Virus record (IMG/VR): IMGVR_UViG_3300009177_000720
Length of the DNA: 64,000 bases
Source of the DNA: a virus
Reading direction: 5' to 3' (one strand)
Position numbers and translations under genes: made by a program. The notes under the pieces are model-generated. The model saw only the letters and a list, made by a program, of their open reading frames with translations. It made no database searches and had not been told where the DNA came from. Below, one piece after another: positions 1-64,000 of the stretch. Every line of letters begins with the position of its first letter. Within the stretch, counting starts at the first letter, position 1.

Positions 1-124
1 TCAAGTCTGGAGATAACGTAAAAGAAGCCACGTCAATACACTCATCTGGCTCTAAAGCTACAAGCTTATTACGGCCGGTAACTTCAGGAATATCCGAATG
101 AATTTCATACCCCGGCAGCGCCAT
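1..124 (-). CDS. hypothetical protein, N-terminal part (runs off the window edge)
   Basis: Hand-translated open frame MALPGYEIHSDIPEVTGRNKLVALEPDECIDV... from ATG at 124; same orientation as neighbours. Confidence 0.5.
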   Translation of the reverse strand, partial: MALPGYEIHSDIPEVTGRNKLVALEPDECIDVASFTLSPDL

Positions 125-162
125 TTGATGCTGCCGGTTTTTGGTAAGAAGAATATAAATTT

Positions 163-423
163 TCATTGTTCAGTAGCAGTAATAACAGGCACCACAGTGT
201 AACCGTTAGCCTGAAGTAGCGCAACCGCTACTTCATTCGCCTCAACCGTAGCTATACCAATAGATTGTTGTCTATCAGTAATGACAAGCTGATCGGTAGG
301 GTCCATACTATTAGCTAATACCTGAAGAGTGGCGAACAAATGATCTTCCCAGTATTGGTCAGCTTCATCTGTAGTTACTACGTGGTCAGGTGGATCAAAT
401 TTATAAACTTGATAGGCAGGCAT
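163..423 (-). CDS. hypothetical protein
   Basis: ORF; likely start MPAYQVY at 423 overlapping the upstream stop (TGATG). Confidence 0.6.
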   Translation of the reverse strand: MPAYQVYKFDPPDHVVTTDEADQYWEDHLFATLQVLANSMDPTDQLVITDRQQSIGIATVEANEVAVALLQANGYTVVPVITATEQ

Positions 424-1394
424 CAGAAATTCCCTGGGGCAACTTGAAAACAGGTAAGACCTTTGGAGCGCCAAAAGTCTACCACTTGATTCCTATCATC
501 CAAAACTAGGAATACATTATAGTATGGTACAATATGAGTATGGTAAATTTCTTCCTTTACCACCGAGTCTTTACGCATATCGCCCGACTTACGCATATGT
601 AATTGATAATGAAATCCCAAATGCTTCTTCAAGAAACGCTCGGTCTGTTCACGATAACAATCCTCTCGGCCTGAGCAGAAAACGATACTGTAGCCTTGCT
701 TATGTAGCGACTCTACAACGGCTGCTACTTGTTCGTTTAGTGTATCTTCATCAGACTTAGAGGCATCGTATGGGCTACGAGTATGAGCGTCATGATGGCG
801 CACATCCACAGACCCATCACTTCTCTTTGAGTTGAAAAGTGATAGAGTGCCGTCCAAATCACAGATGATAGCGAATGGTAATGTATTATTGACTTCGGGC
901 TTGGTTGCAGCTACTGATTGTTCAGTTTGGCGTTGAATGATTTCAACACGAGCCTTGTAGTGCTTGTGTTGTGCTCCTCCAGCCTTTTTCCAGAACTTAC
1001 GAACCACATCCTCACCAACACAACCACTGCCCACCCTTGCCGCATCTCTAGCGATAGCCTCATCCAATTCGATGTAGAATGGCTTCTCCATGACCATACA
1101 GTCAAGGTTCATCTCTCGAACGAGCTTGCAGATATCATCAAAATTACGACGGTTCAAGTTGGTTTCATCAATGACGATGTCACGACCATAACGCAAAGCC
1201 TCACGAATCATGTAGGTTTTGGCAGAGGTCACCAGTTTCTCGTTACTATCAGAGAAATGGTAATTGCTCATCATATTGCGCAGATCGTCCCTGTTGATTC
1301 GGGTCACCTTCTCTGGGTTTTTCTTGACCTCTTCCTTTGCCCACGTGGACTTGCCACTAGCCGGAATACCAACAGTTAGAGTAATCTTTAACAT
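423..1394 (-). CDS. pseT: polynucleotide 5'-kinase/3'-phosphatase (T4 PseT-like)
   Basis: N-terminal P-loop GIPASGKST + RDDLR; C-terminal HAD DLDGTL, SGR, DDR motifs. Confidence 0.9.
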   Translation of the reverse strand: MLKITLTVGIPASGKSTWAKEEVKKNPEKVTRINRDDLRNMMSNYHFSDSNEKLVTSAKTYMIREALRYGRDIVIDETNLNRRNFDDICKLVREMNLDCMVMEKPFYIELDEAIARDAARVGSGCVGEDVVRKFWKKAGGAQHKHYKARVEIIQRQTEQSVAATKPEVNNTLPFAIICDLDGTLSLFNSKRSDGSVDVRHHDAHTRSPYDASKSDEDTLNEQVAAVVESLHKQGYSIVFCSGREDCYREQTERFLKKHLGFHYQLHMRKSGDMRKDSVVKEEIYHTHIVPYYNVFLVLDDRNQVVDFWRSKGLTCFQVAPGNF

Positions 1395-1403
1395 AACTTC
1401 ACC

Positions 1404-2414
1404 TTAAATAAACAAACGGAAACATGTCATTGAGAGATAAGCTATAAGAGCGGTTGCTGGTAATGTCAAGACCCATGCCGTCAGAATGTTCCCGGCTACG
1501 CCCCAACGTACAGCAGACACCCTCTTACTCATACCTGCACCCATAATACTACTATTAATAGCATGAGTGGTAGAAATAGGGATAGCAAACTTACTTGCTA
1601 ACAAAATAGTAAAAGCTCCACTGATCTCGGCAGCAAATCCTTGTAATGGAGTAATTTTGATAATCTTGCAACCCATAGTTTTGATAATCTTCTTTCCTCC
1701 GGCTAATGTTCCTAGAGCCATCATTAAGGCACATAGAATTATAACCCAGTAAGGAACTTGTCCAGCTTTCGCGGGCAACATGTAGGCTGGCACAGCAGAT
1801 CCAAAGGCCAACAAGGCTAGCGTAATGATTCCCATAGATTTTTGAGAGTCATTGGACCCGTGAGACACCGCCATAATACAAGAAGATACTAGCTGCATCT
1901 TTCTAGATATACTAGAAACAAATTGTGGTTTTGCTTTCTTGAAAATCCACATAAAAACAATCATTACAAAGAATGCAAGAGCAAAACCAACCAATGGGGA
2001 GATAACCAAAGGAATTAGAAACTTTTGTGTTAAGGCGCCCCATTTAAAGGCATGAATACCAGCATTAGCCACAACTCCGCCCGCTAATCCACCGATGATG
2101 GCGTGAGAAGAGCTAGAGGGCAAACCTAAATACCATGTAATTAGGTTCCAGATGGAGGCTCCTAGTAATGCCGACAATATCACATATTGTGTGACATTGG
2201 TAGGATCGGCAAATCCAGTTGCAATAGTTTTAGCAACAGCAGTACTTGTAATCGCACCTATGAAATTAAAGATGGCCGCCAGAATAACCGCATTCCTTAG
2301 TGAAAGAACTCCAGTTGAAACAACTGTTGCAATTGCATTGGAGGCATCATGAAAACCATTAATGTAGTCAAAAATAAGTGCAAAAACAATTACACAAATA
2401 AGTAGACTAAGCAT
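1404..2414 (-). CDS. pit: inorganic phosphate transporter, PiT family
   Basis: GFHDASNAIAT and HGSNDSQKSMG signatures, PSSSSH, PISTTH; multiple TM helices. Confidence 0.95.
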   Translation of the reverse strand: MLSLLICVIVFALIFDYINGFHDASNAIATVVSTGVLSLRNAVILAAIFNFIGAITSTAVAKTIATGFADPTNVTQYVILSALLGASIWNLITWYLGLPSSSSHAIIGGLAGGVVANAGIHAFKWGALTQKFLIPLVISPLVGFALAFFVMIVFMWIFKKAKPQFVSSISRKMQLVSSCIMAVSHGSNDSQKSMGIITLALLAFGSAVPAYMLPAKAGQVPYWVIILCALMMALGTLAGGKKIIKTMGCKIIKITPLQGFAAEISGAFTILLASKFAIPISTTHAINSSIMGAGMSKRVSAVRWGVAGNILTAWVLTLPATALIAYLSMTCFRLFI

Positions 2415-3045
2415 GTTTCACTACCAAACTAATTAAGAACTGAGTAATATCCTCACAGCGATCGACTGCGTTCTCTAGCTTGTCGAGCACTTCCTTCTGA
2501 GAAACGAAAGCTTTGGCCGACGCTTCATTCTTGAATAGAGAAGAAATTTCTGATCGGTAGATACTATCGGCCTCTTTCTCTAAGACCTTGATAGCCCCCT
2601 TAACTACAAAGAACTGATTGAAGTCATGCTTGCGAAGCGCCGGAAGTGTATCACTTAACTGCTTGGTACAAGAGACTAGGATATTAAAGAGTTGGGTCAT
2701 AGCGGGGGTTGGGTGTTCAATACCGAACAACACACATGCCCTTGCTGCCTGATTGCAAAAGTCAATGACATCATCCAATTCAACTGAAAGCTTATGCAGG
2801 TCTTCACGGTCGATAGGAGTCACGAAGGTCTTGGCCAATTCTTCTTCCAAGGTAGTAACTAAGGTATCTCCCTGGTGTTCAAAGGACTGGACTGATGTTG
2901 CCACTTCCTGATTGTTTTGTGCAGGATCAGAGAAGGCCGCTAATGCTTTAGCCGTCTCGTACGTGAGACGACCTTGGTTTTCTAAGATGGCGAAAAACTT
3001 ATCTTCTTTGGGAAGAAGAAAATTAATAATGGATTGAAGTTTCAT
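2407..3045 (-). CDS. DUF47 / PhoU-like phosphate transport regulator
   Basis: EHQGD...TFVTPIDREDL...LDDVID, EKEAD motifs; adjacent to pit. Confidence 0.9.
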   Translation of the reverse strand: MKLQSIINFLLPKEDKFFAILENQGRLTYETAKALAAFSDPAQNNQEVATSVQSFEHQGDTLVTTLEEELAKTFVTPIDREDLHKLSVELDDVIDFCNQAARACVLFGIEHPTPAMTQLFNILVSCTKQLSDTLPALRKHDFNQFFVVKGAIKVLEKEADSIYRSEISSLFKNEASAKAFVSQKEVLDKLENAVDRCEDITQFLISLVVKHA

Positions 3046-3066
3046 TTCATATCTTTCTATAAGAGT

Positions 3067-4002
3067 TCATTTAAAAAAATCTGCTTGGTCGACATACTGA
3101 ATGCCTGCTCGGGCAGCCATAGTTTTGTCCGTTGTCATATCTCCAACGAAGATGCAATCTTTACGAGACAGCTTATACTTTAACATGAAATTCACAAAGA
3201 TGCCACACATTGGCTTCCTGCAATAGCAAGAAATTGGAGCGGACTGATGAGGGCAAAATTGATATTCAATATCCACTCCCAACAATTTATTAGTATGCTC
3301 GAAAAGCTCTACTGCCGTTTCATGGGCAAGTTCTCCCTTGTGAACACCACTTTGGTTCGAAATTCCTAGAAGGCGGTATCCCTTTGCCTTGTACGCCTCT
3401 AGCACTTTAGTACGACCAGCTTTGATCTCAATCTGTTCTTTGGAGACCGGGAACTTCTCATTGCCACCAATACACTCACGAAGGGTGCCATCATAATCTA
3501 CGAGCAAGGCTTTGTTGGTAAACTCAGGATTATCCTTACGGGTAAACTTGACCGTCTCAACCTTTGAGAAACCTTCCTCTACGGTTGGCTTTTCAAATTC
3601 CTTTTTGTATTTGAATAAAACCAAGGGCGGGAACACATTAGTATGCTTTGCCTTCTTGATAACTTCCGGAGAGGGAAATTCTCCTACCAACCCAATAGCT
3701 CGTTGAACTACATTGAATTGAGCGTCTTCAATGGAAGTTCCCATCAGTTGGCAGCTAATATCTGCGCTATGCTTCTTGGCAAGGTCAATAAAAGGACGGC
3801 GGGTTACCTTATTGACAAACAAGTTGTCTAAAACCACGTCTTTGCCTGATTGGAGCAAGGCTTCCATTTTGGGCAAGAGACCTGCGATAGTGCCGCCTTC
3901 TGTGTCGCGATTGAGCGCAATGGCACCCCTTTCAACCAAACTTTTGGTGAGGGTGCTCTTACCAGAGGCCGGATATCCAACTACCATTGTTACTTTTGAC
4001 AT
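3067..4002 (-). CDS. P-loop kinase fused to HAD-IIIA phosphatase (PNKP/GmhB-like)
   Basis: GYPASGKST; DYDGTL, SNQSG, CPH-x5-CYCRKP, VGD-x3-D. Confidence 0.85.
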   Translation of the reverse strand: MSKVTMVVGYPASGKSTLTKSLVERGAIALNRDTEGGTIAGLLPKMEALLQSGKDVVLDNLFVNKVTRRPFIDLAKKHSADISCQLMGTSIEDAQFNVVQRAIGLVGEFPSPEVIKKAKHTNVFPPLVLFKYKKEFEKPTVEEGFSKVETVKFTRKDNPEFTNKALLVDYDGTLRECIGGNEKFPVSKEQIEIKAGRTKVLEAYKAKGYRLLGISNQSGVHKGELAHETAVELFEHTNKLLGVDIEYQFCPHQSAPISCYCRKPMCGIFVNFMLKYKLSRKDCIFVGDMTTDKTMAARAGIQYVDQADFFK

Positions 4003-4289
4003 TGTTCTTTCTTCCACTTAGCGAGTTTCTTTTCGTACTTCTTCAATTCTTTTTCATAATTAGGATTATCAATGACCTCTTCCCATTCCAATTGAAGATA
4101 GGTGATACAGTCATCATACATCCATTCCTCTACTAGCTCCAACGTCACGTCTTTAGCGTTGGCTGGAGTGGTGTCTTTGACCCAGTCCAGAAAGGAACCC
4201 AAGGCAACTTTCTTGCTTACCCAATTGAAATCATAGGTAGCGCTGTTACGAACGGTAATTCTTTTCTGAGGTTTCTCTGGCTGGGTCAT
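3990..4289 (-). CDS. hypothetical protein
   Basis: ORF in operon context. Confidence 0.65.
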   Translation of the reverse strand: MTQPEKPQKRITVRNSATYDFNWVSKKVALGSFLDWVKDTTPANAKDVTLELVEEWMYDDCITYLQLEWEEVIDNPNYEKELKKYEKKLAKWKKEQCQK

Positions 4290-4298
4290 GACTTATCC

Positions 4299-5516
4299 TT
4301 ATGGCTTAGCGTTGACACCAAGGTCACGAGCCGCTCTCACAGTCCACATCTCCATAAGTTGCGCGGCATTGGTTCCACCACCGCCTCCACCTAACACAAC
4401 GTCAGGCGTAGGACGCTGAGCGCCTGCTGCGGCAGCCCATGCCTTTTGAACTTCCACATAAGCGTCCAATCTCTTCTGAAGGGCGTTGTCTGCTTGAATT
4501 GCCAATCTCTTAGCATCAGATTCGGCTTTAGCCTCTGTCATAGTCTTTTGTGCTTCAAGCTTTGCCGTTTCTAGGTCCAAAGCTGCAACTTCCTTGTTCT
4601 TTGAAGCTTGAAGGGTAGCAACGTCTTTTTCCTGTTGAGCCTTAGTGATTTCGGTAGCCTTGATAACTTCCTGCGCCCACTTGGCTTTGGCGGCCTCAGC
4701 CTCACCTTGCTTGGCTACCGTAAGGGCATCCTGCTCGGCCTTCTTGGCGTTGACCATGGCCTGCTGGACGGCCATAATGGCTTGCTGTTGCTGCTTGATT
4801 TGTTCTTCAACCTGAGCATCGTATTCGATGTTGTTGATAGTGATATTGCTAGCGTCCATTCCATACTTCTGGATGGGAGACTCCTCTTCACGCTCAATAC
4901 CGTTAGCAGCCTTGTCACCTGGCTTGGGTTGGACAAAATCAATCACCTTCTTCTGCCCAGTTACTGGATCAACGCTCTCGACTGGCTTGTGCTCGGTTCG
5001 ATAGACACCATTCACTACCTGGTCAGTAATGTACGTGATTAGGTCATTACGTCTCTCTGCGTATGACTCGCGGCTGCTCATCAAAGGACCGGTCATATAA
5101 ACGGACTTGTTGACAACCTGTCTGATCAGCTCATGGTCAATAGCATTCATTGAGCCGTAGGTGGAATGTAGCAAAATCATTTTCTTTTCGTCCAAAGGAA
5201 GGCTGTATCGAAGAGATCCAGAAACCTTACCATGACCACCATCATTGAATCTCACTTTGATAGACTCGTCGGTTGGCTTACCCTCATTGTTCTGAACGGA
5301 GAACCAATACTGGGCGCTCTTCTTGTAGCGGGTCACCTTACCAAAGTTTTGCCAGTGAACTCCAGGCGTATTCCACACCTGAAGCTGTCCGTCCAAGAAA
5401 TTCTGCTTCACAACAATTTCATCAGCAGCTACGGTAGTAACCGCATTGGCAATGAAAAACACAACCAACAGCAAGAGGATAACTCCTCCTACAATCTTCG
5501 CAATAAACTTATTCAT
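4299..5516 (-). CDS. SPFH/band-7 family membrane protein
   Basis: N-terminal TM helix, SPFH-like core, Ala/Glu/Lys-rich coiled coil. Confidence 0.75.
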   Translation of the reverse strand: MNKFIAKIVGGVILLLLVVFFIANAVTTVAADEIVVKQNFLDGQLQVWNTPGVHWQNFGKVTRYKKSAQYWFSVQNNEGKPTDESIKVRFNDGGHGKVSGSLRYSLPLDEKKMILLHSTYGSMNAIDHELIRQVVNKSVYMTGPLMSSRESYAERRNDLITYITDQVVNGVYRTEHKPVESVDPVTGQKKVIDFVQPKPGDKAANGIEREEESPIQKYGMDASNITINNIEYDAQVEEQIKQQQQAIMAVQQAMVNAKKAEQDALTVAKQGEAEAAKAKWAQEVIKATEITKAQQEKDVATLQASKNKEVAALDLETAKLEAQKTMTEAKAESDAKRLAIQADNALQKRLDAYVEVQKAWAAAAGAQRPTPDVVLGGGGGGTNAAQLMEMWTVRAARDLGVNAKP

Positions 5517-5768
5517 TTACAATCTCCTATGATCTTTCTCTGAATCATTCAATACGTCATCGTACAAATTTTCGTACACTTTAGAAGCTTCTTTATTTAG
5601 ACGGGCAGCCTCTGCTTCTAGACGAGCCTGCTCCAGCCTTTCTCTAGCTTCATCCAATGGATTGCGCTTAGGAGGATTTAACGATCTATATAGTTTGATA
5701 CATGGTATTCCAATAAAGAATACACCAATGATCAGTGCAACTGCTATCAATAAAACTTCAAATGCCAT
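5517..5768 (-). CDS. small membrane protein
   Basis: N-terminal hydrophobic helix plus coiled coil; adjacent to SPFH gene. Confidence 0.65.
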   Translation of the reverse strand: MAFEVLLIAVALIIGVFFIGIPCIKLYRSLNPPKRNPLDEARERLEQARLEAEAARLNKEASKVYENLYDDVLNDSEKDHRRL

Positions 5769-5770
5769 AA

Positions 5771-5998
5771 TTATTCCTCTTCGTCAGAAGGGGGCTCTTT
5801 GTATTTAACGGTAATACCTGAATCATCAATCATATCACGAAAATCAATTTCCCAATCTGTCGCCAATAGCTCTTCCAAAAGGAAGGGGACAGAATGAAGA
5901 AAGCTTTGATCAATCCAATCGAATTTTAGTCCACGCAAACCTGGTCGCGTTATTCTATATCCGCTCTTCAAGTAATGAGCGGCGGTATGTATATCCAT
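5771..5998 (-). CDS. DUF2829/Tad2-like protein
   Basis: A..LKSGYRITR at N-terminus and ELLATDWEI, resembling the DUF2829 ends. Confidence 0.5.
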   Translation of the reverse strand: MDIHTAAHYLKSGYRITRPGLRGLKFDWIDQSFLHSVPFLLEELLATDWEIDFRDMIDDSGITVKYKEPPSDEEE

Positions 5999-6004
5999 GA
6001 TGTT

Positions 6005-6334
6005 TCAGACACCGACCTTTTCAAGTAACATATTGTCAAGGGAAGCCATGGTGGTTAGCCCAACTTTAGCATCAACCTTCTCTCCCTTATGAAACAAGAA
6101 GATGGCAGGGACGCCTTTGATTCCAAACTTGGCTGTAATGCCCGGAGCCTCATCGACATCAACGGTAACAACCTTAACCCTATTCTTATTATCAGTGGCA
6201 AACTTTTCCATAATAGGAAGCTGTCTCTGACAAGGGCCACACCAGACTGCACTAAAGTCAACTAGTACTGGTAAGCTAGATTGAAGGACTTCTGATTCAA
6301 AATTATTATCATCTACATAAACTACGTCACTCAT
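6005..6334 (-). CDS. trxA: thioredoxin
   Basis: VLVDFSAVWCGPC, GIKGVP. Confidence 0.95.
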   Translation of the reverse strand: MSDVVYVDDNNFESEVLQSSLPVLVDFSAVWCGPCQRQLPIMEKFATDNKNRVKVVTVDVDEAPGITAKFGIKGVPAIFLFHKGEKVDAKVGLTTMASLDNMLLEKVGV

Positions 6335-6354
6335 GGCGCCTCACGATTGGTTAT

Positions 6355-6382
6355 AACATAAATTTTTCAAAATAAGTGTCAA
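6355..6382 (-). promoter_or_regulatory. sigma70-like promoter TTGACA-N16-TATGTT
   Basis: Intergenic, upstream of trxA. Confidence 0.6.
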
Positions 6383-6393
6383 GGGCGGGCGCG

Positions 6394-7506
6394 TCACTTC
6401 TTCATCGTAACATTATCGCTAATCTTAGTGAAGAGATCAAAAAACTCTTTACATGCATATAGTTTATGCTTGGCAATCATATCAAAATCGAAAGAGTTAT
6501 ATAGGCCCATTACTTGAACTTCATGATCCACTTGGTAGTGGATAAAGAACTTACATAAGTTCTCTAGATATACAAATCTATTCTTAGATTTCGAAGACTC
6601 CGAAAACACTTTTTGTTTAGCGTAGTAACATGCTGAAACTACAAAGATAACTTTCTCAGTTGGGGCTAAAGTATGAAAGTCAAGCGTCATACTTCCGCCA
6701 TCAATCAAAGAATGAACAAATGATTCGAACTTGCGATAATGTTCATACCAAATCTTGAATCGAAGCCCGGCCTCGAATCCCACAAACCCGGAAATGATTT
6801 GTGTGACGGTCTCTATATCAACAATCTTGAGGTCACGAGCCTTTATCAGAGCGTCAGACGCCAACGTCCAACCTCTTGGGGACGGACTGGCGTAACAACT
6901 ATCTTCTACTTTTCCACACGAAAATTCTGGATCACTTCGCAAAAATCCAAGTACTAAGTCATGAACCGAATTGGCCTTGGCCCAATCAACCCACTTTTCA
7001 AAATTAAAAGAAAGAATATATTTGGCACCTCTATCTAGAAGAGCACTACTAATTAGGTTGGAGTAAGCTCCTTCGCTAATTAGATTGCCGGTCAAGATGC
7101 AGCCGGCAACATTCAAAGGTATTCCATTAATAGTTTTGAATTGTAGAATTTCAAGTAGCGGGGCCGTCACTTCAGGAGGCGCCTTATCTACTTCATCGAA
7201 AAGAATTATGCTATCAGCTTTTGATGACTCTAGTAACTTGGGTAGAAAGGCTGGAGACTTAAAAGTTATTACGTCACCAGGAGCGTTCATATTGGGATAG
7301 CCAGCCAAATCAGGGCGCTCGATAACACTCAGGTTAATATAATTGACATTCAGCCCACACTCGGCTGCTGCTTGCAAAGCGATATGCGTCTTACCAACAC
7401 CACGTCTACCAAAGAGAAAAAGGTTCTGTTGGGACCTAATAAAAAATTTACTTAGGTGTAGTGCTTGTTCTTGATCAATTTCCTGTAAGTTTAGCGAATT
7501 ACTCAT
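6394..7506 (-). CDS. MoxR-like AAA+ ATPase (paralog 1)
   Basis: Walker A GRRGVGKT, Walker B ILFDEVDKA, PSPRGW. Confidence 0.85.
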   Translation of the reverse strand: MSNSLNLQEIDQEQALHLSKFFIRSQQNLFLFGRRGVGKTHIALQAAAECGLNVNYINLSVIERPDLAGYPNMNAPGDVITFKSPAFLPKLLESSKADSIILFDEVDKAPPEVTAPLLEILQFKTINGIPLNVAGCILTGNLISEGAYSNLISSALLDRGAKYILSFNFEKWVDWAKANSVHDLVLGFLRSDPEFSCGKVEDSCYASPSPRGWTLASDALIKARDLKIVDIETVTQIISGFVGFEAGLRFKIWYEHYRKFESFVHSLIDGGSMTLDFHTLAPTEKVIFVVSACYYAKQKVFSESSKSKNRFVYLENLCKFFIHYQVDHEVQVMGLYNSFDFDMIAKHKLYACKEFFDLFTKISDNVTMKK

Positions 7507-7542
7507 GCTTTCCTTCAATTACCACATGAGTATATAACATCT

Positions 7543-8544
7543 TTACAACATTGGTAAAAGTGCCTTATATTCCGGAAAGTGCTTAATAAATTCAACTAAA
7601 TTCTTTTCGTCCCTAGCCTGATCTCTCATTTGGACTAAGCGCTTCAGTATTTTTCGTTTATTGCTCTTTTCTACTTGAATTGCGTACGTCAAAAGAATAT
7701 GGCTCTCTGCTTTTTCTAAAAAGGCAGATTCAAACCCATCAACCTTCTCTGGATGATACTCCCAAAGATAATCATTCATCCTTTGAATGAGAACGGTACT
7801 TCTGATAAAGTTATTAATTAGGAAAGTTCCAAATAAATCTACACAATGAAATTTTCCATAATTTAATAGGTTATGAGTATGATCATTGTTAGGTAACATG
7901 ATCTCTGTCACAATCCCCATATAATGGGTGACATCTCCGTCATATTGCGTGATAATAATTGGAACTACTTCTTCTAACAGGGAAGGAAATTTCTCTCCAA
8001 TTTGTTGTAGATATCTTCGTAGGGTGACAAAGATTTTGCTGTGTAGAAGTTGCTCAACTAGAAAGCGATGGTCTTTGCCTATAATATCTAAAAACTTATT
8101 AATTACTTCAAGTTCATATTGATGAATACCCATCAATGAAATAAATAAGTTAATTGAATTAGTAATATCTTTTCCGCACTTAATTTCTTCTTCTAAGAAG
8201 ACAAGAAAATAACTCGGGTCTTTATCTTTGGCCAAAAAGGTTTCCAGAGCATCCGTCAGCTCTTCATCATTGATATTAAGAATGACTCTTAACAATTTTC
8301 TATATGAAGCGGCTTTAGTAGTATCACTTGGTTTAATGCGATGAAAAATCTCCTGAACCTTATCATAAAGGACAGTTAATACATATTGGCGTAGGTCAAT
8401 AAACTTTAAAAAGGTTCTCACGGTTTCCGTAAAGATAACTATATCATTTTCCGGAAAATCAGACCTCACTAATTCATTAATTATGAAATCTATTTTCTTA
8501 GTGAAATCAACCTCTAGCTGGGACCTTTCCCTATCATCTATCAT
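7543..8544 (-). CDS. hypothetical helical protein
   Basis: 333-aa ORF; carries the shared C-terminal motif. Confidence 0.7.
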   Translation of the reverse strand: MIDDRERSQLEVDFTKKIDFIINELVRSDFPENDIVIFTETVRTFLKFIDLRQYVLTVLYDKVQEIFHRIKPSDTTKAASYRKLLRVILNINDEELTDALETFLAKDKDPSYFLVFLEEEIKCGKDITNSINLFISLMGIHQYELEVINKFLDIIGKDHRFLVEQLLHSKIFVTLRRYLQQIGEKFPSLLEEVVPIIITQYDGDVTHYMGIVTEIMLPNNDHTHNLLNYGKFHCVDLFGTFLINNFIRSTVLIQRMNDYLWEYHPEKVDGFESAFLEKAESHILLTYAIQVEKSNKRKILKRLVQMRDQARDEKNLVEFIKHFPEYKALLPML

Positions 8545-8792
8545 ATAAAAATGGGTAACCCCATCATGCGCTCAATTTGCTCAGTAGAATACCAGGAGCC
8601 TTTCAATAGCCATCGCACCGTGATGCCGTCTAGCTCTTCATACTTTTCAACACCCAGGTGTTCCGCATACTTGAAAAGCAAGTCAACCAGCTCAGGTTTT
8701 TCGCAGAAAAAGAAGCCTGCATACGAAGGCATGCAGTGGCCCCGCTCTTTGACGTAATGGGTCAGATAAGCTGACGATGTTACTTCGGACAT
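8541..8792 (-). CDS. hypothetical protein
   Basis: ORF with 4-nt overlap; carries the shared C-terminal motif. Confidence 0.65.
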   Translation of the reverse strand: MSEVTSSAYLTHYVKERGHCMPSYAGFFFCEKPELVDLLFKYAEHLGVEKYEELDGITVRWLLKGSWYSTEQIERMMGLPIFI

Positions 8793-8793
8793 G

Positions 8794-9018
8794 TTAATTA
8801 TATAATGGTTTTTGTTCTTTGACTTCGTTCAAGTAATGAGGAATCCAGAAAGCAGATTCGAACACTTGGGCAACCGCCTCAGCTTGTTCATTGCCTTCTT
8901 CTTTTGCTTGCTTCAACACATCATTAATGTCCTGGTTAGCAGCTTCGATAGAAACTGCAATAGATACTAATTGCCACTTGCTCTTGGGGCGGCTTTTTAA
9001 ATAAATTCCATGGATCAT
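8794..9018 (-). CDS. hypothetical protein
   Basis: ORF with upstream SD. Confidence 0.6.
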   Translation of the reverse strand: MIHGIYLKSRPKSKWQLVSIAVSIEAANQDINDVLKQAKEEGNEQAEAVAQVFESAFWIPHYLNEVKEQKPLYN

Positions 9019-9030
9019 AATGTGTCCTTA

Positions 9031-9378
9031 TTAAACTGTAAAAGAATGTCCACATCCGCAAGAAGACTTTTCATTTGGATTGACAAATTTGAAACCATGA
9101 TTCATTAATGTCTTTTCCCAATCCAAAGTAGATCCATTTAAATAAATAATGGATTTACAATCTACTATAACACGAACACCCTCTATTTCAAAGAGTATAT
9201 CTTTTGCTTTAGGAGGATTATCCTCAAATTGCAGCACATAACTGAAGCCCGAACAACCGCCACCTTTGACACCTAATCTAAGATAAGACTCAGGCGTACC
9301 CCTCTTGGTAAGCTGCTTTTTTACTTCTTCGGCCGCAGTAGCCGAGACAAAAATTTGGTAATCTTTCTCGGCACTCAT
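9031..9378 (-). CDS. iscA: HesB/IscA family Fe-S cluster carrier
   Basis: GGGCSGFSY and CGCGHSF. Confidence 0.92.
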   Translation of the reverse strand: MSAEKDYQIFVSATAAEEVKKQLTKRGTPESYLRLGVKGGGCSGFSYVLQFEDNPPKAKDILFEIEGVRVIVDCKSIIYLNGSTLDWEKTLMNHGFKFVNPNEKSSCGCGHSFTV

Positions 9379-9427
9379 TTATCTTTATTCCACTTTATTA
9401 GCTAATTTATAAAGCGATTTCAGGCCG

Positions 9428-9817
9428 TTATTTACGTCGACTTGCTCTTTTAACTACAGCAGGTTCTTCTTCTACTTCGATTGGCTGTTCCAATGCATCA
9501 ATCCTCTTTTTAAGGATGGTGTCAGCACTAATTATTTGATCGGTTTTGATAGCCTCAATACGATCTACTAATCGCTTAACTACTTCATTAGAAAGATATT
9601 GAGCATTCTTTGTAATAAAATCTTCAATATCTTTAGCGTCATCCGATACAAGTTTGACTTGAGCAATCTTATCGATGCTATCAAACTTGGCCTGGCTTTC
9701 TTTTACCTGAAGCCTTCTTGCCCGAACCCAATCAGACAAGAAGACTTGGTAAACAACAACAGCTAAACCAACTACAAATAAGAATTCTATAATAGAACTA
9801 AACAAATAAGCAAACAT
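9428..9817 (-). CDS. hypothetical membrane-anchored protein
   Basis: N-terminal TM helix. Confidence 0.6.
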   Translation of the reverse strand: MFAYLFSSIIEFLFVVGLAVVVYQVFLSDWVRARRLQVKESQAKFDSIDKIAQVKLVSDDAKDIEDFITKNAQYLSNEVVKRLVDRIEAIKTDQIISADTILKKRIDALEQPIEVEEEPAVVKRASRRK

Positions 9818-9821
9818 TGAA

Positions 9822-10928
9822 TTATCCCTTCAAATATTCTTCAACTAGATCAATACAAAGTTTGTCTAATTTTTCCTTGTCTGGAACTTTAGGTAGAACG
9901 TTCGTTGTGTTGTACAACTCATTCAGAGAAAGATCTTCCGTATCAGCAAACTCAATGAGCTGGTCATAAGTCCAAGCACCATTGCGAATGGCTAATAATT
10001 CTTCTCGGTCAGGTCTCTTGACGATGACTTTACCGGTTGTAAGAACTTCTCGACACATACGGATGAGTCTTACTAAGTGGTAAGCATGTTTGGTGTCATA
10101 ACCATACTTTTCTTCCAACTCAGAACGTTTAGCGTTGCGAGTCTTCTTCCAGTTTTGATACTGGTCGTATTCTCGTTTTGCGCTGGTATACTGACGCTCT
10201 TTCTGCATAATTTCAATGAAATTATCAGTGAGGCCAATTTTTCTGGCAGCAGCACCAAACTGTTCATCACCAGTGATTTTCATCTCAGCAAGCATAGAAG
10301 CCATGCTGTTACGAATTTCAATCTTAGTAGATTCTTCCAGGTTCTCCATAAAGTCAAACTGCATCCTATCCAATTCTTTCTGAACTTCAGCAAAAGCTGC
10401 CGTTAGTTGGTCTTGTGGAATGAGAGTTTGCTCGGGAAGTCCCAAATCCCCTCTGGTCGGAGGGGCAGAAGGTGGATTCATAATCCAGCGCTTATGAGTC
10501 TTGATTCTCTTAAGCTGAGAGACCGAATAGCCCAAAAAGGTATGCTTAATCTTTTTAGATAGAAAATCATCCTTATGGTCAAGAATTTTCTGACCAATTG
10601 GAGTAACTATAAAATGATCTGAAGGATCAGTGTGCAATACCTCAATGATATTAGGGTTGCAGTCGGCGGCCAAATTAAAAAACTTTCTGATGTCGTAGAC
10701 AACCGCATCGTCATCAGGAGCCTTCAATTCAGCTTGCTCAAACCTATGGGTGTATCCAAAAAAGTACTTCTTGGTTGGAATGGCTACGCCCTTGAAATCT
10801 TCATCAGAGGTTTCCGTGTTCGTACCATAGGCGTGAGAACCGTGGCGCACAAGCAAGACAGTACCCTTCTCAATCCAGTTAAGGTGAGGGCTGCGTTTCA
10901 TAATAGTTTGAATTACAGGATGCGTCAT
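9822..10928 (-). CDS. DNA pol beta-superfamily nucleotidyltransferase (RlaP/YcgL-like)
   Basis: GSHAYGTNTETSDEDFKG, NPNIIE, YDTKHAYHLVRL, LLAIRNG. Confidence 0.85.
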   Translation of the reverse strand: MTHPVIQTIMKRSPHLNWIEKGTVLLVRHGSHAYGTNTETSDEDFKGVAIPTKKYFFGYTHRFEQAELKAPDDDAVVYDIRKFFNLAADCNPNIIEVLHTDPSDHFIVTPIGQKILDHKDDFLSKKIKHTFLGYSVSQLKRIKTHKRWIMNPPSAPPTRGDLGLPEQTLIPQDQLTAAFAEVQKELDRMQFDFMENLEESTKIEIRNSMASMLAEMKITGDEQFGAAARKIGLTDNFIEIMQKERQYTSAKREYDQYQNWKKTRNAKRSELEEKYGYDTKHAYHLVRLIRMCREVLTTGKVIVKRPDREELLAIRNGAWTYDQLIEFADTEDLSLNELYNTTNVLPKVPDKEKLDKLCIDLVEEYLKG

Positions 10929-11347
10929 AATAGTCTTTCTAAATCTTCAGTGGAGACATAAATCTCTTCTGCGTACTCGGCAGCATTAATTAGTCGATAG
11001 GCAATATCTTGATTTTTGCTATACCGATAGTCAATCCAGAACGTTTCTGGTAACCAGATACCGTCTCCTCTTTCATTTTCGATAGAGTGAAGAATCTGCT
11101 CATCGGTAGGAAGTTGTCTAGCTTTATAACCAAACAATCTTGACCACCAAGAGTTTTCTCGCTTCTTTTCTCTTTCAACCAGTTCTTTTCGACGGTCATC
11201 AACCAAGCGTTGCGTTTCTCTCTTTTTACGCTTTTCGATATTGGCTAAGCTGGCTCTAGCTTTTTCAATTATAATTTTAGAATTAACTTTGACGAAAGAG
11301 CCGTCACATTTTTTATCGTACGACATTTGAGGAATAACAGTAACCAT
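10925..11347 (-). CDS. hypothetical protein
   Basis: ORF in operon. Confidence 0.65.
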   Translation of the reverse strand: MVTVIPQMSYDKKCDGSFVKVNSKIIIEKARASLANIEKRKKRETQRLVDDRRKELVEREKKRENSWWSRLFGYKARQLPTDEQILHSIENERGDGIWLPETFWIDYRYSKNQDIAYRLINAAEYAEEIYVSTEDLERLL

Positions 11348-11351
11348 TAGT

Positions 11352-11696
11352 TTAAAACTTTACAGAAGAGCCGCAGCCACAACTGCCCGTCACATTTGGG
11401 TTAATAAATTTGAATCCAGCCCCAATTGGACCATCGACCCAATCAATAGTTGTCTCATCTAAATATTGAAAAGAAAGGGGATCAATTACTACTTTAACTG
11501 TTCCATAATGGTCGGTAAACTCGGTTACCTCATCCAGCTCCCCAACCTTGTCATCGAAAGTCATATCATGGGAGAAGCCAGCACAACCGCCGCCAACCAC
11601 TCGGGCGCGCACCATATTATGTCCAATGCCCTCGGCATCAGCAATCTCAATAATTTTGATAGCAGCTTTTTCAGTTAGGTAGATCATGCGATACAC
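11352..11696 (-). CDS. HesB/IscA/ErpA family Fe-S carrier (second copy)
   Basis: GGGCAGF and NPN..SCGCGSS. Confidence 0.9.
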   Translation of the reverse strand: MYRMIYLTEKAAIKIIEIADAEGIGHNMVRARVVGGGCAGFSHDMTFDDKVGELDEVTEFTDHYGTVKVVIDPLSFQYLDETTIDWVDGPIGAGFKFINPNVTGSCGCGSSVKF

Positions 11697-11711
11697 TCTA
11701 ATTATTATAAA

Positions 11712-11930
11712 TTATTTGTCAAGGTCCCAGCCATTTTCACAGAAAGGATCTTTCTCTTCCTCGTAGATATTCTCCACGATTTCGCAAGGTGAATTGCTCC
11801 AGACCTCTAGCTCATGCACGGCAGCAATGATTCCATCCTGCATTAGCTCATCTTCTTCATCTTTTAATAAATCAACAATACGATCTATAACCTTGCACTG
11901 AAGGCTATAATCTAAATGGTTCCACAACAT
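11712..11930 (-). CDS. hypothetical acidic protein
   Basis: ORF with SD. Confidence 0.6.
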   Translation of the reverse strand: MLWNHLDYSLQCKVIDRIVDLLKDEEDELMQDGIIAAVHELEVWSNSPCEIVENIYEEEKDPFCENGWDLDK

Positions 11931-11937
11931 AATTTCC

Positions 11938-13062
11938 TCACACGAATGCAGCTAATTTTCTAAGATCCGGAAAAGCGGATAATACATATTTAATATCCGA
12001 CATCTTATTATTAGATGATAAATAAGCTAAAATCTTCTTTGGCATTATCTGGGGAATTGTTTTTAACAATCTAATTAATCTATCAGCGTTGGCTTTTTTA
12101 TGGCCAGTACTGCGGTGGTATAGCTTATCTGCATAAATAATAGCTATCTCATCAGCGACAGTCGCATCTAAATCTACCAAATTTTTAACGTTACGAAGAT
12201 GATGTTCTTCGATTATTTGATAATCACAATCAGATATTAAAGCCATTAGCTTAGGATGATGAGAGGAATTATATATTTGCTTTAAACCATTTCTAATTGT
12301 TGGGTCATTAATTATAGTAAAGAAAGCTCGACGATTCTTGTCATTATGAGCGCGTTCAACGATAATTTCAAAAGCCAATCTGATAATTGGCCGCTTGTCA
12401 AACAAAATACCCTGCTGCTCTAAAGCTAGCAGTAAATCGAAATGTCGAGCGGATTGAGTTATTTTCTTGGTAATTATTGAGGCGTACTCATCAATATCAT
12501 TGAAAACGATTGGAATAAAAGAGTTAACAATTTTGATTAATTTGTCTGTGCTTAGGTGACTCGGCATTTCCGTCAAATAATTTTTGACTGGTACTAAGCT
12601 TTCTTTTCTAAAATGCTTTACTTTACAGAATTGTAAAAATTGTAGATATTCATTATCATATTTGATATCTATAGAGAACTTGGCCCTAACGGTGCTGAAC
12701 ATCCTTTTTTGAAGATAATCTTCTACGTATTTGGCCAAAGTCTTTTCGTTAAGAGAAAGTAAAAAAGATAAACGGTCAAACCAAAATTGTTCGCCATTTT
12801 CCCAAAAAATCTCGGTTCCCTTCTTAAAACGGTCCCAGAGATAATCAAAATGGGGATCATGATTTTCTTTTAGAAGCTGCTTGAATTCAGATAGATCTAA
12901 GTCCATTCTGTCTGAAAAAAACAGAAGGTCCGTTAGTTGTCTGAATTTTGGATTTACCTTATCCAATTGGATCATCATACTCTTATCTATATCATCTCTA
13001 ACATTTGCATTTAGAGGGGGTATTAAGATTAGGCCAGAGTATCGACTGAAGCGGCTTTTCAT
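11938..13062 (-). CDS. hypothetical helical protein
   Basis: 374-aa ORF; carries the shared C-terminal motif. Confidence 0.7.
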   Translation of the reverse strand: MKSRFSRYSGLILIPPLNANVRDDIDKSMMIQLDKVNPKFRQLTDLLFFSDRMDLDLSEFKQLLKENHDPHFDYLWDRFKKGTEIFWENGEQFWFDRLSFLLSLNEKTLAKYVEDYLQKRMFSTVRAKFSIDIKYDNEYLQFLQFCKVKHFRKESLVPVKNYLTEMPSHLSTDKLIKIVNSFIPIVFNDIDEYASIITKKITQSARHFDLLLALEQQGILFDKRPIIRLAFEIIVERAHNDKNRRAFFTIINDPTIRNGLKQIYNSSHHPKLMALISDCDYQIIEEHHLRNVKNLVDLDATVADEIAIIYADKLYHRSTGHKKANADRLIRLLKTIPQIMPKKILAYLSSNNKMSDIKYVLSAFPDLRKLAAFV

Positions 13063-14186
13063 TACCAGCCTACTATATCTTTACCATCAGTTCCGGTAGA
13101 GACATAGCTGACAAAACAATGGGTTGCCCTTTCAACTTGCTGAATAAAGGGAGCAAGCTGGTCTTGATCCTTAGCGTCTTCCCATCCTGGAACCGTAATA
13201 TATTGCGGAGATGTCTCAAAGAAATCTTGAGAACAGGTGGGTGGCTTCTCATAGGCCACACACATCTTGACACGATCCATTCCATTCAAAATATCAAATT
13301 TTGTAAGAATAAGATTCGTAATCCCTCCTTTTTGACAAGCGTAATTCAAAGCTGGCAAATCTAACCAACCAACTCTACGGGGGCGACCAGTAGTCGCACC
13401 AAACTCATTACCACGCTGGCGGAGGTCTTCAGCCTCCTTGCCATGAATTTCTGTGGGGAATGGACCTTCACCAACCTTGGTAGTATAGCACTTAGCTACT
13501 CCATACACTTTTTCAGGGCGGGCAAAGGCAAATCCACTACCATAAATACCGCTAATAGTTGCATCGCTACAACTGACATATGGATAAAGGCCGTGGTTAA
13601 TATCTAATAGAACACCCTGAGCGCCCTCAAATAAGAGGGAAGAGCTTTCCATTTCACGACGTAACTCAAGCACACCTTTAAAACGTGTACCCATCTTTTT
13701 AATTTCTTCAATCCAATGCCTTTGTTCTGAGGCCCCGTTCATAAGGTCCCTGATACGCAACCCATGACGAGAAATCTTATCCCTATAAGCTGGTCCAATA
13801 CCACGGTTGGTTGAACCAATATGACCATTGGTCTGCTTATCTTCTTCTTTATGAGAGGGTAATACTACAAAAGCATCAGGATCAATATAAACTCTAGATG
13901 GAAGGGCAGAGTTGACATTCCAAAGTAAAGCTACTTCTTTATGTAATTGTTCTAAATCAATTACCATTCCTGAGCCAAGGAATGCTTTTGTTTCATCTCG
14001 GCGCCAATCGAAGGATGGCATAAGATTATGTACGTACTTGACACCATCTCTATAAATAGTGTGGCCAGCGTTGGCACCACCATTAAAACGAATCACCCAA
14101 TCAAAGGTAGAAGATAAACGGTGAGTAATATGACCTTTACCTTCATCTCCCCACATAGCGCCTAAAACAGCAATAGAGTAACTCAT
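13062..14186 (-). CDS. purA: adenylosuccinate synthetase
   Basis: WGDEGKG, GGANAGHT, GIGPAY, EGAQG, GATTGRPRRVGWLD. Confidence 0.95.
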   Translation of the reverse strand: MSYSIAVLGAMWGDEGKGHITHRLSSTFDWVIRFNGGANAGHTIYRDGVKYVHNLMPSFDWRRDETKAFLGSGMVIDLEQLHKEVALLWNVNSALPSRVYIDPDAFVVLPSHKEEDKQTNGHIGSTNRGIGPAYRDKISRHGLRIRDLMNGASEQRHWIEEIKKMGTRFKGVLELRREMESSSLLFEGAQGVLLDINHGLYPYVSCSDATISGIYGSGFAFARPEKVYGVAKCYTTKVGEGPFPTEIHGKEAEDLRQRGNEFGATTGRPRRVGWLDLPALNYACQKGGITNLILTKFDILNGMDRVKMCVAYEKPPTCSQDFFETSPQYITVPGWEDAKDQDQLAPFIQQVERATHCFVSYVSTGTDGKDIVGW

Positions 14187-14196
14187 AAATGACCTC

Positions 14197-14242
14197 AAAA
14201 GCGAAAAGCCCGCAGTGACTTTATATCCATCACTGCGGGCTT
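14197..14242 (-). terminator. intrinsic terminator after rIIB
   Basis: 13-bp inverted repeat AAGCCCGCAGTGA/TCACTGCGGGCTT followed by a U-rich tract on the minus strand. Confidence 0.75.
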
Positions 14243-14259
14243 CTATTTAAGAATGATTA

Positions 14260-15207
14260 TCAGTCGAGTTCCTCATCCCAAGGATACTCGTCCTCATCCT
14301 CTTCCTCTTCATCTTCTTCCTCTTCATCGAGATTGTCTTCACAATCCTGACAGACATCATAACCTTCCTCACACTCGCCGCCACACTCGGCGCATTCGTG
14401 GAAGCCGTCATCCTCTTCTTCTTCCTCTTCGCAATCATCTTCGTCATGATGAGAACAACACGGACTGGTAACTCGCAAGGAAAGATCAGAAGAATGCTCT
14501 CTGTCTACCGCGCCAAGCACCTTATACTTACACACGCGCATCTTTGCCTGATCGTAGTCAACCGGAATGGAAACTACGTCAGCCGGATTGACTTCACATT
14601 CCAGCATGATGCCGCCACTATAGAACTGGCTGGCATAGGAGTAATTGGCGACATGCAAGCCATAGCTGCAAGTTTGCGCAGAGTCTTCATTGACTTGGTT
14701 ACGTGGCATTTCAATCACGTTACCTGGCGAGTTATCGAAGGTACCGGAGTGAACGTCCATGTAATCATTGCGAACCTTCTTGTAAGCAATGAAACATCCA
14801 TTTTCGGTAATAGGGTGATCATTCTTCTCCAAGAATTGGAAAAGCTCATTCACTGCTCGGTAAGACGGATTCTTCTGAAGATTTTCTGCAAACTTCACAA
14901 GGGGCTCGCTTGGCAGCCCTTCTGCCTGGAATTTAAGAATCTTCCTGCTGAGAAGGTCCGGCACTGGCATTCCATTGATGTGAACGCGACCGTCCACAAC
15001 TTTGAATTCTCCCTTTCCGAACTTTTCGATCTTCTGCTTTGTAGCAGTAATCATATCGAAAATTTCGTCACGCCTTCCTTCCCTTAATGCTTTGATGACT
15101 TCATCAGCCAAAGCATCCGTACGAGATACGATATGGGTTTGCCCATTTTCGAAATTGAGTGTTACGTTATTATCCGTAATACCATGTGCTCTTAATTTGT
15201 TAGACAT
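14260..15207 (-). CDS. rIIB: rIIB-like protein
   Basis: FIAYKKVR, MPRNQV, CSYGLH, V.P.DVVSIP.DY...KMRVCKY; acidic tail; follows rIIA. Confidence 0.85.
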   Translation of the reverse strand: MSNKLRAHGITDNNVTLNFENGQTHIVSRTDALADEVIKALREGRRDEIFDMITATKQKIEKFGKGEFKVVDGRVHINGMPVPDLLSRKILKFQAEGLPSEPLVKFAENLQKNPSYRAVNELFQFLEKNDHPITENGCFIAYKKVRNDYMDVHSGTFDNSPGNVIEMPRNQVNEDSAQTCSYGLHVANYSYASQFYSGGIMLECEVNPADVVSIPVDYDQAKMRVCKYKVLGAVDREHSSDLSLRVTSPCCSHHDEDDCEEEEEEDDGFHECAECGGECEEGYDVCQDCEDNLDEEEEDEEEEDEDEYPWDEELD

Positions 15208-17305
15208 TTTTCTCTCCTAGCTTTTCATCAATCATGTTAATATAACTGGCCACCGGCTCAACAAGTCCCTGGAAATTGTAAGTGTTCAAATGTTCCAGCA
15301 GCGGATATCGTTTGTGAAACTTCTTGTTAATAGCTTCAATATCATATTCGGGATGATCCTTTGCAAATTTGGCCAGATCAGCATCCGAAATATCTCCATT
15401 GACAGCTTCATAAATATGCAATAAGCCCAAATCCGCTTGGCAAATTTGCCTAACCTTATTGTGTAGAACGAATCTCTGAATGTAGAGACTGTCAGGATCA
15501 GACACACGCGGCTTCACCTGCGGGTACGTGCGCAACATTCGGTCATCTATATCGTGTCGATGAGAAGTCGCAAACTTAATTTCGAGATAATTAATCGTCT
15601 TTGTATGAAGAATATTATCTCGAATAAAGTCTTCAATGTCTTCAAAGTCTGAAAAATCTTCCGCAATTCGATCGGCTGGAGCGCTCGAATCTACTCCATA
15701 GAATGAATAAGCGGGGAACTTTTCCGCCAGATTTCGCAAACTACTCAAATCAAGATACTTCTTGTTCTTGAGGATAGGATGACGAGTGTTCGGATAAGAA
15801 TCCTTTGACAACTGACAAAGAACCTTTTTCGTGGCGTCATCCTCGATAGATGCGTAGCTAACCTGTCGGAAGGCAGTCGCCTGCTTATCAAACTTGAAAA
15901 CAATCAAGCGGGAAGCGGCAGGTGTATAAGCACGTGCAGATGCCTTCGTAATAGAAGACATAAACTGCGGATCCATCTTATCCAAATGAATAGTAGAATT
16001 CAATTTGTCAAGAGGGAACTTGTCGTTCGGACAGACCACATGTAGCGACTTCAGCTTCGGATTATCATCAAAAGCCTTTTTGACATGTCGGGGCGTTGGC
16101 TCTTTGATCGGCAAGTCATTGATGAAAAGGGCCGCATTCTCTTCAAAAGGAAGATGATTATTCAAACGACGGGTTAGCTTGTTAGGATCTAAGCCGTGTT
16201 TACGAGAGTGCTTGCCCTTGCTGAAAGTATACACCGAACAATTGGTGTAGACATAAGAATCTTGCAATTGGATGCCGCGCCAAGACAACTTACCAAGAAA
16301 GTCAATGTTGCTGAAAGCAGTACGCAATTCAGCACGATAATAAATGTTGGCAAGCCAAAGGTTGTCAAACAACTCAATCTTGTCAACTACCCTCTTACGA
16401 ATTTCTTTTTCGATTCCATCCAGACGCTCTCGAATAACCTTCTGAGTGCGCTCATCGAGGTAAACTTGCTCACGACTGGCAGAGAGACTCAGCTCTCCAA
16501 CACCAAAGTACATAACGATGTTACCCTTGGCAGCATCGATGAGTTTACCATCAGCATACTTACGAAGGGCATCAATATCCACAGGATATTCAATGCCGTC
16601 AACAATCATCTTAACTGAACGATTGTAATAATCATTCGAAGAAGTGATGGCCCACTTGTCTCCACTTAGGATGACAGTGGGATTCTTCCAATAGATGTCG
16701 CCACCTTTAATGATCGGCTTGACATCCCAATGACGACAAGCCTGCTCGGTCCAATTGATAAAATCACTAAAGTTCTTGGGAAGAACTGGAATAATAATCT
16801 CGGTCCCATTCTTTTCCTTGGTAGGAGTAGAAGAGGCGAGCATCAACTTACCAACTTTGGTTTCATCAATAAAACAGTTATAGTTATATTGAATACCTTC
16901 ATGAACGGTAATAATACTAAATGAATCGGAATAAGAGAAAGGAGTCTTAGCGCCTAGACCGAACCCACCAGTCTGAACGTTGTCTTCTCTCTTAGTGCTA
17001 GCCGTATATTTGATAAAAATGTTGGACATACGGTCTGGGCTAATGCCTGGTCCGAAATCCTTCACCTTGTAGTAAGGCTCTAGCGTGTTAGGCAAATGAA
17101 TGTGAACCGGAACTTCTGTAGCTCCAACTTCACGATGAGCGTCTCGTGCATTACACGAAATCTCACGACAAATAGCGAGAATGGGATTCGAATACATCTT
17201 GTTGCGCAAGATGTCGAAAATCATTCCCTGATCTTGGATGGAAAAGAACTGTTCCTCCAGCTCTCCCGACATCTCAAGATATGGCTTTGTCTCATTAAGT
17301 TTCAT
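15200..17305 (-). CDS. rIIA: rIIA-like protein (GHKL/HATPase N-terminal domain)
   Basis: MYSNPILAICREISCNARDAH, DFGPGIS, STK, GGFGLGAKTPFSY. Confidence 0.85.
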   Translation of the reverse strand: MKLNETKPYLEMSGELEEQFFSIQDQGMIFDILRNKMYSNPILAICREISCNARDAHREVGATEVPVHIHLPNTLEPYYKVKDFGPGISPDRMSNIFIKYTASTKREDNVQTGGFGLGAKTPFSYSDSFSIITVHEGIQYNYNCFIDETKVGKLMLASSTPTKEKNGTEIIIPVLPKNFSDFINWTEQACRHWDVKPIIKGGDIYWKNPTVILSGDKWAITSSNDYYNRSVKMIVDGIEYPVDIDALRKYADGKLIDAAKGNIVMYFGVGELSLSASREQVYLDERTQKVIRERLDGIEKEIRKRVVDKIELFDNLWLANIYYRAELRTAFSNIDFLGKLSWRGIQLQDSYVYTNCSVYTFSKGKHSRKHGLDPNKLTRRLNNHLPFEENAALFINDLPIKEPTPRHVKKAFDDNPKLKSLHVVCPNDKFPLDKLNSTIHLDKMDPQFMSSITKASARAYTPAASRLIVFKFDKQATAFRQVSYASIEDDATKKVLCQLSKDSYPNTRHPILKNKKYLDLSSLRNLAEKFPAYSFYGVDSSAPADRIAEDFSDFEDIEDFIRDNILHTKTINYLEIKFATSHRHDIDDRMLRTYPQVKPRVSDPDSLYIQRFVLHNKVRQICQADLGLLHIYEAVNGDISDADLAKFAKDHPEYDIEAINKKFHKRYPLLEHLNTYNFQGLVEPVASYINMIDEKLGEKNV

Positions 17306-17354
17306 TTGCTATTCCTTGGGGTTTGGGTGCGGCCAATCCGCTCCCGACCCCACT

Positions 17355-17382
17355 ACCATAAGTTTTGGAATATAAAAGTCAA
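17355..17382 (-). promoter_or_regulatory. sigma70-like promoter TTGACT-N16-TATGGT
   Basis: Intergenic, upstream of rIIA. Confidence 0.6.
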
Positions 17383-17391
17383 CTCTCGACT

Positions 17392-17772
17392 TTATTTTAT
17401 AAATTTGACGGCAACGCCAATTCTTGACAGGAGAACTTTGGTTCTTTTGGACGGTTCTTTGGTCATAAACCCCTTGCCACGTCCTTCAGAATAATTAATG
17501 GGAGTATGGAATTGACTTGCGGTCAAATCTAGAATCTGGCCCGTCTCATGCTTTAAATACCAATGAGAGCGACCTATGTGCTTGATATGGTGAGGTGTCC
17601 AACCACTCTCTTTACCGCCCAATAAATGGTAAGCGGCTTCACTTACTACATAGCAGTGACCAAAAGTGCATGGCAAGTTAGGATTCCCTTTTCTCATCTC
17701 TCGATGAGTCTTATCCAAAAGATCATCACTCAAATTACCATGGATCAAAGTCCGAAACACTTCCCAGTTCAT
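17392..17772 (-). CDS. hypothetical phage protein
   Basis: ORF with GHCYVVSEA, HWYL, DLTASQF. Confidence 0.7.
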   Translation of the reverse strand: MNWEVFRTLIHGNLSDDLLDKTHREMRKGNPNLPCTFGHCYVVSEAAYHLLGGKESGWTPHHIKHIGRSHWYLKHETGQILDLTASQFHTPINYSEGRGKGFMTKEPSKRTKVLLSRIGVAVKFIK

Positions 17773-17781
17773 GAAATCACC

Positions 17782-18348
17782 TTACTTAATGTGGCTAACA
17801 AAATCGCCTATTGAGTGCCAGAGGAAAAAATTATCTGATTGAAAATGATGATGGTGATGGATAACCAACCACACAATTGGGAATAAGAAAGCCAAATGAA
17901 TAATTTGATCAATGGCAATCATCAGAATTTTTCCCATTGGGGTTTGTACCCACTCTACGAAACCTCGTTCTGCATCTGGTGCGTGTACTCTAACAGCTAC
18001 AGTGCCATCAGTACGGGTATAGGTTTCCTTCCAAGGTTCCGTCATCTCAGGCGGCTTACGAATGTACTTGGCCCAAAGGAAAACTGGAGTATAGGTATCT
18101 TCATAGAAATGAGACCAGAACAAAATATTGGCAGCGACTAACCACTCCCACCAATAGAGGCCAAAAGCCCAGAATAGTGGGGCGAATCCAAGAGTATAAA
18201 TTGCGCAGTGCTTGGCACGAATCCAGGGGCGATTGTGCTTGACCATGGCCTCTGAGTGGCTCTGGAAAATCCAATCCACGAAAAAATGCACAAAAGCTAA
18301 TACTGCAAACAATCCGCCCGCAATAGCAATCTCAATCGTTAGTCCCAT
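17782..18348 (-). CDS. DUF3307-like membrane protein
   Basis: HFFVDWIFQ, H..IY, SHFYED, DQIIH histidine motifs. Confidence 0.7.
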   Translation of the reverse strand: MGLTIEIAIAGGLFAVLAFVHFFVDWIFQSHSEAMVKHNRPWIRAKHCAIYTLGFAPLFWAFGLYWWEWLVAANILFWSHFYEDTYTPVFLWAKYIRKPPEMTEPWKETYTRTDGTVAVRVHAPDAERGFVEWVQTPMGKILMIAIDQIIHLAFLFPIVWLVIHHHHHFQSDNFFLWHSIGDFVSHIK

Positions 18349-18640
18349 TTGACTTTCTCCAATACTTAGTCTTACCTAGCTTCTTTTGATACACATCAAT
18401 GATGTTCTTGAACACATCTTGCATGTCATCAAAATCCATATGAATATCTAATTGAAACGAAAAGATTACTTTTCGCTTCCGAAAAACTTTCTTAACAACC
18501 ACAAAGGTAGTGCCAGGATATTCGGAGGCTAACTTAATAGCAGCTTTTATCGCATTGACTCTTTTGTTAAAGATATCAAAATGATCGCCCTTTACGCTCT
18601 CAACTGCATAGCGTGGCGTAGCGATAGTAAATGGTTTCAT
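18332..18640 (-). CDS. hypothetical protein
   Basis: ORF. Confidence 0.6.
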   Translation of the reverse strand: MKPFTIATPRYAVESVKGDHFDIFNKRVNAIKAAIKLASEYPGTTFVVVKKVFRKRKVIFSFQLDIHMDFDDMQDVFKNIIDVYQKKLGKTKYWRKSNGTND

Positions 18641-18717
18641 GAATTACTGGTCTTTAGATAAATTACAGAATAAACCAATTGTGAGTAACACGTCTAATAT
18701 GATAAAGCCGGTCATAG

Positions 18718-19182
18718 TCATTGTATCCTAGACACATACTTGGCAAGTTTATTAGTCTCTCTCCTAATAAAACTGAAGTCCTTGTAGGTCTGTCCTGATA
18801 ACATTTTATCCATATCTGGATCATTCTTTAAAAGCGGCATCAGATCCCCACCATGAGAAGTCTCGATACCTAACAACCACAAACCTTTTGCTTCTTCCTT
18901 GTATCTACTTGGCAATTTACCAGCAGTGCAGATGCCACCATACACAGATAAGAAAGCATCTATCATTGCTGGCTCCCTTAGAATTTCCTCAATCTTCTTA
19001 CCGAAGAAAGAATGAGTTGAGCTAACTCCTACAAACCCTTTCCAAACACCTAGAGACATATCTCTAATAGCTAAGCAGGGTAACCCAGAATTATACCACC
19101 TACAGTAGTCTGGCTCATTAAGCCACTTGCCAGGTGGAAAATTACTTTTATTGTAAAATGCGAGGAAGACTACATTATTCAC
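18718..19182 (-). CDS. hypothetical phage protein
   Basis: ORF; start probably GTG at 19182, downstream of the promoter at 19202-19229. Confidence 0.6.
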   Translation of the reverse strand: MNNVVFLAFYNKSNFPPGKWLNEPDYCRWYNSGLPCLAIRDMSLGVWKGFVGVSSTHSFFGKKIEEILREPAMIDAFLSVYGGICTAGKLPSRYKEEAKGLWLLGIETSHGGDLMPLLKNDPDMDKMLSGQTYKDFSFIRRETNKLAKYVSRIQ

Positions 19183-19201
19183 TCTTATGAATATAACACG
19201 G

Positions 19202-19229
19202 AATATAAGGCGTAGCCCGAGCTTGTCAA
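19202..19229 (-). promoter_or_regulatory. sigma70-like promoter TTGACA-N16-TATATT
   Basis: Near-consensus hexamers. Confidence 0.65.
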
Positions 19230-19282
19230 GAGGTATAATTTTTAGGATTAACGATAGCAATAACCCAACTGTCGGTAGACGT

Positions 19283-19771
19283 TCAGGAATACAACATATA
19301 CAGTTTTAATTTGGGAACTTGCCGCACTATCTGTGGATAGTGTTCAGCCACTCTAATGAAAGAGAGTTTGACGCTAGAAGGCAAAGCATCCAATAAAGGT
19401 TGAATAAGATTGGGATGATGACGGAAAATGTAATTATACATATCCTCTAAAAACATTTCTGAATGCTTTCCAAGGAATTCTGCATATCTGGCTAATCTAC
19501 GAATAATCTTCGTACGTTTTGATTTGCCACGACCAGATCTAAAACGATCTAATTGATCGTAGTAGTAATTAATGTGAAGCTTGCCATAATGGCTCTCAAA
19601 GATTAAATCTTGAAACAATTCAAAATCATCTAAGTTATTAGGCGATATGTCTGGATCAAAAAGAAACTGAGTTATGTACGCATAGTACTCAGTTCTGCTT
19701 TGAGAACGACAAAAGGCACCAATATACATTTGATGCCTTTTATGCTCACTTTTAGGAACGTACTCACTCAT
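19283..19771 (-). CDS. hypothetical protein
   Basis: ORF coupled to the VWA gene; carries the shared C-terminal motif. Confidence 0.65.
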   Translation of the reverse strand: MSEYVPKSEHKRHQMYIGAFCRSQSRTEYYAYITQFLFDPDISPNNLDDFELFQDLIFESHYGKLHINYYYDQLDRFRSGRGKSKRTKIIRRLARYAEFLGKHSEMFLEDMYNYIFRHHPNLIQPLLDALPSSVKLSFIRVAEHYPQIVRQVPKLKLYMLYS

Positions 19772-21504
19772 TAGCTTGATCGTAAATCAAACGCCCTTCC
19801 GAATGGAGGATTGAAGGAGCTTCCACTTGTAATCAACCAAATTACATCCTTGCCCGGATGTTTCATTTCTGCTACATCTGTATCAAGCAAGTAACCGTCA
19901 GTGATAACAATTAAGAAGTCACAATCACCAATATTCTGTTCATAATCAGTAAAGAACTCAGCGTACTTAGTTCCGCCTCGTCCAAAGATTTTCACTTTAG
20001 CTAACTCTTCAAAATTAGCTTTCTTGATTTTAGTAGCCTTGTCCCAATAGATGGTGGCGTCAGCCGGCACGATAGTGCCTTCAGAGCGCTCGTCTAATGC
20101 AGACAATTGAGAGAGACCAAAAGCCATATCCTCTTTGCTCATAGAGCCGCTGGTATCTAACAAACAACCAAAATGTGCATAATAGTTTTTACGCTTTGGA
20201 ACCAATAGTCCGGTGAACATTGGACGTGTTCTGAATCTGGTCCAATCATTTCGACCATTACCAGCTCTTGCTTTAAGCAATCTGGTTCTAATGATATCCT
20301 GCCAAGTTACCTTAGGAGCAGTTAGTTTACCAAGTTCGTCTTCAAGTGCGCCCGGAACATAACCTGCCATTTTCTTAGCAGCTTCCATAGCGTCAGAGAT
20401 TCTCTTAGCAAGTTTCTCTTCTGACTCCTCAGTGTCCATATGGTCGTCTAATGTAGACCCGAATCCGAAAATGTCGAACCCGCCCCCACATTCGTCACAG
20501 CAACCCTTGCCTTGTCCCGGAGAATTCTGGCCCTGGTCCTGTCCACCCTGTCCCCCTGTCCCCTGGTCCTGTCCCTGATGATTCGGGCAGTTACAAGGTT
20601 GGCCATCACCATGGTCATGTTGATCCTGTTGGTCCTGATCTTGCCCTTGTCCCTTGGACTGTTGCTTATCCTTACCTTTACCTTGGGTGTCGTCTTTGTC
20701 CTGACCTTTACCCTTATTTTTATCCTTACCTTTACCCTTGTTCTGGTTTGGCATCTTATAAATGCCGATACGACCACACTTCGGGCACTTGGGTAGGAGG
20801 TTGTAAAGAAAATCATAAATCTTCTCTGGACGCTTCATCTCCTCATCCAAATCAGGATCTGCATAGTAGAACTTCTGAACTTTTTCTCTACGCTCTAATT
20901 CCTTTAGTTCTTTTGGAGTCAGTTCCCTATCTTCATTAGGAGCTGGCAAATTAACGGAAGGATCTGCTACATCTTCTGCACCAGGCTTCAAATCCTCGAA
21001 TCCCTTGACAGGAGCAAAAGGATTTTTTAACATCTCAGCGTATTGGTTGAGAGTCATGTACTTGCCCAAGTGTTTAGTGAACATATCCTTGGGATCCATT
21101 TTGCGAGCTTTGAAGTCATCCATAACAGTACCATTGACGATAAAGTCAACGGCAATGTTCCAAAGCTTAGGTAACCTTGATCCTCTTCTTTGAGGATGCA
21201 TATAGATGGCGTGCCAAGCTTCGTGACCGCAAATGATGCGCAAACCAATTCTGGATTGTTTGAGAACGAACTTAGGGTTCCAGTAATATCTTTTGCCATC
21301 TGTAGCGGCCGTTGGCATGTTCAAAGTACAAACATGCTCCACCGGATACATTAGACCAAAGATAAGGGGATCTCCACCCATACCGGTTCCAACGTGTTCG
21401 TTGTTATAACGAGTGCCAAGCTCAAGAAATACTTGAGATAATTTCTCTTCCGCCTGGTGCACTAGTTTAGGATCAATTTTACCTATTACTCTGGAAAATT
21501 TCAT
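19771..21504 (-). CDS. DUF2201-type metallopeptidase-like + VWA domain protein (MoxR partner)
   Basis: TAATDG, HEAWH, WNIAVD; MIDAS DTSGS, GRGGT, ITDG; G/Q/K/D-rich linker. Confidence 0.88.
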   Translation of the reverse strand: MKFSRVIGKIDPKLVHQAEEKLSQVFLELGTRYNNEHVGTGMGGDPLIFGLMYPVEHVCTLNMPTAATDGKRYYWNPKFVLKQSRIGLRIICGHEAWHAIYMHPQRRGSRLPKLWNIAVDFIVNGTVMDDFKARKMDPKDMFTKHLGKYMTLNQYAEMLKNPFAPVKGFEDLKPGAEDVADPSVNLPAPNEDRELTPKELKELERREKVQKFYYADPDLDEEMKRPEKIYDFLYNLLPKCPKCGRIGIYKMPNQNKGKGKDKNKGKGQDKDDTQGKGKDKQQSKGQGQDQDQQDQHDHGDGQPCNCPNHQGQDQGTGGQGGQDQGQNSPGQGKGCCDECGGGFDIFGFGSTLDDHMDTEESEEKLAKRISDAMEAAKKMAGYVPGALEDELGKLTAPKVTWQDIIRTRLLKARAGNGRNDWTRFRTRPMFTGLLVPKRKNYYAHFGCLLDTSGSMSKEDMAFGLSQLSALDERSEGTIVPADATIYWDKATKIKKANFEELAKVKIFGRGGTKYAEFFTDYEQNIGDCDFLIVITDGYLLDTDVAEMKHPGKDVIWLITSGSSFNPPFGRAFDLRSS

Positions 21505-21545
21505 TTAGACTCCAATACTTATATATCCTTTTAGAAATAGGTATT

Positions 21546-22670
21546 TCAGTCGTCAACTTGCTTATTGATCTTATTAAGGACCTGCTCCCAATCTGGGTGC
21601 TCATCTAGATTGAACTTGACGAGACGATCAATCTGAATTTGGCTTCTAACGGCCACCAAAACGTTCTCATAAGAAACCTTCTGTAAGAACTTGCCAACGT
21701 GCTTAATAGATGGCGGGGGCTCGTTTTCATTGGCCTGATCAAGCTGAGTAGCCAATCGAGCACAAGTAATCATGCAGGCAACCAATCTCTTGGTTGGTTC
21801 CAACACGTTGTACTTGGAAGAAACGTCCTTACCTTGATAGACTTCCTCAATCATAGGAAGTAGTTGCTGATAGTGTTCATAGTAGTTAGAGTACTTGATA
21901 CCAGCATCCTTACCAACGCAACCGCAAACCTTCTTATTGAGGAGATTGGTGCTCCAGCCACGCTCTTCACCCTTGTAGAGGATTTCAGAGGCCCTGAACC
22001 AACCACGAGGAGAAGGATCGGCATAACGGTCTTCCGGATCAACTGCACCGAACAAATCCTTTGGATGGTCAGTGATGTAGGCCGTAATAGAAGGATGGAT
22101 GTGTCCAGACTTACCAGCCCACTCCAACCAGGAAGTAGCATCAGCCTCAACCAAATACTTCTCAGCACGGTCAAGTAGTGGCAAGCTAGGTCTTGCGCCG
22201 CCTTCAGAGATTAAGTTACCAGTCATGATAACTGCTTGAAGGTTTTCAAGTTTTCTGCCGTTGATAGAACGGAATTGCGTGAACTCAAGAAGAGGTGCCC
22301 ACAAACTTGGGTCAGCCTTATCTACTTCGTCTAGAAGCGCAACCACCTTCTTCTTGCCTTCAAGCATCGGCTCGTAGAATTGGGGAAGCAAAAAATCAAC
22401 GAATTTCTTCTGTTGAGTAGATGCCATAATGTTTGGATAGCCGCCAAGGTCAACTCTCTCCATAACGGAAAGGTTGATGTAAACCTCGTGCATATCTGCT
22501 TTCTTGATTTCCTGCTTGGAAATTTCGGTCTTACCCGTCCCTCTTCGTCCAAAGATGGCGATATTGCCACCAACTTGGATAGAGGATCCGACGTGTTCCG
22601 ATAAATCCTTCGTATTCAATTTCTCCAGATTGAAATCTGAAGTGGTCATAGTCTGTTGTTGAGTCGCCAT
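21546..22670 (-). CDS. MoxR-like AAA+ ATPase (paralog 2)
   Basis: GRRGTGKT, LLDEVDKA, PSPRGW; directly upstream of VWA gene. Confidence 0.88.
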   Translation of the reverse strand: MATQQQTMTTSDFNLEKLNTKDLSEHVGSSIQVGGNIAIFGRRGTGKTEISKQEIKKADMHEVYINLSVMERVDLGGYPNIMASTQQKKFVDFLLPQFYEPMLEGKKKVVALLDEVDKADPSLWAPLLEFTQFRSINGRKLENLQAVIMTGNLISEGGARPSLPLLDRAEKYLVEADATSWLEWAGKSGHIHPSITAYITDHPKDLFGAVDPEDRYADPSPRGWFRASEILYKGEERGWSTNLLNKKVCGCVGKDAGIKYSNYYEHYQQLLPMIEEVYQGKDVSSKYNVLEPTKRLVACMITCARLATQLDQANENEPPPSIKHVGKFLQKVSYENVLVAVRSQIQIDRLVKFNLDEHPDWEQVLNKINKQVDD

Positions 22671-22701
22671 ATGTTTTCTCCAATAAGAGGAATCACACAG
22701 C

Positions 22702-22729
22702 AATATACGAACGAATCAGGCAGAGTCAA
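22702..22729 (-). promoter_or_regulatory. sigma70-like promoter TTGACT-N16-TATATT
   Basis: Intergenic, upstream of the MoxR-VWA operon. Confidence 0.65.
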
Positions 22730-22740
22730 CGACTAACTAT

Positions 22741-23145
22741 TCAAGAAAATACTACGTAAGTCTTTAATTTTTTGTACAATTTATTTTTGTTAGAAAAATC
22801 GACGGGAAAGGCCGGAATGAAATTATCAGGATTTTTTCCCACTGACCAATTGACATAAAGAAATTCTTTTCCACCAATTGAATAGCCGGAGCTATATCTA
22901 TTGAGAACAACAATGTCTTTACAAGTGAAGACAAAAGATAGATATCTGAATTCACCAGCATCATCAATCCAATGAATTTCAAATATCTCTTTACATTTTC
23001 TACATGTCAAAATTTCTAATTCATAATAAAGATTAGAAATGCCAGCAGGAAAAAATCCATCGTGTTTGAAATCACAATCAGAATTGCAATATAAGCATTT
23101 AGGATCTTCCCTGTCAATCAATTCATGCATCATAATCAATTTCAA
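22741..23145 (-). CDS. hypothetical Zn-ribbon protein
   Basis: CLYC...CRKC; carries the shared C-terminal motif. Confidence 0.65.
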   Translation of the reverse strand: MKLIMMHELIDREDPKCLYCNSDCDFKHDGFFPAGISNLYYELEILTCRKCKEIFEIHWIDDAGEFRYLSFVFTCKDIVVLNRYSSGYSIGGKEFLYVNWSVGKNPDNFIPAFPVDFSNKNKLYKKLKTYVVFS

Positions 23146-23419
23146 ATTCTAGCTGATTGTTTTTATAAGCATCAAGCACTTCTTGGTGCACTGCCCATGG
23201 TTCATGTCCGAAAGACAAAGATCCAGCGGTAAACTGAATTCTTGCAGCTATCTCTGGAGGACACCCCAAAGAAAGCAAAGACTCGGCCAACCACATACCA
23301 GCATACATAACTTCTCGAATAACAGCCATTTTCTTAACTGGCTCTGGAACAAGGTCATCATTGTCAATGATATTGTCCCATCTGGAAATATCTTCATTAG
23401 AAACAGATTCAGGTCTCAT
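23123..23419 (-). CDS. hypothetical protein
   Basis: ORF. Confidence 0.6.
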   Translation of the reverse strand: MRPESVSNEDISRWDNIIDNDDLVPEPVKKMAVIREVMYAGMWLAESLLSLGCPPEIAARIQFTAGSLSFGHEPWAVHQEVLDAYKNNQLEFEIDYDA

Positions 23420-24623
23420 TATTTGTCCTAAAGGTAAATCGACTAAATTTTTTCTTTCCTTTTCTAATAGTTAGATCCGTCCCAAATTCAGAACGAGTCA
23501 CTACCAAAAGAGGATTAGAAACCACTTGGTCATTAATAGAAATTCCGTTACCGCTAATAAGATGACGGCCATCTGTTCGAGACTTAGCAAATCCATTTTG
23601 GACCAGTAAGTCTAAAAGCTGAATGCCATCATCGATCTCAACGGCTTCAATAGTTGAGGTATCTTGTTGCTCAAACAAAGCTTCCGCCTGTTTGAGAGCT
23701 TCCTCCGCTAACTCTTTCCCATGAACTATCTTGGTAATTTCAAGTGCTAAACGTTTCTTAGCCGCATTGATATTACCCACGCAATCCATTTCCAATGAAT
23801 TAATCTCATCCATAGAAAGAAATGTTAACATTTTGAAACACTTCAAAACGTCAGCATCAGGTAGGTTGCGCCAGAACTGAAAAAAGTCAAACACAGTTGT
23901 TTTGTTTGGATCTAGCCAAACAGCTCCCTTTTCAGTCTTGCCCATTTTCTGGCCCGCCGAATTGGTCAGCAAAGGAATGGTGAGTCCGAAAACTTCCTTT
24001 CCCTTAACTTTATGAACCAAATCAATACCAGCCAAAATGTTGGACCACTGGTCATCTCCGCCCAACTGAAGGGTGCAATTCTCCCATTCGTTGAGCTTAA
24101 GGAAGTCAGTGGCTTGCATAATCATGTAATTGAATTCCATGAAGGACAAACCATGCTCCATACGAGATTTGAAACATTCCGCCCTCAACATATTGTTAAC
24201 GGAGAAATGAGGTCCAACCATTCGTAGCATCTCTAGAAAGCCAAGTCCGCTAAACCACATCATGTTGTTGATGGAGGTGAAAGCACCTGGCCAATTGAGA
24301 ATCTTATGGATTTGAGTTTCAATGTCCGAAGAATTAACTCGAACATCCGAGAAAGACAGCATCTTTCTCATCTCGCTTTTGCCGGTAGGGTCGCCAATCA
24401 TGGCCGTAGCCCCTCCAATCAAAATTATACAATTGTGCCCGGCTTCGATTAGGCGCTGGGCCGTCACCAACTGCAAAAGATGTCCTACGTGAAGGCTCTC
24501 CGCAGTGGGGTCAAATCCAATGTAAAAGGTAACTTCTCCATCATTGAGAAGGGAACGGATCTTCTCTGTGTTGGTTGTCTGTTTGACCAGCCCACGCAAT
24601 TCTAATTGTTCAAATAATCCCAT
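23409..24623 (-). CDS. tyrS: tyrosine--tRNA ligase
   Basis: YIGFDPTAESLHVGH, QLGGDDQWSNI, KMGKT, C-terminal S4 domain. Confidence 0.97.
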   Translation of the reverse strand: MGLFEQLELRGLVKQTTNTEKIRSLLNDGEVTFYIGFDPTAESLHVGHLLQLVTAQRLIEAGHNCIILIGGATAMIGDPTGKSEMRKMLSFSDVRVNSSDIETQIHKILNWPGAFTSINNMMWFSGLGFLEMLRMVGPHFSVNNMLRAECFKSRMEHGLSFMEFNYMIMQATDFLKLNEWENCTLQLGGDDQWSNILAGIDLVHKVKGKEVFGLTIPLLTNSAGQKMGKTEKGAVWLDPNKTTVFDFFQFWRNLPDADVLKCFKMLTFLSMDEINSLEMDCVGNINAAKKRLALEITKIVHGKELAEEALKQAEALFEQQDTSTIEAVEIDDGIQLLDLLVQNGFAKSRTDGRHLISGNGISINDQVVSNPLLVVTRSEFGTDLTIRKGKKKFSRFTFRTNNET

Positions 24624-24631
24624 GACACATA

Positions 24632-24952
24632 TTACCAACTTACATCAATATAGAGCATTGTCCTTTGAGCATGTTCACTATACGCACTATCTTCATGAAC
24701 TTTAGAGCAAGTAAACCCATCATTAGAAAGTTTTTTTGCCAAAGCCTTAGCAGTCTGAGAATCGCTTAGATTATCATGATAGATCTTAATTGTATAAGAA
24801 CCACTTTTGGCAGCAGATTTTGCTTCTTTAATTACCTGAGCATAGACAGCGTCTACCTTAGTAGAATCATGTCTGTCATTAATTTCGTTAGCTTGGGTAC
24901 GCAATTGCTCCGCCAATGAAGGCTGGCTATACATAGTTCTTGTTCCGCCCAT
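24632..24952 (-). CDS. hypothetical protein
   Basis: ORF. Confidence 0.6.
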   Translation of the reverse strand: MGGTRTMYSQPSLAEQLRTQANEINDRHDSTKVDAVYAQVIKEAKSAAKSGSYTIKIYHDNLSDSQTAKALAKKLSNDGFTCSKVHEDSAYSEHAQRTMLYIDVSW

Positions 24953-24955
24953 GAC

Positions 24956-25249
24956 TTACTCCTCATTTGCAATCTTCAATAAAATATCGCCATGACAATC
25001 CAATGGTTTGCAATGACAGCCTAAAATTTTCCCTTTAAGTTCTTTCTTTGCGGCTTCCATTAGTTTGGCGTCAGCACGAATATATTCCTCGTACAATCTA
25101 ATGGCGTCTTCACGGCTGTCAACCGGCCATGGAGCGGCGCCTGGAATGTGGGAGTAAGGGTTACCCCATTTGGAAGGTCTGCCAATATAGACATCATAGG
25201 GTTCGACTTTACAGTGAACTACTCTTGGTACTTTAGGAGTATTAGTCAT
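24956..25249 (-). CDS. DUF4326 domain protein
   Basis: YDVYIGRPSKWGNPY, LKGKILGCHCKPLDCHGDIL. Confidence 0.85.
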   Translation of the reverse strand: MTNTPKVPRVVHCKVEPYDVYIGRPSKWGNPYSHIPGAAPWPVDSREDAIRLYEEYIRADAKLMEAAKKELKGKILGCHCKPLDCHGDILLKIANEE

Positions 25250-25260
25250 TTCTAATCTAC

Positions 25261-25286
25261 AAATAAAAATAGCCCCTTGCGGGGCT
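25261..25286 (-). terminator. intrinsic terminator of the tRNA operon
   Basis: AGCCCC-GCAA-GGGGCT hairpin followed by ATTTTTATTT on the minus strand. Confidence 0.8.
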
Positions 25287-25289
25287 TTG

Positions 25290-25364
25290 TGGCATGCCTG
25301 GAGGGACTCGAACCCACATGAAGCACCTTCGTAGGGTGCTGCCTATCCATTAGACTACAGGCAC
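25290..25364 (-). tRNA. tRNA-Arg(ACG)
   Basis: Cloverleaf; anticodon arm GCACC-CTACGAA-GGTGC; GTTCGAG; CCA encoded. Confidence 0.9.
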
Positions 25365-25371
25365 ATAACTT

Positions 25372-25446
25372 TGGCATCCCCAACAGGAATCGAACCTGTA
25401 CTGATTGTTTCGAAGACAATCGTGATATCCTTTTCACTATAGGGAC
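25372..25446 (-). tRNA. tRNA-Arg(TCG)
   Basis: ATTGT-CTTCGAA-ACAAT; GTTCGATT; CCA. Confidence 0.9.
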
Positions 25447-25451
25447 ATATC

Positions 25452-25528
25452 TGGCGTGCCTGGAGGGATTCGAACCTTCAACCTTCGGTTTCGTAGACCG
25501 ATGCTCTATCCAGTTGAGCTACAGGCAC
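25452..25528 (-). tRNA. tRNA-Arg(ACG)
   Basis: TCGGT-CTACGAA-ACCGA; GTTCGAAT; CCA. Confidence 0.93.
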
Positions 25529-25538
25529 ATAAACTTTC

Positions 25539-25613
25539 TGGCACCGCTGGCAGGATTCGAACCTGCATAATTCTGTTTAGAAGACAGACGCCTATCCCTT
25601 AGACTACAGCGGC
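25539..25613 (-). tRNA. tRNA-Arg(TCT)
   Basis: TCTGT-CTTCTAA-ACAGA; GTTCGAAT; CCA. Confidence 0.9.
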
Positions 25614-25624
25614 ATAAACTTACT

Positions 25625-25701
25625 TGGCATGCTTGGAGGGACTCGAACCCCCAACTTACTGCTTAGAAGGCAGCATTTCTATCCAATTGAATTACAAGCA
25701 C
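25625..25701 (-). tRNA. tRNA-Arg(TCT)
   Basis: GCTGC-CTTCTAA-GCAGT; GTTCGAGT; CCA. Confidence 0.9.
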
Positions 25702-25712
25702 ATAAACTTACT

Positions 25713-25787
25713 TGGCGACCCTACGGGGATTCGAACCCCGATTCTCAGCGTGAGAGGCTGGCGTCCTAACCATTAGACGATAGGGCC
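25713..25787 (-). tRNA. tRNA-Glu(CTC)
   Basis: CAGC-CTCTCAC-GCTG; GTTCGAAT; CCA. Confidence 0.92.
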
Positions 25788-25821
25788 AATTGTGTCTTCA
25801 TATATCAAGTTATTACCTGAT

Positions 25822-25896
25822 TGGTGACCCCTGCGGGTATCGATCCCGCTTTGCCAGGGTGAAAACCTGGAGACTTAGCCAGTGGTCGAAGGGGCC
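25822..25896 (-). tRNA. tRNA-Glu(TTC), atypical T-loop
   Basis: CCAGG-TTTTCAC-CCTGG; T-loop ATCGATA; CCA. Confidence 0.8.
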
Positions 25897-25899
25897 ATT

Positions 25900-25975
25900 T
25901 GGGGTGTACGACGGGTGCCGCCCCCGCTTTAGCTGATTCACAGTCAGCCATCATTACTGAATGACAACGTACACC
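25900..25975 (-). tRNA. tRNA-His(GTG), atypical T-loop, G-1 encoded
   Basis: GCTGA-CTGTGAA-TCAGC; acceptor G-GTGTACG/CGTACAC-C-CCA; T-loop GGCGGCA. Confidence 0.75.
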
Positions 25976-25985
25976 ATAACTTACT

Positions 25986-26062
25986 TGGGGTGATCGGCCG
26001 GATTCGAACCGAGCTTTTCCGGGGTCACAGACCGGAATCATTACCAAATGAAAACGAACACC
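25986..26062 (-). tRNA. tRNA-His(GTG), G-1 encoded
   Basis: CCGGT-CTGTGAC-CCCGG; GTTCGAAT; C73-CCA. Confidence 0.8.
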
Positions 26063-26099
26063 ATTTAATGGCAATAATAATGCTTAATTAGTAGTAGGT

Positions 26100-26127
26100 A
26101 TTATAACACTGCCTGCGAGGCTGTCAA
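26100..26127 (-). promoter_or_regulatory. consensus sigma70 promoter TTGACA-N16-TATAAT with extended -10, driving the tRNA array
   Basis: Perfect hexamers plus TGn, about 40 nt upstream of the first tRNA. Confidence 0.85.
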
Positions 26128-26140
26128 ATAAAAACTTTAA

Positions 26141-26929
26141 GTGAGCGAAATTATGTGCTTTAAAAAATTTTGGAATTGGTTAACCGGCAAGTCATCCACC
26201 GCAACTCCTCCGCCAGTAAACCTTGGTCCAGATGGAAATATGTTAATTGTAGTTATTAACAAATCCGCCATTATTTCTAATGATGAAGTTAAATTAATGA
26301 CTTTAGGAGTTGCTAAACAGGCCCGTGAACAGGCCGCCCCTATTTGGGACATGAAGCCTCCAAAGGTAGAGTTTAGAGATTCAGAAGCCGTTACCGAAGC
26401 GAGCGCCTTCAAAATTTTGATTTTTGATGATGCTGATGTGGCTGGTGCTCTTGGCTATCACTCTGATGGTCCTGATGGATTACCATATGGTCGTGTTTTT
26501 GTTAAGATAACTCAGGAACATCACCTCTCCGTTTCGGGAGTTTTGTCCCATGAAGTTCTTGAACTTATGATGGACCCTCAAGCTAATTATTGGGCTGACA
26601 ACTGGCAAGACGGTTTAACCTATGCTTTGGAGGTTGCTGATCCTGTTGAAAGCGACCACTATATCGTTGATGTTGATGGAAAAAGTGTAGAAGTTTCTAA
26701 CTTCGTGCTTCCAGCCTGGTTCGATCCAAATCCTCCAGCCGGCTCAAGATTTGATTGGATGGGCAACCTAAATAAACCATTTGCTATGAATGCTGGTGGT
26801 TATGTTATTGTACGTGACCAAGGAAAAGATAGAACCGTATTTGGAGCTATGTTCCCTGAATGGAAGAAAGAATTAAAACTTAATTCTCCAAGTAGAACCA
26901 AGCGCCGCTGCGATAAGGGAGCCAAGTAA
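26141..26929 (+). CDS. hypothetical protein, possible zinc metalloenzyme
   Basis: 262-aa ORF; GYH, SHEVLE...DP, EVADPVE; exact start uncertain. Confidence 0.65.
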   Translation: MSEIMCFKKFWNWLTGKSSTATPPPVNLGPDGNMLIVVINKSAIISNDEVKLMTLGVAKQAREQAAPIWDMKPPKVEFRDSEAVTEASAFKILIFDDADVAGALGYHSDGPDGLPYGRVFVKITQEHHLSVSGVLSHEVLELMMDPQANYWADNWQDGLTYALEVADPVESDHYIVDVDGKSVEVSNFVLPAWFDPNPPAGSRFDWMGNLNKPFAMNAGGYVIVRDQGKDRTVFGAMFPEWKKELKLNSPSRTKRRCDKGAK

Positions 26930-27549
26930 TGTCTTACACATCCGATAAATTATTAGTTTTAGCTACTCAGTTTGAAGCGCTTGCTTCCGAATCTTTAGTT
27001 AAAGAAGCTAAGAAAAAGGAAACCAAGAAGCTAGATCCTAAAGCTAAAGTTCGTAATCGTGGAACCGCTTGTGTTCCAGCCGAATCGGCCAAGGACAAGA
27101 AAGACCACTTCCCAATTAACAACATTGACCAAGCACGTAATGCTTTGGCTCGTGTTCAACAGTATAGCAAAGTACCAGAGTGGTACAGTGGATCTTTGAA
27201 AGGTTTACAAGCTTTGGTAAGCCGTAAAGTTCATTCTAAGTACCCATCCATTGGAAAAGAGAAGAAGTCTTCTCTGTCTCCAGAGCTTGTTAAACGGGCC
27301 GCAACTCAAATCAAGTTTCAACCTGGTCAAGTTGACGGAATCATTACAACCATTGTTGAAATGATGTCACCAAAGCCAAAATATCATTATGATCCAAAGG
27401 GATCTACTATTGAGTTCTCTCCTGGTCAATTCCATCACTTTGTGAGAGAATTGAAGGCAGCTATTGACTCTGACATCTTTAGTGATGAAGAGAAAGCTGA
27501 GTTTCAGAGTACTCTAGATTATGTAATGAACCAATTGCCTTCTGCTTAA
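26929..27549 (+). CDS. hypothetical protein with DUF6582-like segment (possible virion protein)
   Basis: HFPINNIDQARNALAR; coupled to the upstream gene. Confidence 0.6.
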   Translation: MSYTSDKLLVLATQFEALASESLVKEAKKKETKKLDPKAKVRNRGTACVPAESAKDKKDHFPINNIDQARNALARVQQYSKVPEWYSGSLKGLQALVSRKVHSKYPSIGKEKKSSLSPELVKRAATQIKFQPGQVDGIITTIVEMMSPKPKYHYDPKGSTIEFSPGQFHHFVRELKAAIDSDIFSDEEKAEFQSTLDYVMNQLPSA

Positions 27550-27550
27550 T

Positions 27551-27634
27551 TGGTGGGATCGAAGGGACTTGAACCCTTAAACCGTGAGGTGCTGGCTTCT
27601 TAGACCAGTGCGTATGCCGTTCCGCCACGATCCC
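27551..27634 (-). tRNA. tRNA-Leu(AAG)
   Basis: CTGGT-CTAAGAA-GCCAG; long variable arm; A73-CCA. Confidence 0.88.
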
Positions 27635-27718
27635 ATTACAATCCAGAATGAAAAGTCTTTACCCTTTTATTCCTAGCCGTCAGAGTGTAAAGAGCAACTC
27701 ATCAGACTACTGATTGTT

Positions 27719-27802
27719 TGGTGCGATCGGAGAGACTCGAACTCTCACGCCGTGAGGCACTGGCTTCTAAGACCAGCGTGTCTGCCATTCCACCACGATC
27801 GC
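27719..27802 (-). tRNA. tRNA-Leu(TAG)
   Basis: CTGGT-CTTAGAA-GCCAG; long variable arm; CCA. Confidence 0.92.
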
Positions 27803-27843
27803 ATTGGGGTGCTGACGTATATATCAGCTTATTCCCATATTAA

Positions 27844-28305
27844 TTATAAATGTTTTGGTTCCAGATGTTGGAAATTATCGTAAAATCTATAGCTTGGACC
27901 ATCATGCGGACAAACGCACAATCGGTCATCACCAGCCTTAGAACGGGCGACTTGTAACAGACGAGAAGCAATTCCGCGTTTTCGATACCAAGGATGAACA
28001 TAAACCTGAAACATCATTCCATCTTCGGGGCTAAATCCATTATCGGAATGAATGAAAACAAAGTCACTTTCTTCTTTTGAAAGAAGCGCCCAACCTACTA
28101 AGGAATCCAAAGTATTCGCAGTTAGGATTAATGCACCAACACTCCTTGTTTGAGAGATTCGAGCAAAAGAATCTAACTCATGATTCATACCCGAGGTAGG
28201 TTCAAGGGTTAGCTGTCGTAGGTTCTGTAGCATGCCAGGAATGGCTGCGACACTATCATAACCATCAACTGCAATTGTCAAGTCAGAATAATTATATAAA
28301 TTCAT
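27844..28305 (-). CDS. GNAT family acetyltransferase
   Basis: VYVHPWYRKRGIASRLL acetyl-CoA-binding motif A. Confidence 0.8.
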   Translation of the reverse strand: MNLYNYSDLTIAVDGYDSVAAIPGMLQNLRQLTLEPTSGMNHELDSFARISQTRSVGALILTANTLDSLVGWALLSKEESDFVFIHSDNGFSPEDGMMFQVYVHPWYRKRGIASRLLQVARSKAGDDRLCVCPHDGPSYRFYDNFQHLEPKHL

Positions 28306-28406
28306 AGAAGTCGATCTAACAAAATGGTTAGAAACTTATAAAAACAAAGTGCGACAATTATAATAAAAATAATGGAAGCGGTAAAGAAGCCGAATGCAAA
28401 ATCCAT
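28302..28406 (-). CDS. small membrane peptide (34 aa, not in ORF track)
   Basis: Hand-translated MDFAFGFFTASIIFIIIVALCFYKFLTILLDRLL; ATGA overlap with the GNAT start. Confidence 0.5.
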   Translation of the reverse strand: MDFAFGFFTASIIFIIIVALCFYKFLTILLDRLL

Positions 28407-28419
28407 ATAACTTACTCTT

Positions 28420-28505
28420 TGGTGCCGAAGGAGGGACTCGAACCCTCACGCCCTTGCGGGCAACAGTTTTTGAGACTGCCGTGTCTGCCATTCCACCACT
28501 TCGGC
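28420..28505 (-). tRNA. tRNA-Leu(CAA)
   Basis: GCAGT-CTCAAAA-ACTGT; long variable arm; CCA. Confidence 0.93.
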
Positions 28506-28517
28506 AAGTAGAACTAT

Positions 28518-28546
28518 ACTTTATTATTAGTAAAGTTTACTGTCAA
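28518..28546 (-). promoter_or_regulatory. sigma70-like promoter TTGACA-N17-TAAAGT
   Basis: Immediately upstream of tRNA-Leu(CAA). Confidence 0.5.
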
Positions 28547-28599
28547 AACTCTGCGTCACGTAGAGTTGTCCCACAACATAATCTCTGGAAAAACCAAAG

Positions 28600-29067
28600 T
28601 CAAGCGCACGGATCAATGTAAAAAATTTCCTTAGCCTTGGACCTGGCGTAGTTTACGCAGTTTCCCGTACCACCTGGTGAACCATCCCACACCGCAATCA
28701 ATTGATCACAGCGGTCTACCATCCACTCATTTCGAGTTTGCATTTTCCAGGCAGCATAACCACCTTCGTTAACAACAACTCTTTCGGTAGCTAGCTTGAT
28801 AAGAGAGCGGTACGTTTTTTGCGAAGCCTGAGGCCAAGCTGACTCTTGCCCCTCAAAGGGGACTGCTGCCACAAAAGGAATACCCAGTTTATGAGCAATG
28901 TTAGCTGCCCATTGATCTACACCTAGGGCCATACCAGAGATTACCTTCTCTGGTTTTAGTTCTCTGAGTGCTTTATCAATCTCTTGACAAACATAGAGAT
29001 AAGTTGGGTTAGGTAGTTTATACCCGCCCAACTTATCCGGTCTATGTCCAGTGAATGCAACAATCAT
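28600..29067 (-). CDS. SLOG family protein (DUF1273/YspA-like)
   Basis: AFTGHRP, ISGMALGVDQWAA, RNEWMVD, GGT.NCV.YA. Confidence 0.88.
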   Translation of the reverse strand: MIVAFTGHRPDKLGGYKLPNPTYLYVCQEIDKALRELKPEKVISGMALGVDQWAANIAHKLGIPFVAAVPFEGQESAWPQASQKTYRSLIKLATERVVVNEGGYAAWKMQTRNEWMVDRCDQLIAVWDGSPGGTGNCVNYARSKAKEIFYIDPCA

Positions 29068-29417
29068 CTGCTGTAACACTTAGAACAGATGGGGTCACCT
29101 GCGTTATGTCCATCCATGACCCAATTGTGGTCGCATTCTGCTTCCTCTTTGGAGTCTAGGCTGGATAATGTTCCCGCTTCTTCTGCCTCAATTAACCTCA
29201 TGAACTCATCTCTAAGTTCCTGAGATTCATTATTTCTTTGAATATAGAAGAGTCCAATGGTCTGGCCACCAAGGGCGCCCAGTACTTCATACTTCATCTT
29301 GACCTTGCCATGAACGAAAGTATTGAAAGCCGCAGCCATCCCTACAACTTCGTCTTCATTAGCAAATGTCAGAACTACTGGAAGATTCACCAGAACTTCT
29401 TTTGGTTTGAATTTCAT
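29064..29417 (-). CDS. hypothetical protein
   Basis: ORF. Confidence 0.6.
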   Translation of the reverse strand: MKFKPKEVLVNLPVVLTFANEDEVVGMAAAFNTFVHGKVKMKYEVLGALGGQTIGLFYIQRNNESQELRDEFMRLIEAEEAGTLSSLDSKEEAECDHNWVMDGHNAGDPICSKCYSR

Positions 29418-29635
29418 TTTAGAGATTCCTTATATTTTTTGAGACAGGACTTATATGCTTTATCTTGCTTATTAAGATAAAATAAAGCAACGTACCCATA
29501 ATCACTTTCACCTTGAATTTCGGTGAATTTGAGCTTGGGTTTACCGCTCAATTCATTAATTCTGTCTACGAACTCATAAATTTGATGATAATCATCAAAA
29601 TGCATAGTACATGGTACGTTTAATGATATTTTCAT
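29414..29635 (-). CDS. hypothetical protein (weakly similar to the neighbouring ORF)
   Basis: ORF; ..NVPCTMHF..K.KF resembles ..NLPVVLTF..K.KY of 29064..29417. Confidence 0.55.
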   Translation of the reverse strand: MKISLNVPCTMHFDDYHQIYEFVDRINELSGKPKLKFTEIQGESDYGYVALFYLNKQDKAYKSCLKKYKESLK

Positions 29636-29636
29636 A

Positions 29637-30353
29637 TTAAACCTCAATGATTTGATACGTAACAGCCGCGTTGCTGACCAACATACCATTACGGACGGAC
29701 AGCCCATGAGCTTCATGAATATGGCCGCACAAATATGTAGCGGGCGTCATATCCTTACTAATCTTATAGTCAAGGGCATTGGCCATAACGGAATTGCCGA
29801 GTATTTGGTTACCATATGAAAGATCTAAACATTGATAAATTGGAGCGTGACAGGCTAAAATATCTACATAAGTAGAATTTAGAACTGGCACTAGTTTATC
29901 AATTTCATCCTGCATTTCCATAACGTTTCTTTCATAGTTCCAAGTATTACCACCAATAGCTGGGACATACGGGAATCCATAAAAATTAACGCCTTGATAC
30001 GTGACAATTTTATCTGTTAGATCAATAGCTTGAATTCCTTCTGCATTGAGCAGCGCTTCCATCTTAGCAGGATGGACAAAATCATGGTTACCCAAAACAA
30101 AAAGAAATGGATGGCCCTGAAGCTGTTGCTTGAAATCACTAATGTGATTCTCTAGCCACTGCATCTGAAATACAGCTTCCTGAACTTTGTTCCCTACCAT
30201 AACATGATGGCTATTCGGGAAAAGATCTCCCGTATGAACCACGACATCATAGCGGCCATGAAGACGAGGAAACCCACCATGGGTATCGCTTACATGACAA
30301 AGTCTCATCTTAAATTTCCTTACAAGAGCATCCGATACGCGCTTAATCTTCAT
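29637..30353 (-). CDS. calcineurin-like metallophosphoesterase
   Basis: SDTH, GD, GNHD, H.P, GHIHE. Confidence 0.9.
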   Translation of the reverse strand: MKIKRVSDALVRKFKMRLCHVSDTHGGFPRLHGRYDVVVHTGDLFPNSHHVMVGNKVQEAVFQMQWLENHISDFKQQLQGHPFLFVLGNHDFVHPAKMEALLNAEGIQAIDLTDKIVTYQGVNFYGFPYVPAIGGNTWNYERNVMEMQDEIDKLVPVLNSTYVDILACHAPIYQCLDLSYGNQILGNSVMANALDYKISKDMTPATYLCGHIHEAHGLSVRNGMLVSNAAVTYQIIEV

Positions 30354-30730
30354 CGTTTCATCCTTAGTGGAAGTCTAGTCCACCAATCACATCCGGCCTG
30401 AGGAACTGACGTATATCCCCAATATCCAGAGTTGTCTTCAGTAGGGACGGCTGGGGCACGCCAACCAATCTGATCTGTACGACTTCCATAATGATCTGTA
30501 TACATTCCGTCTTCCGCAACTGCAAATCCCGGTTGGGCTGCCGATTTGACGAAAGCAGAAGTAACTTTTGGATTGTTTTGGCTTTTGACCGCACAATCAA
30601 CACATTCTAAAAGAATATCCCCACATGGAAACCCACCGTTTTCACGCCACAATTTACAATTGGTGGCGCCGCAACCACGACATTTATAGTCGCTGGGAAC
30701 TGATGTGGAAGAATAATCTACAATTTTCAT
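30350..30730 (-). CDS. hypothetical Zn-binding protein
   Basis: CRGC...CVDC. Confidence 0.6.
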   Translation of the reverse strand: MKIVDYSSTSVPSDYKCRGCGATNCKLWRENGGFPCGDILLECVDCAVKSQNNPKVTSAFVKSAAQPGFAVAEDGMYTDHYGSRTDQIGWRAPAVPTEDNSGYWGYTSVPQAGCDWWTRLPLRMKR

Positions 30731-30930
30731 TCTAATTCTGCTCTAATACTAACTCCATCAACAACTGGAGCAATATTTTTTCTTGTAAAATTATCTAGTT
30801 TCTTAACTAAAACTAGTACCGAATAGCCGTCAGACTCCGACATCACTGCACTAGAACTATACCACGAGTACTGAGAAAGTTTCATCTTGAGCGCGATACG
30901 AACTTGATTTGCCTCTTTGAAAGTAGCCAT
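30727..30930 (-). CDS. hypothetical protein
   Basis: ORF with GAGGAG SD. Confidence 0.65.
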   Translation of the reverse strand: MATFKEANQVRIALKMKLSQYSWYSSSAVMSESDGYSVLVLVKKLDNFTRKNIAPVVDGVSIRAELE

Positions 30931-30940
30931 GATTGTCTCC

Positions 30941-31546
30941 TCAACTAAAAACAAGTAATGTCTTAATTTTATTGATTATCTTTTTGGTATTGGAAAAATC
31001 CCAATCAACCAAAGGAATAACAAAAGGATTATCTTCCTTTATTGCTTCACCATCATTATCCAACTTAACAATTGAAGTTGAATTGTTCTCATATTCTAAT
31101 GAGACTCTAAATTTATTCTTTTTGTCAAAAAGATAAAACTCTTCGAATACTACGCCTATATTAGCTATAGTTTTTCGAAATAGATCAAGTTCAATTACTG
31201 AACCTTCAACAAAGGTGAAATCACAACTATCACAAATACCATTTAGGTAAAATGAAAAATTGGAAGAGGAGGCACCATCAACCGACTTATCGCTGGGCGA
31301 AGGGTCAGAGATGGATAATGTAAACGTATTACTCGGGCAGTCAATATAATAATTGATATTATATCTCTGCTTTCTAATTTGGGCAACTTGTTCTAAATGA
31401 AGAATACGATCTTTCTTTTGAAATTTCGTAATCTCTAAAGCCTGATTGGGGCCGCTCAAGACATCAATTTTTCTAGTCATATCCTTACAAACAGGACAAA
31501 ACAAACAATATGACCATAATTCTTGAACGGATTTGAAGACTTTCAT
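30941..31546 (-). CDS. hypothetical protein
   Basis: CPVC...CDSC; carries the shared C-terminal motif. Confidence 0.65.
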   Translation of the reverse strand: MKVFKSVQELWSYCLFCPVCKDMTRKIDVLSGPNQALEITKFQKKDRILHLEQVAQIRKQRYNINYYIDCPSNTFTLSISDPSPSDKSVDGASSSNFSFYLNGICDSCDFTFVEGSVIELDLFRKTIANIGVVFEEFYLFDKKNKFRVSLEYENNSTSIVKLDNDGEAIKEDNPFVIPLVDWDFSNTKKIINKIKTLLVFS

Positions 31547-31552
31547 GATTTA

Positions 31553-31582
31553 GAAAATAAAGGCCCGCACAAAAGGCGGGCC
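31553..31582 (-). terminator. intrinsic terminator
   Basis: GGCCCGC/GCGGGCC hairpin plus TTTATTTT on the minus strand. Confidence 0.7.
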
Positions 31583-31607
31583 CAAGTTGAGACGAAAGTA
31601 CTTGTTA

Positions 31608-32411
31608 TCAAAGTCCGCGATTTTTGATCGCAGTACTAAGTAACTGATAGAGCTTGAAGGGGTCAACACAAGATAAACCTGCTTGCTGCCCATCATTCAA
31701 TTCAATAACAATCCATTCACCTGAAACAGCTTGTCCAACATCAATGGTATAGAAATTTGAATTGTCTCCAACTCTTTCGATAACATCCTGTAAAAACTCA
31801 CGAGGAACTTCCTCGGGAGAGGGTGAACAACCTATATCATCGATATAATTTTGCCAATAGTACCCGCCACACAATAGCTGCCCATAGGCAACAAAGAAGC
31901 GAAATTCCTTTGTCACTGGCATACCATTGACACCATCTAGGTACTTGACAAGCGGCACATATTGGCGGATGTACAGCTTTTGATGGCCCAGAAGACTATC
32001 ATCCGCCAATCGATTGGCAATCATAATAGCATCTGTTTTGGTTTCGGCATACATATCCCTTAACCAATTGTGCTTACGAGAGTTAGTTTCTCCCTTTAGA
32101 ACAAAAGGTCCCTTCTCAGGCAGGTCTTCCAAACTACGCCAAGTTCTTGGTGTGAGTCGCTCCAAGTCGACAACGTAATTGCCAAGGTCAGCGATGTAAA
32201 GGTGTTGATGATAGTTATTAATTAACTTAGCACCAACATATTCAATGTCTTTAGCCTGGTCTGCGTAGAAAGGCCAAAGTGAATATCTACCTACCACCAA
32301 ATCACCTTCTTGAATAGAAGGTCGGCGATCGGTGCAGGTAAAGAACCAGCTTGCAGCTTCTAGTTCTTCCTTTTCAAAATCTGAACCTCGATACAAAATT
32401 ACATGTCTCAT
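31608..32411 (-). CDS. ATP-grasp domain protein (R2K/DUF4343-like)
   Basis: FVLKG..NSRKH, EFRFFV, FYTIDVG, WIVIELNDGQ. Confidence 0.75.
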   Translation of the reverse strand: MRHVILYRGSDFEKEELEAASWFFTCTDRRPSIQEGDLVVGRYSLWPFYADQAKDIEYVGAKLINNYHQHLYIADLGNYVVDLERLTPRTWRSLEDLPEKGPFVLKGETNSRKHNWLRDMYAETKTDAIMIANRLADDSLLGHQKLYIRQYVPLVKYLDGVNGMPVTKEFRFFVAYGQLLCGGYYWQNYIDDIGCSPSPEEVPREFLQDVIERVGDNSNFYTIDVGQAVSGEWIVIELNDGQQAGLSCVDPFKLYQLLSTAIKNRGL

Positions 32412-32426
32412 GAAGACCTTTCATAA

Positions 32427-32903
32427 TTACTTACGAGGGAAAAGCGAAGGCTGGCTATTGAACAACTGCGCCCAAAGGTCACGAGTTGGAAGAGCCGGAG
32501 GAGCCACGGGGGTCTGAATCGGAGCAACCACAGGATTGACGGTAACCGTTCCATTGCTGGAGGCAGTAACCGAAACTGGAGCCGGAGTTGCTTGAACAGT
32601 GCCTTGCGCTCTCTTCTGAGCATCATATTTGTTATCCAGGTCCCAAGAATCGGAAAGAGGATGGTAAAGCAAGGCTTCTGCCTGAGAACCATCCGCCAAT
32701 TGAACTTGAATTGGTGTACGTGCCCAACCAGCAGACTCAATGTCCGAGGTAAACATACCACGAACAAAGTCTCTCACCTCACGATGACGAGCAAAGGGAA
32801 GGGTCATCTTCACCTTATTGCTGACATCCAAGGCGGTGAACAATTCACCACTCTGCACAAAACCCTGAACAACCGAACGAACTTCACTCTCTAAATTTGC
32901 CAT
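32427..32903 (-). CDS. hypothetical protein with Pro-rich tail
   Basis: ORF with AGGAG SD and own promoter. Confidence 0.7.
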   Translation of the reverse strand: MANLESEVRSVVQGFVQSGELFTALDVSNKVKMTLPFARHREVRDFVRGMFTSDIESAGWARTPIQVQLADGSQAEALLYHPLSDSWDLDNKYDAQKRAQGTVQATPAPVSVTASSNGTVTVNPVVAPIQTPVAPPALPTRDLWAQLFNSQPSLFPRK

Positions 32904-32924
32904 GACTAGTCTCCTGTTTGAACC

Positions 32925-32952
32925 AATGTATATTTTGTAAAATTAAACGCAA
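32925..32952 (-). promoter_or_regulatory. sigma70-like promoter TTGCGT-N16-TACATT
   Basis: Intergenic. Confidence 0.5.
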
Positions 32953-32975
32953 GGGCAGAATCAAACTTAAAAATT

Positions 32976-33407
32976 CTACTCCCCTTGCAGCTCTTTCCTG
33001 ACACGCATCAGAACTTGGCCGAGCATATTCTGACCAGTCCCATCCTTACCACATCCCCAAAAAGAATCAACTGGAGAATCTTCCACCAGAATCTCTATCC
33101 CAGTCTTCATCAGATCTCTACGCAAGTCGGCATGTTGTAAGAACTTAGCCATTACGCATTCATACATAACATCAACTTTAACCTTATCCCAGTTGGGACG
33201 CATAGTAACCTTCTGTCCTAGATCGCGAGCCTCTCGTGGAGTCTTAGCCGACCAGATGGCATGTTGTTCTAATGTATCTAAGGTCTTTTGAGATTGATAC
33301 GGCGCTTCAACGTTGTTCCACCAACGACCATAAACAAACATCCTGGCTCTCTTAAAGTTGTTTAAGAAACCAAAAGGAGCATTGCTTTTGTAGAATTTGA
33401 TAGTCAT
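32976..33407 (-). CDS. NADAR (YbiA) family protein
   Basis: FLNNF, VEAPYQSQK, R.NWDKVK, AKFLQH, LVEDSP.DSFWG, GQNMLG.VLM.VR. Confidence 0.92.
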   Translation of the reverse strand: MTIKFYKSNAPFGFLNNFKRARMFVYGRWWNNVEAPYQSQKTLDTLEQHAIWSAKTPREARDLGQKVTMRPNWDKVKVDVMYECVMAKFLQHADLRRDLMKTGIEILVEDSPVDSFWGCGKDGTGQNMLGQVLMRVRKELQGE

Positions 33408-33886
33408 TCATCACCTTCACGCTGGTAAATAACTACTTTTGCCCCTTGAGTAGATTCAATGTGATTGGCAAAGTTAGTAATATTACCAAGATAGTTTTCC
33501 CAGATTCCACCCGCAGCCCCACAACCAATTCTCCATGGGAAAGCAACGCTTTCTAGATTAGGAAGTTGAGCTATACGGAGCAGGCATTTATAGAAATAAT
33601 TCTGCCTGGTTAAGATTCCATCAAGAGTGGAATTGGGATATTTTGATTTGCCAGGATAATACTGGCCTAAAAGAGCAATGACGTATCGCTGGTCTTGACC
33701 GTTCCCTTTAACAATAATGGTTCCGGGTTTGTCATGAGTAGTTCTGCCGGTGTAAACATCGGCATAAGGATACCTAGCGAATACGTCCTTTGCTAAATGT
33801 GCGGCCCGATTGGTCACACAATTGCACTGATGACATAGATACTTTTCTTTGGCATCAAAAAGATCACCAGTGACTATTTCAATCAT
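33404..33886 (-). CDS. macrodomain protein (ADP-ribose binding/hydrolase)
   Basis: VTGDLF, HQCNC, VAFPWRIGCGAAGG.W. Confidence 0.88.
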   Translation of the reverse strand: MIEIVTGDLFDAKEKYLCHQCNCVTNRAAHLAKDVFARYPYADVYTGRTTHDKPGTIIVKGNGQDQRYVIALLGQYYPGKSKYPNSTLDGILTRQNYFYKCLLRIAQLPNLESVAFPWRIGCGAAGGIWENYLGNITNFANHIESTQGAKVVIYQREGDE

Positions 33887-34062
33887 TTAAAAGCCTCAGA
33901 TATCTTGTCTAAGACAGATTGCTCCACACGAACAATGATAGCATACCGAACACCTTCGAAACCGGCAATATCATCTCTATGATACTGTGCCTCTGTTTCT
34001 GGATACGGTCCTGCCGTATGTTCACCTGGAAAACCTTCTACCTTATACTTGACTAAAAACAT
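33883..34062 (-). CDS. hypothetical protein (59 aa, not in ORF track)
   Basis: Hand-translated MFLVKYKVEGFPGEHTAGPYP...ISEAFK; fills the gap with ATGA overlap. Confidence 0.6.
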   Translation of the reverse strand: MFLVKYKVEGFPGEHTAGPYPETEAQYHRDDIAGFEGVRYAIIVRVEQSVLDKISEAFK

Positions 34063-34063
34063 A

Positions 34064-35002
34064 TTACCTCGGAGTGTGAATCACTGGAAGAGATCTTCCA
34101 ATGGACGGCTTAGCTAGGGCCGGGTTGTTTTTCATCCAGCTCTGAACGAACCACAACTGACCACAGCCGCCACCAACGTCATCTTGTCCAGCCGGATCAA
34201 ACATTCTAGTGCTGAATCCGCGCTCCAACAAGAGACTCTGAAAGTTAGCAGCCAACTCACGTTGACGGGCGTTAGCGGCAGCTACTGTTTCCTCTCTTTC
34301 GCAAACCACCGAAATGGTTGCTTCCCAGATTGCTGGGTCAAACAACTTCTCCAAACGATCTGCATCGTATGGGGTTGAATTCTTTTCATGTGCGCAGTAG
34401 TTGAAGAACGGTCTACGACCAACTTCATACGCCCAGCGCTTACCATGCTCGGCAATTTCAGCCAAGGAAAGCTTTGCCTTGAAGGGGATCAAGGCATTAC
34501 GAGCTTCATCCGTACTCTCGTGAACCGAGAATTGCAGTCCTACCTTACTCACCTCTTTCGAAATGTCAATGACCGGCTGGTAATCAACACGAGGGGCAGA
34601 AGTAGAAATCAACAAAGCTGCGCCCGGATACAACACGTGCAGCTTGCGAATCGCTGGATTCAGCTCTTTAAGATTGAGAAGTGGCTCGCCCATGCTCATA
34701 AACATGATTTGCATACGTTCCACCTTAGAAGCATCAATTCCCTTATCGGCAAAGAGGTGCTCCGTCTGAGAAACAATCTCGTCCGCTGTCAGGGAGCGAA
34801 CGAAACTATCTCCGGCTCCACAAAAGCGACACCCAATTGGGCAACCGCTTTGCGTAGAGCAACACACAACAGTTCTGGCTTCGAAGGTAGGATACTTGTA
34901 GAGAACAGATTCTGCTACAGCGTTATCCTTTTCAAAGACATACTTGAAAACGTTTTCGTCTGAACTAGGAATACACCTAGTTTTATTCCACAATTGTTCC
35001 AT
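34064..35002 (-). CDS. RlmN/Cfr-like radical SAM methyltransferase (paralog 1)
   Basis: STQSGCPIGCRFC, MSMGEP, SVH, DDVGGGCGQL. Confidence 0.85.
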   Translation of the reverse strand: MEQLWNKTRCIPSSDENVFKYVFEKDNAVAESVLYKYPTFEARTVVCCSTQSGCPIGCRFCGAGDSFVRSLTADEIVSQTEHLFADKGIDASKVERMQIMFMSMGEPLLNLKELNPAIRKLHVLYPGAALLISTSAPRVDYQPVIDISKEVSKVGLQFSVHESTDEARNALIPFKAKLSLAEIAEHGKRWAYEVGRRPFFNYCAHEKNSTPYDADRLEKLFDPAIWEATISVVCEREETVAAANARQRELAANFQSLLLERGFSTRMFDPAGQDDVGGGCGQLWFVQSWMKNNPALAKPSIGRSLPVIHTPR

Positions 35003-35010
35003 TTACTTAC

Positions 35011-35340
35011 CTACGTGAGTGAAGTACAAAGCCACCAACCAACGGCAGCATTTGCAATATTGTTTTCATCAGCCCAAGTTAAAAGTTGAGCATCCCATTC
35101 TTCTGTGGCAATCAATTCTTCTTTGTTAATGAAAGAAGAATATGACTTCCACGAAACAACTTGAGACAAACTTCCTTTGATGACAATGAAGGTTTCAATT
35201 TCACCAGAGTATGCGTCCCCTGCCCACATCATTTCCAAGTACTTGGGCAGTTGAACTCTACCTTCATTAAGATCCTCTAACAGTTTTTCATCTGTTAAAA
35301 GGAATCCATATCCAAGGTCGGCATGAAAATCCGTACTCAT
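35011..35340 (-). CDS. hypothetical protein
   Basis: ORF. Confidence 0.6.
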   Translation of the reverse strand: MSTDFHADLGYGFLLTDEKLLEDLNEGRVQLPKYLEMMWAGDAYSGEIETFIVIKGSLSQVVSWKSYSSFINKEELIATEEWDAQLLTWADENNIANAAVGWWLCTSLT

Positions 35341-36833
35341 TACTTTGCCTGCGTTTCAAATTCGATGATGTAACGAAGCGCATGCTGCTGCTCGGGACCA
35401 GTTGGGCTGTAAGTAATCAATTCGTCATTGAGAACTCCGCCACCAGCTCGGGCAAAAACAGAGTGTGCAGGAGCAATGCTCTTCTTGGTGTAGAAGTGCG
35501 AGCCATTAGCATACTTGTAATTGCCGTAAGCGACATCTCCAAGGAATAGGTAAGCCGTTTTGTTGGTACCCTGCGCCCAATACGACCCACGAACATCGCA
35601 ATAGTTGATGGACTTGGTACTATTGGTTGCCCAATAGATACCGTCACCATACATACTACCAGCGTGAGCAACACCAGAAGGACGAATCAGAAGGCCCTTA
35701 GTGGTGATACCAATCATGTTAGCACGACGGGTACCGTGCCAGCCAGGAGCAACGTTGGCCTGCTGGTAAAGTTCCTGCAAAGCCTTAGGAACATCAGGGC
35801 GAGAGGCAACCAACTTGGCATAAGTCTCAGAAGGAGAATGCTTTCCACACTCCTTAGCAATGCGCTGCGCGGTCTCAATGAAGTTTTTATCTTCATTGTT
35901 GCGCTTGAGACGGAAAATCTTGTGAACCTTGAGCTTACCAAGGCCCTGGTGATTGTAGGCGCGGGTATCATGAACCATCTTATCAATCCACTTGAAGGTA
36001 GGATCAGTAGGATCAATCCATTCAAGGTCGGCATTGAGGGTGGCATACTGCGAATCAACCGCGCTCTTCTTGGAAATAACGGCCTGAACGTTCTTAGCAT
36101 CAGCAAAAACGTCAAGAATGTCGAGAGCCTTATCAATCTTGGGGTCTCCATCGAAACGAAGTAGGTCCGCATTGATACGATGACCTAGAACGTGAGGGAT
36201 ATTGGAGTAATAAGCGCTGGTCAACTTGTTCAATTCAGAAACATCAGGGCTCTTACTGTGAACAATTGTGCGAGCCTCTTCAAGAATTTGCTTGGCCTTA
36301 TCAATCTGATCAAGCGAAAGCTGTCCAAGTGGACACTTCTTAGTGTCAAGGTTCAACTCAATGAACTCCTGAGTAACGCCGAACCAGGTACGAACAAGAT
36401 CCTGCACTTCCGGATGAAGCTTGCTGGCAGCTTGCGGCTCTTCTTTGACCTGTACTCCGGCTTTCTTGAGCGATTCCACAGTCACAGAAGTATCAACCTT
36501 AGTCTTACCAACCTCCGAACCAACGTCCGACTTGGCAAGCTTGACTTCAACGTAACCCTTCTTGGTCTTGCTCTTTACAATTTTCTCTGCTTCCGTTTCA
36601 GCTTCGCTCTGGTTTCCACAAGAACGATATTCTTTTGCAGGAGATGGGGCGCCCACTCGTCCATACTGAGTAAACAAGAAAAATTGATTCTTGTCTGACT
36701 TGACAACTTCCAAGTTGTAATACTTGTTGTTGTTATTGACAATATCAGTAAAGTTCAAAGTCCATCGCTTGACAGACTCAACGACTTTAATGTTATTGAT
36801 GACGGACGGATCCTTAATTACTTGAAGCGCCAT
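35340..36833 (-). CDS. WGR-domain poly(ADP-ribose) polymerase-like protein
   Basis: NNNKYY..YGRVG (WGR); PLGQLS, LTSAYYSNIPH (regulatory domain); WHGT, GSMYGDGIYWA..STKS.NY, NDELITY (H-Y-E triad). Confidence 0.9.
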   Translation of the reverse strand: MALQVIKDPSVINNIKVVESVKRWTLNFTDIVNNNNKYYNLEVVKSDKNQFFLFTQYGRVGAPSPAKEYRSCGNQSEAETEAEKIVKSKTKKGYVEVKLAKSDVGSEVGKTKVDTSVTVESLKKAGVQVKEEPQAASKLHPEVQDLVRTWFGVTQEFIELNLDTKKCPLGQLSLDQIDKAKQILEEARTIVHSKSPDVSELNKLTSAYYSNIPHVLGHRINADLLRFDGDPKIDKALDILDVFADAKNVQAVISKKSAVDSQYATLNADLEWIDPTDPTFKWIDKMVHDTRAYNHQGLGKLKVHKIFRLKRNNEDKNFIETAQRIAKECGKHSPSETYAKLVASRPDVPKALQELYQQANVAPGWHGTRRANMIGITTKGLLIRPSGVAHAGSMYGDGIYWATNSTKSINYCDVRGSYWAQGTNKTAYLFLGDVAYGNYKYANGSHFYTKKSIAPAHSVFARAGGGVLNDELITYSPTGPEQQHALRYIIEFETQAK

Positions 36834-36844
36834 TGTTCCTCTTT

Positions 36845-36873
36845 ATCGTATTCGGATGACTGTATTGAGTCAA
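36845..36873 (-). promoter_or_regulatory. sigma70-like promoter TTGACT-N17-TACGAT
   Basis: Directly upstream of the PARP SD. Confidence 0.55.
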
Positions 36874-36963
36874 TTTATGATATTAATCGGACCGCTTTGG
36901 AAAGCTACCTAATAATAGATACTGTTGAAGTTTTTCTCGACAAAATATATAATATGGGAGAGA

Positions 36964-37170
36964 TTATTTCTCTATCACCTGAACATAAAAAACCACACTA
37001 TGAGCCACGTCACTGGACACGCACATCATAGTAGTCTTTGTGTACGAATAGCAACAAACATCCCCATAACAAGAGACGTTTGCTTCTTTAGGAATAGCTA
37101 GGGGTTTAATGCGCCAATCAGCACATCCGCCCAACAGACACATTAATAAAATTATTGCTACTCGGCTCAC
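36964..37170 (-). CDS. small Cys-rich putative lipoprotein
   Basis: Signal peptide-like stretch ending LLGGC. Confidence 0.5.
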   Translation of the reverse strand: MSRVAIILLMCLLGGCADWRIKPLAIPKEANVSCYGDVCCYSYTKTTMMCVSSDVAHSVVFYVQVIEK

Positions 37171-37190
37171 ACCAATATGTGAGAAAATTA

Positions 37191-37490
37191 TTAACTGCGA
37201 AGCTTACTCAACAACGCATCGAAGATAAGGCTGATAATTCCGCCCGCAAGGCCCCACAAAATAAAAAATTGAATTGTAAAAGATGGTTCGTGCAGCAAAT
37301 ACGCGATCCAGCCGCAGTGGAAACCGAGACAGAAGTAGCAGTCAAGCAATTTGTAAAAGAAAACGCCAACATGCTCATTCTTCATTAACTTATTACGAAG
37401 CCAAGCGACAACTCCCCAAGGGCCATCACTCTCTTTTAGAAGGAAAGCTAATCCAAAAATAGCACAAATAGTAATAATACAATCTAACAT
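37191..37490 (-). CDS. DUF1360-like membrane protein
   Basis: DGPW..LR...LLDCYFCLGF. Confidence 0.55.
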   Translation of the reverse strand: MLDCIITICAIFGLAFLLKESDGPWGVVAWLRNKLMKNEHVGVFFYKLLDCYFCLGFHCGWIAYLLHEPSFTIQFFILWGLAGGIISLIFDALLSKLRS

Positions 37491-37503
37491 TCGTCAATCT
37501 TTC

Positions 37504-37773
37504 TTAAAAATTACGGCAGCTCCAGCATTTGAAGGAGCCGTCTCTTTGATTTGGTTCAGCATATGGGTAAATTTCTCCACAATGCTTGCAGGTACAACCG
37601 TTGGATCTCCTAACAATAACGGCAAAATCATCACTTTGCTCGATGTTTGGACCTTCTTCATCGAAGAAATTCAAATCAATCTGCTCGCCGAGCTTCCAAA
37701 ATTCTTCTTCGGCATCATCCTTTTCACTAACTGTCTGGTGCATGTTCTGTAAATCAAAATAGATATCGTACAT
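37504..37773 (-). CDS. hypothetical Zn-ribbon protein
   Basis: CKHC...CWSC. Confidence 0.6.
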   Translation of the reverse strand: MYDIYFDLQNMHQTVSEKDDAEEEFWKLGEQIDLNFFDEEGPNIEQSDDFAVIVRRSNGCTCKHCGEIYPYAEPNQRDGSFKCWSCRNF

Positions 37774-37807
37774 AATAATCCTTGCTGCTAGGATTTATAT
37801 AACAATA

Positions 37808-38440
37808 TTAGTTGGCATCTTTACAGCAACGTGCGCCCACTTCATAAGAAGCAAACTTTGGAGAATGATTGCGCACCACGAACCCACAACCCTGAGGGCC
37901 AGCCATCGTTCCATACCAAAATGAAGATTCGAAGGCATATCCGCCATTGCCGAGAGGATCTTTGACCCATTCCCTAACATTTCCAATCATATCATAGACA
38001 TAATAGTCATTTTCATCAGTATAGCAGGCATCTTTGCTGCCACTGGGAACGCCTTTATATAAAGTTCGGGCGTATTTCTTCCACTCAACAGGGTCCGACA
38101 TGCGAGACCAGTCTACTGGAATGTATTTACTTGACACATTATCATTGCAAGCGGCCTTCTGCCAGGAAGAACCATACCCATAAGATAAGTTTTTGGGTCC
38201 TTTGCAGGCTGAAACCCACTCATTATGAGTACATAATCGTTTTTCTACACCTTGACACAAGGCTTCGGCTTGAAAAGCGGTGAGAGCAAAGTCTGGTTGA
38301 GCGCCAAATTGGTTGGGCCATTCGTATCTATCAATGCAGAAGTTGCCATTTTGGATGTGTACCATTCCTTCTGGGCAAGAAGGTGATGATTGTAGGCTGG
38401 CCCACAACGAAAAAATGAATACACCAAACAACTTTTTCAT
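37808..38440 (-). CDS. formylglycine-generating enzyme (SUMF1/FGE) domain protein, secreted
   Basis: CPEGMV, FCIDRYE, KRLCT..EW..AC, VYDMIGNVREW, GARCC. Confidence 0.85.
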   Translation of the reverse strand: MKKLFGVFIFSLWASLQSSPSCPEGMVHIQNGNFCIDRYEWPNQFGAQPDFALTAFQAEALCQGVEKRLCTHNEWVSACKGPKNLSYGYGSSWQKAACNDNVSSKYIPVDWSRMSDPVEWKKYARTLYKGVPSGSKDACYTDENDYYVYDMIGNVREWVKDPLGNGGYAFESSFWYGTMAGPQGCGFVVRNHSPKFASYEVGARCCKDAN

Positions 38441-39300
38441 ACAAACATTCCACAAGAAGCTTTCACATCAAACCCAACACGCGGAATCATCTGCACCTTA
38501 GTGCTAAATCTAAATCTATCTGTAATTAGATTTAGATTACGATCAATAACTTCTTCTGAACTTTCAACTCCTTGGTCAGGAGATGCCGTATTGTATCGTA
38601 CTAAATTGAATTCACAAATAAGATTGTGTCTTTCAATAGCATCGCAAACATTATTTACCTCTTCGACTGAGTCATTCTCTCCAGCAATGAAAGCATAATG
38701 AATTTTTACTATTTTCTTAGAGAAATCCTGATAATCCCTCAACATTCTTAGGGCCTCATCAGAGTCCATAGCGGCCGGCATCCAATCTTTACGCCACTTT
38801 GAATTAGTAGAATAGATAGAGTAGTAGATTGTTGGGTTGATGTAATTGAAAATGTCTGACAAAGATTTCTTCAAAGATACTGGCATGATAGTAGAGATGT
38901 TGAATTTGGCTGGAAGACCTTCTCCCTTGGCAACTTGTCCCAGCTTTTGCAACAAATCATCGCCCGAATCTAACAAAATCTTGTTAGCTAGCGGTTCACC
39001 TCTTGCCATAAAGTTGTAATGCATGTATTTCGCGGGCTTCGTTTCCTTACGATAGTGCTTAAAGACTTGAATGGCCTGTGCCACAAAGTCATTATGACTA
39101 GAATCAATGAAGGATGTCTGGTCGGTTGCGGTCAAGTGACAGAAAGTACAGCCACGATTGCACCCCGTCTGTGAAGATAAGTAGGCAATAAAGTAATCGT
39201 CACACTTCCTAACGAAGCGTGACTCTAGAAATCCAACTAACTGTTCTTCAACAAAGTTGACCGAATGATCTATTTGAGAATTCAAAACCTTTAAGGACAT
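38437..39300 (-). CDS. RlmN/Cfr-like radical SAM protein (paralog 2)
   Basis: SSQTGCNRGCTFC, FMARGEP, G.NDS, NLVRYN, DVKASCGMF. Confidence 0.82.
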   Translation of the reverse strand: MSLKVLNSQIDHSVNFVEEQLVGFLESRFVRKCDDYFIAYLSSQTGCNRGCTFCHLTATDQTSFIDSSHNDFVAQAIQVFKHYRKETKPAKYMHYNFMARGEPLANKILLDSGDDLLQKLGQVAKGEGLPAKFNISTIMPVSLKKSLSDIFNYINPTIYYSIYSTNSKWRKDWMPAAMDSDEALRMLRDYQDFSKKIVKIHYAFIAGENDSVEEVNNVCDAIERHNLICEFNLVRYNTASPDQGVESSEEVIDRNLNLITDRFRFSTKVQMIPRVGFDVKASCGMFV

Positions 39301-41174
39301 TATTTCACCAAATCAAGGAAGTCTTCTTCAGAGATTAAGGTTGTTCCAAGCTTTCTCGCAGCCTGGGCCTTGGAGCTTGTACTGTTTGGGTCAGCAATGA
39401 CCAAGTAAGTGAGTCCTTTGCCCACTGATCCTTTGACATCCGCTCCTTGATCAGCCGCCATCTTCTCCAAAACAGGACGCTTGGTCTTCATAGACCCGGT
39501 GAAACAAATAGATTTACCAGTAAGTGTACCATGAATCTTGTCTTTAATCTTCACTCCATTCTCAATAAGAGAAAGAATGACCTGTTGATTGTGCTTAAGA
39601 CCATCCGCCAGGAACTTAGCTTTGGTAGGACCGACACCAGGGACCTGTTCAAACTGAGATGCACCCAGTTGCCCGAACCGTTCCAATGTATCACAACCAG
39701 CATTCATGATGGATTTGATGGTGCTTTGACCAATCATAGGGATACTGAGGGCGCCAAGGAAGACTTCCAGCGTGATTTCGTTGTTAGCCCAAAGGATATC
39801 CAGACATTTCTTGGCTGTCTTCTCTCCCAAACGATCCAAATCAGCAATATCATCTACCTTAAGTAGGTAAAGGTCTGCTACGTTCTTAATCTTCTTGGCA
39901 TCCACCAACTTCTCAACCAAGGTATCACCCCATTCGAGTAGGTTCAGTTCCTTGGTCCAGTTCTTAATACGGCCAATGATCTGGGCTCGACAGTGTTCAG
40001 TGTTGGTACAAACCAGATTCTCACCGTCCATCTTGGTGAAACCGCCACACTCAGGGCAATGCTTAGGGGCAGAAGCCACCTTGCCCGTGCCCTTCACAAG
40101 TTCTTCGATTCGAGGAATGACATCGTTGGCTCGGGCGACCAAGACGGATGCGCCAATGTCTAGCTTTAGCTCCTCAATATACGACATGTTGTAGATGCTG
40201 GCTCGTGTAACCGTTGCACCAACCAATTGAACCGGGTCAACTACAGCTACCGGAGTGATTCTTCCACTGTTACCAACCTGCCAAATGATATCTCGAATGA
40301 TTGACTCACGAGCTTCGTTGTCAAACTTGAATGCAATGGCACCTTTAGGTCTTAGATCCTTTTCGCCCAAAGCAATCTGCTTGGCCATATCGTTAAGACG
40401 AATGACTAAGCCGTCAATATCATAGTCTAAACCTTCTCGGTCTTTGTCTTGGTACTCGCGCCAATGCTTGTTGACCTCATCAGCCGTAGCAAAGGTCCAG
40501 AAGTTCGGGGTATTGAACCCGTTGTTCTCAAGCCAATTGAATTGCTTGGCCTCAGTCTTGAAGTCCACATCCCCAAGTACCTGATAGAACAGAATGTCTA
40601 GGTGTTCCACGCCCACACCATCCAGCCTCTTGCAGGTTCCGGAGGCCGCATTACGTGGATTAGCTTTATCAGCAAAGTATTTCTTATGAATACTCTTCTT
40701 CATGATGATTTCACCACGAAGAGATCCGGTAAACTTGTGCTTCAAATGGGAATGAACGCCTCCCATCTTGACCACATTGACCGTAACATCTTCGCCCGTC
40801 TCACCATCACCACGAGTAATGGCTTGGTGGAGGCTACCCTCTTCATAAATCACTTCGATAGAAAGGCCGTCAAGTTTCTCGGTAACGAAAAGCTTCTCAT
40901 CACCGGCCATGTCCTTAGCCCACTTGGTTAGTTCAGCAGGAAGATTGACCTTATCCAAAGACCCCATTGGAATCTGGTGCTTAGCTTTCTTCCATTCGGA
41001 AGGGACAACTGGCGACCCAATTGCCGTTACAGCCTTGCTGGTAGGGTCCAACAGGCGCAATTCGTCAACCCAAGCATCAAAAATCTTATCCGATACTGTC
41101 GGAGTACCGTTGTAATAGTCATTGCGGGCCTGGAAAATCTTGTTTTCGAGTTCTTTGATACGATCTTTCGACAT
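39300..41174 (-). CDS. ligA: NAD-dependent DNA ligase
   Basis: KLDGLS, TRGDG, NPRNAASG, DIDGLV, Zn finger, HhH, BRCT. Confidence 0.96.
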   Translation of the reverse strand: MSKDRIKELENKIFQARNDYYNGTPTVSDKIFDAWVDELRLLDPTSKAVTAIGSPVVPSEWKKAKHQIPMGSLDKVNLPAELTKWAKDMAGDEKLFVTEKLDGLSIEVIYEEGSLHQAITRGDGETGEDVTVNVVKMGGVHSHLKHKFTGSLRGEIIMKKSIHKKYFADKANPRNAASGTCKRLDGVGVEHLDILFYQVLGDVDFKTEAKQFNWLENNGFNTPNFWTFATADEVNKHWREYQDKDREGLDYDIDGLVIRLNDMAKQIALGEKDLRPKGAIAFKFDNEARESIIRDIIWQVGNSGRITPVAVVDPVQLVGATVTRASIYNMSYIEELKLDIGASVLVARANDVIPRIEELVKGTGKVASAPKHCPECGGFTKMDGENLVCTNTEHCRAQIIGRIKNWTKELNLLEWGDTLVEKLVDAKKIKNVADLYLLKVDDIADLDRLGEKTAKKCLDILWANNEITLEVFLGALSIPMIGQSTIKSIMNAGCDTLERFGQLGASQFEQVPGVGPTKAKFLADGLKHNQQVILSLIENGVKIKDKIHGTLTGKSICFTGSMKTKRPVLEKMAADQGADVKGSVGKGLTYLVIADPNSTSSKAQAARKLGTTLISEEDFLDLVK

Positions 41175-41215
41175 GTTCAATCACCTATAACGGGCGGGGC
41201 AAGTGCGCTCCAGTT

Positions 41216-41243
41216 AAAATAAACACTAAAAATAACAAGTCAA
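41216..41243 (-). promoter_or_regulatory. sigma70-like promoter TTGACT-N16-TATTTT
   Basis: Intergenic, upstream of ligA. Confidence 0.5.
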
Positions 41244-41265
41244 CCTGGCACGGAACTTGCAGGAA

Positions 41266-41946
41266 TCACTTTTTCTCTTCAATAATAGTAATTCCACCAA
41301 CAATAGTGCCGCCAGTTCTCTTTGAATCCTCTTCAGAAAACTGAATGAAGAAAGAATAGCTTTCAACTAGCTTACGAATTTCATCTCTAGCCGCTAAAAC
41401 TACCGAATGATATTCCGGTGGAGCGATACTTACCATCTTATCAAAGATAGGAAAGTATTTTTCTCTGGTTTCCTTGAGTTGTTTCTTTTGAAATTCAAGA
41501 GTTGTTCCTGGAACCATAAGAGAACGAAGGTTATCTAAGCGGTCGCAGGCTTTGAGTACCAGAACTTTCCAATTATGACAGTTATTAAGTCTGTCAATAT
41601 AGCCCTCTTTAGGTACTTTACTTAGCATCTTAACCATAGATACCACATTGGTGCCGAAAGAGTGCTCTAGAAGTTCGGGAGTTAAGTCAGCACAATCCTC
41701 AAGAGAGTCATGAAGAAGGGCCGTGATGATCATATCACGGTCCATAATCTTCAATTCATCCATTAAAACGAGAGCGACCCTTCGAACATGCTCGAAATAA
41801 CGAGTCGGCTTACCTTCGGTAAGCTCCTTTCTAGTCTGAGCACGATGTCCAAACTTAGCCAGGCAGTATGCCAGCTTCACGTCAAGCTGGTCGGAAGGTG
41901 AAAAGTAAGGTCTCAATCGAGCTTGAAAGGTTTCCTTGTTCTCCAT
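41266..41946 (-). CDS. HD-domain small alarmone hydrolase (SpoT/Mesh1-like)
   Basis: H..Q.RK, YFEH..RVA, ALLHDSLED, KACDRLDNLR. Confidence 0.85.
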   Translation of the reverse strand: MENKETFQARLRPYFSPSDQLDVKLAYCLAKFGHRAQTRKELTEGKPTRYFEHVRRVALVLMDELKIMDRDMIITALLHDSLEDCADLTPELLEHSFGTNVVSMVKMLSKVPKEGYIDRLNNCHNWKVLVLKACDRLDNLRSLMVPGTTLEFQKKQLKETREKYFPIFDKMVSIAPPEYHSVVLAARDEIRKLVESYSFFIQFSEEDSKRTGGTIVGGITIIEEKK

Positions 41947-41948
41947 AA

Positions 41949-42260
41949 TTAGTCTTCTTCTGGTTCCTCGGGTTCTTCTCTAAACATTTGTACGGCTTGG
42001 TCGTAAGTCAAGCTCAATTTCTTGAGCAAAAAACGTACCATATCACGATCAGTGACCGATTCTTTTCGACAAAGAATACAAGTAGTAATTTCTTCAAGAA
42101 AATCATCATCAGATGTTTCATCATCTGACTCTTCTTGAATCACTTGTCTACCACCGCATTTATTAGAGCAAAAATGCTCTCCGCATTCACAGCTAAAATA
42201 ACTACCGCAATCTGGAAAATTGTACCCACAATTGGCGCAAGTATAGAAATCAACACCCAT
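41949..42260 (-). CDS. Cys-rich hypothetical protein
   Basis: Multiple CxxC motifs. Confidence 0.6.
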   Translation of the reverse strand: MGVDFYTCANCGYNFPDCGSYFSCECGEHFCSNKCGGRQVIQEESDDETSDDDFLEEITTCILCRKESVTDRDMVRFLLKKLSLTYDQAVQMFREEPEEPEED

Positions 42261-43327
42261 TATCTTACCTCAACTTTTAGCTCTTCAATGATTCTTTTTC
42301 TAATGGCCTTCTGAATCTTATCAACTTCAGAGTTTTTAAGGGTGCCGTCCATAGAACGATACACGATTCTATAACACCGAGAGTCGCGCCCCTTGCTTCG
42401 GAACTCGTCAATCAATGTTATAGATTCGACAAGGTTGTTCTTATCCTCATCCCTAGCGATGGCACATAAGTCATTGTAGGAGAATTCTGGGCTGGTGAAG
42501 AAGGAAATATCCTTGTAGCATATCTCGTACCTAGAGAACGGCTTGAATTTAGTAATTTGTCCTGCCTTGAATTGGTCCAAGAAGCGCCTATCGGTACTCC
42601 AGAACAGTCGAATGTCTGGAATATCGAACATGACCATAGCTAAACGCTCAATACCTAGGCCGAAAGCCCATGCCTGATGATTGGCAAGACCTAAATCTGC
42701 CATAATATCAGGGTGTACAGTCCCAGCTCCCAGGATCTCAAGCTGTTTTGTTTGACCTTCCATCTTGAATTCCACGCTAACTTCCAATGAATCTACCGTG
42801 AACGGGAAGTAAACATCCTCATGTTCCGAGTCTTCCAAGAATTGATATGAGGTATTGTCCCCGAAAAGGTGCTTAACCAGCCCCGAAAGCCTATTTCTGA
42901 GGTCTTGTTTAACGTCTACACCAGGCGGAACAATACAGAAGGCATCTATTTGATGGAATACTGGGTAATGAGTAGCATCAATAGAGTCTTTTCGATACAC
43001 ATCACCACATGTAATGTACTTAAGTTGACTACGACCTGTCTCCGACTTACCCATGGGATATAGATAACAGGTCATATGAGTGCGCAATACCGTATTTTCA
43101 TCCTTATAGAAGGTATCCGTAGGACTTCTAGATGGATGATCTTTAGGTACACGCAGCTTATCGAAGTTGTAAGCCACTGGAACATATGGATTATCTATTT
43201 CAATTTTAGTCAAATCAGAGAAGTAATCGAATACTTTGTCTTTAACAATAGAAATAGGGTGATTATCCACTTTATATAAGCATCTTTCTACCTTAGTAGA
43301 AATGCTTGGGGGAATATTGTTTTTCAT
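42260..43327 (-). CDS. phenylalanine--tRNA ligase, monomeric organellar type (catalytic + FDX-ACB)
   Basis: NFD.L....HPSR...DTFY, GDVYRKD.ID.THYPVFHQ, YFPFT, AFGLGIERLAM, DIRLFWS; C-terminal KDISF...S.CYRI.YRS anticodon-binding domain. Confidence 0.92.
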   Translation of the reverse strand: MKNNIPPSISTKVERCLYKVDNHPISIVKDKVFDYFSDLTKIEIDNPYVPVAYNFDKLRVPKDHPSRSPTDTFYKDENTVLRTHMTCYLYPMGKSETGRSQLKYITCGDVYRKDSIDATHYPVFHQIDAFCIVPPGVDVKQDLRNRLSGLVKHLFGDNTSYQFLEDSEHEDVYFPFTVDSLEVSVEFKMEGQTKQLEILGAGTVHPDIMADLGLANHQAWAFGLGIERLAMVMFDIPDIRLFWSTDRRFLDQFKAGQITKFKPFSRYEICYKDISFFTSPEFSYNDLCAIARDEDKNNLVESITLIDEFRSKGRDSRCYRIVYRSMDGTLKNSEVDKIQKAIRKRIIEELKVEVR

Positions 43328-43344
43328 AGTGCCTATATTCTATC

Positions 43345-44094
43345 TTAGACATACTGCCCAATGTAATTTCTATCTTGTGAGAAGATAGGTATTTCGTTGT
43401 CGGCAATCCACTCGCTGCGCTCGGCCTCGAATATCTCACCGGTTTTGGGGTTTTTACCTTGTTTGATTTGCTTGGTCTTGACAATACAACGCCCACGTTT
43501 TTGAGGAGTTGGACAGTTGTTCCAGTTGATACCCTTTTGGAAACACATTTCCTGTAATTCAGAGTTAACCTTTCCAATTAGCTCTTTGTGAGAGTAAAGG
43601 GTTCTTGCCAACATTTGAACCGAGTTCCTGGTAGCGTCCTGCTGTCTCCAAATGAAGTAGTTAACTACTTCCTCTTTGGGAAGAACAAAGACACGACTAT
43701 CGAAGAAAGCCAGTTTGTTGATGCCTCCCCAGATACGGCCAGACTGAGCGGTAAAGACTGCGGAAGCCATAGCAGCAGAAATGCTGGTCATTTTTTGTAA
43801 GTTGTTATCAAACCAGGACTGCGTATCAAGGGTTTGGTAGTTGTTCAATAACAACGAAATCTCATCGGATTGAACATAACCCACTTGACATCCTTGTATG
43901 TTACGGCAGAGATATTTGGCAGTTTCGTCCATAACGTAAACAAGGTTCTCGTCTACTGGACGTTTACAGCCCCTAGTATAGGTGTGGAATGCTTTCCCAT
44001 CAATACGAAGGATGACGGGCATTCTGTTAGGTAGTGAAGTTCGATAGCAGTCCTCATAGGACTTCATTCTATCGCCAAGGTTATCATTTGACAT
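43345..44094 (-). CDS. thg1: tRNA(His) guanylyltransferase Thg1-like 3'-5' polymerase
   Basis: RIDGKAFHT, YVQSDEISL, FDSR, YFIWRQQDA.RNS. Confidence 0.93.
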   Translation of the reverse strand: MSNDNLGDRMKSYEDCYRTSLPNRMPVILRIDGKAFHTYTRGCKRPVDENLVYVMDETAKYLCRNIQGCQVGYVQSDEISLLLNNYQTLDTQSWFDNNLQKMTSISAAMASAVFTAQSGRIWGGINKLAFFDSRVFVLPKEEVVNYFIWRQQDATRNSVQMLARTLYSHKELIGKVNSELQEMCFQKGINWNNCPTPQKRGRCIVKTKQIKQGKNPKTGEIFEAERSEWIADNEIPIFSQDRNYIGQYV

Positions 44095-44731
44095 CGTAGT
44101 ACTCGTTGTATAATTTTACAAATGGCGTATTCTCTCCCTTGAGAGTAATCGCAAAATTTTCAGTGAAACCAGTTGCTAGGTAAGCTTGACATTCATCAAC
44201 ATAGACTTTGGAAGCGTATCCAATTCTCTTTAATTCTTTGTAAATGGCGCTGCGGAACTTTGGCTTAAGGGCCTTAACTAGTTTAGTCATTTCCTTTTTA
44301 TACTTAGGTTGAGTATAAAAGAAACCATGAGCTATTTCATGCCTCATTGCAAACTCTTGGCCTACCGCTCCAATAACATAAAACTTACCATCTGGGTATT
44401 GTTGGCGACATCTATCGTAAACAAACTTCATTTCGTAATCATAAATGTTTCGGTCTAGAATGCCGTTATCCCAGATGTCTTTAATTACTTGCCCTGGAAT
44501 ATTGAAGCCGGCCCAGTCAACACCATAGGTGAAGGCGCCTTTGCCATACTTCTGAGAATACCATTCCATGAACGCTAACAGGTCAAATGGCTTGCCTCTA
44601 AACTTCGGATTGGGAGATTCATAATATTCTTGATATCTCAAAAACGTCATGTTGCAATCGTATTGATTTTTGAAATCAAGAAAGAAGATTCTGGGCTTAA
44701 CTTCGATAAGTTTATATGGGCTTTTCTTCAT
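44084..44731 (-). CDS. hypothetical phage protein (HExxH motif)
   Basis: RYQEYYESP, HEIAH, DE.QAY. Confidence 0.7.
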   Translation of the reverse strand: MKKSPYKLIEVKPRIFFLDFKNQYDCNMTFLRYQEYYESPNPKFRGKPFDLLAFMEWYSQKYGKGAFTYGVDWAGFNIPGQVIKDIWDNGILDRNIYDYEMKFVYDRCRQQYPDGKFYVIGAVGQEFAMRHEIAHGFFYTQPKYKKEMTKLVKALKPKFRSAIYKELKRIGYASKVYVDECQAYLATGFTENFAITLKGENTPFVKLYNEYYDVK

Positions 44732-45222
44732 TTGAGCACCTGAAGTTTAGTTAGATACTTGGGGCAAGTGCTGCGATGCATGGGCCACAAACCAAGAACG
44801 GTTTCGGAACCGGGATCAATCTCGGTCAGGCCAGCATCGATTACCACGATATGTGTGGGCACTTCTTTCTTCATTCGCTCGAATTGATGATCATTAGCTC
44901 GCAAAGTAACTTTACGAAATGAGGTATCAAGCCAAGTTTCAAACAGGTCTAGCTTTTGTTCGAGTTGTTCTTTGGGCATTTCGCTTTTTGTAAAGAAATC
45001 AGAAACTATCTTTCTGAATCTAACCCAAAGAGATGAGACTTCGGCCTGCCTTGTCTTCTCATGAAAATACTTGAGAGTAAGCATCTGAGATGCGTGAGCA
45101 CATTGGGCAGCCGTTTTGCCGGGACTCATTCCCAATGATTCCTTAACAATCAAATACATTACGATAGGGTCAGCCTGACTAGCTCGCGCTGCCATGGCCT
45201 CCGGTGAATTGCGGTCTTCCAT
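44728..45222 (-). CDS. peptidyl-tRNA hydrolase, Pth2 type
   Basis: MSPGKTAAQCAHA, KVTL, DAGLTEI.PGS.TVLG. Confidence 0.9.
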   Translation of the reverse strand: MEDRNSPEAMAARASQADPIVMYLIVKESLGMSPGKTAAQCAHASQMLTLKYFHEKTRQAEVSSLWVRFRKIVSDFFTKSEMPKEQLEQKLDLFETWLDTSFRKVTLRANDHQFERMKKEVPTHIVVIDAGLTEIDPGSETVLGLWPMHRSTCPKYLTKLQVLK

Positions 45223-45228
45223 AACTTA

Positions 45229-45256
45229 ATCCTAACCATTTATATAGGCTAGTCAA
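45229..45256 (-). promoter_or_regulatory. sigma70-like promoter TTGACT-N16-TAGGAT (leaderless mRNA predicted)
   Basis: -10 box ends 6 nt before the Pth2 ATG. Confidence 0.55.
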
Positions 45257-45275
45257 CTTTCTTAATTAAGAAAAA

Positions 45276-46463
45276 TTAAGAATAATCGGTTTTCCAAGGC
45301 GGAAAGCCCAATACTATAAATCTGTCCAAAGTAGATGCGGCTTGAAATTGTGTTCTCGCCAAATCGCCGTAATCAACCGCTGGTTGGTAAGCTGGATGAT
45401 ATTTGAGATTCTGTTTGCAAGTTACAATTATACTAATACCATTTCCACCAAATAGAAACAACCTATCATAAATAACAGCCAATTGAGATTGTGTAATATC
45501 TCCAGGTACATTATGTAATGTATCAATCCAATTAAAAGGAGCTGAAATATTACATCTCAATATTCTAGTTAAATAATCTTGGGTACCTGTGAATGCACCC
45601 TGGGTAAATAGATAACCTTTAGATCCTATAGTTGCAAATTGGCTGTAGCAAATCTCATATGGAAGGTATCCACCAATACCCCAAAGGGTTGGCGCGGTTA
45701 GAAGGGCTCGATAGATGTTCTTGGTCGGAGAATCCTCTTTAAACAGTCCTCCAAGCAGAACGACATACCCATCCATAACTCCCAAGGTAGAACCGTATAA
45801 CTTATCTGGGAGCGTTTGTCCCGTATCAGTCCAGGTGAGCGGGTCACTGATAGAAGCTTGGAAGATGACATTGGTAGCTTCATTCAAATCATGGCCGCCA
45901 AATAGATACAAATAACCATCGGCTAATAGCAATTGTGATTTGTGTAGCTCACGAGGCAGACATGAGCCCATATTGGTCCAGTCTAAAGGATTGCTACGTG
46001 GGGCTCTGTAGATGGTATCTACGGCTAAGTCAGCTAAACCGCCAATTAAATAAATGTACCCATCATCTGGGTCAACAAATTGGGCCCCGGACAGAATGGT
46101 CGGTAGGGTAGCACCCGTATCTATCCAATCGGCTGGACTATCTAGAGAAGCTCGATAGATGACATCAGTTACTTCACCACCAAACAGATATACGTATCCA
46201 TCTAAAATGGCTAGTTGACTGTTGCTAACGGCTTCAGGAAGGGCTCGGAAAGTTAAATCCCACTCTAATGGAAGTGGTAAATTAAAATCCATAACATAAC
46301 CATCAGGGATTTTGTAGGTAGAAATATCTACAAAAGGCTCTGGGCCGGATTTTAATCCAGTATAATAATACCCATCTAAATCAGGGGTATCATTCACAAT
46401 CCATTGTCTGTATTGCGTGGGAGATGAATTGACATCTCGTCCAACCATTTTGTAGCGTACCAT
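45276..46463 (-). CDS. Kelch-repeat beta-propeller protein
   Basis: Repeated YVYLFGG...IYRA...W.DTG.TLP units (about 6). Confidence 0.85.
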   Translation of the reverse strand: MVRYKMVGRDVNSSPTQYRQWIVNDTPDLDGYYYTGLKSGPEPFVDISTYKIPDGYVMDFNLPLPLEWDLTFRALPEAVSNSQLAILDGYVYLFGGEVTDVIYRASLDSPADWIDTGATLPTILSGAQFVDPDDGYIYLIGGLADLAVDTIYRAPRSNPLDWTNMGSCLPRELHKSQLLLADGYLYLFGGHDLNEATNVIFQASISDPLTWTDTGQTLPDKLYGSTLGVMDGYVVLLGGLFKEDSPTKNIYRALLTAPTLWGIGGYLPYEICYSQFATIGSKGYLFTQGAFTGTQDYLTRILRCNISAPFNWIDTLHNVPGDITQSQLAVIYDRLFLFGGNGISIIVTCKQNLKYHPAYQPAVDYGDLARTQFQAASTLDRFIVLGFPPWKTDYS

Positions 46464-46489
46464 GTAGAATATGCTACAATATGACGAGA

Positions 46490-48013
46490 TTACTTATGCA
46501 AACTTTCCTTATTGAAATCATCATACTGAGCGAATTTATTAGGTTTTCTAACCAAATATAATTCTTGCTTGGCCCTGGTTACTGCGACGTACCAGAGGTT
46601 GGCTTCTTCTCCACCGTTGCCTTTTCGGTAGGTGTCTGCGAGAATAAAGACTCTATCTCGTTCCAAACCTTTGGCCTTATGTGTTGTTGAAAATATAACT
46701 TTAGCAGCGTCATCAGTATCATTGAATAGCTTCTCAATCGTTTCCTTGAGGTCTTTAATTGTTAAAGTTCCCTCACATAGGTTCAACAAACATTCCGCTT
46801 TATCGATACAAATGGTTGTGTCTCTTTTCTCAGACATCAATCGTTTAACTTCTTGTTCACGCCACGTATTAACATATTTGGTGAATTCGATAATGGTCTT
46901 AGACTTTGATTTCTTAATGAAATACAATAGGTTAGCTCCAATATCCCTACCTTGAATGTTAGCGGGGACGCCTGCTTTCAGAAGTTGTAAGCAGTATTTG
47001 ATCAAGGGAGCATTAGTTCTAGAAAGAACGAAGTCTCCGGGTTTGACCTTTTTGAGTAGGTCGCCCGCATCCAGGTCAACGACCAAGCCGTCAGCGGCTT
47101 TGTCATGGGCTTCAATATCTGGAACAATTTCTTGGGCGAGTTTTACTACCTTCTTTGGGCAACGATAAGTAACCGAAAGAGGTAAAGTTTTTGCTTTTAG
47201 CTTATTGATAAAATTGGGGATAGCTTCACTATCAGCTCCCCTAAACTGATAAATAGATTGGGCTGGATCTCCAACTGCGATAATTCGTCCCCCTGGTTTG
47301 ACGGCCGAAAGCACCATGGCAATCTGAGCCGCGTTCAAGTCTTGCGCTTCGTCAACGAAGACCACATCGAACTTACCAACATTGAGTCGATAAACGAATG
47401 GAAACCAAATCATATCATCGAAATCAATAACCATTTTGGATTGCTTGCACATTCCCATGGCTTTGATTACATGTGAGATAAACTTGTCTCGCTCTAAATC
47501 GAATGTCTCAATTCCAAATTGATCAATCAGCTCTTCAATCTTCTTAGGGGTATCGAAGAGAAATGCCTTACAGAGAGAAACGCACTTACAAATGCTTTGG
47601 TTAAGCTCCCAGAGATCATAGTCGTCCCCAATGATTTCCTTGACCAAAGTAGTACATTTATCATTTTCGAGAATGACATTGCCAAAACTTTGTTTGATAG
47701 CCCTGAATCCCAATGAGTGTAAGGTCATCACATCCACATAGGATGGGGCTCGTTGCTTTAACTCATCAGCAATGGACTTATTGAAAGCCACCATAAGAGT
47801 CTTCTTGCCACGTGGAAGGTATTTGAATCCCTCAACAATGGTAGAAGTCTTCCCAGACCCAGCTCGCGCAATGACCACGGTATGATCGGTAGCTTTAGCA
47901 ATATCTCGAAAGATATTCTTCTGGTACTCTGACCAATCTCTTTTGGGGGCAATCTTGACGATATGGGAGTTATCTGGACGCTTAGGTGGAAATTTACTCA
48001 CCTTCTTCGGCAT
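46490..48013 (-). CDS. UvrD/Rep-like superfamily 1 helicase
   Basis: ARAGSGKT, VDEAQD, VGDPAQSIYQFRGA, STTHKAKGLE, YVAVTRAK. Confidence 0.93.
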   Translation of the reverse strand: MPKKVSKFPPKRPDNSHIVKIAPKRDWSEYQKNIFRDIAKATDHTVVIARAGSGKTSTIVEGFKYLPRGKKTLMVAFNKSIADELKQRAPSYVDVMTLHSLGFRAIKQSFGNVILENDKCTTLVKEIIGDDYDLWELNQSICKCVSLCKAFLFDTPKKIEELIDQFGIETFDLERDKFISHVIKAMGMCKQSKMVIDFDDMIWFPFVYRLNVGKFDVVFVDEAQDLNAAQIAMVLSAVKPGGRIIAVGDPAQSIYQFRGADSEAIPNFINKLKAKTLPLSVTYRCPKKVVKLAQEIVPDIEAHDKAADGLVVDLDAGDLLKKVKPGDFVLSRTNAPLIKYCLQLLKAGVPANIQGRDIGANLLYFIKKSKSKTIIEFTKYVNTWREQEVKRLMSEKRDTTICIDKAECLLNLCEGTLTIKDLKETIEKLFNDTDDAAKVIFSTTHKAKGLERDRVFILADTYRKGNGGEEANLWYVAVTRAKQELYLVRKPNKFAQYDDFNKESLHK

Positions 48014-49091
48014 CGTCGTCCTCTTCCTCATCTTCACCATACATCTCGTCCCACTCTTTCATCTTCTTTTCGGAAAATGCAGTAATGGTTTCTCCAAGAA
48101 ACTTGTGAAGAACGTATTCTCTATCCTGCCCGCCTTTTCCGCATTGTGGCATCCACATCTTGCGCAAAAGCGTCATGTTCTGATTGAAGCAAACAAAATC
48201 AATAAATTGATCCGTTAGGTTCTTGATCTGAGCGTCATCATCAGCGGCGCCACTCTTGATTCGCTCTTCAACGAAATCTAGGTACTTCCGAAGATATCTT
48301 CCAGAACCATAATTGCCGGTCAAATGATTTGTTGCAGAAACAAACCTATTATGAGTCTCCCACCTTCTAGAAGTTTTACGAAGACTATGTTTAATCTGAT
48401 CAATCTCTGACATCCCCTCAGTTTCAGCAAGGTCAGATCGAACCTCTGCTAAATACTGGACAGCACCTGCCTCAAGTTCCGCTCGCATATTACCATCAGT
48501 CCAAGAGCTGAACCGGGTGGCTGGGGCCTGGTACTTCTTGGTTAGGGCTTCATAGATATCTTCATGAACCATCATGTGGTACATACGAACAACATGCGGG
48601 TCATCCGCAACAACCTTCTTCTGCTGCTTAGCCATATCCGATCTCTCAGATGACCAACCATTTTCAGGCAATTCTGGAAACTGTTCTCTTACCTTTTTAA
48701 GGATTTCATCTAGTTTTTGGCCAATAAAAGAAATATGGTGAGGGTCGGTAACACGTAACCCCTCATCCGTTAGAAAATCAATAGCAGTTTCCCAAGTCAA
48801 TTCTTCACGCTTGAAGATATCGCCCATTCGATTAGGAACTTCTACAATGATCTCTTTGAGAGATTCGAGAAGTAGATTGGAGAGCGCATCCTCTTCGATG
48901 TTCTCAATTCGACCATACTCATCGTATGTCCCCTTGAGAGGTAATCCAAAAGGCTTCCAAACATCAGTGGTATAACTATGACAAACATCATCGCGGCCAT
49001 ATTCGCATTCCACGATGAGGAACATTCTGACCTTGTCGCCACCCTCAATAGGCATTTGCGTAATGCCACAAGTTTCATTCCAGCATCCCAT
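47994..49091 (-). CDS. hypothetical phage protein
   Basis: 365-aa ORF, MGCWNETCG start, acidic tail. Confidence 0.7.
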   Translation of the reverse strand: MGCWNETCGITQMPIEGGDKVRMFLIVECEYGRDDVCHSYTTDVWKPFGLPLKGTYDEYGRIENIEEDALSNLLLESLKEIIVEVPNRMGDIFKREELTWETAIDFLTDEGLRVTDPHHISFIGQKLDEILKKVREQFPELPENGWSSERSDMAKQQKKVVADDPHVVRMYHMMVHEDIYEALTKKYQAPATRFSSWTDGNMRAELEAGAVQYLAEVRSDLAETEGMSEIDQIKHSLRKTSRRWETHNRFVSATNHLTGNYGSGRYLRKYLDFVEERIKSGAADDDAQIKNLTDQFIDFVCFNQNMTLLRKMWMPQCGKGGQDREYVLHKFLGETITAFSEKKMKEWDEMYGEDEEEDDDAEEGE

Positions 49092-49101
49092 AATTAAACC
49101 T

Positions 49102-49650
49102 CTAATATTCTAACTCTTCAAAATTGACTAAAGAAGCAAATTTCCAATCCACTAAACCTGCACTTAGATATGGTTTTTTATTTGCCCTGCGATCGACCAC
49201 CGCCAAAATACCCTTTACCTCAAACCCGGCATCTTCAATGGCTTTAGCTGCCGCAATAGAAGATCCGCCTGTCGTCACCACATCTTCTACCAAGACAACT
49301 TCTTCATATTGAGTCATACTCGGGCGCTCTAATAGCTCCTTGGTTCCATGCTCTTTGGCTGCTTTACGAACATGGATGACATCCAAATCAATGGGAGAGT
49401 GCATCGCTACAATGCTGGCCAAATGGCAACCACCTAAGGCTACACCAGCAACTGCTTGGAAAGGTGCAAACTGTTCTACCATCTTATCGAAGAGGAGTTT
49501 CGCTAAAAGCTTATGAACCCGACCATGTAAAGCGGTTTTCTTTACATTAACATAGATATCGCTTTTAGCGCCTGAGGCCAAGGTAAACTCTTCACCCTTT
49601 TGAAGACTGAAAAGATTTAGCCAAGAAATCAGTTGTTGGCGATCATCCAT
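49102..49650 (-). CDS. pyrE: orotate phosphoribosyltransferase
   Basis: FTLASG.KS..Y, RK..KEHGT, LVEDVVTTGGS, VVDR. Confidence 0.92.
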   Translation of the reverse strand: MDDRQQLISWLNLFSLQKGEEFTLASGAKSDIYVNVKKTALHGRVHKLLAKLLFDKMVEQFAPFQAVAGVALGGCHLASIVAMHSPIDLDVIHVRKAAKEHGTKELLERPSMTQYEEVVLVEDVVTTGGSSIAAAKAIEDAGFEVKGILAVVDRRANKKPYLSAGLVDWKFASLVNFEELEY

Positions 49651-50569
49651 TGCTAGCTCTCGGAAAGAAAGATGTCCCTGACCTATTGTAAAGCTGACTA
49701 TCTAGTTCAATCAGTTTATCGTAGTCTTCAACTCCCCGAGCGATTGTCTCATTAATAGCCTTCATACCTAGCTTTGCGCCAAACAACGCACCAACAATAG
49801 CTGCCGTTGTATCGGTATCACCACCAGCTTTGATGGCCGCTACAATAGCGTCATGATAGTTGCTGAATTTAAGAAAACAGTATAGAGCGGATGGAACCGT
49901 CTCTCGTACATCTGCCTTGGTACCTAGTACCCGGAGAGCTTGCTGCGGTGTAATGTACTCCGAGTCGATCAAAGAGTTTAGACTATAAATAGTGCTCTTA
50001 ACCTTGCTATTGGGAAGCTTTTCCCAAATCTTCTCAAGGAGATTATCCGTATTGTTATTGACAGCATAAGCAGCAGCCAAGGCAATGGCAATGGAGCCTG
50101 CCTCAGCATCTTCTGATGCATGGGTAATAGCACTATCAATCTTACAGATATTAACCAAAGAATAAAGGTCGTTACGGAAGTAGACTCCAAAAGGAGCGGC
50201 CCTCATGGCAGTTCCATTTCCCATTGACCCCGCAATTCCCGATTCGCTCCAATGCTTACCGGCTTGAAGATTCTGAACGGCCATAAGAGTGGTTTTTCCA
50301 TAGCCTCGGGCTCGACCAGAAACCAACCATTCCATATAGCGAGCGGCTAAATCATCAGGATTAAACCCTTTGTTTTTGATTAAAGATTCAGCAACCATGA
50401 GGCTCATCTGAGTATCATCAGAGTACTGTCCTGGCAGCAGTTTATGATGTTCGCTACCTAAGTAGGTCTTACCATCCCATTCAACAAGCCCTTCAAAATT
50501 ACAAAGTTTCTTTTCGAAAGGAACACCTAAGGCGTCCGCGACTGCTGTTCCAAGTAATACGTTACTCAT
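49643..50569 (-). CDS. ADP-ribosylglycohydrolase (DraG/ARH family)
   Basis: AVADALG, YSDDTQM, GNGTAMR, ITH, GGDTDTTAAI.GA. Confidence 0.93.
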   Translation of the reverse strand: MSNVLLGTAVADALGVPFEKKLCNFEGLVEWDGKTYLGSEHHKLLPGQYSDDTQMSLMVAESLIKNKGFNPDDLAARYMEWLVSGRARGYGKTTLMAVQNLQAGKHWSESGIAGSMGNGTAMRAAPFGVYFRNDLYSLVNICKIDSAITHASEDAEAGSIAIALAAAYAVNNNTDNLLEKIWEKLPNSKVKSTIYSLNSLIDSEYITPQQALRVLGTKADVRETVPSALYCFLKFSNYHDAIVAAIKAGGDTDTTAAIVGALFGAKLGMKAINETIARGVEDYDKLIELDSQLYNRSGTSFFPRASNG

Positions 50570-50577
50570 ATTTTACC

Positions 50578-51528
50578 TCAATTTGAATTTGCAGATACGC
50601 CATTTGTTTTTGCGGGGGTTGCCTTAGCAATGGCATCTAAATCAATGATTGGAACATTTTTCTCATTAAATGCCTTGAGAACTGTTTTTACACTAACATT
50701 AACTTTAGAGTACTGGGACATAACAGAATTGCTATGAAATTGGAACTTAGGTTCCTTACAGTTAACAGTATCGGTTACCCATGAACCTTTATAAGAAGTC
50801 GGATCTTTCATCTTTCCAGTAACAGGATCTTTATGATATTCCTTATGCTGCAAGTAAAGTCTAGTTCCGGATTTATAGAGGATGAAATCAATTGCTAGAT
50901 AATCTTCAATATGCTTTTTCCCGGAGGGCAAAGTAGAAGAAATTGATGTAACTGCTTGAATTACGGCTGGAACCGCTGCGGTTTTATTGTTTACCTTGCT
51001 TAATGGATCGCTAAAGGCACGCAAATGACTGGTAACTTCTTCCAAAAGAGAAGCGTAATTTCCCATTACAATGTTGATTGTTGCCGGCTGGTCATCTTTT
51101 AAAAGGACGAATCCTTTTTTAAGGTTATCTAACCTTGATTCTTGTTTTTGAAGAATCTTCTGTAATTCATGGGTCTTTTTGAAAGACTCTTCATGAGCGT
51201 GAATAAATTCACTTTTATTTGCAAAAAACTTCTTATCTTTCTTATAATAAGAATCTTTGCAGAAATTTTCCAAAGACAAGATAAAAGATTGAGGAGCGGC
51301 AATAACTATAAGGCTCTCAACGTCTTTAAGTTCAAACTTAACTGGGACATACATCGCCTGTGATGGGGCAGCATTTGCACTTTTAAGAAAATCTCCTCTA
51401 GTATCTCTAGTAGCTGCATCTTTGGCTATACCGTATTTATAGGCGATGGTATAAAAATCAACATCCTCACCTACATGACGCCCAATAATTCTTCTCAGAT
51501 AAAACTCTTGAATAGATTCCATGTTCAT
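50578..51528 (-). CDS. hypothetical protein
   Basis: 316-aa ORF. Confidence 0.7.
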   Translation of the reverse strand: MNMESIQEFYLRRIIGRHVGEDVDFYTIAYKYGIAKDAATRDTRGDFLKSANAAPSQAMYVPVKFELKDVESLIVIAAPQSFILSLENFCKDSYYKKDKKFFANKSEFIHAHEESFKKTHELQKILQKQESRLDNLKKGFVLLKDDQPATINIVMGNYASLLEEVTSHLRAFSDPLSKVNNKTAAVPAVIQAVTSISSTLPSGKKHIEDYLAIDFILYKSGTRLYLQHKEYHKDPVTGKMKDPTSYKGSWVTDTVNCKEPKFQFHSNSVMSQYSKVNVSVKTVLKAFNEKNVPIIDLDAIAKATPAKTNGVSANSN

Positions 51529-52100
51529 TATCCAATCTTTAACTGGCCTTCTAGCAACATTAGCAATACAAAGGCATGACCCATTTTTCTATTTGGATCA
51601 TTAATTACCTGATCGAATGTGAGACCGAGTGTACGATGATTATAACCATCAAAATCCCAAAGGTAAAGATCGATCTTTTCCTCGGACATCTTTTTTAATT
51701 TGGAAAATGCAGAAGTTTTCTGAACGGCCCTTGCGTACAAAGGAATATAAATTTTGGAACGAGCTTCTGTGTAGGTAAACTTCTCACCATCCCAATAGGA
51801 GTAGAGCGGCTTAGTATCTCTACCCATAGGGTATCGGTGAGCCTTTATGTCATTCCAGCCATCTTGGGCCCACTTGAAATAGCGCTCTCCTACCGAACCA
51901 TCTTCTTCAAGATAGTACTCATAGACTTTAGAATACTGCCAAGCGTTCTCTACATTATACGAAGTGTAACCCCCATATAGATCTACTGGGCCAGCAAAGA
52001 ATGGACTAAGCCCTCGACTCCAATTATCAGAACGAGAGGTAGTATTAATAACAATAGAACCCTCCGGGACTTGGTACCCAGGTCCAATTATATAAATCAT
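51528..52100 (-). CDS. DUF6939-like / NADAR-related protein
   Basis: LSPF, NVENAWQYSKVY, Y.EAR..IY.P.Y, DFDGY, H..VL. Confidence 0.55.
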   Translation of the reverse strand: MIYIIGPGYQVPEGSIVINTTSRSDNWSRGLSPFFAGPVDLYGGYTSYNVENAWQYSKVYEYYLEEDGSVGERYFKWAQDGWNDIKAHRYPMGRDTKPLYSYWDGEKFTYTEARSKIYIPLYARAVQKTSAFSKLKKMSEEKIDLYLWDFDGYNHRTLGLTFDQVINDPNRKMGHAFVLLMLLEGQLKIG

Positions 52101-52128
52101 GATTCACCAAATCCAAAAGAGGATTTTG

Positions 52129-52479
52129 TTATTCGTTAGCTAAATTATAATAGTTAATACAAATCTTCAAGAGTTTATCTGCACGTCTAGAAGAAACTGT
52201 TGGGGCATCAAATCTAGCCTTGCTTTCTTCAGACATATTACCTGAGCGAAGGGCCTCTAGCATTTCCATTTCTTTACGAAGCTTAGCTGCCTTTTCAGGA
52301 TCATACCTTAGGCCAAATCTTTCGCCAACTTCTTCAGGATCTACTTCCTCAATATTAGGCACAGGTGGTTCTGATGGAAATTCTAATCCTTCAAATTCCT
52401 CAGGAGGAGGTGGAAGCATAGCATCGTTTAAGTCTGCGGATTGTCCGTACTTTTTTAGAAATTTATCAAAAACACTCAT
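52129..52479 (-). CDS. hypothetical Pro/Glu-rich protein
   Basis: ORF. Confidence 0.6.
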   Translation of the reverse strand: MSVFDKFLKKYGQSADLNDAMLPPPPEEFEGLEFPSEPPVPNIEEVDPEEVGERFGLRYDPEKAAKLRKEMEMLEALRSGNMSEESKARFDAPTVSSRRADKLLKICINYYNLANE

Positions 52480-52516
52480 TGTGCACCTAATATAGATAGT
52501 AAAATATTAGGTGGAT

Positions 52517-53650
52517 TTACTTTAAAATGTGAGGAATAAACCTGCCCAAGTTATTAGTAATTAAAGATTTTGACTCTCGAATGCCTATCCCGGCAGACTC
52601 ACCATCAATAACCCAACTGCCCAACACAGGGTAATTATCGTCAAATTTGGGCAATAAAGCCAAATCTTGGTAAATATACCCCTCTTCACCGTAGGTTCCA
52701 TCAGTACTATCAAGCACCTCAATTTCAGTGTTAATCGTAATGTTGGCGCCCTCCCTAGAATAGAAAGGCTTCTTTACATGCCACGGCAACTTAGAAGGCT
52801 CAAAATGAGCTTCCAAAAGATTAGGGTGCCCAGGATTCAATTCCCATAGAATGGGGAGAATTCCCTTATTGGAAAGGATCATTTTCCAGGCTGGCTCGAT
52901 CCAAAAGGTATTCTCCATAGTCTTAGCAATATGCTGACCGAATTCATCCTTCAGTAGCCACTCCCAGGGGTAGAGTTTGAAAATGTTTTTCATTGAAAAC
53001 AAGTCAACATCGACAAAGAGATTGTCTACACTATCCCAACCAATATGCTCAATGGGCAAGGTCTTTGCTTCAAGCCCGGCCTGAACTGCCGTCTCCTGAA
53101 GGTAGGAAACTGTCATATAGTCTTCATAGGTATCCATATAAGCCAAAAACAAAGAACCAGGATTCAAATAATCTCGTAGCTCTTTCCATTTAGCAATGAG
53201 ACGCTCGTGAATGGAATTGAACTGGTCAGCATCCTTAAAACAGTCCTGCTGCCAATACCACTGGATAACTGCGGCCTCCAAAAGAGAAGTTGGAGTATCT
53301 GCATTGTACTCCAGCATCTTAGGCTGCCCCTCACCGTTATAAGCAAGGTCAAAACGTCCATAGATGGCAGGAGTCTCATTGTTCCAGCTATGTTCAATAA
53401 GGGGAATCGCCACCTCGGGAATACGCAACTCCTTGTAGCGTTTGTGGTCAATGATATGCTGGACTGCCTCTAAACACATCTGATGTAGGGCATTAGTAGC
53501 TGACTCTAGCACTTCAACTTCTCTTGAAGAAAACTCGTAATAAGCCGATTCGTCCCAATAAGGGACGCCATCAGCAGTGTGATAAATCATACCCTGAGAT
53601 TCAACCGTCTTTTCCCAATTAGGACGAACACTTTTCTTAATGCGCTTCAT
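52517..53650 (-). CDS. glutathionylspermidine synthase family ATP-grasp protein (YgiC/YjfC-like)
   Basis: YWDE, GRFDL, LEYNADTPTSLLE, FKLYPWEW, KKP..SREG.N. Confidence 0.93.
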   Translation of the reverse strand: MKRIKKSVRPNWEKTVESQGMIYHTADGVPYWDESAYYEFSSREVEVLESATNALHQMCLEAVQHIIDHKRYKELRIPEVAIPLIEHSWNNETPAIYGRFDLAYNGEGQPKMLEYNADTPTSLLEAAVIQWYWQQDCFKDADQFNSIHERLIAKWKELRDYLNPGSLFLAYMDTYEDYMTVSYLQETAVQAGLEAKTLPIEHIGWDSVDNLFVDVDLFSMKNIFKLYPWEWLLKDEFGQHIAKTMENTFWIEPAWKMILSNKGILPILWELNPGHPNLLEAHFEPSKLPWHVKKPFYSREGANITINTEIEVLDSTDGTYGEEGYIYQDLALLPKFDDNYPVLGSWVIDGESAGIGIRESKSLITNNLGRFIPHILK

Positions 53651-54024
53651 GAACCGCCTCCAGTACCACTACCGTGACCCGCACCCGTTGAACCAAAACC
53701 TCCCCTAGTAACACTTGGTGGAGAATAACTACGACCAGGTGATGGGGAATAAGAGCCACCTGTTACACGGCCACCAGGAGAAACAGGAGAGGAAGAGCCT
53801 CCATAATACCAGAAGAAATGTCCGCCGCCACCATGTGGATGAGCCGGATCAACCGGCCCGCCATCAGGGTGTTGGGTAGGTACATTATTGCAATTACTTT
53901 CATCTTGCACTACACCGTTTTCATCTACACAGTGTTTGATTTCTTCAGTTTTACTTTGTTCACAAGCAGCGGCAGCTACCGCCGTCAACATTACGAGCGA
54001 GATATGCTTTGTTCGTCTTAACAT
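53647..54024 (-). CDS. YgiB-like lipoprotein with Gly/Ser-rich tail
   Basis: Lipobox AAAC, TRGGFG motif; upstream of the GspS-family gene. Confidence 0.7.
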   Translation of the reverse strand: MLRRTKHISLVMLTAVAAAACEQSKTEEIKHCVDENGVVQDESNCNNVPTQHPDGGPVDPAHPHGGGGHFFWYYGGSSSPVSPGGRVTGGSYSPSPGRSYSPPSVTRGGFGSTGAGHGSGTGGGS

Positions 54025-54051
54025 TAGAAATGATGGTTAACCTCTTTTAAC

Positions 54052-54318
54052 TTATCTGTAGTATCCGCCAGCGCCAGTTGGGTACTTCTTCTTGGCTTCA
54101 ACTTGGATTAGTTTGGGAATTTTATTGGATGGGATAGTAAACTGCTGAGAGCAGACGGCGCATTCCGCCGTAAACTTATCATAACCGGGCTCTCGCATAT
54201 CACCGTCATAATAGTGGTGTTTGAGATCCTTAGTCTCCACTTCTAACTCTGAATCACAGTTAGAGCAAATGTGCTTATACGACCATTTGCTCACATCTGT
54301 TCTTTTAATAACCTTCAT
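54052..54318 (-). CDS. Zn-ribbon hypothetical protein
   Basis: CSNC...CAVC. Confidence 0.6.
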   Translation of the reverse strand: MKVIKRTDVSKWSYKHICSNCDSELEVETKDLKHHYYDGDMREPGYDKFTAECAVCSQQFTIPSNKIPKLIQVEAKKKYPTGAGGYYR

Positions 54319-54321
54319 AGA

Positions 54322-55737
54322 TTATTCCTTTGCATCAATGTATTCATCGAGGCGGGCCTGGTTTCTAACCTCGTTGAAGTTAGTTTCGAAACGGATTTCG
54401 CCGTCCTCATATACCGTGCGCATCACCGAGTTTTTGTGGGCAATTTCGCTTTCAGCCAGGGCAACTGTGGTATAACCACGAACCTCATCAAACACAAGGT
54501 CCAAACGCCCGGCCTTGCTTGCTTTCCCAGGATCGGTAACCGGATCCTTAAAGACATCAACCGATTTATCGCCAATGAAGATGTGGCTGCACTTCATAGC
54601 AAATTTCTGAGTGTCACGATTGAGCTGCTGAAGAAGAGCACCACCCATACCAAAAGCGATATTGCTTGCGCTATACCCATTGATAAGCAGGTTGTCCAAA
54701 ATCTCCTTGATAGAGATCTCATTGATACCATCTCCTTGAATAACTCTGACATTATCCAAAACTTTGAATCCCTTCTTGTTGACGGTAGATCCAAACTTCT
54801 CTTCAAGCAACTGAACGCACTTCAGCACGACAGTGGGCGGATGTCCCGAGTCAGGACGGATAATCACCACTGCACCCGAGTCTCTTACCTCTTGGCGCAA
54901 TGCACCTCCCCACAAGTTGGTGCAAGCATTCCACAAGTCATAGGAGTCAGAAACGCAAGCAACCAAGGCCCCCGGCTTGGCAAACTGCCTAAGCATATTG
55001 CGGTAAGCCTCAACCTCATTCTCCTTACCCCACGAGGTAATAGAGCTGTGTTCCGCAGCAGGAATGCTAAATCCGGCCATTGGAATGTTGTAGTATTCAT
55101 TAGCCATCAAAACGCCTGCAACGGTGTCACTTCCCATGAAGTTGACCAAGTGAGAAGCTCCGCCAATCATGGCCGATTCCTGGCTGCTTACACCACGAGA
55201 ACCGAAGTCATGTAGCTTGAAATTGATTTCACCATTTGGATCATCAGCCGATTTACCAAGGGCATCCATAATGATCTGTCTAATGCGGTTACTCCTGGTT
55301 GCTACGGTAATAGGATACCAGACCCTAAGTAGCATGGTTTCAATCCAAGAGACCACCCAAAAGACCTTTGGGTCAGTCGATTCAATGCTAACAAGCACGT
55401 TATGAGTAGGAATGATGCTGCCTTCCTGAGGCGCCCTAATACGCACCGGAATCTTGCCGCCTAACTCTTTGGCAATATACATCCAGCCTTCGTAGTTGAA
55501 GGGCTCGCCATGGGCCGCAAAAAGCTCCTTAGCCTTTTCAACCTCTTCCACCGTTACTCGATGGGTAAGGTACTCCTTCAAGTAGTATTGGAGTCCAAAG
55601 AAAACAGTCCTATCATACTCTCCGCCACGACTCTCGATATACGAGAACATGCTGGTGGTACCCGGTGGATACTGCTTGTAATGGGAAACTTTGTAACTGT
55701 CGGTATCAAACAAATAACTGAAACGATTGGTTTTCAT
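54322..55737 (-). CDS. nadV: nicotinamide phosphoribosyltransferase (NAMPT)
   Basis: TDSYKVSH, LHDFGSRG, PAAEHS, VSDSYD, IRPDSG, IQGDG, FGMGG. Confidence 0.95.
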   Translation of the reverse strand: MKTNRFSYLFDTDSYKVSHYKQYPPGTTSMFSYIESRGGEYDRTVFFGLQYYLKEYLTHRVTVEEVEKAKELFAAHGEPFNYEGWMYIAKELGGKIPVRIRAPQEGSIIPTHNVLVSIESTDPKVFWVVSWIETMLLRVWYPITVATRSNRIRQIIMDALGKSADDPNGEINFKLHDFGSRGVSSQESAMIGGASHLVNFMGSDTVAGVLMANEYYNIPMAGFSIPAAEHSSITSWGKENEVEAYRNMLRQFAKPGALVACVSDSYDLWNACTNLWGGALRQEVRDSGAVVIIRPDSGHPPTVVLKCVQLLEEKFGSTVNKKGFKVLDNVRVIQGDGINEISIKEILDNLLINGYSASNIAFGMGGALLQQLNRDTQKFAMKCSHIFIGDKSVDVFKDPVTDPGKASKAGRLDLVFDEVRGYTTVALAESEIAHKNSVMRTVYEDGEIRFETNFNEVRNQARLDEYIDAKE

Positions 55738-55741
55738 AATT

Positions 55742-55754
55742 ATACTCTCCGTAT
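55742..55754 (-). promoter_or_regulatory. SD-containing hairpin AUAC-GGAGA-GUAU before nadV
   Basis: 4-bp stem, 4 nt before ATG; covaries with the copy at 57065-57077. Confidence 0.55.
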
Positions 55755-55757
55755 TTC

Positions 55758-56054
55758 TTACTTCTTCTCTCCCTGAGAAGATTCAATTCTTTCACACAAA
55801 ATGTCTTTATGTTCGGCCAGCCTAATACGAGCGCTAGCCCCTTTGTAGGGCACTCTCACAAAAGCTTTGGAGACGGGGATATCGCATGGACTACCCATAT
55901 CTGAAATTCTATAAGAAGTATTCTCTACATGAACCTTAGCCCTGGTCTTATTACCATTTGGCCACTGAACACGAATCCATTCACCATCTTTAAATGGCTT
56001 ACCATCCAATTGGTCAATCTCACACCAGTTACTATAAGTAATAACCTTTTTCAT
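55758..56054 (-). CDS. hypothetical protein
   Basis: ORF between the NAD genes; likely start MKKVITY. Confidence 0.6.
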   Translation of the reverse strand: MKKVITYSNWCEIDQLDGKPFKDGEWIRVQWPNGNKTRAKVHVENTSYRISDMGSPCDIPVSKAFVRVPYKGASARIRLAEHKDILCERIESSQGEKK

Positions 56055-56061
56055 AGTACCC

Positions 56062-57060
56062 TCAGAATTTATTGACGAAGTGGGAAATGATATGGAAATG
56101 ATCTTCAAAGAACTCTGACTCCCTAGTAGCCAGGTCACTCAAAGACATCCACCACGCTTTGTCGGCATCATCGGAACCCTTCACAATAGGAAGTGGCCCA
56201 TTACCGAGGTCAATCAGAAATGCATGGGTAATTGTTCTGCCTCTCAAAGAGCGCTCAGGGTAATCAAACACCTTCTGCTCAACGATTGCCTTCTCCAATT
56301 CATCCTTGGAAATCTTAATTCCAGTTTCTTCCTTAAGTTCTCTTAGGGCACCTTCTTGAGTCGTTTCATACTGATTCAAAAATCCGCCAGGAAGAGCAAT
56401 CAATCCTCTGCCAGGGCTACCTTTACGACGGACAGTGAGAACGTGACCACTTCTAATCACGATACAATCCACGGTCACAAAGGTAGGAGGGAAAGGAGCG
56501 CCATCCCAAGAAGCACGATAATTCTTGACGAAATCGTATTCTTCCTTCAAATTTTTGAAAGAGGTGGTCTTCTTAAAATCTTCAAGATATTGAACAATAC
56601 CAGTCGACACATGATTCTTGTAACCATTGTCGTGCGTAAAGTAAAGGCCGCGAATAGCAGTCGCATGCGGCATTCTATCAAGATTTCTCATCTTGAAAAA
56701 CTTCCACTGCGGGAAGTAACTAATTTCTCCGATGTCACAAATCTTGCTATCATCAACGCCATCGGTAGCATCGTAAACAAGCTGTTGAACTTCGGTCAAC
56801 CAACGATTGTTGGTGTACCAGTAATCTCTAACATACAGGAACTTGACGTGCGCCTTTTCCTCATCAGAGAGAGCTGAAAGAATCATCTCTTGACGCTGCT
56901 CGGCAGTCCAAGGATTCTGAACGTTGGGCGCCTTATTCGCGCTGCCAATCACGACCAGAACGGTCTCTGCAAGATTAAGTGCCTCTCTAACAAGCTCATG
57001 GTGTCCATGGTGGAAAGGCTGAAAACGACCAATACAAACGCAATAATCAAATGACTTCAT
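56062..57060 (-). CDS. nadM: bifunctional NMN adenylyltransferase / ADP-ribose pyrophosphatase (NadM-Nudix)
   Basis: IGRFQPFHHGH, NPW...R, HATAIR; Nudix box PGG....E...GALRELKEETG. Confidence 0.94.
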   Translation of the reverse strand: MKSFDYCVCIGRFQPFHHGHHELVREALNLAETVLVVIGSANKAPNVQNPWTAEQRQEMILSALSDEEKAHVKFLYVRDYWYTNNRWLTEVQQLVYDATDGVDDSKICDIGEISYFPQWKFFKMRNLDRMPHATAIRGLYFTHDNGYKNHVSTGIVQYLEDFKKTTSFKNLKEEYDFVKNYRASWDGAPFPPTFVTVDCIVIRSGHVLTVRRKGSPGRGLIALPGGFLNQYETTQEGALRELKEETGIKISKDELEKAIVEQKVFDYPERSLRGRTITHAFLIDLGNGPLPIVKGSDDADKAWWMSLSDLATRESEFFEDHFHIISHFVNKF

Positions 57061-57064
57061 AATA

Positions 57065-57107
57065 ACACTCTCCGTGTATCAACTGTGAAAGAACCCTCTC
57101 TGGGTTC
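57065..57107 (-). promoter_or_regulatory. tandem RGAGA-loop hairpins in the nadM leader
   Basis: GAACCC-AGAGA-GGGUUC then ACAC-GGAGA-GUGU 4 nt before ATG. Confidence 0.55.
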
Positions 57108-57153
57108 ACACTAGAATATAACAATATGCCTACCGGTTTTCTTGTCGCCGCCC

Positions 57154-57181
57154 AACGTAGATTTTTTAAAAATGGTGTCAA
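57154..57181 (-). promoter_or_regulatory. sigma70-like promoter TTGACA-N16-TACGTT
   Basis: Upstream of the NAD salvage operon. Confidence 0.6.
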
Positions 57182-57188
57182 GGGGACC

Positions 57189-57225
57189 AAATAAAAAAGG
57201 CAGTACACTCGAAAGCATACTGCCT
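57189..57225 (-). terminator. intrinsic terminator
   Basis: AGGCAGTA/TACTGCCT hairpin plus TTTTTATTT on the minus strand. Confidence 0.8.
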
Positions 57226-57246
57226 GATTCTAAATGTAGGTAGTAA

Positions 57247-58224
57247 TTATACTCTTAGATATGATTGAATTGGTTCTGGAGCTGACTTCTCTCTTGGGAA
57301 AGCGCGACCAGAGAACTCACCAATTCTTGGAGTAGAACCAAGATTGATATTCATTTTCTTTTGGTCACCTGGGAAACCAGAAGCGTGTGGCATTGGGACA
57401 TTGGCCTGACGTAGCTTTGCTACTAAATCATCCCACCATAGGTATCTAACTCGAACCGTCTCAGTGAAGACCGGCTTAATCAAACCGGCCACATAAGTAA
57501 TCTTTTGGTCAACGTGCTGACCGGCTCCAACTGCCACAAGGCTTTCTAGAGACTTAGTCTCACCTCTAGTGACAGACTCTCCCAAGCTAGCAGAAAAGGA
57601 TGCATCAGTACCAGCATTGAAGCTACAGTTTTGCACAGACAAACTACCAGCGGCAGATCCTCCAGCACTGTCAGAATTCAAAATAACATTAGAGCCATAA
57701 GTAATTCCACCAGCAGTATTGCCTCCCCATGTTGGGTAATAATCATAATCAGCAATCCTACGAACAGTAATTGGATAATGGTAGTAAATAGCTGGAACTG
57801 GATTTACCTTAATTGGTTCAACGTGACCTTCAGTATAAACTGCGGCTGCAATAATACCACGACTAGACATATCGCCATGAGTATGGATAGCTACGCTATT
57901 ATTGGCGCTGGTGAAAACTAGTTGGGCTCCACCATTGTTAGTTTCAGGCCAAGCTTTAAGAGAAAGGGTACCATATCCGTTGACTACCCACATATCCTTA
58001 GAGGCATCGGTAGTGGCTGGCTCTCCAGTTAATAGGTCTGTTCCATCGACAGTTAACTTGACTTGTAATTTTTGCCAGGTGTGGTTGGTAAACTTAATTT
58101 CGAATGGCTCATCGCCCCAAGCTCCAACAGTATCAATGCCGTCTACGTAATATTTACGGAGGCTCTTGTTTTTGAAGGTTGGGTGGTGGCTAATAACTTC
58201 TAGTGTGTAATTCTGGTGTGACAT
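57247..58224 (-). CDS. hypothetical protein
   Basis: 325-aa ORF with own SD and terminator. Confidence 0.7.
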   Translation of the reverse strand: MSHQNYTLEVISHHPTFKNKSLRKYYVDGIDTVGAWGDEPFEIKFTNHTWQKLQVKLTVDGTDLLTGEPATTDASKDMWVVNGYGTLSLKAWPETNNGGAQLVFTSANNSVAIHTHGDMSSRGIIAAAVYTEGHVEPIKVNPVPAIYYHYPITVRRIADYDYYPTWGGNTAGGITYGSNVILNSDSAGGSAAGSLSVQNCSFNAGTDASFSASLGESVTRGETKSLESLVAVGAGQHVDQKITYVAGLIKPVFTETVRVRYLWWDDLVAKLRQANVPMPHASGFPGDQKKMNINLGSTPRIGEFSGRAFPREKSAPEPIQSYLRV

Positions 58225-58310
58225 GTGTTCTCCTTAGGTCAATAAACCCTTAATCACACATATATCATATCTTTCATAGAAATTATCACTTTTTATCAGT
58301 AATTTCAAAT

Positions 58311-59594
58311 TCAGCCATTTTCGAATAGCGAAATGTATCTCTTGGCAACATTTTCCCAAGTATTTTCATTTAGATAATCAATTTGGACATTAATTTGATT
58401 TTCACGGTGCTTGTGGTTAAGGAACAAAGCCTCCAAAGCATTGGCAATTTCTTCTGGGGAATCTGCCTTAATAGTTGGTAAATCCGAGAAATGATTGACA
58501 GAAGAGGTGACAACTGGTAACCCTTTAGACATAGCAATGCGGGCTGCGCCGGATGCTCCAAAGACTTCATGGGCCGGATGAGAGATATACGGGAACAATG
58601 TGGCTTGATTAGTTCTCATATAGCTATCGATGGACTCTTCAGATTGATATCCTCTAATGATAGCAACATTTTCTTCTAAACCTAGTTTTTCTACAAGCTC
58701 CATCAACTCATCATAGTATATTTGATGTTCTGATTTGTTGTGGGGCGACTCTGAAAATAATCCTGTAAAGAAAACATCTGAGTGACGTTGCTTTAAAATA
58801 GATACGGCTTTAATAGAATTCTCCCAGCCCTTATATCTAAATCCAAATCCAAACTGAAGAAATGTCTTTTCAGATTTATAAAAATTCCAAAGGCGCTCTC
58901 TGTTAGTACATGGAAAACAACCGTGAGGAATAACATATACCTTGCCTGGAATATGCTTCTGGTTCTTTAGAACGTCTTTAGCTCCCTCTAAATGGACAAC
59001 AATTTCTGGGATAGCTGCCTCAACGATTGTCTTATCTCGGTGATGGAAGACGGAGTGCATTGTAACGATGACACGGTAATCTGAAAGTTGATTCATCAAC
59101 GATAGCCAGTACATGGCATTAGGCCACAATCCAAACTCATGTTGAATCCAAATTACATCTGGGTCATATGCCTTAAGCTCTTTGATTAGTTCTTGTAATG
59201 AATGTCCACGTTTCCAGCAAGCGATGATCTTATCTGATGACATTGTCATGTCACCAATTTCAGTAAGCTCCCCAGTCGTGCTATCATTATTCTCAATGAA
59301 TAATTTATAATCACCAACGTGTTTAATAACTTGAGACCATAAATTTTCTGCGTAAGTAGCAATTCCGCATTTCATTTTCCAATTGCCAACTAAAGCAATT
59401 TTCATTTTCTTAGCACATTTTCTGGCTAATTTAGAAACTATTTTACCATTCTTGAATTTACAATGAGTAATTAAATCTATTGATGGAATGTGTGATAGTT
59501 CGTCTGGAACTTCCACTACAAACAGGTCATCGCTGGCGAACAAGTCATTAGATATTACGACAATCTTATTATTTTTGATTCCTGCAAAGCGCAT
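58311..59594 (-). CDS. GT-B (GT4-like) glycosyltransferase
   Basis: CGIATY, IQHEFG, VIPHG, FGF..RYKG.E, ASGA...A.S.G.PVVTS. Confidence 0.85.
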   Translation of the reverse strand: MRFAGIKNNKIVVISNDLFASDDLFVVEVPDELSHIPSIDLITHCKFKNGKIVSKLARKCAKKMKIALVGNWKMKCGIATYAENLWSQVIKHVGDYKLFIENNDSTTGELTEIGDMTMSSDKIIACWKRGHSLQELIKELKAYDPDVIWIQHEFGLWPNAMYWLSLMNQLSDYRVIVTMHSVFHHRDKTIVEAAIPEIVVHLEGAKDVLKNQKHIPGKVYVIPHGCFPCTNRERLWNFYKSEKTFLQFGFGFRYKGWENSIKAVSILKQRHSDVFFTGLFSESPHNKSEHQIYYDELMELVEKLGLEENVAIIRGYQSEESIDSYMRTNQATLFPYISHPAHEVFGASGAARIAMSKGLPVVTSSVNHFSDLPTIKADSPEEIANALEALFLNHKHRENQINVQIDYLNENTWENVAKRYISLFENG

Positions 59595-59607
59595 TGTCCT
59601 ACCACCC

Positions 59608-60570
59608 TCATGTCATCAAACCTATAACAGTCTGAGCCAATCTATCAAATATATTTCGATCTATTGGTAGAACTTGATCTACTTTCGTTTGTAGCGTATT
59701 ATTTAGTTCTTCAATCAGGCGACTCTTGGAAATTCCGTAATAAGGAAGTGTTGGGCCGGTGACGTTTTTTAATTTATCATGATGATGAATGGTGAGGCTT
59801 GGTGTCCCAGCTAACTCAGCTAGAATAGCGCCATGAAATCTTTGGGTAATGACTGCTTGATATTGAGATATTAACTTAGCAGCAGAGTCTAAAGTAGTAT
59901 GTCTTTTCAAAAGATATTTGCAACTGCGATGTTTCATCCTGTTGATGATTTCAACAGCGGCCCAGCAATCATTTAATTCGTCATTGACGCACATGGGTAG
60001 GAAATTTATTTTATACCCATCTTCATATAATTGATCTAATAATTGAGAAAACTCTGTCTTGAAGTAATCCCATGAAACATGTTTCCAATGTGGATCATTC
60101 CATTTCGGAACAACCGAGATATTGGGAAGAACCAAAACGGATTTATCAATCTTAGGCAAAGTATTAGTTACAGAAAGTAACTGGACTAAATCAGGAATAA
60201 CAATACAGTTTGAGTTAATCTCTTTAACTTTATCTAAATTAACTGTAGTCCTAATCGCCACAAGCTGTGCCACGGCCATTATCTCTTTATGAGATTCATG
60301 AATGGCAGTCTCGGCTCCAACACCAATATAGAATACTTTATTCTTTTTAACGGCTTCAATAGTCTTTTTGTCTGCTATCTTAAGCGACTCTCCAAGGAAA
60401 GAGCCTCCGCCTAGAAAAATAGCATCAGCACCTTCCACCTGGGAAAGTGTTATTTTATCTGTGAAAGTAAAACTAAATGTCGGGAACAACTGCTGAAATG
60501 CATCTCGAAACAAATCGTCTCCCAAGTTGCCTTTGTTATACCATCCGTATACAAGGACTTTAGAGGACAT
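59608..60570 (-). CDS. polysaccharide pyruvyl transferase family protein
   Basis: GWYNKGNLGDDL, GGGSFL, PDLV, RFHGAILA. Confidence 0.85.
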   Translation of the reverse strand: MSSKVLVYGWYNKGNLGDDLFRDAFQQLFPTFSFTFTDKITLSQVEGADAIFLGGGSFLGESLKIADKKTIEAVKKNKVFYIGVGAETAIHESHKEIMAVAQLVAIRTTVNLDKVKEINSNCIVIPDLVQLLSVTNTLPKIDKSVLVLPNISVVPKWNDPHWKHVSWDYFKTEFSQLLDQLYEDGYKINFLPMCVNDELNDCWAAVEIINRMKHRSCKYLLKRHTTLDSAAKLISQYQAVITQRFHGAILAELAGTPSLTIHHHDKLKNVTGPTLPYYGISKSRLIEELNNTLQTKVDQVLPIDRNIFDRLAQTVIGLMT

Positions 60571-60571
60571 G

Positions 60572-60844
60572 TTAGTAGTATGCTACCCAGAAAATTTCCC
60601 TGACATCATAGACTTGCCACTTGATTTTTAGAACATAGGTGTGATGACCTTGGAAATTTCTATGAACTTCCCATTCTAATTCATCATTGTGGTGATGGTG
60701 GTGATGTGGATCACAAGGATGTGGATGATGTGGCTTATGTTTAAAAGCGACCTCCACCCTGTGAGGGAAGTCGATTAGTGGAATGTCTACGTGGTCAGCG
60801 CCGACAACCACAAATTCGCCGCTCTCTTCGTTTTTTCTTCTCAT
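60572..60844 (-). CDS. His-rich hypothetical protein
   Basis: HKPHHPHPCDPHHHHHH. Confidence 0.6.
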   Translation of the reverse strand: MRRKNEESGEFVVVGADHVDIPLIDFPHRVEVAFKHKPHHPHPCDPHHHHHHNDELEWEVHRNFQGHHTYVLKIKWQVYDVREIFWVAYY

Positions 60845-60879
60845 ATTCTCTCCTAGACGAGTTGTGCCTTTATGCCTAA

Positions 60880-61497
60880 TTATTCCAGCATCTTGAAGAG
60901 ATTTTCATTTCCTTTACAGTATACTCGGAGTTTTTCGAGCCAAGCTGTAGATTTAATTTTGAACATCACTGGCATTCTTGCGTTAGAGTCGCTGGCGCCT
61001 TTACAGACAACACCTTCACACGTCATTCCAGTCAGTGTAGACTGTTTAACCTTGTCGAATAGCTCTGTAGTGACCCTTCCCTCATAAAGAACCTTTGGGA
61101 TGTCCAGGTGACCAAAATACTTAATAAATTGAGCTGGCTCCAAGATACCCTCCTTGTAAGGGTTAGCATCGATAAGGGTTACAGTTAGGTCTTCTTCAAA
61201 ATTGTGGTTGCCGGCAAAAGAGCTGGGGCCATGCAATTCAAAAAAGCAAATAATATCACGCCAACCTTGTTCTTTAAAAACCATAGCAATGTCCGATTCA
61301 TATTTATCACGGACCAGTTTAATGGCTCTACCGAACGGTTTGGATGACTCATCAATGAGTTGATTTTTAGTGCCGAACTTATAGAATCCTTTTTTGGAAT
61401 TCCATTCAGCGCGGATGTTGGAGCCATCTAGCTTATCAAAAGCGTAGATGTGGATATCATGTCTAATTTCTTTAGTAATGGAAGGATAAGATTTCAT
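60880..61497 (-). CDS. RNA ligase-like nucleotidyltransferase
   Basis: Motif I KLDGSN, FFE, EGVV, C-terminal KIK. Confidence 0.7.
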   Translation of the reverse strand: MKSYPSITKEIRHDIHIYAFDKLDGSNIRAEWNSKKGFYKFGTKNQLIDESSKPFGRAIKLVRDKYESDIAMVFKEQGWRDIICFFELHGPSSFAGNHNFEEDLTVTLIDANPYKEGILEPAQFIKYFGHLDIPKVLYEGRVTTELFDKVKQSTLTGMTCEGVVCKGASDSNARMPVMFKIKSTAWLEKLRVYCKGNENLFKMLE

Positions 61498-62135
61498 AGG
61501 AAAGGTTTTAATATGTTAGAGATAAATTTTACAAAAGTTGCATTAATGGTATTGTTGTGCTCAGACTTATGTTCTTCACAAGAAGAATACTCGCTGAATT
61601 CATCACTAAACAATACAGTGTAAATTGCTTTATTGGGACAATCTTTTACTGAGTTGCACATCTTGTTCAGATATGCCTCATGAAAGCCTCCCAGTCTTTT
61701 CCATTCGCGATATTCATAATAATTTTGATCAGCTTCCCAACTGCCGTTTTCACCCTCAACATATCCTAGTCCCCCATCTGGAGTATTGCCCATCTCCAAT
61801 TCAGTAATGGTTGGCTTGATTTTGCATAGCATAAATAATTTACGCAAACATAACTCGCAAAAACTAAAAGTATATCCAGTCATATCCAGAAGGTGTTCGG
61901 AGTCATATCCGCCATCTACTCTGGCTTTATAAAGCCCGTTCGGGGCTTGAGAGTTAGAGTTGCCCGCATCCAAAGGGCACATTGATTCGCCACATAGGTT
62001 ACAGAGAATCTCATCAGGAGAAATTACCAGGCGCGTATTATTACAGCGACGGCACGGACGCTCGTTCCAATCATGTTCGGGCTGACTCTCCAGGACCCAT
62101 TCACACAGCAGGCATTTAACGTAGGTATGTTCCAT
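61494..62135 (-). CDS. Cys-rich hypothetical protein
   Basis: Several CxxC motifs. Confidence 0.6.
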   Translation of the reverse strand: MEHTYVKCLLCEWVLESQPEHDWNERPCRRCNNTRLVISPDEILCNLCGESMCPLDAGNSNSQAPNGLYKARVDGGYDSEHLLDMTGYTFSFCELCLRKLFMLCKIKPTITELEMGNTPDGGLGYVEGENGSWEADQNYYEYREWKRLGGFHEAYLNKMCNSVKDCPNKAIYTVLFSDEFSEYSSCEEHKSEHNNTINATFVKFISNILKPFL

Positions 62136-62142
62136 AATAAAT

Positions 62143-62176
62143 TAAAAGCCGCCTTATCATAACCATGACAGGCGGC
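62143..62176 (-). terminator. probable intrinsic terminator after groES
   Basis: GCCGCCT/AGGCGGC stem plus TTTT on the minus strand. Confidence 0.6.
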
Positions 62177-62198
62177 CTGTAAAGACAAAAAGTTTTGC

Positions 62199-62486
62199 TT
62201 ATCTAACAACGCAAAGGATTTGGTCTTCTCTTAGAACAAGAGCAGTCTCCCCGCCATCTGTTAGTTCGGTAGCAAAATTTCTGTTAAAAACAACGGTATC
62301 GCCAACCTTGACTTCCAATGGAATAATGGTTCCATCTGAAGCAACTCGACCAGAGCCAACTGCCAAAACAGTTCCTCTGACAATCTTGGATTCAGAAGCG
62401 GTAGCTGGCCTGTAAATCATGCCAATCTTTTCCTCTTCTGCTTGCTTGGTAACTAGAATAAAATCTCTCAATGGTTGAATGCTCAT
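62199..62486 (-). CDS. groES: co-chaperonin GroES
   Basis: IQPLRD, G.VLAVGSG, PLEVKVGD.V, LRE.QIL. Confidence 0.9.
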   Translation of the reverse strand: MSIQPLRDFILVTKQAEEEKIGMIYRPATASESKIVRGTVLAVGSGRVASDGTIIPLEVKVGDTVVFNRNFATELTDGGETALVLREDQILCVVR

Positions 62487-62510
62487 ATGAACTCCTTGAG
62501 CAATAATATA

Positions 62511-63044
62511 TCACTCGCTATCAGCTTCGATTATTCTAATCAATTGCTCAAAGCAAAACTTAATTCTTTTGCGGTCAGCCATTTCACCGAACTTGATTTC
62601 AAACTGATACATGTTTTCATAATCAGTAAAGTCCATGCCCCTTATCTTTAAAACGTGGCAGGCTTGCTGAATAATGGCCAAAGGAACTACTTGCTCCGAT
62701 GTATTAACGGATTTGGGCAAGCATTCTTCTTTAGCAATATTAAGTATCTTGATTTTTAGATTGTTGAAATATAACTTTTTATATTTATCAATTTTATCAT
62801 CAGGCCAATTAAATTGCTTACAATAATCAAAAAATGGTTTGTTTCCTCTTTTGTTATTGTGTTCTGAACAAGATACTGTTAAGTTGGTAGTATTGAAAGT
62901 TCCTCTACGACTGTCTGGAACAATATGTTCCATAGTAACAGTTTCCATTGTAAGAGGTTTATCACAGTAACAGCAAATTAGCCCGTCCCTATTGATAACA
63001 TATTCTTTGATTCTCTTTTGTCTTTTTCGCTCTTGGGCTCCCAT
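62511..63044 (-). CDS. HNH endonuclease
   Basis: RDG..CCYC, T.EHIVP.S..G, NL..SC..HN..RGN. Confidence 0.82.
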   Translation of the reverse strand: MGAQERKRQKRIKEYVINRDGLICCYCDKPLTMETVTMEHIVPDSRRGTFNTTNLTVSCSEHNNKRGNKPFFDYCKQFNWPDDKIDKYKKLYFNNLKIKILNIAKEECLPKSVNTSEQVVPLAIIQQACHVLKIRGMDFTDYENMYQFEIKFGEMADRKRIKFCFEQLIRIIEADSE

Positions 63045-63053
63045 AATTTTTCC

Positions 63054-63731
63054 TCATAATCCGGATAAGTGTGCATGATCGTTAATACTTAATAATCTCC
63101 AACCCTCCTTTCCAAAATATAACTTAGACATAGAAGTATTTTCAATAGTTACCTTCCATGTAAAGCTTTGATCAAATCCCATTATATAATGCAATAAACA
63201 TTTGATAGTCATTCCATGACTAAACAAAAATATATTCTGTGGCCTTTCCCCTCTACTATGAAGGGCTTTAGCATTTTCAATAATATCCTTATTATATAGG
63301 ATATTTTCCTCTACCCACAGAGACGCTCGACGCTCAACCTGATGTAGGGACTCACCATTGGGAGGCAAAAACCCATGAGCCATCAAACCCATACGGGCTT
63401 GGACTGGTAGCGTAATGGTGTCTTTTCTAGATGCATTGGTCCAATCACCAGCGCTGTATTCCCTTAAGTCTTCAGCTATATTAATTCCGGTATGAGGAAC
63501 GCTAAGCAATGCAATCTTGGCGGTATCATGTGCTCTAGTATAGTGAGAAGAATAAACTAAATCAATTCCCTTCTCTTCCTTAGCGAGACGGGTACCTAGT
63601 AGCTCCGCTTGCTTTCGACCCTTATCGGACAACGGAGTGTAGCTTTCCTGGCCCATCAGGTCGGGATTGGCATTAGTGGTTGACTGCCCATGTCGGACTA
63701 AAGTTAAATAAAATTCATTATAATCGAGCAT
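63054..63731 (-). CDS. histidine phosphatase (phosphoglycerate mutase family)
   Basis: LVRHGQS, SS...RA..TA, LRE...G.W, SHG, NTS. Confidence 0.9.
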   Translation of the reverse strand: MLDYNEFYLTLVRHGQSTTNANPDLMGQESYTPLSDKGRKQAELLGTRLAKEEKGIDLVYSSHYTRAHDTAKIALLSVPHTGINIAEDLREYSAGDWTNASRKDTITLPVQARMGLMAHGFLPPNGESLHQVERRASLWVEENILYNKDIIENAKALHSRGERPQNIFLFSHGMTIKCLLHYIMGFDQSFTWKVTIENTSMSKLYFGKEGWRLLSINDHAHLSGL

Positions 63732-64000
63732 GGATACAATCTCCTAACAAAGCTGTTGCAATTAAGATAGCGGCAAATAACAGTGGACCCCAAAGAATTG
63801 GTGGGAGCACAGTTGACTTGCAGTACTTCTCAAATTCTTTTTGCTGCCAATACTCTTCGGCCATCTTGGCATTGTATGATTCATGAGCACAATCGTAACT
63901 ACAGAACCATGGACCTTTATCCCAGCTTGGTGGGCCGAAGGCTCGCCGTCTCCAGCCCCTGGTTTCCATGTCTGCAATAATGGCATCATAGACAGGGCCA
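63718..64000 (-). CDS. hypothetical membrane protein, C-terminal part (frame open to window edge)
   Basis: Frame stays open upstream of ATG 63969; C-terminal TM helix. Confidence 0.55.
   Translation of the reverse strand, partial: GPVYDAIIADMETRGWRRRAFGPPSWDKGPWFCSYDCAHESYNAKMAEEYWQQKEFEKYCKSTVLPPILWGPLLFAAILIATALLGDCIHARL

Follow-up and report, generated by a model that had tools for sequence, protein, structure and literature searches.

NAD+/ADP-ribose genes of an uncultured megaphage: a possible modular toolkit with a PARP gene neighbouring DNA ligase

Introduction

WGR-PARPs are known sensors of DNA breaks, and in eukaryotes PARP1/2/3 lead from single-strand-break signalling to ligation (PARP-XRCC1-Lig3). 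Bacterial WGR-PARPs of the same architecture make PAR in vitro when activated by DNA (PMC5966428). In phages, the function of the NARP2 pair of Vibrio phage KVP40 in NAD+ salvage has been shown by experiment (10.1101/2024.02.11.579819), and orphan antitoxins against DarTG are known in which NADAR acts against DarT1 and a DarG-like macrodomain against DarT2 (PMC11825919, PMC11543638, PMC13309987). Every NADAR tested hydrolyses guanine-ADPr, and the protection that NADARs give in cells is toxin-specific (PMC11125620).

NAD+/ADP-ribose networks of the kind treated here have already been described for jumbo phages. In these accounts (Iyer, Burroughs, Anantharaman and Aravind 2022, PMC9503650; Iyer et al. 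2021, PMC7824862) the domain set comprises PART/PARP-family ART, Macro, NADAR, ARG/ARH, SLOG, Nudix, NadV, NadM and NAD+ ligase. In large myovirus-type genomes the domains co-occur, each as a gene of its own placed in an early or auxiliary region beside RNA-repair genes, and the joint presence of Macro, NADAR, SLOG, Nudix and NadV/NadM is read there mainly as counter-defence (PMC9503650).

The region studied here belongs to the auxiliary-gene arm of a soil and rhizosphere megaphage that has not been cultured. Complete relatives of this phage measure 430-480 kb; the window, the whole stretch of DNA analysed, is 64 kb long. Its NAD/ADP-ribose genes are scattered along 28 kb that also hold about 30 unrelated genes, including PheRS, Thg1, PTH2, a helicase and GSP synthase. 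Genes of tRNA, RNA-repair and replication types are interspersed across these 28 kb. All genes named in a preliminary description, which had read them as one write-erase-recycle circuit, were recovered on the minus strand with unchanged coordinates. We favour, at a probability of roughly 0.55, a region of separable modules (salvage, stand-alone erasers and a ligase-linked, nick-sensing PARP) over one wired circuit.

Results

The gene at 35340-36833 encodes a 497-aa protein in which Pfam identified a WGR domain (1.6e-18), a PARP regulatory helical domain (PARP_reg, 2.9e-19) and a PARP catalytic domain (5.7e-20). A phmmer search against the PDB matched human PARP1 (2.9e-34) and PARP2 (1.7e-27), and identity to other phage and bacterial PARPs is only about 25-30%. 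By alignment, the catalytic residues H366, Y400 and E471 are the same throughout the clade and in six distantly related phage PARPs, and G58-R59 of the WGR motif was likewise invariant. Its WGR, helical regulatory and H-Y-E catalytic domains class the protein as a PARP1-3-type enzyme. From the intact triad it is predicted to be active, and is probably the writer it had been proposed to be.

Downstream of PARP, genes on the same minus strand follow head to tail: a 109-aa ORF (35011-35340) whose start overlaps the PARP stop, an RlmN/Cfr-like radical SAM gene (34064-35002; Pfam Radical_SAM), a 59-aa ORF (33883-34062), the macrodomain gene (33404-33886) and the NADAR gene (32976-33407). The 59-aa ORF, whose stop overlaps the macrodomain ATG, fills the apparent gap of 177 bp, leaving no break between PARP and NADAR, as had been claimed. 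The 109-aa ORF had no match in Pfam or PHROG, and its homologues occur at two related loci only. The radical SAM protein scored 101 bits against TIGR00048, below the 290-bit cut-off, and was rejected as RlmN itself; it is a relative, in keeping with its first label, and an accessory insert found between PARP and the macrodomain in L013/L024 only.

Beyond NADAR, also on the minus strand, lie a conserved 158-aa protein (32427-32903), which by synteny comes after PARP or NADAR throughout the wider clade and has weak Atlas leads and a possible winged-helix N terminus, and an R2K-clade ATP-grasp protein (31608-32411; Pfam R2K_3 6.3e-22). The latter is the last gene ahead of a strong intrinsic-terminator-like hairpin (31583-31561; eight pairs, seven of them G-C, and a T-run), which probably ends the unit; to judge from the packing, PARP, macrodomain and NADAR probably share one transcription unit. 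A promoter had been placed ahead of the run at 36873-36845. The motif is present (TTGACT-17-TACGAT), but its 9-of-12 consensus match is one of 40 in 14 kb, compared with 26.5 +/- 5.4 in shuffled sequence; it is no better than chance and gives no support for transcription starting there.

This probable single unit ending at the hairpin speaks for one integrated circuit, in which PARP would set a mark, the macrodomain, NADAR and ARH would be its dedicated erasers, and Nudix, NAMPT and NMNAT would recycle ADP-ribose and nicotinamide. The PARP-macrodomain-NADAR order recurs in about 25 related phages and looks like a dedicated writer-eraser operon; bacteria have ART-plus-YbiA and ART-plus-macrodomain writer-eraser pairs (PMC11125620), and PARG and ARH also occur in the clade. 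However, the macrodomain-NADAR pair does not stand beside PARP in relatives of 45-60% PARP identity (L115, L116, L119 and L040), nor in any other PARP lineage but one, and variable inserts of 0.1-4 kb separate PARP from the macrodomain in relatives. Nor is the arrangement retained by five further phage genomes that carry PARP; NADAR and Macro of other PARP phages lie 5 kb to several hundred kb off, none adjoining PARP. Moreover, in known NADAR substrates ADPr is linked to a base, and PARPs are not known to make such a product (PMC11125620); about half of jumbo phages have Macro and NADAR without PARP (PMC9503650). Two of the five PARP-keeping clade genomes also lack NAMPT, and we consider a single circuit unlikely.

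Three eraser folds were found, in support of the preliminary description. The NADAR protein (143 aa, YbiA subfamily) matched Pfam NADAR at 2.5e-35 (122.6 bits) and E. coli YbiA (2b3w) at 1.9e-22, with the last-strand Glu retained. The 160-aa macrodomain protein had no match in Pfam or NCBIfam; it matched phrog_335 'phosphatase' (3.2e-17), and its homologues carry the JGI label O-acetyl-ADP-ribose deacetylase. Its macrodomain identity is assigned by modelled fold: the AlphaFold (AF2) model (pLDDT 88) gave a Foldseek probability of 1.0 to the TARG1, DarG, Poa1p and BT1257 macrodomains. The third eraser, at 49643-50569, is an ADP-ribosylglycohydrolase by Pfam (1.6e-71, 241.8 bits). It had been labelled ARH/DraG; a PDB phmmer search placed MJ1187 and ARH3 nearest, and DraG was rejected as nearest kin. 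Its stop overlaps the start of an orotate-phosphoribosyltransferase-like gene (49102-49650, minus strand; TIGR00336, 114.9 bits against a 106.8-bit cut-off). The NADAR-like gene at 51528-52100 encodes a 190-aa DUF6939 protein (PF22075) whose AF2 model (pLDDT 95) matched all three solved NADARs (VIA Z 9.6, 6.9 and 6.6; next chain, Z 2.2). The SLOG protein at 28600-29079 is of the YpsA family (Pfam YpsA, 1.7e-18), and its position is kept across the clade.

ARH is present in all five clade genomes, and in two unrelated huge phages it lies 5 and 14 kb from PARP. A microbial-type PARG (PF10021) occurs in 4/4 near-complete clade genomes; it was not found within the 64-kb window, and by synteny is expected about 40 kb past the window end. 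As read from gene content, this PARG strengthens the proposal that the phage may run its own reversible (poly)ADP-ribosylation; the case for one circuit stays weak.

Salvage genes occupy the far end of the region. Nicotinamide phosphoribosyltransferase (NadV/NAMPT) is encoded at 54322-55737 (Pfam NAMPT_N and NAPRTase; NF006629, 636 bits against a 405-bit cut-off). Nudix ADP-ribose pyrophosphatase and NMNAT, proposed together with NAMPT as a recycling set, are both represented, not as separate genes but as one bifunctional NadM-Nudix gene at 56062-57060 (Pfam CTP_transf_like and NUDIX; NF003791, 407.9 bits against a 409-bit cut-off). A small ORF (98-126 aa) of no assigned function stands between the two, and a terminator-like hairpin lies just upstream of NadM-Nudix (57225-57198). 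From their domains, the two genes are identified as a NARP2-type NAD+ salvage pair. NAMPT is found in just three of the five clade genomes.

The NAD-consuming ligase was confirmed by Pfam as LigA with HhH and BRCT domains (39300-41180), 2.5 kb and five genes upstream of PARP in the window. In the clade genomes LigA is single copy and always within 8 kb of PARP. Clustering of viral PARPs at 50% identity gave 19 lineages, six of which have a single-copy ligase, ATP- or NAD-dependent, no more than 7 kb from PARP, the records concerned being 107-595 kb long; in the other 13, which include XacN1 and the Klebsiella phages, no ligase lies within that distance. Taking 7% as the chance rate gives a binomial P of about 1e-3, a moderate statistical association; phage replication genes cluster anyway.

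The arrangements differ in detail. In LR756511 an ATP ligase follows PARP by 384 bp and ARH comes next, in Cellulophaga phages one gene separates PARP from an ATP ligase, and in L125 the PARP stop is the ligase start. An ATP ligase lies 0.4-1.3 kb upstream of PARP in L137, L141, L149, L150 and L155; LigA lies 3.2-3.7 kb downstream in L128, L131, L133, L135 and L160 and 0.5 kb upstream in L148. Linkage was also seen in Paenibacillus (L088), C. tagluense (L051) and L040. Close PARP relatives may have either the ATP or the NAD kind of ligase beside them. Thus phage PARP genes repeatedly neighbour a DNA ligase gene, a new lead, and the recurrent partner of phage PARP is, with moderate confidence, DNA ligase rather than the macrodomain-NADAR pair. 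The accessible text of the jumbo-phage accounts (PMC9503650, PMC7824862) does not report this linkage.

The ligase neighbourhood also bears on two other readings. PARP could serve host takeover, placing poly- or mono-ADP-ribose on proteins of the host (RNA polymerase or the translation machinery, for example), as T4 Alt, ModA and ModB do, with erasers and salvage as unrelated counter-defence. This has been predicted for jumbo-phage PARPs (PMC7824862, PMC9503650); ARTs are common host-modifying enzymes in myoviruses, and PARP lies in an auxiliary, probably early, block with tRNA and translation genes. Yet activation by nucleic acid is suggested by the invariant WGR G-R together with the regulatory helical domain, a recurrent ligase neighbour is unexpected of a host-takeover enzyme, and PARP has no link to head or packaging genes. 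Host takeover is an unlikely reading.

Alternatively, PARP and the erasers could belong to an RNA-repair and tRNA-maintenance block, with ADP-ribose capping and uncapping 5'-phosphate ends. The neighbourhood holds Thg1, PTH2, PheRS, TyrRS, an HD hydrolase, two PNKP-like proteins, RlaP, RlmN-like radical SAMs and tRNA arrays. Elsewhere, a CCA-adding enzyme adjoins the Cellulophaga PARP, Thg1 lies 4 kb from PARP in the unrelated group L128-L135, RlaP is near PARP in L116 and FBKp34, and the PARP of Klebsiella phage 05F01 is followed by a homologue of the RlmN-like gene. Nevertheless, the linked ligases were confirmed by Pfam as genuine DNA ligases (LigA with BRCT, or PF01068 with an OB domain), WGR-PARPs respond to DNA breaks, and tRNA genes may merely occupy the same auxiliary arm. 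A role at RNA ends is improbable.

Discussion

The probable writer, the three eraser folds, the NARP2 pair and the packed PARP-macrodomain-NADAR run of the proposed circuit all stand; the case for its single wiring is weak, given the 28-kb spread. The modular reading is preferred because NAMPT is present in three of five clade genomes and the macrodomain and NADAR stand beside PARP in this phage's own inner clade alone. NAMPT and NadM-Nudix would rebuild NAD+ from nicotinamide and clear free ADP-ribose, feeding the phage NAD+ users LigA and PARP and blunting host NAD+-depleting defences. The stand-alone erasers (YbiA-type NADAR, TARG1/DarG-like macrodomain, ARH3-like hydrolase, NADAR-fold DUF6939 and SLOG) may strip ADP-ribose marks or soluble ADP-ribose derivatives, whether host- or phage-made. 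In the scheme that we infer, with its enzyme activities, targets, nick sensing and eraser-to-mark pairing, PARP is most likely a sensor of nicks or breaks in phage DNA under replication, would modify itself, nearby proteins or DNA ends, and would act together with the phage DNA ligase. Its signal could be removed by the clade PARG encoded outside the window, by the ARH3-like enzyme and by the macrodomain probably transcribed with PARP.

Compared with the jumbo-phage networks, PARP, macrodomain and NADAR here form one tightly packed unit, and the clade has both ARH and PARG, whereas ARH occurs in about 5% of jumbo phages. The KVP40 NARP2 system has the same two enzyme families side by side, with NMNAT as a bifunctional NadM-Nudix; here an ORF intervenes and two of five clade relatives have no NAMPT, the likeness being one of genes. 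As in the phage orphan antitoxins, there are a stand-alone NADAR and a DarG/TARG1-fold macrodomain (a fold match), but the NADAR is YbiA-type (Glu) and not of the His-type gp30.3/AdfB group.

With eukaryotic PARP1/2/3 the phage enzyme shares WGR, helical domain and ART core, as the human PARP1 match indicates, although the phage lacks zinc fingers, a PARP BRCT, XRCC1 and HPF1. The genomic link to a nick-sealing enzyme, a LigA with BRCT, parallels PARP-XRCC1-Lig3, with coupling suggested here by gene neighbourhood. The PARP-plus-PARG systems of Herpetosiphon aurantiacus and Clostridioides difficile CD160 (PMC5966428, PMC4245714) share the WGR-PARP_reg-PARP_cat architecture, the H-Y-E triad, the Y-G-R variant of the WGR motif and a microbial-type PARG in the same genome, seen here in clade relatives. 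Unlike these, the PARP described here is phage-encoded and DNA-ligase-linked, with only about 25-30% identity to bacterial and other phage PARPs. Alongside it the phage encodes an ARH3-like enzyme, a macrodomain and two NADAR-fold proteins.

Domain architecture of the PARP and its transcription unit

Between 28.6 and 59.6 kb, every gene of the window is on the minus strand, with little space between neighbours. The preliminary description had placed the PARP, RlmN-like, macrodomain and NADAR genes in one uninterrupted run behind a promoter. The run itself is borne out: its order is PARP, a 109-aa ORF, the radical SAM gene (34064-35002), a 59-aa ORF, macrodomain and NADAR, with stops and starts that overlap or nearly abut, and the remaining gap is filled by the 59-aa ORF at 34062-33883, which had been hidden by a 60-aa ORF filter. 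The NADAR gene is followed by a 158-aa ORF (u158, 32427-32903), an R2K ATP-grasp gene and a strong terminator-like hairpin at 31583-31561, and another strong hairpin (57225-57198) is found a short way upstream of the NadM-Nudix gene. In the ESM Atlas the 158-aa ORF gave only weak winged-helix-like leads, and the 316-aa ORF at 50578-51528 gave nothing usable. The promoter, on the other hand, is not supported. The motif at 36873-36845 is a 9-of-12 match and one of 40 in a sigma-70 scan for which shuffled sequences give 26.5; the scan is not above chance, and the motif has no weight as evidence.

The PARP gene (35340-36833, minus strand) is assigned WGR, PARP_reg and PARP catalytic domains by Pfam. 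The WGR domain (1.6e-18) has the motif version Y-G-R, which is that of most bacterial PARPs (PMC5966428), and its residues G58 and R59 are invariant in alignments of six distant phage PARPs with those of the clade, i.e. the phages syntenic with the window. The helical regulatory domain is matched at residues 137-261 (2.9e-19). Human PARP1 is matched at 2.9e-34, and H366 and Y400 line up with the WHGSR and GIYFA motifs of PARP1. Because the Pfam catalytic match spans only profile positions 4-126 of 199, the assignment of the catalytic glutamate rests on the family alignment, in which all 14 phage PARPs share E471, within N-D-E; H366, Y400 and E471 are all invariant in the clade and the six distant phage PARPs. 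Judged from these matches, the protein has the break-sensing architecture of PARP1-3 (WGR-PRD-ART). Bacterial PARPs with the WGR-PARP_reg-catalytic architecture are DNA-activated PAR synthases (PMC5966428). PARP-family ARTs of phages are already described (PMC4245714, PMC7824862, PMC9503650), and the literature library searched contained no paper characterising any phage PARP. For jumbo-phage PARPs, PMC7824862 proposes an ART serving host takeover, a role that we consider quite unlikely for the present enzyme.

Candidate ADP-ribose erasers

The genes named in the preliminary description as PARP, NADAR, macrodomain, NADAR-like, ARH, NAMPT, LigA and SLOG are all real according to Pfam, fold or profile matches. 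The NADAR at 32976-33407 (minus strand) scores 122.6 bits against the Pfam NADAR profile (cut-off 35.1) and matches YbiA (2b3w) at 1.9e-22. It keeps L-V-E, i.e. the glutamate of the last strand, by which NADAR subfamilies are assigned (PMC11125620), and its sequence classifies it as a YbiA-type NADAR. The NADAR-like protein at 51528-52100 (minus strand) is placed by Pfam in PF22075 (DUF6939) and not in PF08719. A PDB sequence search with it gave no match, and hhalign against the clade NADAR profile gave E 0.084, covering the N-terminal motif only. The question was settled by a fold search, in which the predicted model (pLDDT 95) matched the three solved NADARs 8bat, 2b3w and 8bau with Z scores of 9.6 (154 residues, rmsd 4.2), 6.9 and 6.6, the next chain reaching only 2.2. 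The modelled protein has the YbiA/NADAR fold.

The macrodomain at 33404-33886 (minus strand) likewise owes its assignment to structure prediction. Its AF2 model (pLDDT 88) has a macro fold, with a Foldseek probability of 1.0 against TARG1, DarG, Poa1p and BT1257 and TM scores of 0.66-0.74 to 4j5s, 5m3i, 6lfq and 2fg1. At the sequence level it matches phrog_335 and, weakly, PDB entries at E 0.17-0.77, and no profile in Pfam, Macro included, or in NCBIfam matched it at E 0.01. The family alignment contains no invariant lysine; TARG1 catalysis uses Lys/Asp and that of DarG Lys.

The ARH gene (49643-50569, minus strand) matches PF03747 over its full length (241.8 bits, profile positions 2-286 of 287). 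The preliminary description had labelled it ARH/DraG; MJ1187 and ARH3 are the nearest solved structures, and DraG is farther off. ARH was found in all five clade genomes searched. Two unrelated huge phages also have it, at distances of 5 and 14 kb from PARP; among jumbo phages its reported frequency is only about 5% (PMC9503650). The OPRT-like gene beside ARH was considered as the Adps of NARP1 and rejected, since it scores over the cut-off as a pyrE-type OPRT and only weakly as a ribose-phosphate diphosphokinase.

A microbial-type PARG (PF10021; 280-288 aa frame) is encoded by all four near-complete clade genomes (G001-G004, the records of L012, L023, L027 and L030), in three of them 62-73 kb upstream of PARP. 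None was seen among the scanned ORFs of the window, and by synteny the PARG of this phage probably lies about 40 kb past the window end.

NAD+ salvage genes

Recycling had been ascribed to a Nudix ADP-ribose pyrophosphatase, NAMPT and NMNAT. The three enzymes are present, and Nudix and NMNAT are one bifunctional gene. This NadM-Nudix scores 407.9 bits against NF003791, for which the cut-off is 409, and has both Pfam domains; NAMPT scores 636 bits against NF006629 (cut-off 405). The two genes are neighbours with one small ORF in between and correspond, as far as profile matches can tell, to the known NARP2 module (10.1101/2024.02.11.579819). Restoration of NAD+ and the overcoming of NAD+-depleting defence by NARP2 have been shown only for the pair of Vibrio phage KVP40 (10.1101/2024.02.11.579819). 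NARP3 (PnuC and NadR) was also considered and is not relevant to the window. LigA and a YpsA-type SLOG are both present by Pfam. Between the salvage genes and the DUF6939/ARH group, 52517-53650 encodes an ATP-grasp protein of the glutathionylspermidine synthase family (Pfam E 1.6e-150).

Conservation of the gene order

The writer, erasers and recycling enzymes had been read as a single circuit. The order LigA, u99, PARP, a variable insert, macrodomain, NADAR, u158 and SLOG is retained, with other genes in between, in about 25 loci of the clade. However, the PARPs of these loci are 66-91% identical and the whole region is syntenic; the shared order is therefore not independent evidence of coupling. 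Across the clade, PARP and macrodomain are some 0.1 to 4 kb apart. Four relatives that are farther by PARP identity, L115 (60%), L116 (55%), L119 (45%) and L040 (47%), retain LigA and/or a u158 homologue, and searches with clade-built profiles and Pfam found neither NADAR nor macrodomain after their PARPs. Among five other PARP phages, four have a NADAR and four a Macro gene, never adjoining PARP but 5 kb to several hundred kb away. Roughly one jumbo phage in two carries Macro and NADAR, and co-occurrence of these two with SLOG and Nudix is known (PMC9503650).

In 22 bacterial PARP loci, Macro accounts for only 2 of 124 neighbours, and NADAR, ARH and PARG are absent from the 25 families tallied, which include all those seen at least twice among these neighbours. 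The loci L052-L087 (Spirosomataceae and other Cytophagales) are chromosomal PARPs without a ligase nearby, and their neighbours include pPIWI_RE_Z (5 of 124), WYL (4) and WCX (4), a context typical of defence islands.

We regard a dedicated circuit as rather unlikely, and the comparative evidence does not favour it: the PARP-macrodomain-NADAR order is not retained in the more distant relatives, NAMPT is missing in two of five clade genomes that retain PARP, the salvage pair is a known NARP2 module, and the erasers belong to families for which roles in counter-defence are known (PMC11125620, PMC11825919). For reversal of DarT1 and DarT2 marks by orphan antitoxins, the precedent is at the family level only (PMC11125620, PMC11825919).

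The phage, its relatives and other genes

A megablast search with 20 kb of the window against 50,697 phage records gave no match; the phage has no close cultured relative. IMG/VR holds about 30 syntenic relatives, the complete ones of 432-480 kb, and several studies have metagenomes from rhizosphere, soil and groundwater that contain nearly identical DNA. The window has ten tRNA genes and also encodes TyrRS, monomeric PheRS, Thg1, PTH2, a SpoT-like HD hydrolase, two PNKP-like proteins and RlaP. The PheRS (42260-43327) is of mitochondrial type, with a class II core and an FDX-ACB anticodon-binding domain, and like TyrRS (23409-24638) it lies beside tRNA arrays. A PHO4 phosphate transporter and a PhoU-like gene are flanked by the two PNKP-like kinase-phosphatase genes (423-4017). 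The SpoT/RelA-type HD domain protein (41266-41946), probably a small alarmone hydrolase, is encoded directly upstream of LigA and is kept across the clade.

The gene described as RlmN-like is indeed an RlmN/Cfr relative, but a distant one, and it stands between PARP and macrodomain only in the window phage and two near-identical contigs. A second RlmN/Cfr-like radical SAM gene (38437-39300) lies beside an FGE-sulfatase (formylglycine-generating enzyme-like) domain protein (37808-38455) between LigA and PARP. Homologues also occur directly after the PARP of Klebsiella phage 05F01 (L034:7268-8197) and about 4 kb from PARP in the contig L161, near position 2734; the link between PARP and radical SAM genes is recurrent. 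Thg1, CCA-adding enzyme, RlaP and RlmN-like genes are repeatedly found near PARP, which speaks for a PARP role at RNA or tRNA ends, although we hold such a role to be very improbable.

Linkage of PARP and DNA ligase genes

The window itself has LigA 2.5 kb upstream of PARP. The 595-kb phage LR756511 has an ATP-dependent ligase gene 384 bp downstream of PARP and an ARH four genes beyond the ligase, and Cellulophaga phages have the order PARP, one gene, ATP ligase. More cases came from a wider scan of viral contigs in which a PARP had been aligned. The ligase of L125 starts at the stop of PARP, and in L148 LigA is 0.5 kb upstream of PARP; in one group of contigs an ATP ligase precedes PARP by 0.4-1.3 kb, and another group has LigA 3.2-3.7 kb downstream and Thg1 4 kb upstream. 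For these contigs Pfam identifies the linked ligases as PF01068 with an OB-domain or as full LigA. The linkage also occurs in Paenibacillus medicaginis, Clostridium tagluense and a Kofleriaceae-labelled contig. Four contigs of the group with LigA downstream, which is unrelated to the clade (L128, L131, L133 and L135; about 3.0-3.1 and 11.4-11.9 kb), have Thg1, PARP and LigA within 9 kb and echo the window's order Thg1, LigA, PARP. In L149 (934-3468), the ATP-dependent ligase beside PARP is apparently split by a GIY-YIG/NUMOD3 homing-endonuclease ORF, which is fused in frame with the ligase OB domain.

For counting, PARPs were clustered at 50% identity over 60% of their length; an earlier clustering at 45% identity over 120 residues lumped almost all of them together and was dropped. 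A ligase lies within 7 kb of PARP in 6 of the 19 viral lineages, where chance would place one there in about 7% (binomial P ~1.4e-3). Each record checked has one copy of the ligase family, LR756511 excepted, where PF01068 is matched a second time, weakly, 17 kb from PARP. Inside one PARP cluster the neighbouring ligase can be LigA or an ATP ligase, the pattern expected if function rather than the gene is linked. No paper reporting the linkage was found in the literature library searched.

A possible single-strand break response

Domain identities, residues, gene packing and neighbourhood statistics are what is demonstrated here, and all activities are inferred from them. In the mechanism that we favour, the PARP would bind phage DNA under replication where it is nicked or broken, modify itself, nearby proteins or DNA ends, and act together with the ligase; the mark would then be removed by PARG, the ARH3-like enzyme and the macrodomain. 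Host-made base-linked ADP-ribose or soluble ADP-ribose signals are the more probable targets of the NADAR-fold proteins and SLOG, and NARP2 would keep NAD+ available for LigA and PARP, also under attack by host NADases. A bolder reading, to which we give a probability of roughly 0.3, is that large phages run a eukaryote-like single-strand break response on their own replicating genome. The WGR-PARP would here detect nicks that can be ligated and poly-ADP-ribosylate itself or DNA ends, by which the ligase would be recruited or timed, in the case of LigA perhaps via the BRCT domain. Erasure by the phage PARG, the ARH3-like hydrolase and the TARG1-like macrodomain would follow, with NARP2 supplying NAD+.

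As a catalogue of genes, the window is a rich but ordinary, unusually complete example of a known system. The whole NAD+-ADP-ribose domain network of jumbo phages is already mapped by comparative genomics (PMC4245714, PMC7824862, PMC9503650), and counter-defence by NARP2, NADAR and macrodomain proteins has been shown experimentally. What deserves attention is the recurrence of PARP beside a single-copy ligase of either chemistry, in a clade that also has PARG and an ARH3-like enzyme. If PARP is a nick sensor coupled to ligation, a bacterial virus would use PAR-based signalling of DNA breaks, which would bear on the origin of eukaryotic PARP signalling. The single-strand break response would extend the PARP-ligase repair axis beyond eukaryotes for the first time and would fit the published idea that eukaryotic PARPs had phage or bacterial precursors.

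Follow-up and report, generated by a model that had tools for sequence, protein, structure and literature searches.

A single-chain phenylalanyl-tRNA synthetase of mitochondrial type in a huge tailed bacteriophage

A stretch of 64,000 nucleotides of metagenomic viral DNA (hereafter the window) encodes a 355 aa phenylalanyl-tRNA synthetase (PheRS) whose single chain is predicted to combine a catalytic core and an anticodon-binding domain in the manner of the mitochondrial enzyme. The carrier is a bacteriophage of soil and groundwater with a genome of roughly 450-500 kb. Genes predicted to encode mitochondrial-type PheRS occur in several huge-phage lineages, and huge phages and giant viruses together appear, with moderate support, to be the closest relatives of the organellar enzymes. 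The most probable function of the phage protein is the autonomous charging of tRNA-Phe during infection. Copies from giant viruses have already been published (Mol Biol Evol 2024, PMC11304981) whereas copies from phages apparently have not (we found no paper), and literature searches for mitochondrial-type PheRS in phages, or for a phage origin of the mitochondrial enzyme, found nothing specific.

The gene and its product

The initial annotation read the product as an alpha-type core fused to a ferredoxin-fold domain, and Pfam matches to both domains agree with this reading (Table 1). The class IIc core contains motifs 1-3 (LRTH, GDVYRKD...FHQ, FPFT and AFGLGIERLAM) and is connected by a linker, in which residues I236, D238, I239 and R240 are invariant (alignment A1), to a ferredoxin-fold anticodon-binding domain (FDX-ACB), which corresponds to B8 in the beta subunit of bacteria. 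The match to the pheT_bact profile is confined to its last domain (positions 693-798). The organellar style of the N-terminus and linker, also proposed in the initial annotation, is borne out by alignment, as query residues 4-33 align with residues 29-58 of human mitochondrial PheRS (mtPheRS) and the linker sequence DIPDIRLFW is identical in the two.

The typical bacterial PheRS is an (alpha-beta)2 tetramer, and the monomeric mitochondrial PheRS unites a bacterial alpha core with the last beta domain in one chimeric chain. We know of no bacterial ancestor with the fused layout, and the source of the monomeric enzyme is an old loose end to which giant viruses were previously added as a sister group. 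The phage protein shares with the bacterial (alpha-beta)2 enzyme a homologous catalytic core (32-39% identity) and, in its C-terminus, a homologue of the last PheT domain, but it is devoid of the alpha coiled coil and of the B3_4, B5 and tRNA_bind domains. The missing N-terminal coiled coil of bacterial PheS comprises about 100 residues, and alignments with bacterial PheS begin at query residue ~23, equivalent to bacterial residue ~106-121.

PheRS-M is treated as a separate family with the type structure 3CMQ (AARS Online). The phage protein shares with PheRS-M (FARS2, PDB 3CMQ/3TUP) the two-domain layout, the N-terminal segment, the DIPDIRLFW linker and motifs 1-3, the editing domain is absent from both, and the family cut-off is passed. 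The pass on NCBIfam TIGR00469 (pheS_mito) is narrow, with 263.6 bits against a cut-off of 258.35 and thus a margin of 5 bits, and other phage copies of the single-chain enzyme reach 373-375 bits. It is nevertheless the sole NCBI curated model that the protein passes, since the cut-offs for ordinary bacterial pheS (TIGR00468; 172.2 against 237.45 bits), for SrmL, the 'PheS-related mystery ligase' (NF051887; 198.2 against 300 bits), and for the archaeal/eukaryotic alpha model (129 against 350 bits) are all missed. Among solved relatives the six human mitochondrial PheRS (FARS2) sequences rank at the top (E 3e-62 to 7e-61) with both domains aligned; the alpha chains of bacteria come next, from E 1e-37 downwards in strength, and align over the core alone.

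The phage and human enzymes are 33% identical and differ in that the former is encoded by a phage of bacteria and has no transit peptide. The phage protein begins three residues ahead of the conserved N-terminal segment and carries no organelle targeting presequence, as one would expect of a viral product; such a presequence does not belong to the enzyme proper. The opisthokont PheRS rows of the alignment (animal, fungal and choanoflagellate) have an insertion of 40-100 aa after motif 2 (query ~130-139) which the phage protein does not have.

An AlphaFold2 (AF2) model built on 30 relatives has a mean pLDDT of 93.8 and a pTM of 0.89, with the anticodon-binding domain modelled at pLDDT >90 and docked as in the closed 3cmq structure. 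The top Foldseek match is human mtPheRS 3cmq (E 1e-39, TMq 0.89, rmsd 2.4), which superposes along the entire chain in its closed arrangement, whereas matches to alpha chains from bacteria are limited to the core (TMq ~0.58). Together with the pheS_mito and FARS2 matches, this sustains the assignment to the mitochondrial single-chain type made in the initial annotation.

Forty columns are at least 90% conserved across bacterial PheS, the eukaryotic enzymes and the viral copies, and the phage PheRS keeps 39 of them, the exception being W195, which is replaced by Q. It likewise keeps 61 of the 65 columns conserved in the fused family. The retained residues include the motif 2 and motif 3 arginines (R112 and R228), the FPF pocket (F174-P175-F176) and the alanine of the AFG motif (A221). 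Against seven relatives non-synonymous differences amount to 0.11-0.19 per site and synonymous differences are saturated (0.74-0.88). This conservation and the low non-synonymous relative to saturated synonymous differences indicate that the gene is intact and under purifying selection, which is strong in the anticodon-binding domain.

Table 1. Features of the PheRS gene and its surroundings in the window.
Feature	Position	Strand	Evidence
rIIB and rIIA, phage hallmark genes	14260..17305	-	phrog_612 4.5e-93; phrog_609 4.3e-71
Tyrosyl-tRNA synthetase (TyrRS), second aaRS of the window	23409..24638	-	PF00579 5e-78; phrog_9270 2e-130
Ten phage tRNA genes (Arg x5, Glu x2, Leu x3)	25290..28505	-	ARAGORN
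HD-domain (RelA/SpoT-type HD_4) phosphohydrolase, downstream of PheRS	41266..41946	-	PF13328 1.8e-12; phrog_990
103-aa Cys-rich acidic protein, downstream of PheRS	41949..42260	-	ORF
Single-chain PheRS-M-type phenylalanyl-tRNA synthetase, 355 aa, ATG start	42260..43327	-	ORF; TIGR00469; FARS2 match; AF2/Foldseek
FDX-ACB, aa 265-355	42263..42535	-	PF03147 E 7e-16
Linker motif FDIPDIRLFWSTDRRFLDQF, aa 234-253, core to anticodon-binding domain	42569..42628	-	DIPDIRLFW identical in human mtPheRS
Class IIc catalytic core, aa 17-253	42569..43279	-	PF01409 (tRNA-synt_2d) E 9.2e-54
tRNA-His guanylyltransferase (Thg1), directly upstream, same operon	43345..44094	-	PF04446 2.4e-28; phrog_4717 4e-97
Peptidyl-tRNA hydrolase PTH2, same gene block	44728..45222	-	PF01981 1e-20

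The carrier phage and the gene neighbourhood

The ORFs of the window are tightly packed and lie nearly all on one strand, and besides rIIA and rIIB they include a T4-type polynucleotide kinase (Pnk) and an NAD-dependent ligase (PHROG matches). An IMG/VR genome of 480,838 bp (G002; CheckV 100%) is collinear with the window in 34 ordered blocks at 65-78% nucleotide identity, and encodes a large terminase (phrog_675, 5e-61), a portal (1e-49) and a tail sheath (3e-15). The phage genes of the window and the terminase, portal and sheath of its collinear relative therefore identify the replicon as a tailed huge phage, so that the bacteriophage carrier named in the initial annotation stands. Many studies have yielded metagenomes with near-identical DNA, from the rhizosphere, from soil and from groundwater. 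Among 50,697 phage records (INPHARED) there is no megablast match to 14 kb, and the lineage is absent from that collection.

The Thg1 gene ends 17 nt before the start of the PheRS gene, and the order Thg1-PheRS...HD-ligase is preserved on a 480-kb relative. At the other end, the TAA stop codon of PheRS and the ATG of the 103-aa gene share one base (TAATG) and a GAGG sits within the final PheRS codons, which suggests that the two genes are translationally coupled. The 103-aa protein has no Pfam match. Promoter-like and terminator-like sites around the PheRS gene are no commoner than in shuffled sequence. ARAGORN finds no tRNA-Phe within the 64 kb.

A tblastn search with two PheT queries left the window and nine related loci without a match. 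The search was extended to four relatives that are 97-100% complete (G002, G004, G005 and G006, of 481, 536, 519 and 430 kb), in which no beta subunit is found; the pheT model matches only the FDX-ACB end of the single-chain gene and small tRNA-binding ORFs, and the B3_4 editing domain, positive in 14 of 14 control genomes, is absent from all four. Read from the window and these near-complete relatives, the phage itself probably has no beta subunit. G002, the nearest complete relative, encodes 57 tRNAs, among them tRNA-Phe(GAA) and, more unusually, tRNA-Phe(AAA). Each of these two has A73 and a CCA encoded in the gene, and by extension the phage of the window is likely to encode a tRNA-Phe as well.

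Distribution and phylogeny of the single-chain form

A word-indexed search recovers more than 120 clusters, which share 72-85% identity with the query and lie on contigs of up to 496 kb, and an exhaustive search recovers 256 representatives at E <1e-30, with nearly all of the top 150 fused. IMG/VR adds 44 loci. Contigs with close relatives measure 266-481 kb and those with relatives at 41-47% identity 203-536 kb, and giant-virus MAG (GVMAG) contigs and a 1.47-Mb genome (L048) are also among them. G005 is demonstrably a phage as it has direct terminal repeats, a sheath and a T4 portal (1e-66), the last found only in this genome among the relatives searched, and G007 (L029) and G010 (L042) have weak terminase-like matches (2e-10 and 5e-7, respectively). 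G011 (L049) is demonstrably a giant virus with an NCLDV capsid (3e-39). Pfam models for Terminase_6C and the NCLDV capsid matched nothing in a first set of relatives, blanks that count for little given that the capsid control was silent as well. The viral copies thus span two kinds of virus, since giant viruses infect eukaryotes whereas the phage lineage described here is tailed.

Prokaryotes were covered by a pattern scan of 185,579 GTDB species genomes, and none of the best 80 matches examined has the fused form; all are ordinary PheS that align over the core only, with 39% identity at most. A candidate full-length bacterial fusion (L068, a Verrucomicrobiales MAG) proved to be an ordinary pheS whose alignment ran through the stop codon. 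The tblastn matches in the 50,697 phage records are mostly bacterial pheS on mislabelled 'phage' records; Ruminococcus phage NatCom_28775 carries an ordinary pheS-pheT pair, and LR745206.1, a different huge phage, encodes a true SrmL (423.4 bits). SrmL resembles the phage PheRS in length and in its core/FDX-ACB layout, and literature searches found no specific paper on it. The view in the initial annotation that the monomeric chimera characterises mitochondria and plastids therefore holds as a description of the organellar design but is too narrow as to occurrence, because this architecture is also met in giant viruses (PMC11304981) and in several huge-phage lineages, and the NCBI-catalogued SrmL is a divergent family of like layout.

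Nucleocytovirus PheRSs have been reported to group with the organellar enzymes and an ancient transfer between viruses and proto-eukaryotes was proposed, although the topology is not robust to trimming and the word 'phage' is absent from the main text (Mol Biol Evol 2024, PMC11304981). A PheRS of Bodo saltans virus is described in PMC5871332. The aaRSs of huge phages have been reported as related to host enzymes, with PheRS not singled out (Al-Shayeb et al. 2020, PMC7162821); unlike those, the PheRS of the window falls outside the bacterial PheS types seen among the best 80 GTDB matches.

The phylogeny proposed as a check in the initial annotation was carried out on two alignments. The catalytic-domain tree (62 rows, 225 columns, LG+C20+F+G4) is rooted with 18 bacterial PheS sequences, which do not include alphaproteobacterial or cyanobacterial PheS. 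Named eukaryotic members were gathered via cluster look-ups and a profile search, and are represented by Vitrella, Irineochytrium, Aspergillus, Salpingoeca, Branchiostoma, Pteridium, Cucumis, Wolffia, Nannochloris, Laminaria, Phytophthora, Chlorarachnion and Acrasis. L103 (Geomonas), a faulty extraction with a branch 8.8 long, was left out. The fused forms separate from the 18 bacterial PheS at 100/100, so that the phage PheRS groups with the organellar enzymes and away from ordinary PheS. In the careful version of this tree the 13 eukaryotes form one group (57/95, 52% of bootstrap trees) with the viruses opposite, the basal nodes being weak (32-57 bootstrap). In quick rooted trees the eukaryotes instead form a short-branched basal grade in which the starred viral clade is nested (97*; 88). 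A tree with the viruses forced inside the non-opisthokont eukaryotes is 5.8 log-likelihood units worse, and the AU test does not reject it (p 0.261).

The full-length tree (44 rows, 342 columns) has no outgroup and recovers the split between eukaryotes and viruses at 75/89, in 76% of bootstrap trees, with the phage PheRS on the non-eukaryotic side. Within the viruses the window belongs to a group of nine rows (99/85) comprising five large viral contigs, among them L029/G007 with its terminase-like match, and four metagenomic sequences. A long stem (0.37-0.44) leads to the subclade of the window, and the sister of this subclade, P0121, scores below the pheS_mito cut-off. The earliest viral branch of the rooted tree is L042/G010, the contig with the weak phage-terminase match. 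Giant-virus copies, on GVMAG, 1.47-Mb and MCP-bearing contigs, belong to the same family and viral assemblage as the phage PheRS and are interleaved with phage sequences, which indicates that the gene crossed between both kinds of virus at least once.

Function, rival readings and origin

It is proposed that the class-II catalytic core would make Phe-AMP and that the C-terminal ferredoxin-fold domain would read the GAA anticodon, both within one chain. The lack of a beta subunit would mean that there is no editing site. The huge phage is envisaged to express PheRS from a long co-directional operon together with Thg1, PTH2, TyrRS and tRNA genes, and thereby to keep its own tRNA-Phe, and probably also that of the host, charged. 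This may matter when the support of translation by the host is shut down or attacked during infection. That the enzyme works as a monomer, acts on tRNA-Phe and serves the infection is in each case a prediction.

Two rival readings concern the gene itself. A eukaryotic gene for organellar PheRS could have been stitched into a phage contig as an assembly artefact or contaminant, and the metagenomic source is the only prior for this, as no positive sign of it was found. The identical protein (100%) with identical neighbours occurs in at least three assemblies (one contig in ENA and two in Logan), the gene is covered by contigs from four runs, which belong to four studies, and both gene junctions are bridged by independent runs with no joints or loose ends reported (X2 pieces cover 41875-42640 and 42777-43770; X8 pieces cover 42114-42280, 42273-42743 and 43261-43949). 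Synteny is preserved in the 480-kb relatives, the junctions with both neighbours are operon-style, and the gene has a GC content of 0.41, equal to its flanks, and neither introns nor a transit peptide. Misassembly, which the initial annotation had asked to be excluded, is refuted by the independent contigs, the synteny and the bridged junctions, and the chance that the locus is an artefact is minute. It is also improbable, if less extremely so, that the protein is a paralogue which arose from PheRS and took up a different task, either as a ligase for another substrate akin to SrmL or as a tRNA-binding regulator. The borderline TIGR00469 score, the long stem of the subclade, the W195 to Q replacement, the end-to-end alignment of the SrmL profile (residues 21-347, 198 bits) and the true SrmL of another huge phage could be taken in this sense. 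However, the SrmL cut-off of 300 is clearly missed, SrmL-type sequences are only ~25% identical to the phage PheRS and lie on a very long separate branch (length 2.23, quick tree) away from the window, the motif 2 and 3 arginines, FPF pocket and AFG alanine are retained, and the anticodon-binding domain is under strong purifying selection, all of which argues against such a paralogue.

Where this synthetase came from is a separate matter, and the initial annotation had a fair point in connecting a phage copy with the rise of the organellar enzyme, but the connection is not demonstrated, as the split between eukaryotes and viruses is moderately supported and its root is not fixed; for that reason the direction of transfer is not fixed by these trees either. 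Capture of the nuclear gene for the organellar enzyme from a eukaryote, probably by giant viruses first and by huge phages thereafter, has in our estimate a little under an even chance. It is favoured by the nesting of the starred viral clade among short-branched eukaryotes in the quick trees, by the failure to reject that topology, by the NCLDV contigs L049 and L048 that interleave with phages, and by the other eukaryote-flavoured genes of the window (WGR-PARP, Thg1, PTH2 and Kelch). On the other hand, the careful trees recover eukaryote monophyly, the earliest viral branch has a phage-terminase match, if a weak one, and there is no obvious path by which a nuclear gene of a eukaryote would reach a phage that infects bacteria. 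If capture is true, the phage copy is uninformative on the rise of the organellar enzyme. Transfer in the opposite sense, in which a phage or giant-virus PheRS-M displaced the proto-mitochondrial alphaproteobacterial (alpha-beta)2 enzyme before the last eukaryotic common ancestor (LECA), is unlikely, and we hold equally doubtful its corollary that the organellar PheRS is not eukaryote-born but was inherited from a pre-LECA pool common to huge tailed phages and giant viruses. Mitochondrial replication and transcription were taken over in this way by phage-type RNA polymerase, Twinkle and Pol gamma, and if the viral origin is true PheRS would be a fourth phage-derived part of the mitochondrial information machinery, with the present phage clade a living sample of the donor pool and the window gene its descendant. 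This reading draws on the placement of the eukaryotes opposite all viruses in the rooted catalytic-domain and full-length trees, on the greater diversity of the viral side, which takes in tailed phages and NCLDV, and on the lack of a fused form among the best 80 GTDB matches; the earlier study of NCLDV copies arrives at 'proto-Euk&V, direction open' (PMC11304981). Yet a sister relationship gives no direction, the basal supports are weak, the quick trees nest the viruses in a basal grade of eukaryotes and this alternative is not rejected, the published topology failed on the trimmed alignment, and the outgroup is without alphaproteobacterial and cyanobacterial PheS. The huge-phage copies widen the pool of candidate donors and recipients across the divide between viruses of prokaryotes and eukaryotes, and the many phage relatives make the origin question testable by much denser sampling.

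Like the lineage described here, the huge phages of an earlier survey also carry tRNAs, aaRSs and tRNA-processing enzymes, which were read as a redirection of host translation (PMC7162821). The compact one-chain PheRS without an editing domain, which comes from an expression setting of bacterial type, is a natural candidate for an orthogonal pair when taken with the cognate tRNA-Phe of the nearest complete relative. PheRS and TyrRS are the only aaRSs seen so far in this phage lineage, G002 having no class Ia or class IIa synthetase, and this PheRS is also a marker of the upkeep of aromatic amino-acid decoding by huge phages. The more distant phage G005 (519 kb) encodes several class Ia/IIa synthetases.

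PheRS-like sequences in other viruses

A bona fide member of SrmL, NCBI's 'PheS-related mystery ligase' family (NF051887), is encoded in LR745206.1, the already published 634,780 bp genome of an uncultured huge phage; it scores 423 bits, where the family cut-off is 300. SrmL has a two-domain layout in common with the window PheRS but is very divergent from it, and no paper on SrmL was found in the literature. The PheRS copy of the giant-virus MAG GVMAG-M-3300013127-27 contains one in-frame stop, which replaces the conserved Leu of the W-L-E motif; a sequencing error, decay into a pseudogene and recoding are all possible explanations. In the 153-kb relative G001 a second, weak match to the class-II core lies approximately 7.5 kb upstream of the PheRS gene, and no counterpart of this match was identified in the 64-kb window. 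Stand-alone ORFs in the collinear 481-kb relative G002 and the more distant 519-kb phage G005 weakly match bacterial PheT in its tRNA-binding domain (positions 42–123).

Two-subunit PheRS in phage records

The 79.5 kb Ruminococcus phage NatCom_28775 encodes an ordinary pheS and pheT pair, both genes being annotated as hypothetical, and its PheT aligns with that of Acinetobacter at 28% identity along 780 aa (E 8e-90); the classical two-subunit enzyme is therefore present in some smaller phages. Bacterial-type pheS also occurs on four phage-collection records (L012, L014, L015 and L017) whose labels name phages of Acinetobacter, Staphylococcus, Pseudomonas or Listeria. These records appear to be host sequence or contigs with a wrong label, and the annotated one, L012, has the chromosomal gene order rpmI-rplT-pheS-pheT-himA.

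Coordinates of the features discussed (window unless stated)
Feature	Location	Remarks
SrmL	L013:4944-6020 (LR745206.1)	
Giant-virus PheRS copy	L046:7307-8350	
pheS/pheT pair	L016:3198-6631 (NatCom_28775)	
Stand-alone ORFs, ~118 aa	G002 475090-475329; G005 102840-103058	weak match, PheT tRNA-binding domain
Second class-II PheRS-core-like match	G001 39946-40203 (L010)	weak, 21.6 bits, 227-aa frame
Notable G002 tRNAs	L138: 41709-41784, 44766-44841; also 50073-50149, 172924-173255	
215-aa protein	44084-44731	conserved ORF, Thg1/PTH2 interval
103-aa Cys-rich protein	41949-42260	acidic tail; conserved ORF, translationally coupled to PheRS
Kelch-repeat beta-propeller protein	45276-46463	395 aa
NAMPT	54322-55737	
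NMNAT-Nudix-like cytidylyltransferase	56062-57060	
PARP	35340-36833	
ADP-ribosylglycohydrolase	49643-50569	
NADAR	32976-33407	
Adenylosuccinate-synthetase-like protein	13062-14198	phrog_1211, 2.2e-84

tRNAs and genes around the tRNA enzymes

G002 carries 57 tRNA genes, among them a tRNA-Phe with the unusual anticodon AAA next to a normal GAA copy, and three suppressors (two CUA and one UUA). No family match was obtained for either of the conserved ORFs that flank the window tRNA enzymes. The position of the Kelch protein gene is kept in the 480-kb relative; Kelch repeats are commoner in eukaryotes and giant viruses.

NAD/ADP-ribose and purine genes

The adenylosuccinate-synthetase-like protein matches phrog_1211, a family of the PurZ type, a hint that the DNA of the phage may contain modified adenine. 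Five NAD/ADP-ribose genes are dispersed over the window and may serve in NAD salvage or counter-defence; the PARP is eukaryote-style, comprising WGR, regulatory and catalytic domains.

Follow-up and report, generated by a model that had tools for sequence, protein, structure and literature searches.

The analysed stretch of viral DNA, 64,000 nucleotides long and called the window below, comes from a large phage and encodes NadV and NadM, which together form the NARP2 pathway for NAD+ rebuilding by phages and escape from NAD-depleting defence (bioRxiv 10.1101/2024.02.11.579819). NARP2 consumes PRPP, overproduces NAD+ and is toxic to clone (bioRxiv 10.1101/2024.02.11.579819) – a cost that provides a rationale for tight control. 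A preliminary description of the window reported hairpins with RGAGA loops over the ribosome-binding sites of both genes, and the question raised by this locus is what these hairpins do. The NARP2 paper (bioRxiv 10.1101/2024.02.11.579819) makes no mention of such RNA control, and Rfam has no entry for it. The presence on both genes of an RNA element that is dedicated to them and deeply conserved indicates post-transcriptional control of counter-defence by the phage.

Architecture of the nadM and nadV leaders

Both hairpins at the ribosome-binding sites were verified on the minus strand, with their sequences, 4-nt spacers and ATGs (Table 1). A third copy reported in the nadM leader is also there in sequence, but it is not a spare copy – with the hairpin at the ribosome-binding site it makes up a two-hairpin unit, of which it is the upstream member (H1). 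The single hairpin at the ribosome-binding site, previously taken as the unit, is one half of a tandem, and nadV also has an H1, which the first reading overlooked. The unit consists of H1 (a 6–7 bp stem of free sequence with the loop C-RGNGA-G), an A/U-rich linker of 8–13 nt, and H2, a 4-bp stem with the core AC-GGAGA-GU, the loop of which includes the Shine-Dalgarno GGAG. The spacer between H2 and the start codon is tatt for nadM (ATG at 57060) and aatt for nadV (ATG at 55737). The whole two-hairpin element is ca. 55 nt long, and is therefore directly testable.

Table 1. Positions of genes, leader hairpins and neighbouring signals at the nadM/nadV locus of the window
Feature	Position	Strand	Description
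nadV gene	54322..55737	(-)	471 aa, nicotinamide phosphoribosyltransferase, NAMPT_N and NAPRTase domains
nadV H2: ATAC-GGAGA-GTAT	55742..55754	(-)	loop 55750-55746 with Shine-Dalgarno GGAG, predicted -1.7 kcal/mol
nadV linker	55755..55762	(-)	8 nt, includes TAA stop of 98-aa ORF
nadV H1: TCTTCTC-AGGGA-GAGAAGA	55763..55781	(-)	loop 55774-55770, closing pair C-G
98-aa ORF between nadM and nadV	55758..56054	(-)	no family match; own GAGG Shine-Dalgarno, without the motif
nadM gene	56062..57060	(-)	332 aa, bifunctional NMN adenylyltransferase and Nudix ADP-ribose pyrophosphatase
nadM H2: ACAC-GGAGA-GTGT	57065..57077	(-)	loop 57073-57069 with Shine-Dalgarno GGAG, predicted -3.1 kcal/mol
nadM linker	57078..57090	(-)	13 nt, A/U-rich, sequence unconserved
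nadM H1: GAACCC-AGAGA-GGGTTC	57091..57107	(-)	loop 57101-57097, closing pair C-G, predicted -9.1 kcal/mol
Promoter-like box TAGGCATATTGTTATATT, putative	57115..57132	(-)	TGn and TATATT, extended -10 type
Intrinsic terminator-like hairpin	57198..57225	(-)	12 bp stem and T-run, at end of upstream 325-aa gene

The nadV H1 lies within the final codons of the 98-aa ORF, which has a counterpart in just one related locus (L005). Because the terminator-like hairpin closes the upstream 325-aa gene, nadM starts a transcription unit of its own. The putative promoter box ends 7 nt upstream of nadM H1, and in the closest relatives it is kept at this place, upstream of nadM H1, as TAGGCATAACGATATATA. A phage-wide promoter of the form GGCATA...TATAT was rejected: there was one exact match and one match with a single mismatch, the latter at chance level.

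Conservation and occurrence of the leader

Minus-strand RGAGA words occur 209 times in the window. Six are flanked by at least four Watson-Crick pairs (ca. one expected), and half of these six fall at the nadM/nadV locus. About 12 window genes have a GGAGA Shine-Dalgarno, and just two of them, nadM and nadV, have a flanking stem. A covariance model of the leader (R1), run with filters off on both strands of the 64 kb, matched the nadM and nadV sites only, with 54.8 and 53.9 bits (E about 1e-13) and a next-best match of 9.5 bits; matches at these two sites are expected by construction, since both sequences are in the seed alignment, and members independent of the seed came from a pattern scan. 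The motif is thus restricted to the two NAD genes and passes over the ORF between them, as first described. As the unit is defined (H1 with C-RGNGA-G, a linker of 6–18 nt, H2 with AC-GGAGA-GU, and an AUG within 0–4 nt), both window leaders are members of it.

Covariation between the two ribosome-binding-site hairpins of the window is slight – one compensatory pair (U-A to C-G) rather than the two claimed earlier – and the strong covariation stems from relatives. Across 28 aligned leaders, 89% of cells were paired and 10 of the 12 pairs had double changes. The covariation score was 0.60, compared to 0.17 for shuffled alignments (none of 500 as high) and at most 0.19 with slid partners, and RNAalifold recovered the same two helices. 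In a non-circular control, for which the scan pattern required just 2 bp per hairpin, H1 stems of at least 5 bp were found in 36 of the 52 gene-associated matches and 14 of the 130 chance matches, and H2 stems of at least 4 bp in 45 of the 52 and 25 of the 130. The leader structure is under selection. This selection acts on RNA and not on a DNA operator, a point on which the preliminary description was right: the conserved loops lack symmetry, the stems are free to covary, and every copy is on the sense strand.

The motif is also found before the nadM and nadV genes of dozens of uncultivated phages. A scan of IMG/VR with a loop-only pattern gave 64 matches, 50 of them directly before nadV or nadM homologues (protein identity down to 40%). 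Two copies each, at nadM and nadV, are found in a 100%-complete phage of 480 kb and a 91%-complete phage of 309 kb. Motif-bearing phage leaders span 31 to 61% GC, and their two hairpins are separated by 6–18 nt. The Shine-Dalgarno of NAD-gene leaders is always within the H2 loop and the H2 stem abuts the AUG; the 4-nt distance reported for both window copies is correct for them but is not conserved, being 0–4 nt in relatives. No close phage relatives of the window were found by megablast against INPHARED, and the best protein match to its NadV is 58% identical. Among the at least 120 matches listed in a scan of prokaryotic genomes, one is a true case and nearly all others are chance. An acidobacterial contig has the motif before a nadM-Nudix gene, followed by a gene for a PncB-type enzyme, and has no NadV.

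The element was called undescribed, and it still appears to be so. A search of Rfam 15 with a 6 kb region and two 91-nt segments (E up to 10) gave no sense-strand match, the sole matches being weak antisense noise (CRISPR-DR30, snoU49), and no paper describing a two-hairpin nadM/nadV leader was found.

Leader classes and the NadM protein

More distant phages have a sister class of leader (class B, 46 unique leaders) with the H1 loop G-AUAGA-C. Relative to the class A H1, the closing pair is flipped and G2 is replaced by U. In a third NadM clade the H1 loop seems to be different again, approximately GGUAG as read by eye (the script scored these leaders as 'none'). Both leaders of one genome are of the same class – A/A in 15 genomes and B/B in 21 – and class A leaders correspond to one NadM clade (support 96). 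From these comparisons, the reader of the leader looks like a co-evolving macromolecule. The agreement between leader class and NadM clade could be explained by vertical inheritance alone.

NadM appears to be the constant partner of the motif. A 100%-complete record of 446 kb (L016), whose NadV branches from within the NadV clade of class A, has neither NadM-Nudix nor the motif. Two loci (L014 and L022) have kept the motif before nadM only, and in another (L011), where the motif is degenerate, NadM has diverged strongly (branch length 1.03). A link to the Nudix-NMNAT protein had been suggested from the window; the relative that lost NadM and the acidobacterial nadM operon now give it comparative support. 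Loss of the motif along with NadM would be just as expected were the element to sense a metabolite of the full pathway. NadV as an autogenous reader is disfavoured by the complete relative that keeps NadV without the motif and by the two loci with the motif on nadM only. The small ORFs near the motif, of 98 and 88 aa, are not conserved together with it, and were rejected as readers for this reason.

The proposed operator and alternative readings

Our favoured reading, with a probability of about 0.5, is that the two-hairpin leader serves as an operator of translation for a protein that co-evolves with it, NadM-Nudix being the most probable candidate. What was observed is the motif with its covariation, its specificity for the NAD genes and its occurrence together with NadM; translational repression, the reader's identity and the effector are inferred from these observations. 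The marginally stable 4-bp H2 would show the Shine-Dalgarno GGAG in its 5-nt loop, 0–4 nt before the AUG, while the stable H1, 6–18 nt upstream, would offer the nearly identical loop C-RGNGA-G. A trans-acting reader would recognise G2, G4 and A5 of the loop and the closing C-G pair, and would engage H1 and H2 together, probably as a dimer. Its binding would clamp H2 shut, excluding the 30S subunit from the Shine-Dalgarno and AUG, and NadM and NadV would be turned down in concert, which would hold back a pathway costly in PRPP and ATP. With NadM-Nudix as the most probable reader, the feedback would be autogenous, and NAD+, NMN or ADP-ribose in the active sites of the enzyme would presumably relieve or reinforce binding. 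The place of the Shine-Dalgarno in the H2 loop, with the stem against the AUG, speaks for action on translation. As H2 by itself is weak (predicted -1.7 to -3.1 kcal/mol), conservation of its pairing points to a partner that stabilises it. If this operator model is true, the metabolic enzyme NadM-Nudix would moonlight as a ligand-responsive translational repressor.

Some observations go against this model. The window NadM aligns end to end with the NadM-Nudix of Synechocystis (2QJO, E 1.7e-95) with no additional domain – it is a canonical protein without an extra RNA-binding domain – and the loss of NadM in L016 is a single evolutionary event. In many loci NadM is present without the class-A motif, with class B or other leaders instead, and some nadM genes have no leader motif. 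Two further copies (L002/L018) precede ORFs of unknown function; there 20–30 nt lie between H2 and the AUG, and the working Shine-Dalgarno is outside H2.

Autogenous operators include that of E. coli thrS, bound by dimeric ThrRS, and that of phage T4 gene 43. The nadM and nadV leaders resemble such operators in that their structure adjoins or covers the Shine-Dalgarno and AUG, where occupancy would compete with the 30S subunit, and in that a dimeric pathway enzyme could read the two hairpin domains. They differ in that there is no sequence or structural homology, two separate genes are marked, the Shine-Dalgarno is in a loop, and the reader is putative. Known regulators of bacterial nadV, nadM and other NAD genes are NrtR and NadR, DNA-binding transcription factors with palindromic operators, which sense NAD-related ligands with a Nudix-like fold (NrtR) or an NMNAT fold (NadR). 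The genes controlled and the type of sensor fold would be the same, but the leader signal is a pair of sense-strand RNA hairpins at the ribosome-binding site. A function at the 5' end or as a promoter does not fit the leader, since the nadV copy of the window lies within the transcript and shares sequence with the last part of the ORF before it; a 5'-cap or 5'-end stabiliser was rejected on these grounds.

It is possible, although rather unlikely, that the leader is instead a new small riboswitch of two mini-hairpins, with a pathway metabolite (NAD+, NMN, ADP-ribose, nicotinamide or PRPP) held by or between the purine-rich loops and its binding stabilising H2, hiding or exposing the Shine-Dalgarno. 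The tight association of the element with NAD genes, across phage leaders of such different GC content and one bacterium, would be consistent with this, as would the absence of an RNA-binding domain from NadM. Five motif-bearing phage records also have no CsrA gene and no PyrR-type PRTase above the family cut-off (one sub-threshold match), and neither protein was kept as a phage-encoded reader. In each hairpin, however, the conserved core is just a 5-nt loop and its closing pair, and there are no internal loops, junctions or pseudoknots; both loops are purine-only, so Watson-Crick kissing is impossible; loop sequence and closing-pair orientation switch jointly in both leaders between classes A and B, which is unusual for a ligand pocket; and the motif is missing where NadM is missing and NadV retained.

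NAD riboswitches are strikingly rare (PMC6859854). The NAD+-I riboswitch (nadA motif), found before nadA in Acidobacteria, has two stem-bulge-stem domains with ACANCCCC in each internal bulge and the ribosome-binding site in the second domain, and acts by translational control (PMC6859854). Its tandem of similar domains upstream of an NAD-synthesis gene, with the ribosome-binding site in the second, is matched in the leader and favours a riboswitch, but the leader hairpins are uninterrupted stems with the conserved bases in terminal loops, they have no Rfam match, and they precede nadM and nadV in phages and, in the single acidobacterial case, nadM and not nadA. The NAD+-II riboswitch (pnuC motif), upstream of pnuC, consists of P1, P1a and a pseudoknot involving the region of the ribosome-binding site (PMC7749635). 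The leader has no complement capable of forming a pseudoknot, a different gene context and no Rfam match. In guanidine-II (mini-ykkC) riboswitches, two short hairpins have self-complementary ACGR loops, which makes kissing possible. Here the architecture is again similar – a loop of 4–5 nt with C-G closure, free stems, an unconserved linker and the ribosome-binding site at the second hairpin – but the leader loops are purine-only RGNGA pentaloops, the genes are different and Rfam gives no match. If the riboswitch reading is true, the leader would add a minimal riboswitch of a new kind, with an NAD-related metabolite as its ligand. That it forms a third, structurally minimal class for the NAD pathway, with two pentaloop hairpins jointly binding a metabolite (for example NAD+, NMN or ADP-ribose), is more doubtful still; phages would then meter counter-defence NAD reconstitution with it, and the loop variants of different lineages would be sub-classes.

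A further reading, which we regard as improbable, is that the leader is bound by a host factor (PyrR, CsrA or ribosomal protein S1) or by none, being a passive enhancer that presents the Shine-Dalgarno or an mRNA-stability element. Loosely defined hairpins with the Shine-Dalgarno in the loop occur at 12 of the 85 window genes, compared to 6.5 ± 2.4 in shuffled sequences; this enrichment gives a passive element some support, and is too mild for generic hairpins of this kind as a phage-wide style of ribosome-binding site, which was rejected. The motif itself marks two of ca. 85 window genes and two sites in the 480 kb genome, where a general enhancer or global regulator should mark more genes, and the H1 loop is conserved though it is not a Shine-Dalgarno. 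Phages of very different GC share the motif, which argues against the factor of a single host.

CsrA/Rsm sites have GGA in the loop of each high-affinity hairpin. H2, with its GGA loop over the Shine-Dalgarno and a second site upstream at a typical distance, is like such a site, and a CsrA-like reader was proposed in the preliminary description. This is now unlikely: most H1 loops are AGAGA or AGUGA without GGA (in 23 of the class-A leaders listed), just two genes are marked, and the gene is absent from the five phage records. The PyrR binding loop in Bacillus pyr leaders (RF00515) has the consensus ARUCCAGAGAGGYU (PMC7430163), the centre of which is the H1 core CC-AGAGA-GG. This core, CCAGAGAGG, occurs in many H1 copies, and PyrR offers a parallel to the proposed reader as a metabolic enzyme that moonlights as a nucleotide-responsive RNA binder. 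However, the ARU and YU flanks are unmatched, loop position 3 varies (A, U or G), and some stems are CUC/GAG or ACC/GGU. The leader has no purine-rich internal bulge and no terminator/antiterminator, it forms a tandem with a Shine-Dalgarno hairpin before NAD and not pyr genes, and the 91-nt queries gave no PyrR match in Rfam at E up to 10.

That an ordinary Shine-Dalgarno was fortuitously flanked by short inverted repeats is barely credible, for although the window by itself offers two 4-bp stems and one compensatory pair, the motif is kept with covariation in ca. 50 independent phage leaders, and a chance origin is refuted by the covariation, the gene specificity, the IMG/VR pattern scan and the non-circular stem control.

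Two-hairpin leaders of nadM and nadV

The three hairpins that the preliminary description reported at the nadM and nadV starts are present exactly where it placed them, but its inventory was incomplete – nadV has an upstream hairpin of its own (TCTTCTC-AGGGA-GAGAAGA), which lies within the final codons of the preceding 98-aa ORF and had been overlooked. Thus the observation extends to the same two-part unit on both genes. The upstream hairpin (H1) is a stable stem of free sequence (predicted -9.1 kcal/mol for nadM) with the loop C-RGNGA-G. An A/U-rich linker of 8–13 nt separates it from the downstream hairpin (H2), which consists of AC-GGAGA-GU plus two covarying pairs outward, with the Shine-Dalgarno GGAG in the loop and 4 nt between hairpin and AUG. 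H2 is marginal by prediction (-1.7 and -3.1 kcal/mol in the two window copies). Of the compensatory changes claimed between the two H2 stems, just one pair is compensatory, which would be weak evidence if alone.

The nadM gene forms its own terminator-bounded unit. A promoter-like box, TAGGCATATTGTTATATT, ends 7 nt before its H1 and is kept as TAGGCATAACGATATATA in five related loci (L001, L004, L005, L006 and L008); it occurs once in the window without mismatch, and one further single-mismatch match is within chance. The sequence could be a promoter or an extra DNA-level operator for nadM. The NadM protein aligns end to end with the Synechocystis NadM-Nudix 2QJO (E 1.7e-95), with no extra domain. 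Judging from the rIIA homologue, NAD-dependent DNA ligase, helicases and glutathionylspermidine synthase encoded in the window, its source is a large virulent-type phage, with no close relative among deposited phages. The ligase draws on the NAD pool that nadM and nadV restore.

Features of the window discussed in the text
Feature	Position	Strand	Description
Terminator-like hairpin	57225-57198	-	strong; end of 325-aa gene upstream of nadM
Promoter-like box	57132-57115	-	before nadM H1
nadM	57060-56062	-	332 aa; cytidylyltransferase-like NMNAT and Nudix domains
98-aa ORF	56054-55758	-	between nadM and nadV; no family match found
nadV H1	55781-55763	-	upstream hairpin
nadV	55737-54322	-	471 aa; NAMPT_N and NAPRTase domains
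88-aa Cys-rich ORF		-	after nadV, last in gene order
Glutathionylspermidine synthase	52517-53650	-
NAD-dependent DNA ligase	39300-41174	-
rIIA homologue	15200-17305	-
Isolated hairpin	60213-60229	-	loop similar to leader
Isolated hairpin	42173-42187	-	inside 103-aa ORF; loop similar to leader
8-bp hairpin	28932-28960	-	before 110-aa ORF
110-aa ORF	28932-28600	-

Conservation and distribution of the leader

The leader is judged a real cis-regulatory RNA of phage NAD-salvage genes and new to public databases. Relatives were gathered via NadV. In raw, unfiltered sequence upstream of nadV starts, both hairpins are visible in about 15 of the 22 closest loci, among which the H1 stem sequences differ widely. 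A strict scan of 760 kb found 29 tandem hairpin pairs, all on the gene strand at nadM and nadV starts. An alignment of 28 leaders, selected for stems, had 89% of cells paired and both-side changes in 10 of 12 pairs; its covariation score was 0.60, compared with 0.17 for shuffles (none of 500 reached the real value) and no more than 0.19 with slid partners, and RNAalifold independently recovered the same two helices. Because of that selection, a control was built from the IMG/VR and genome pattern scans, in which each hairpin needed just two pairs to match. Where a long ORF followed (52 matches), an H1 of at least 5 bp was present 36 times and an H2 of at least 4 bp 45 times; the remaining 130, chance matches, reached these lengths 14 and 25 times, respectively.

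Searched with a covariance model and filters off, the window contains only two sites (54.8 and 53.9 bits; next best 9.5 bits), and the motif is, as the preliminary description suspected, absent from the ORF between the two genes and from all other window genes. Two further records, G006 (480 kb, 100% complete) and G007 (309 kb, 91% complete), each have two copies, at nadM and nadV, and G008, the record of locus L002 (204 kb, 47% complete), has three above threshold. A loop-only pattern matched 64 times over all IMG/VR contigs. Fifty of these matches immediately precede nadV or nadM homologues, with protein identity to the window as low as 40–47% in some cases, and the other 14 have no hairpins.

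Locus L002 has two extra copies just upstream of nadM (L002:1600-1660 and L002:2052-2101; H2 CTCC-GGTGA-GGAG), the same in L018. They precede two ORFs that lack Pfam matches, one of 108 aa and a Cys-rich one of 254 aa; 20–30 nt separate H2 from the start, and a different Shine-Dalgarno serves these ORFs. The nadM leader of these loci is degenerate (H1 loop AUUGA, no H2).

In prokaryotic genomes, nearly all of the pattern matches listed (at least 120) are chance and one is genuine, on an acidobacterial contig (Terracidiphilus MAG; L264:12291-14700; G009:C20) whose neighbouring genes look bacterial. There the leader, of the window type (class A), precedes nadM-Nudix alone, and a PncB-type phosphoribosyltransferase (NAPRTase) gene is next. 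With a phage-type integrase at a distance of 2 kb, the pair may be on an island.

More distant loci (L024-L080, e.g. L027:2875-2924 and L027:3935-3982) have a sister leader, class B, before both genes (46 unique leaders). Its H1 loop is G-AUAGA-C, its H2 encloses GGAGY, GGAAC or GGAUU in a freely varying stem of 5–6 bp that adjoins the AUG or takes in its first base, and a TGnTATACT-like -10 box often lies 7–8 nt before H1. In a third NadM clade the H1 loop seems, by eye, to be a different one, about GGUAG, in leaders that the script scored 'none'.

Rfam 15 has no matching family, and a literature search found no description of a two-hairpin nadM/nadV leader. The paper on NARP2, the NadV + NadM pathway by which phages rebuild NAD+, mentions no leader, hairpin or riboswitch (bioRxiv 10.1101/2024.02.11.579819). 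The leader is neither the nadA motif, which carries ACANCCCC bulges (PMC6859854), nor the pnuC motif, with its P1, P1a and pseudoknot (PMC7749635). In many copies the top of H1 is identical to the central part of the PyrR binding loop (consensus ARUCCAGAGAGGYU; PMC7430163), but the remaining PyrR features are absent. H2 is similar to a CsrA site, whereas most H1 loops lack GGA.

Level of control and candidate readers

The layout points to control of translation initiation – the H2 loop always contains the Shine-Dalgarno, the stem of H2 reaches the AUG, and the window nadV copy is internal to a polycistronic message, overlapping the end of an ORF. Transcription control or a 5'-end function fits none of these. 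By its predicted stability H2 is too weak to matter alone, yet its pairing is kept, which implies a partner that would stabilise it. Both loops have G2, G4, A5 and the closing C-G pair in common, pointing to a single reader that has two equivalent sites.

The preliminary description had proposed a translational operator or small ligand-responsive element, perhaps bound by the Nudix-NMNAT protein or a CsrA-like factor, and this is supported in part. The preferred reading, with a probability of about 0.5, is a translational operator read by a protein, with NadM-Nudix as the foremost candidate. The enzyme would bind its own operator in the manner of thrS/ThrRS, with NAD+, NMN or ADP-ribose the likely effectors, as the NMNAT fold of NadR and the Nudix fold of NrtR are already used for sensing. 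Three cases make NadM-Nudix the constant companion of the motif and hence the leading candidate. L016, a record of 446 kb (100% complete) in which NadV branches from within the class-A NadV clade (99* branch), has no NadM-Nudix and no motif copy in the whole record, although this loss is one evolutionary event; in the acidobacterial operon, NadM and the motif occur without NadV; and locus L011 has a very divergent NadM together with a degenerate motif. A caveat for this candidate is the lack of any extra domain in NadM. Leader class is almost always the same within a genome (A/A 15, B/B 21), and class A corresponds to a single NadM clade (support 96), a match that vertical inheritance alone could explain.

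A mini-hairpin riboswitch, which the guanidine-II-like architecture would suit, is a rather unlikely alternative. Between lineages, loop sequence and closing-pair orientation switch together in both leaders, which speaks against a universal metabolite and argues for a co-evolving macromolecule. It is doubtful, a little more so, that a host factor reads the leader or that the leader is passive. Among phage-encoded candidates, five phage records that carry the motif lack CsrA, and a PyrR-type enzyme gave one sub-threshold match only. NadV is disfavoured as reader, as L016 keeps it without the motif, and the small ORFs nearby do not accompany the motif from locus to locus.

Other hairpins in the window

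Two isolated hairpins, AATGC-GGAGA-GCATT at 42173-42187 and AGTTAA-AGAGA-TTAACT at 60213-60229, are single, have no start codon beside them and reach no more than 8.4 bits in the covariance model. The 110-aa ORF is preceded by a perfect 8-bp hairpin, ACCAGAGA-AGGTAA-TCTCTGGT, whose end coincides exactly with the ATG and whose loop contains the AGG Shine-Dalgarno of that ORF. This structure has no relation to the NAD motif and is a strong candidate for one that blocks translation.
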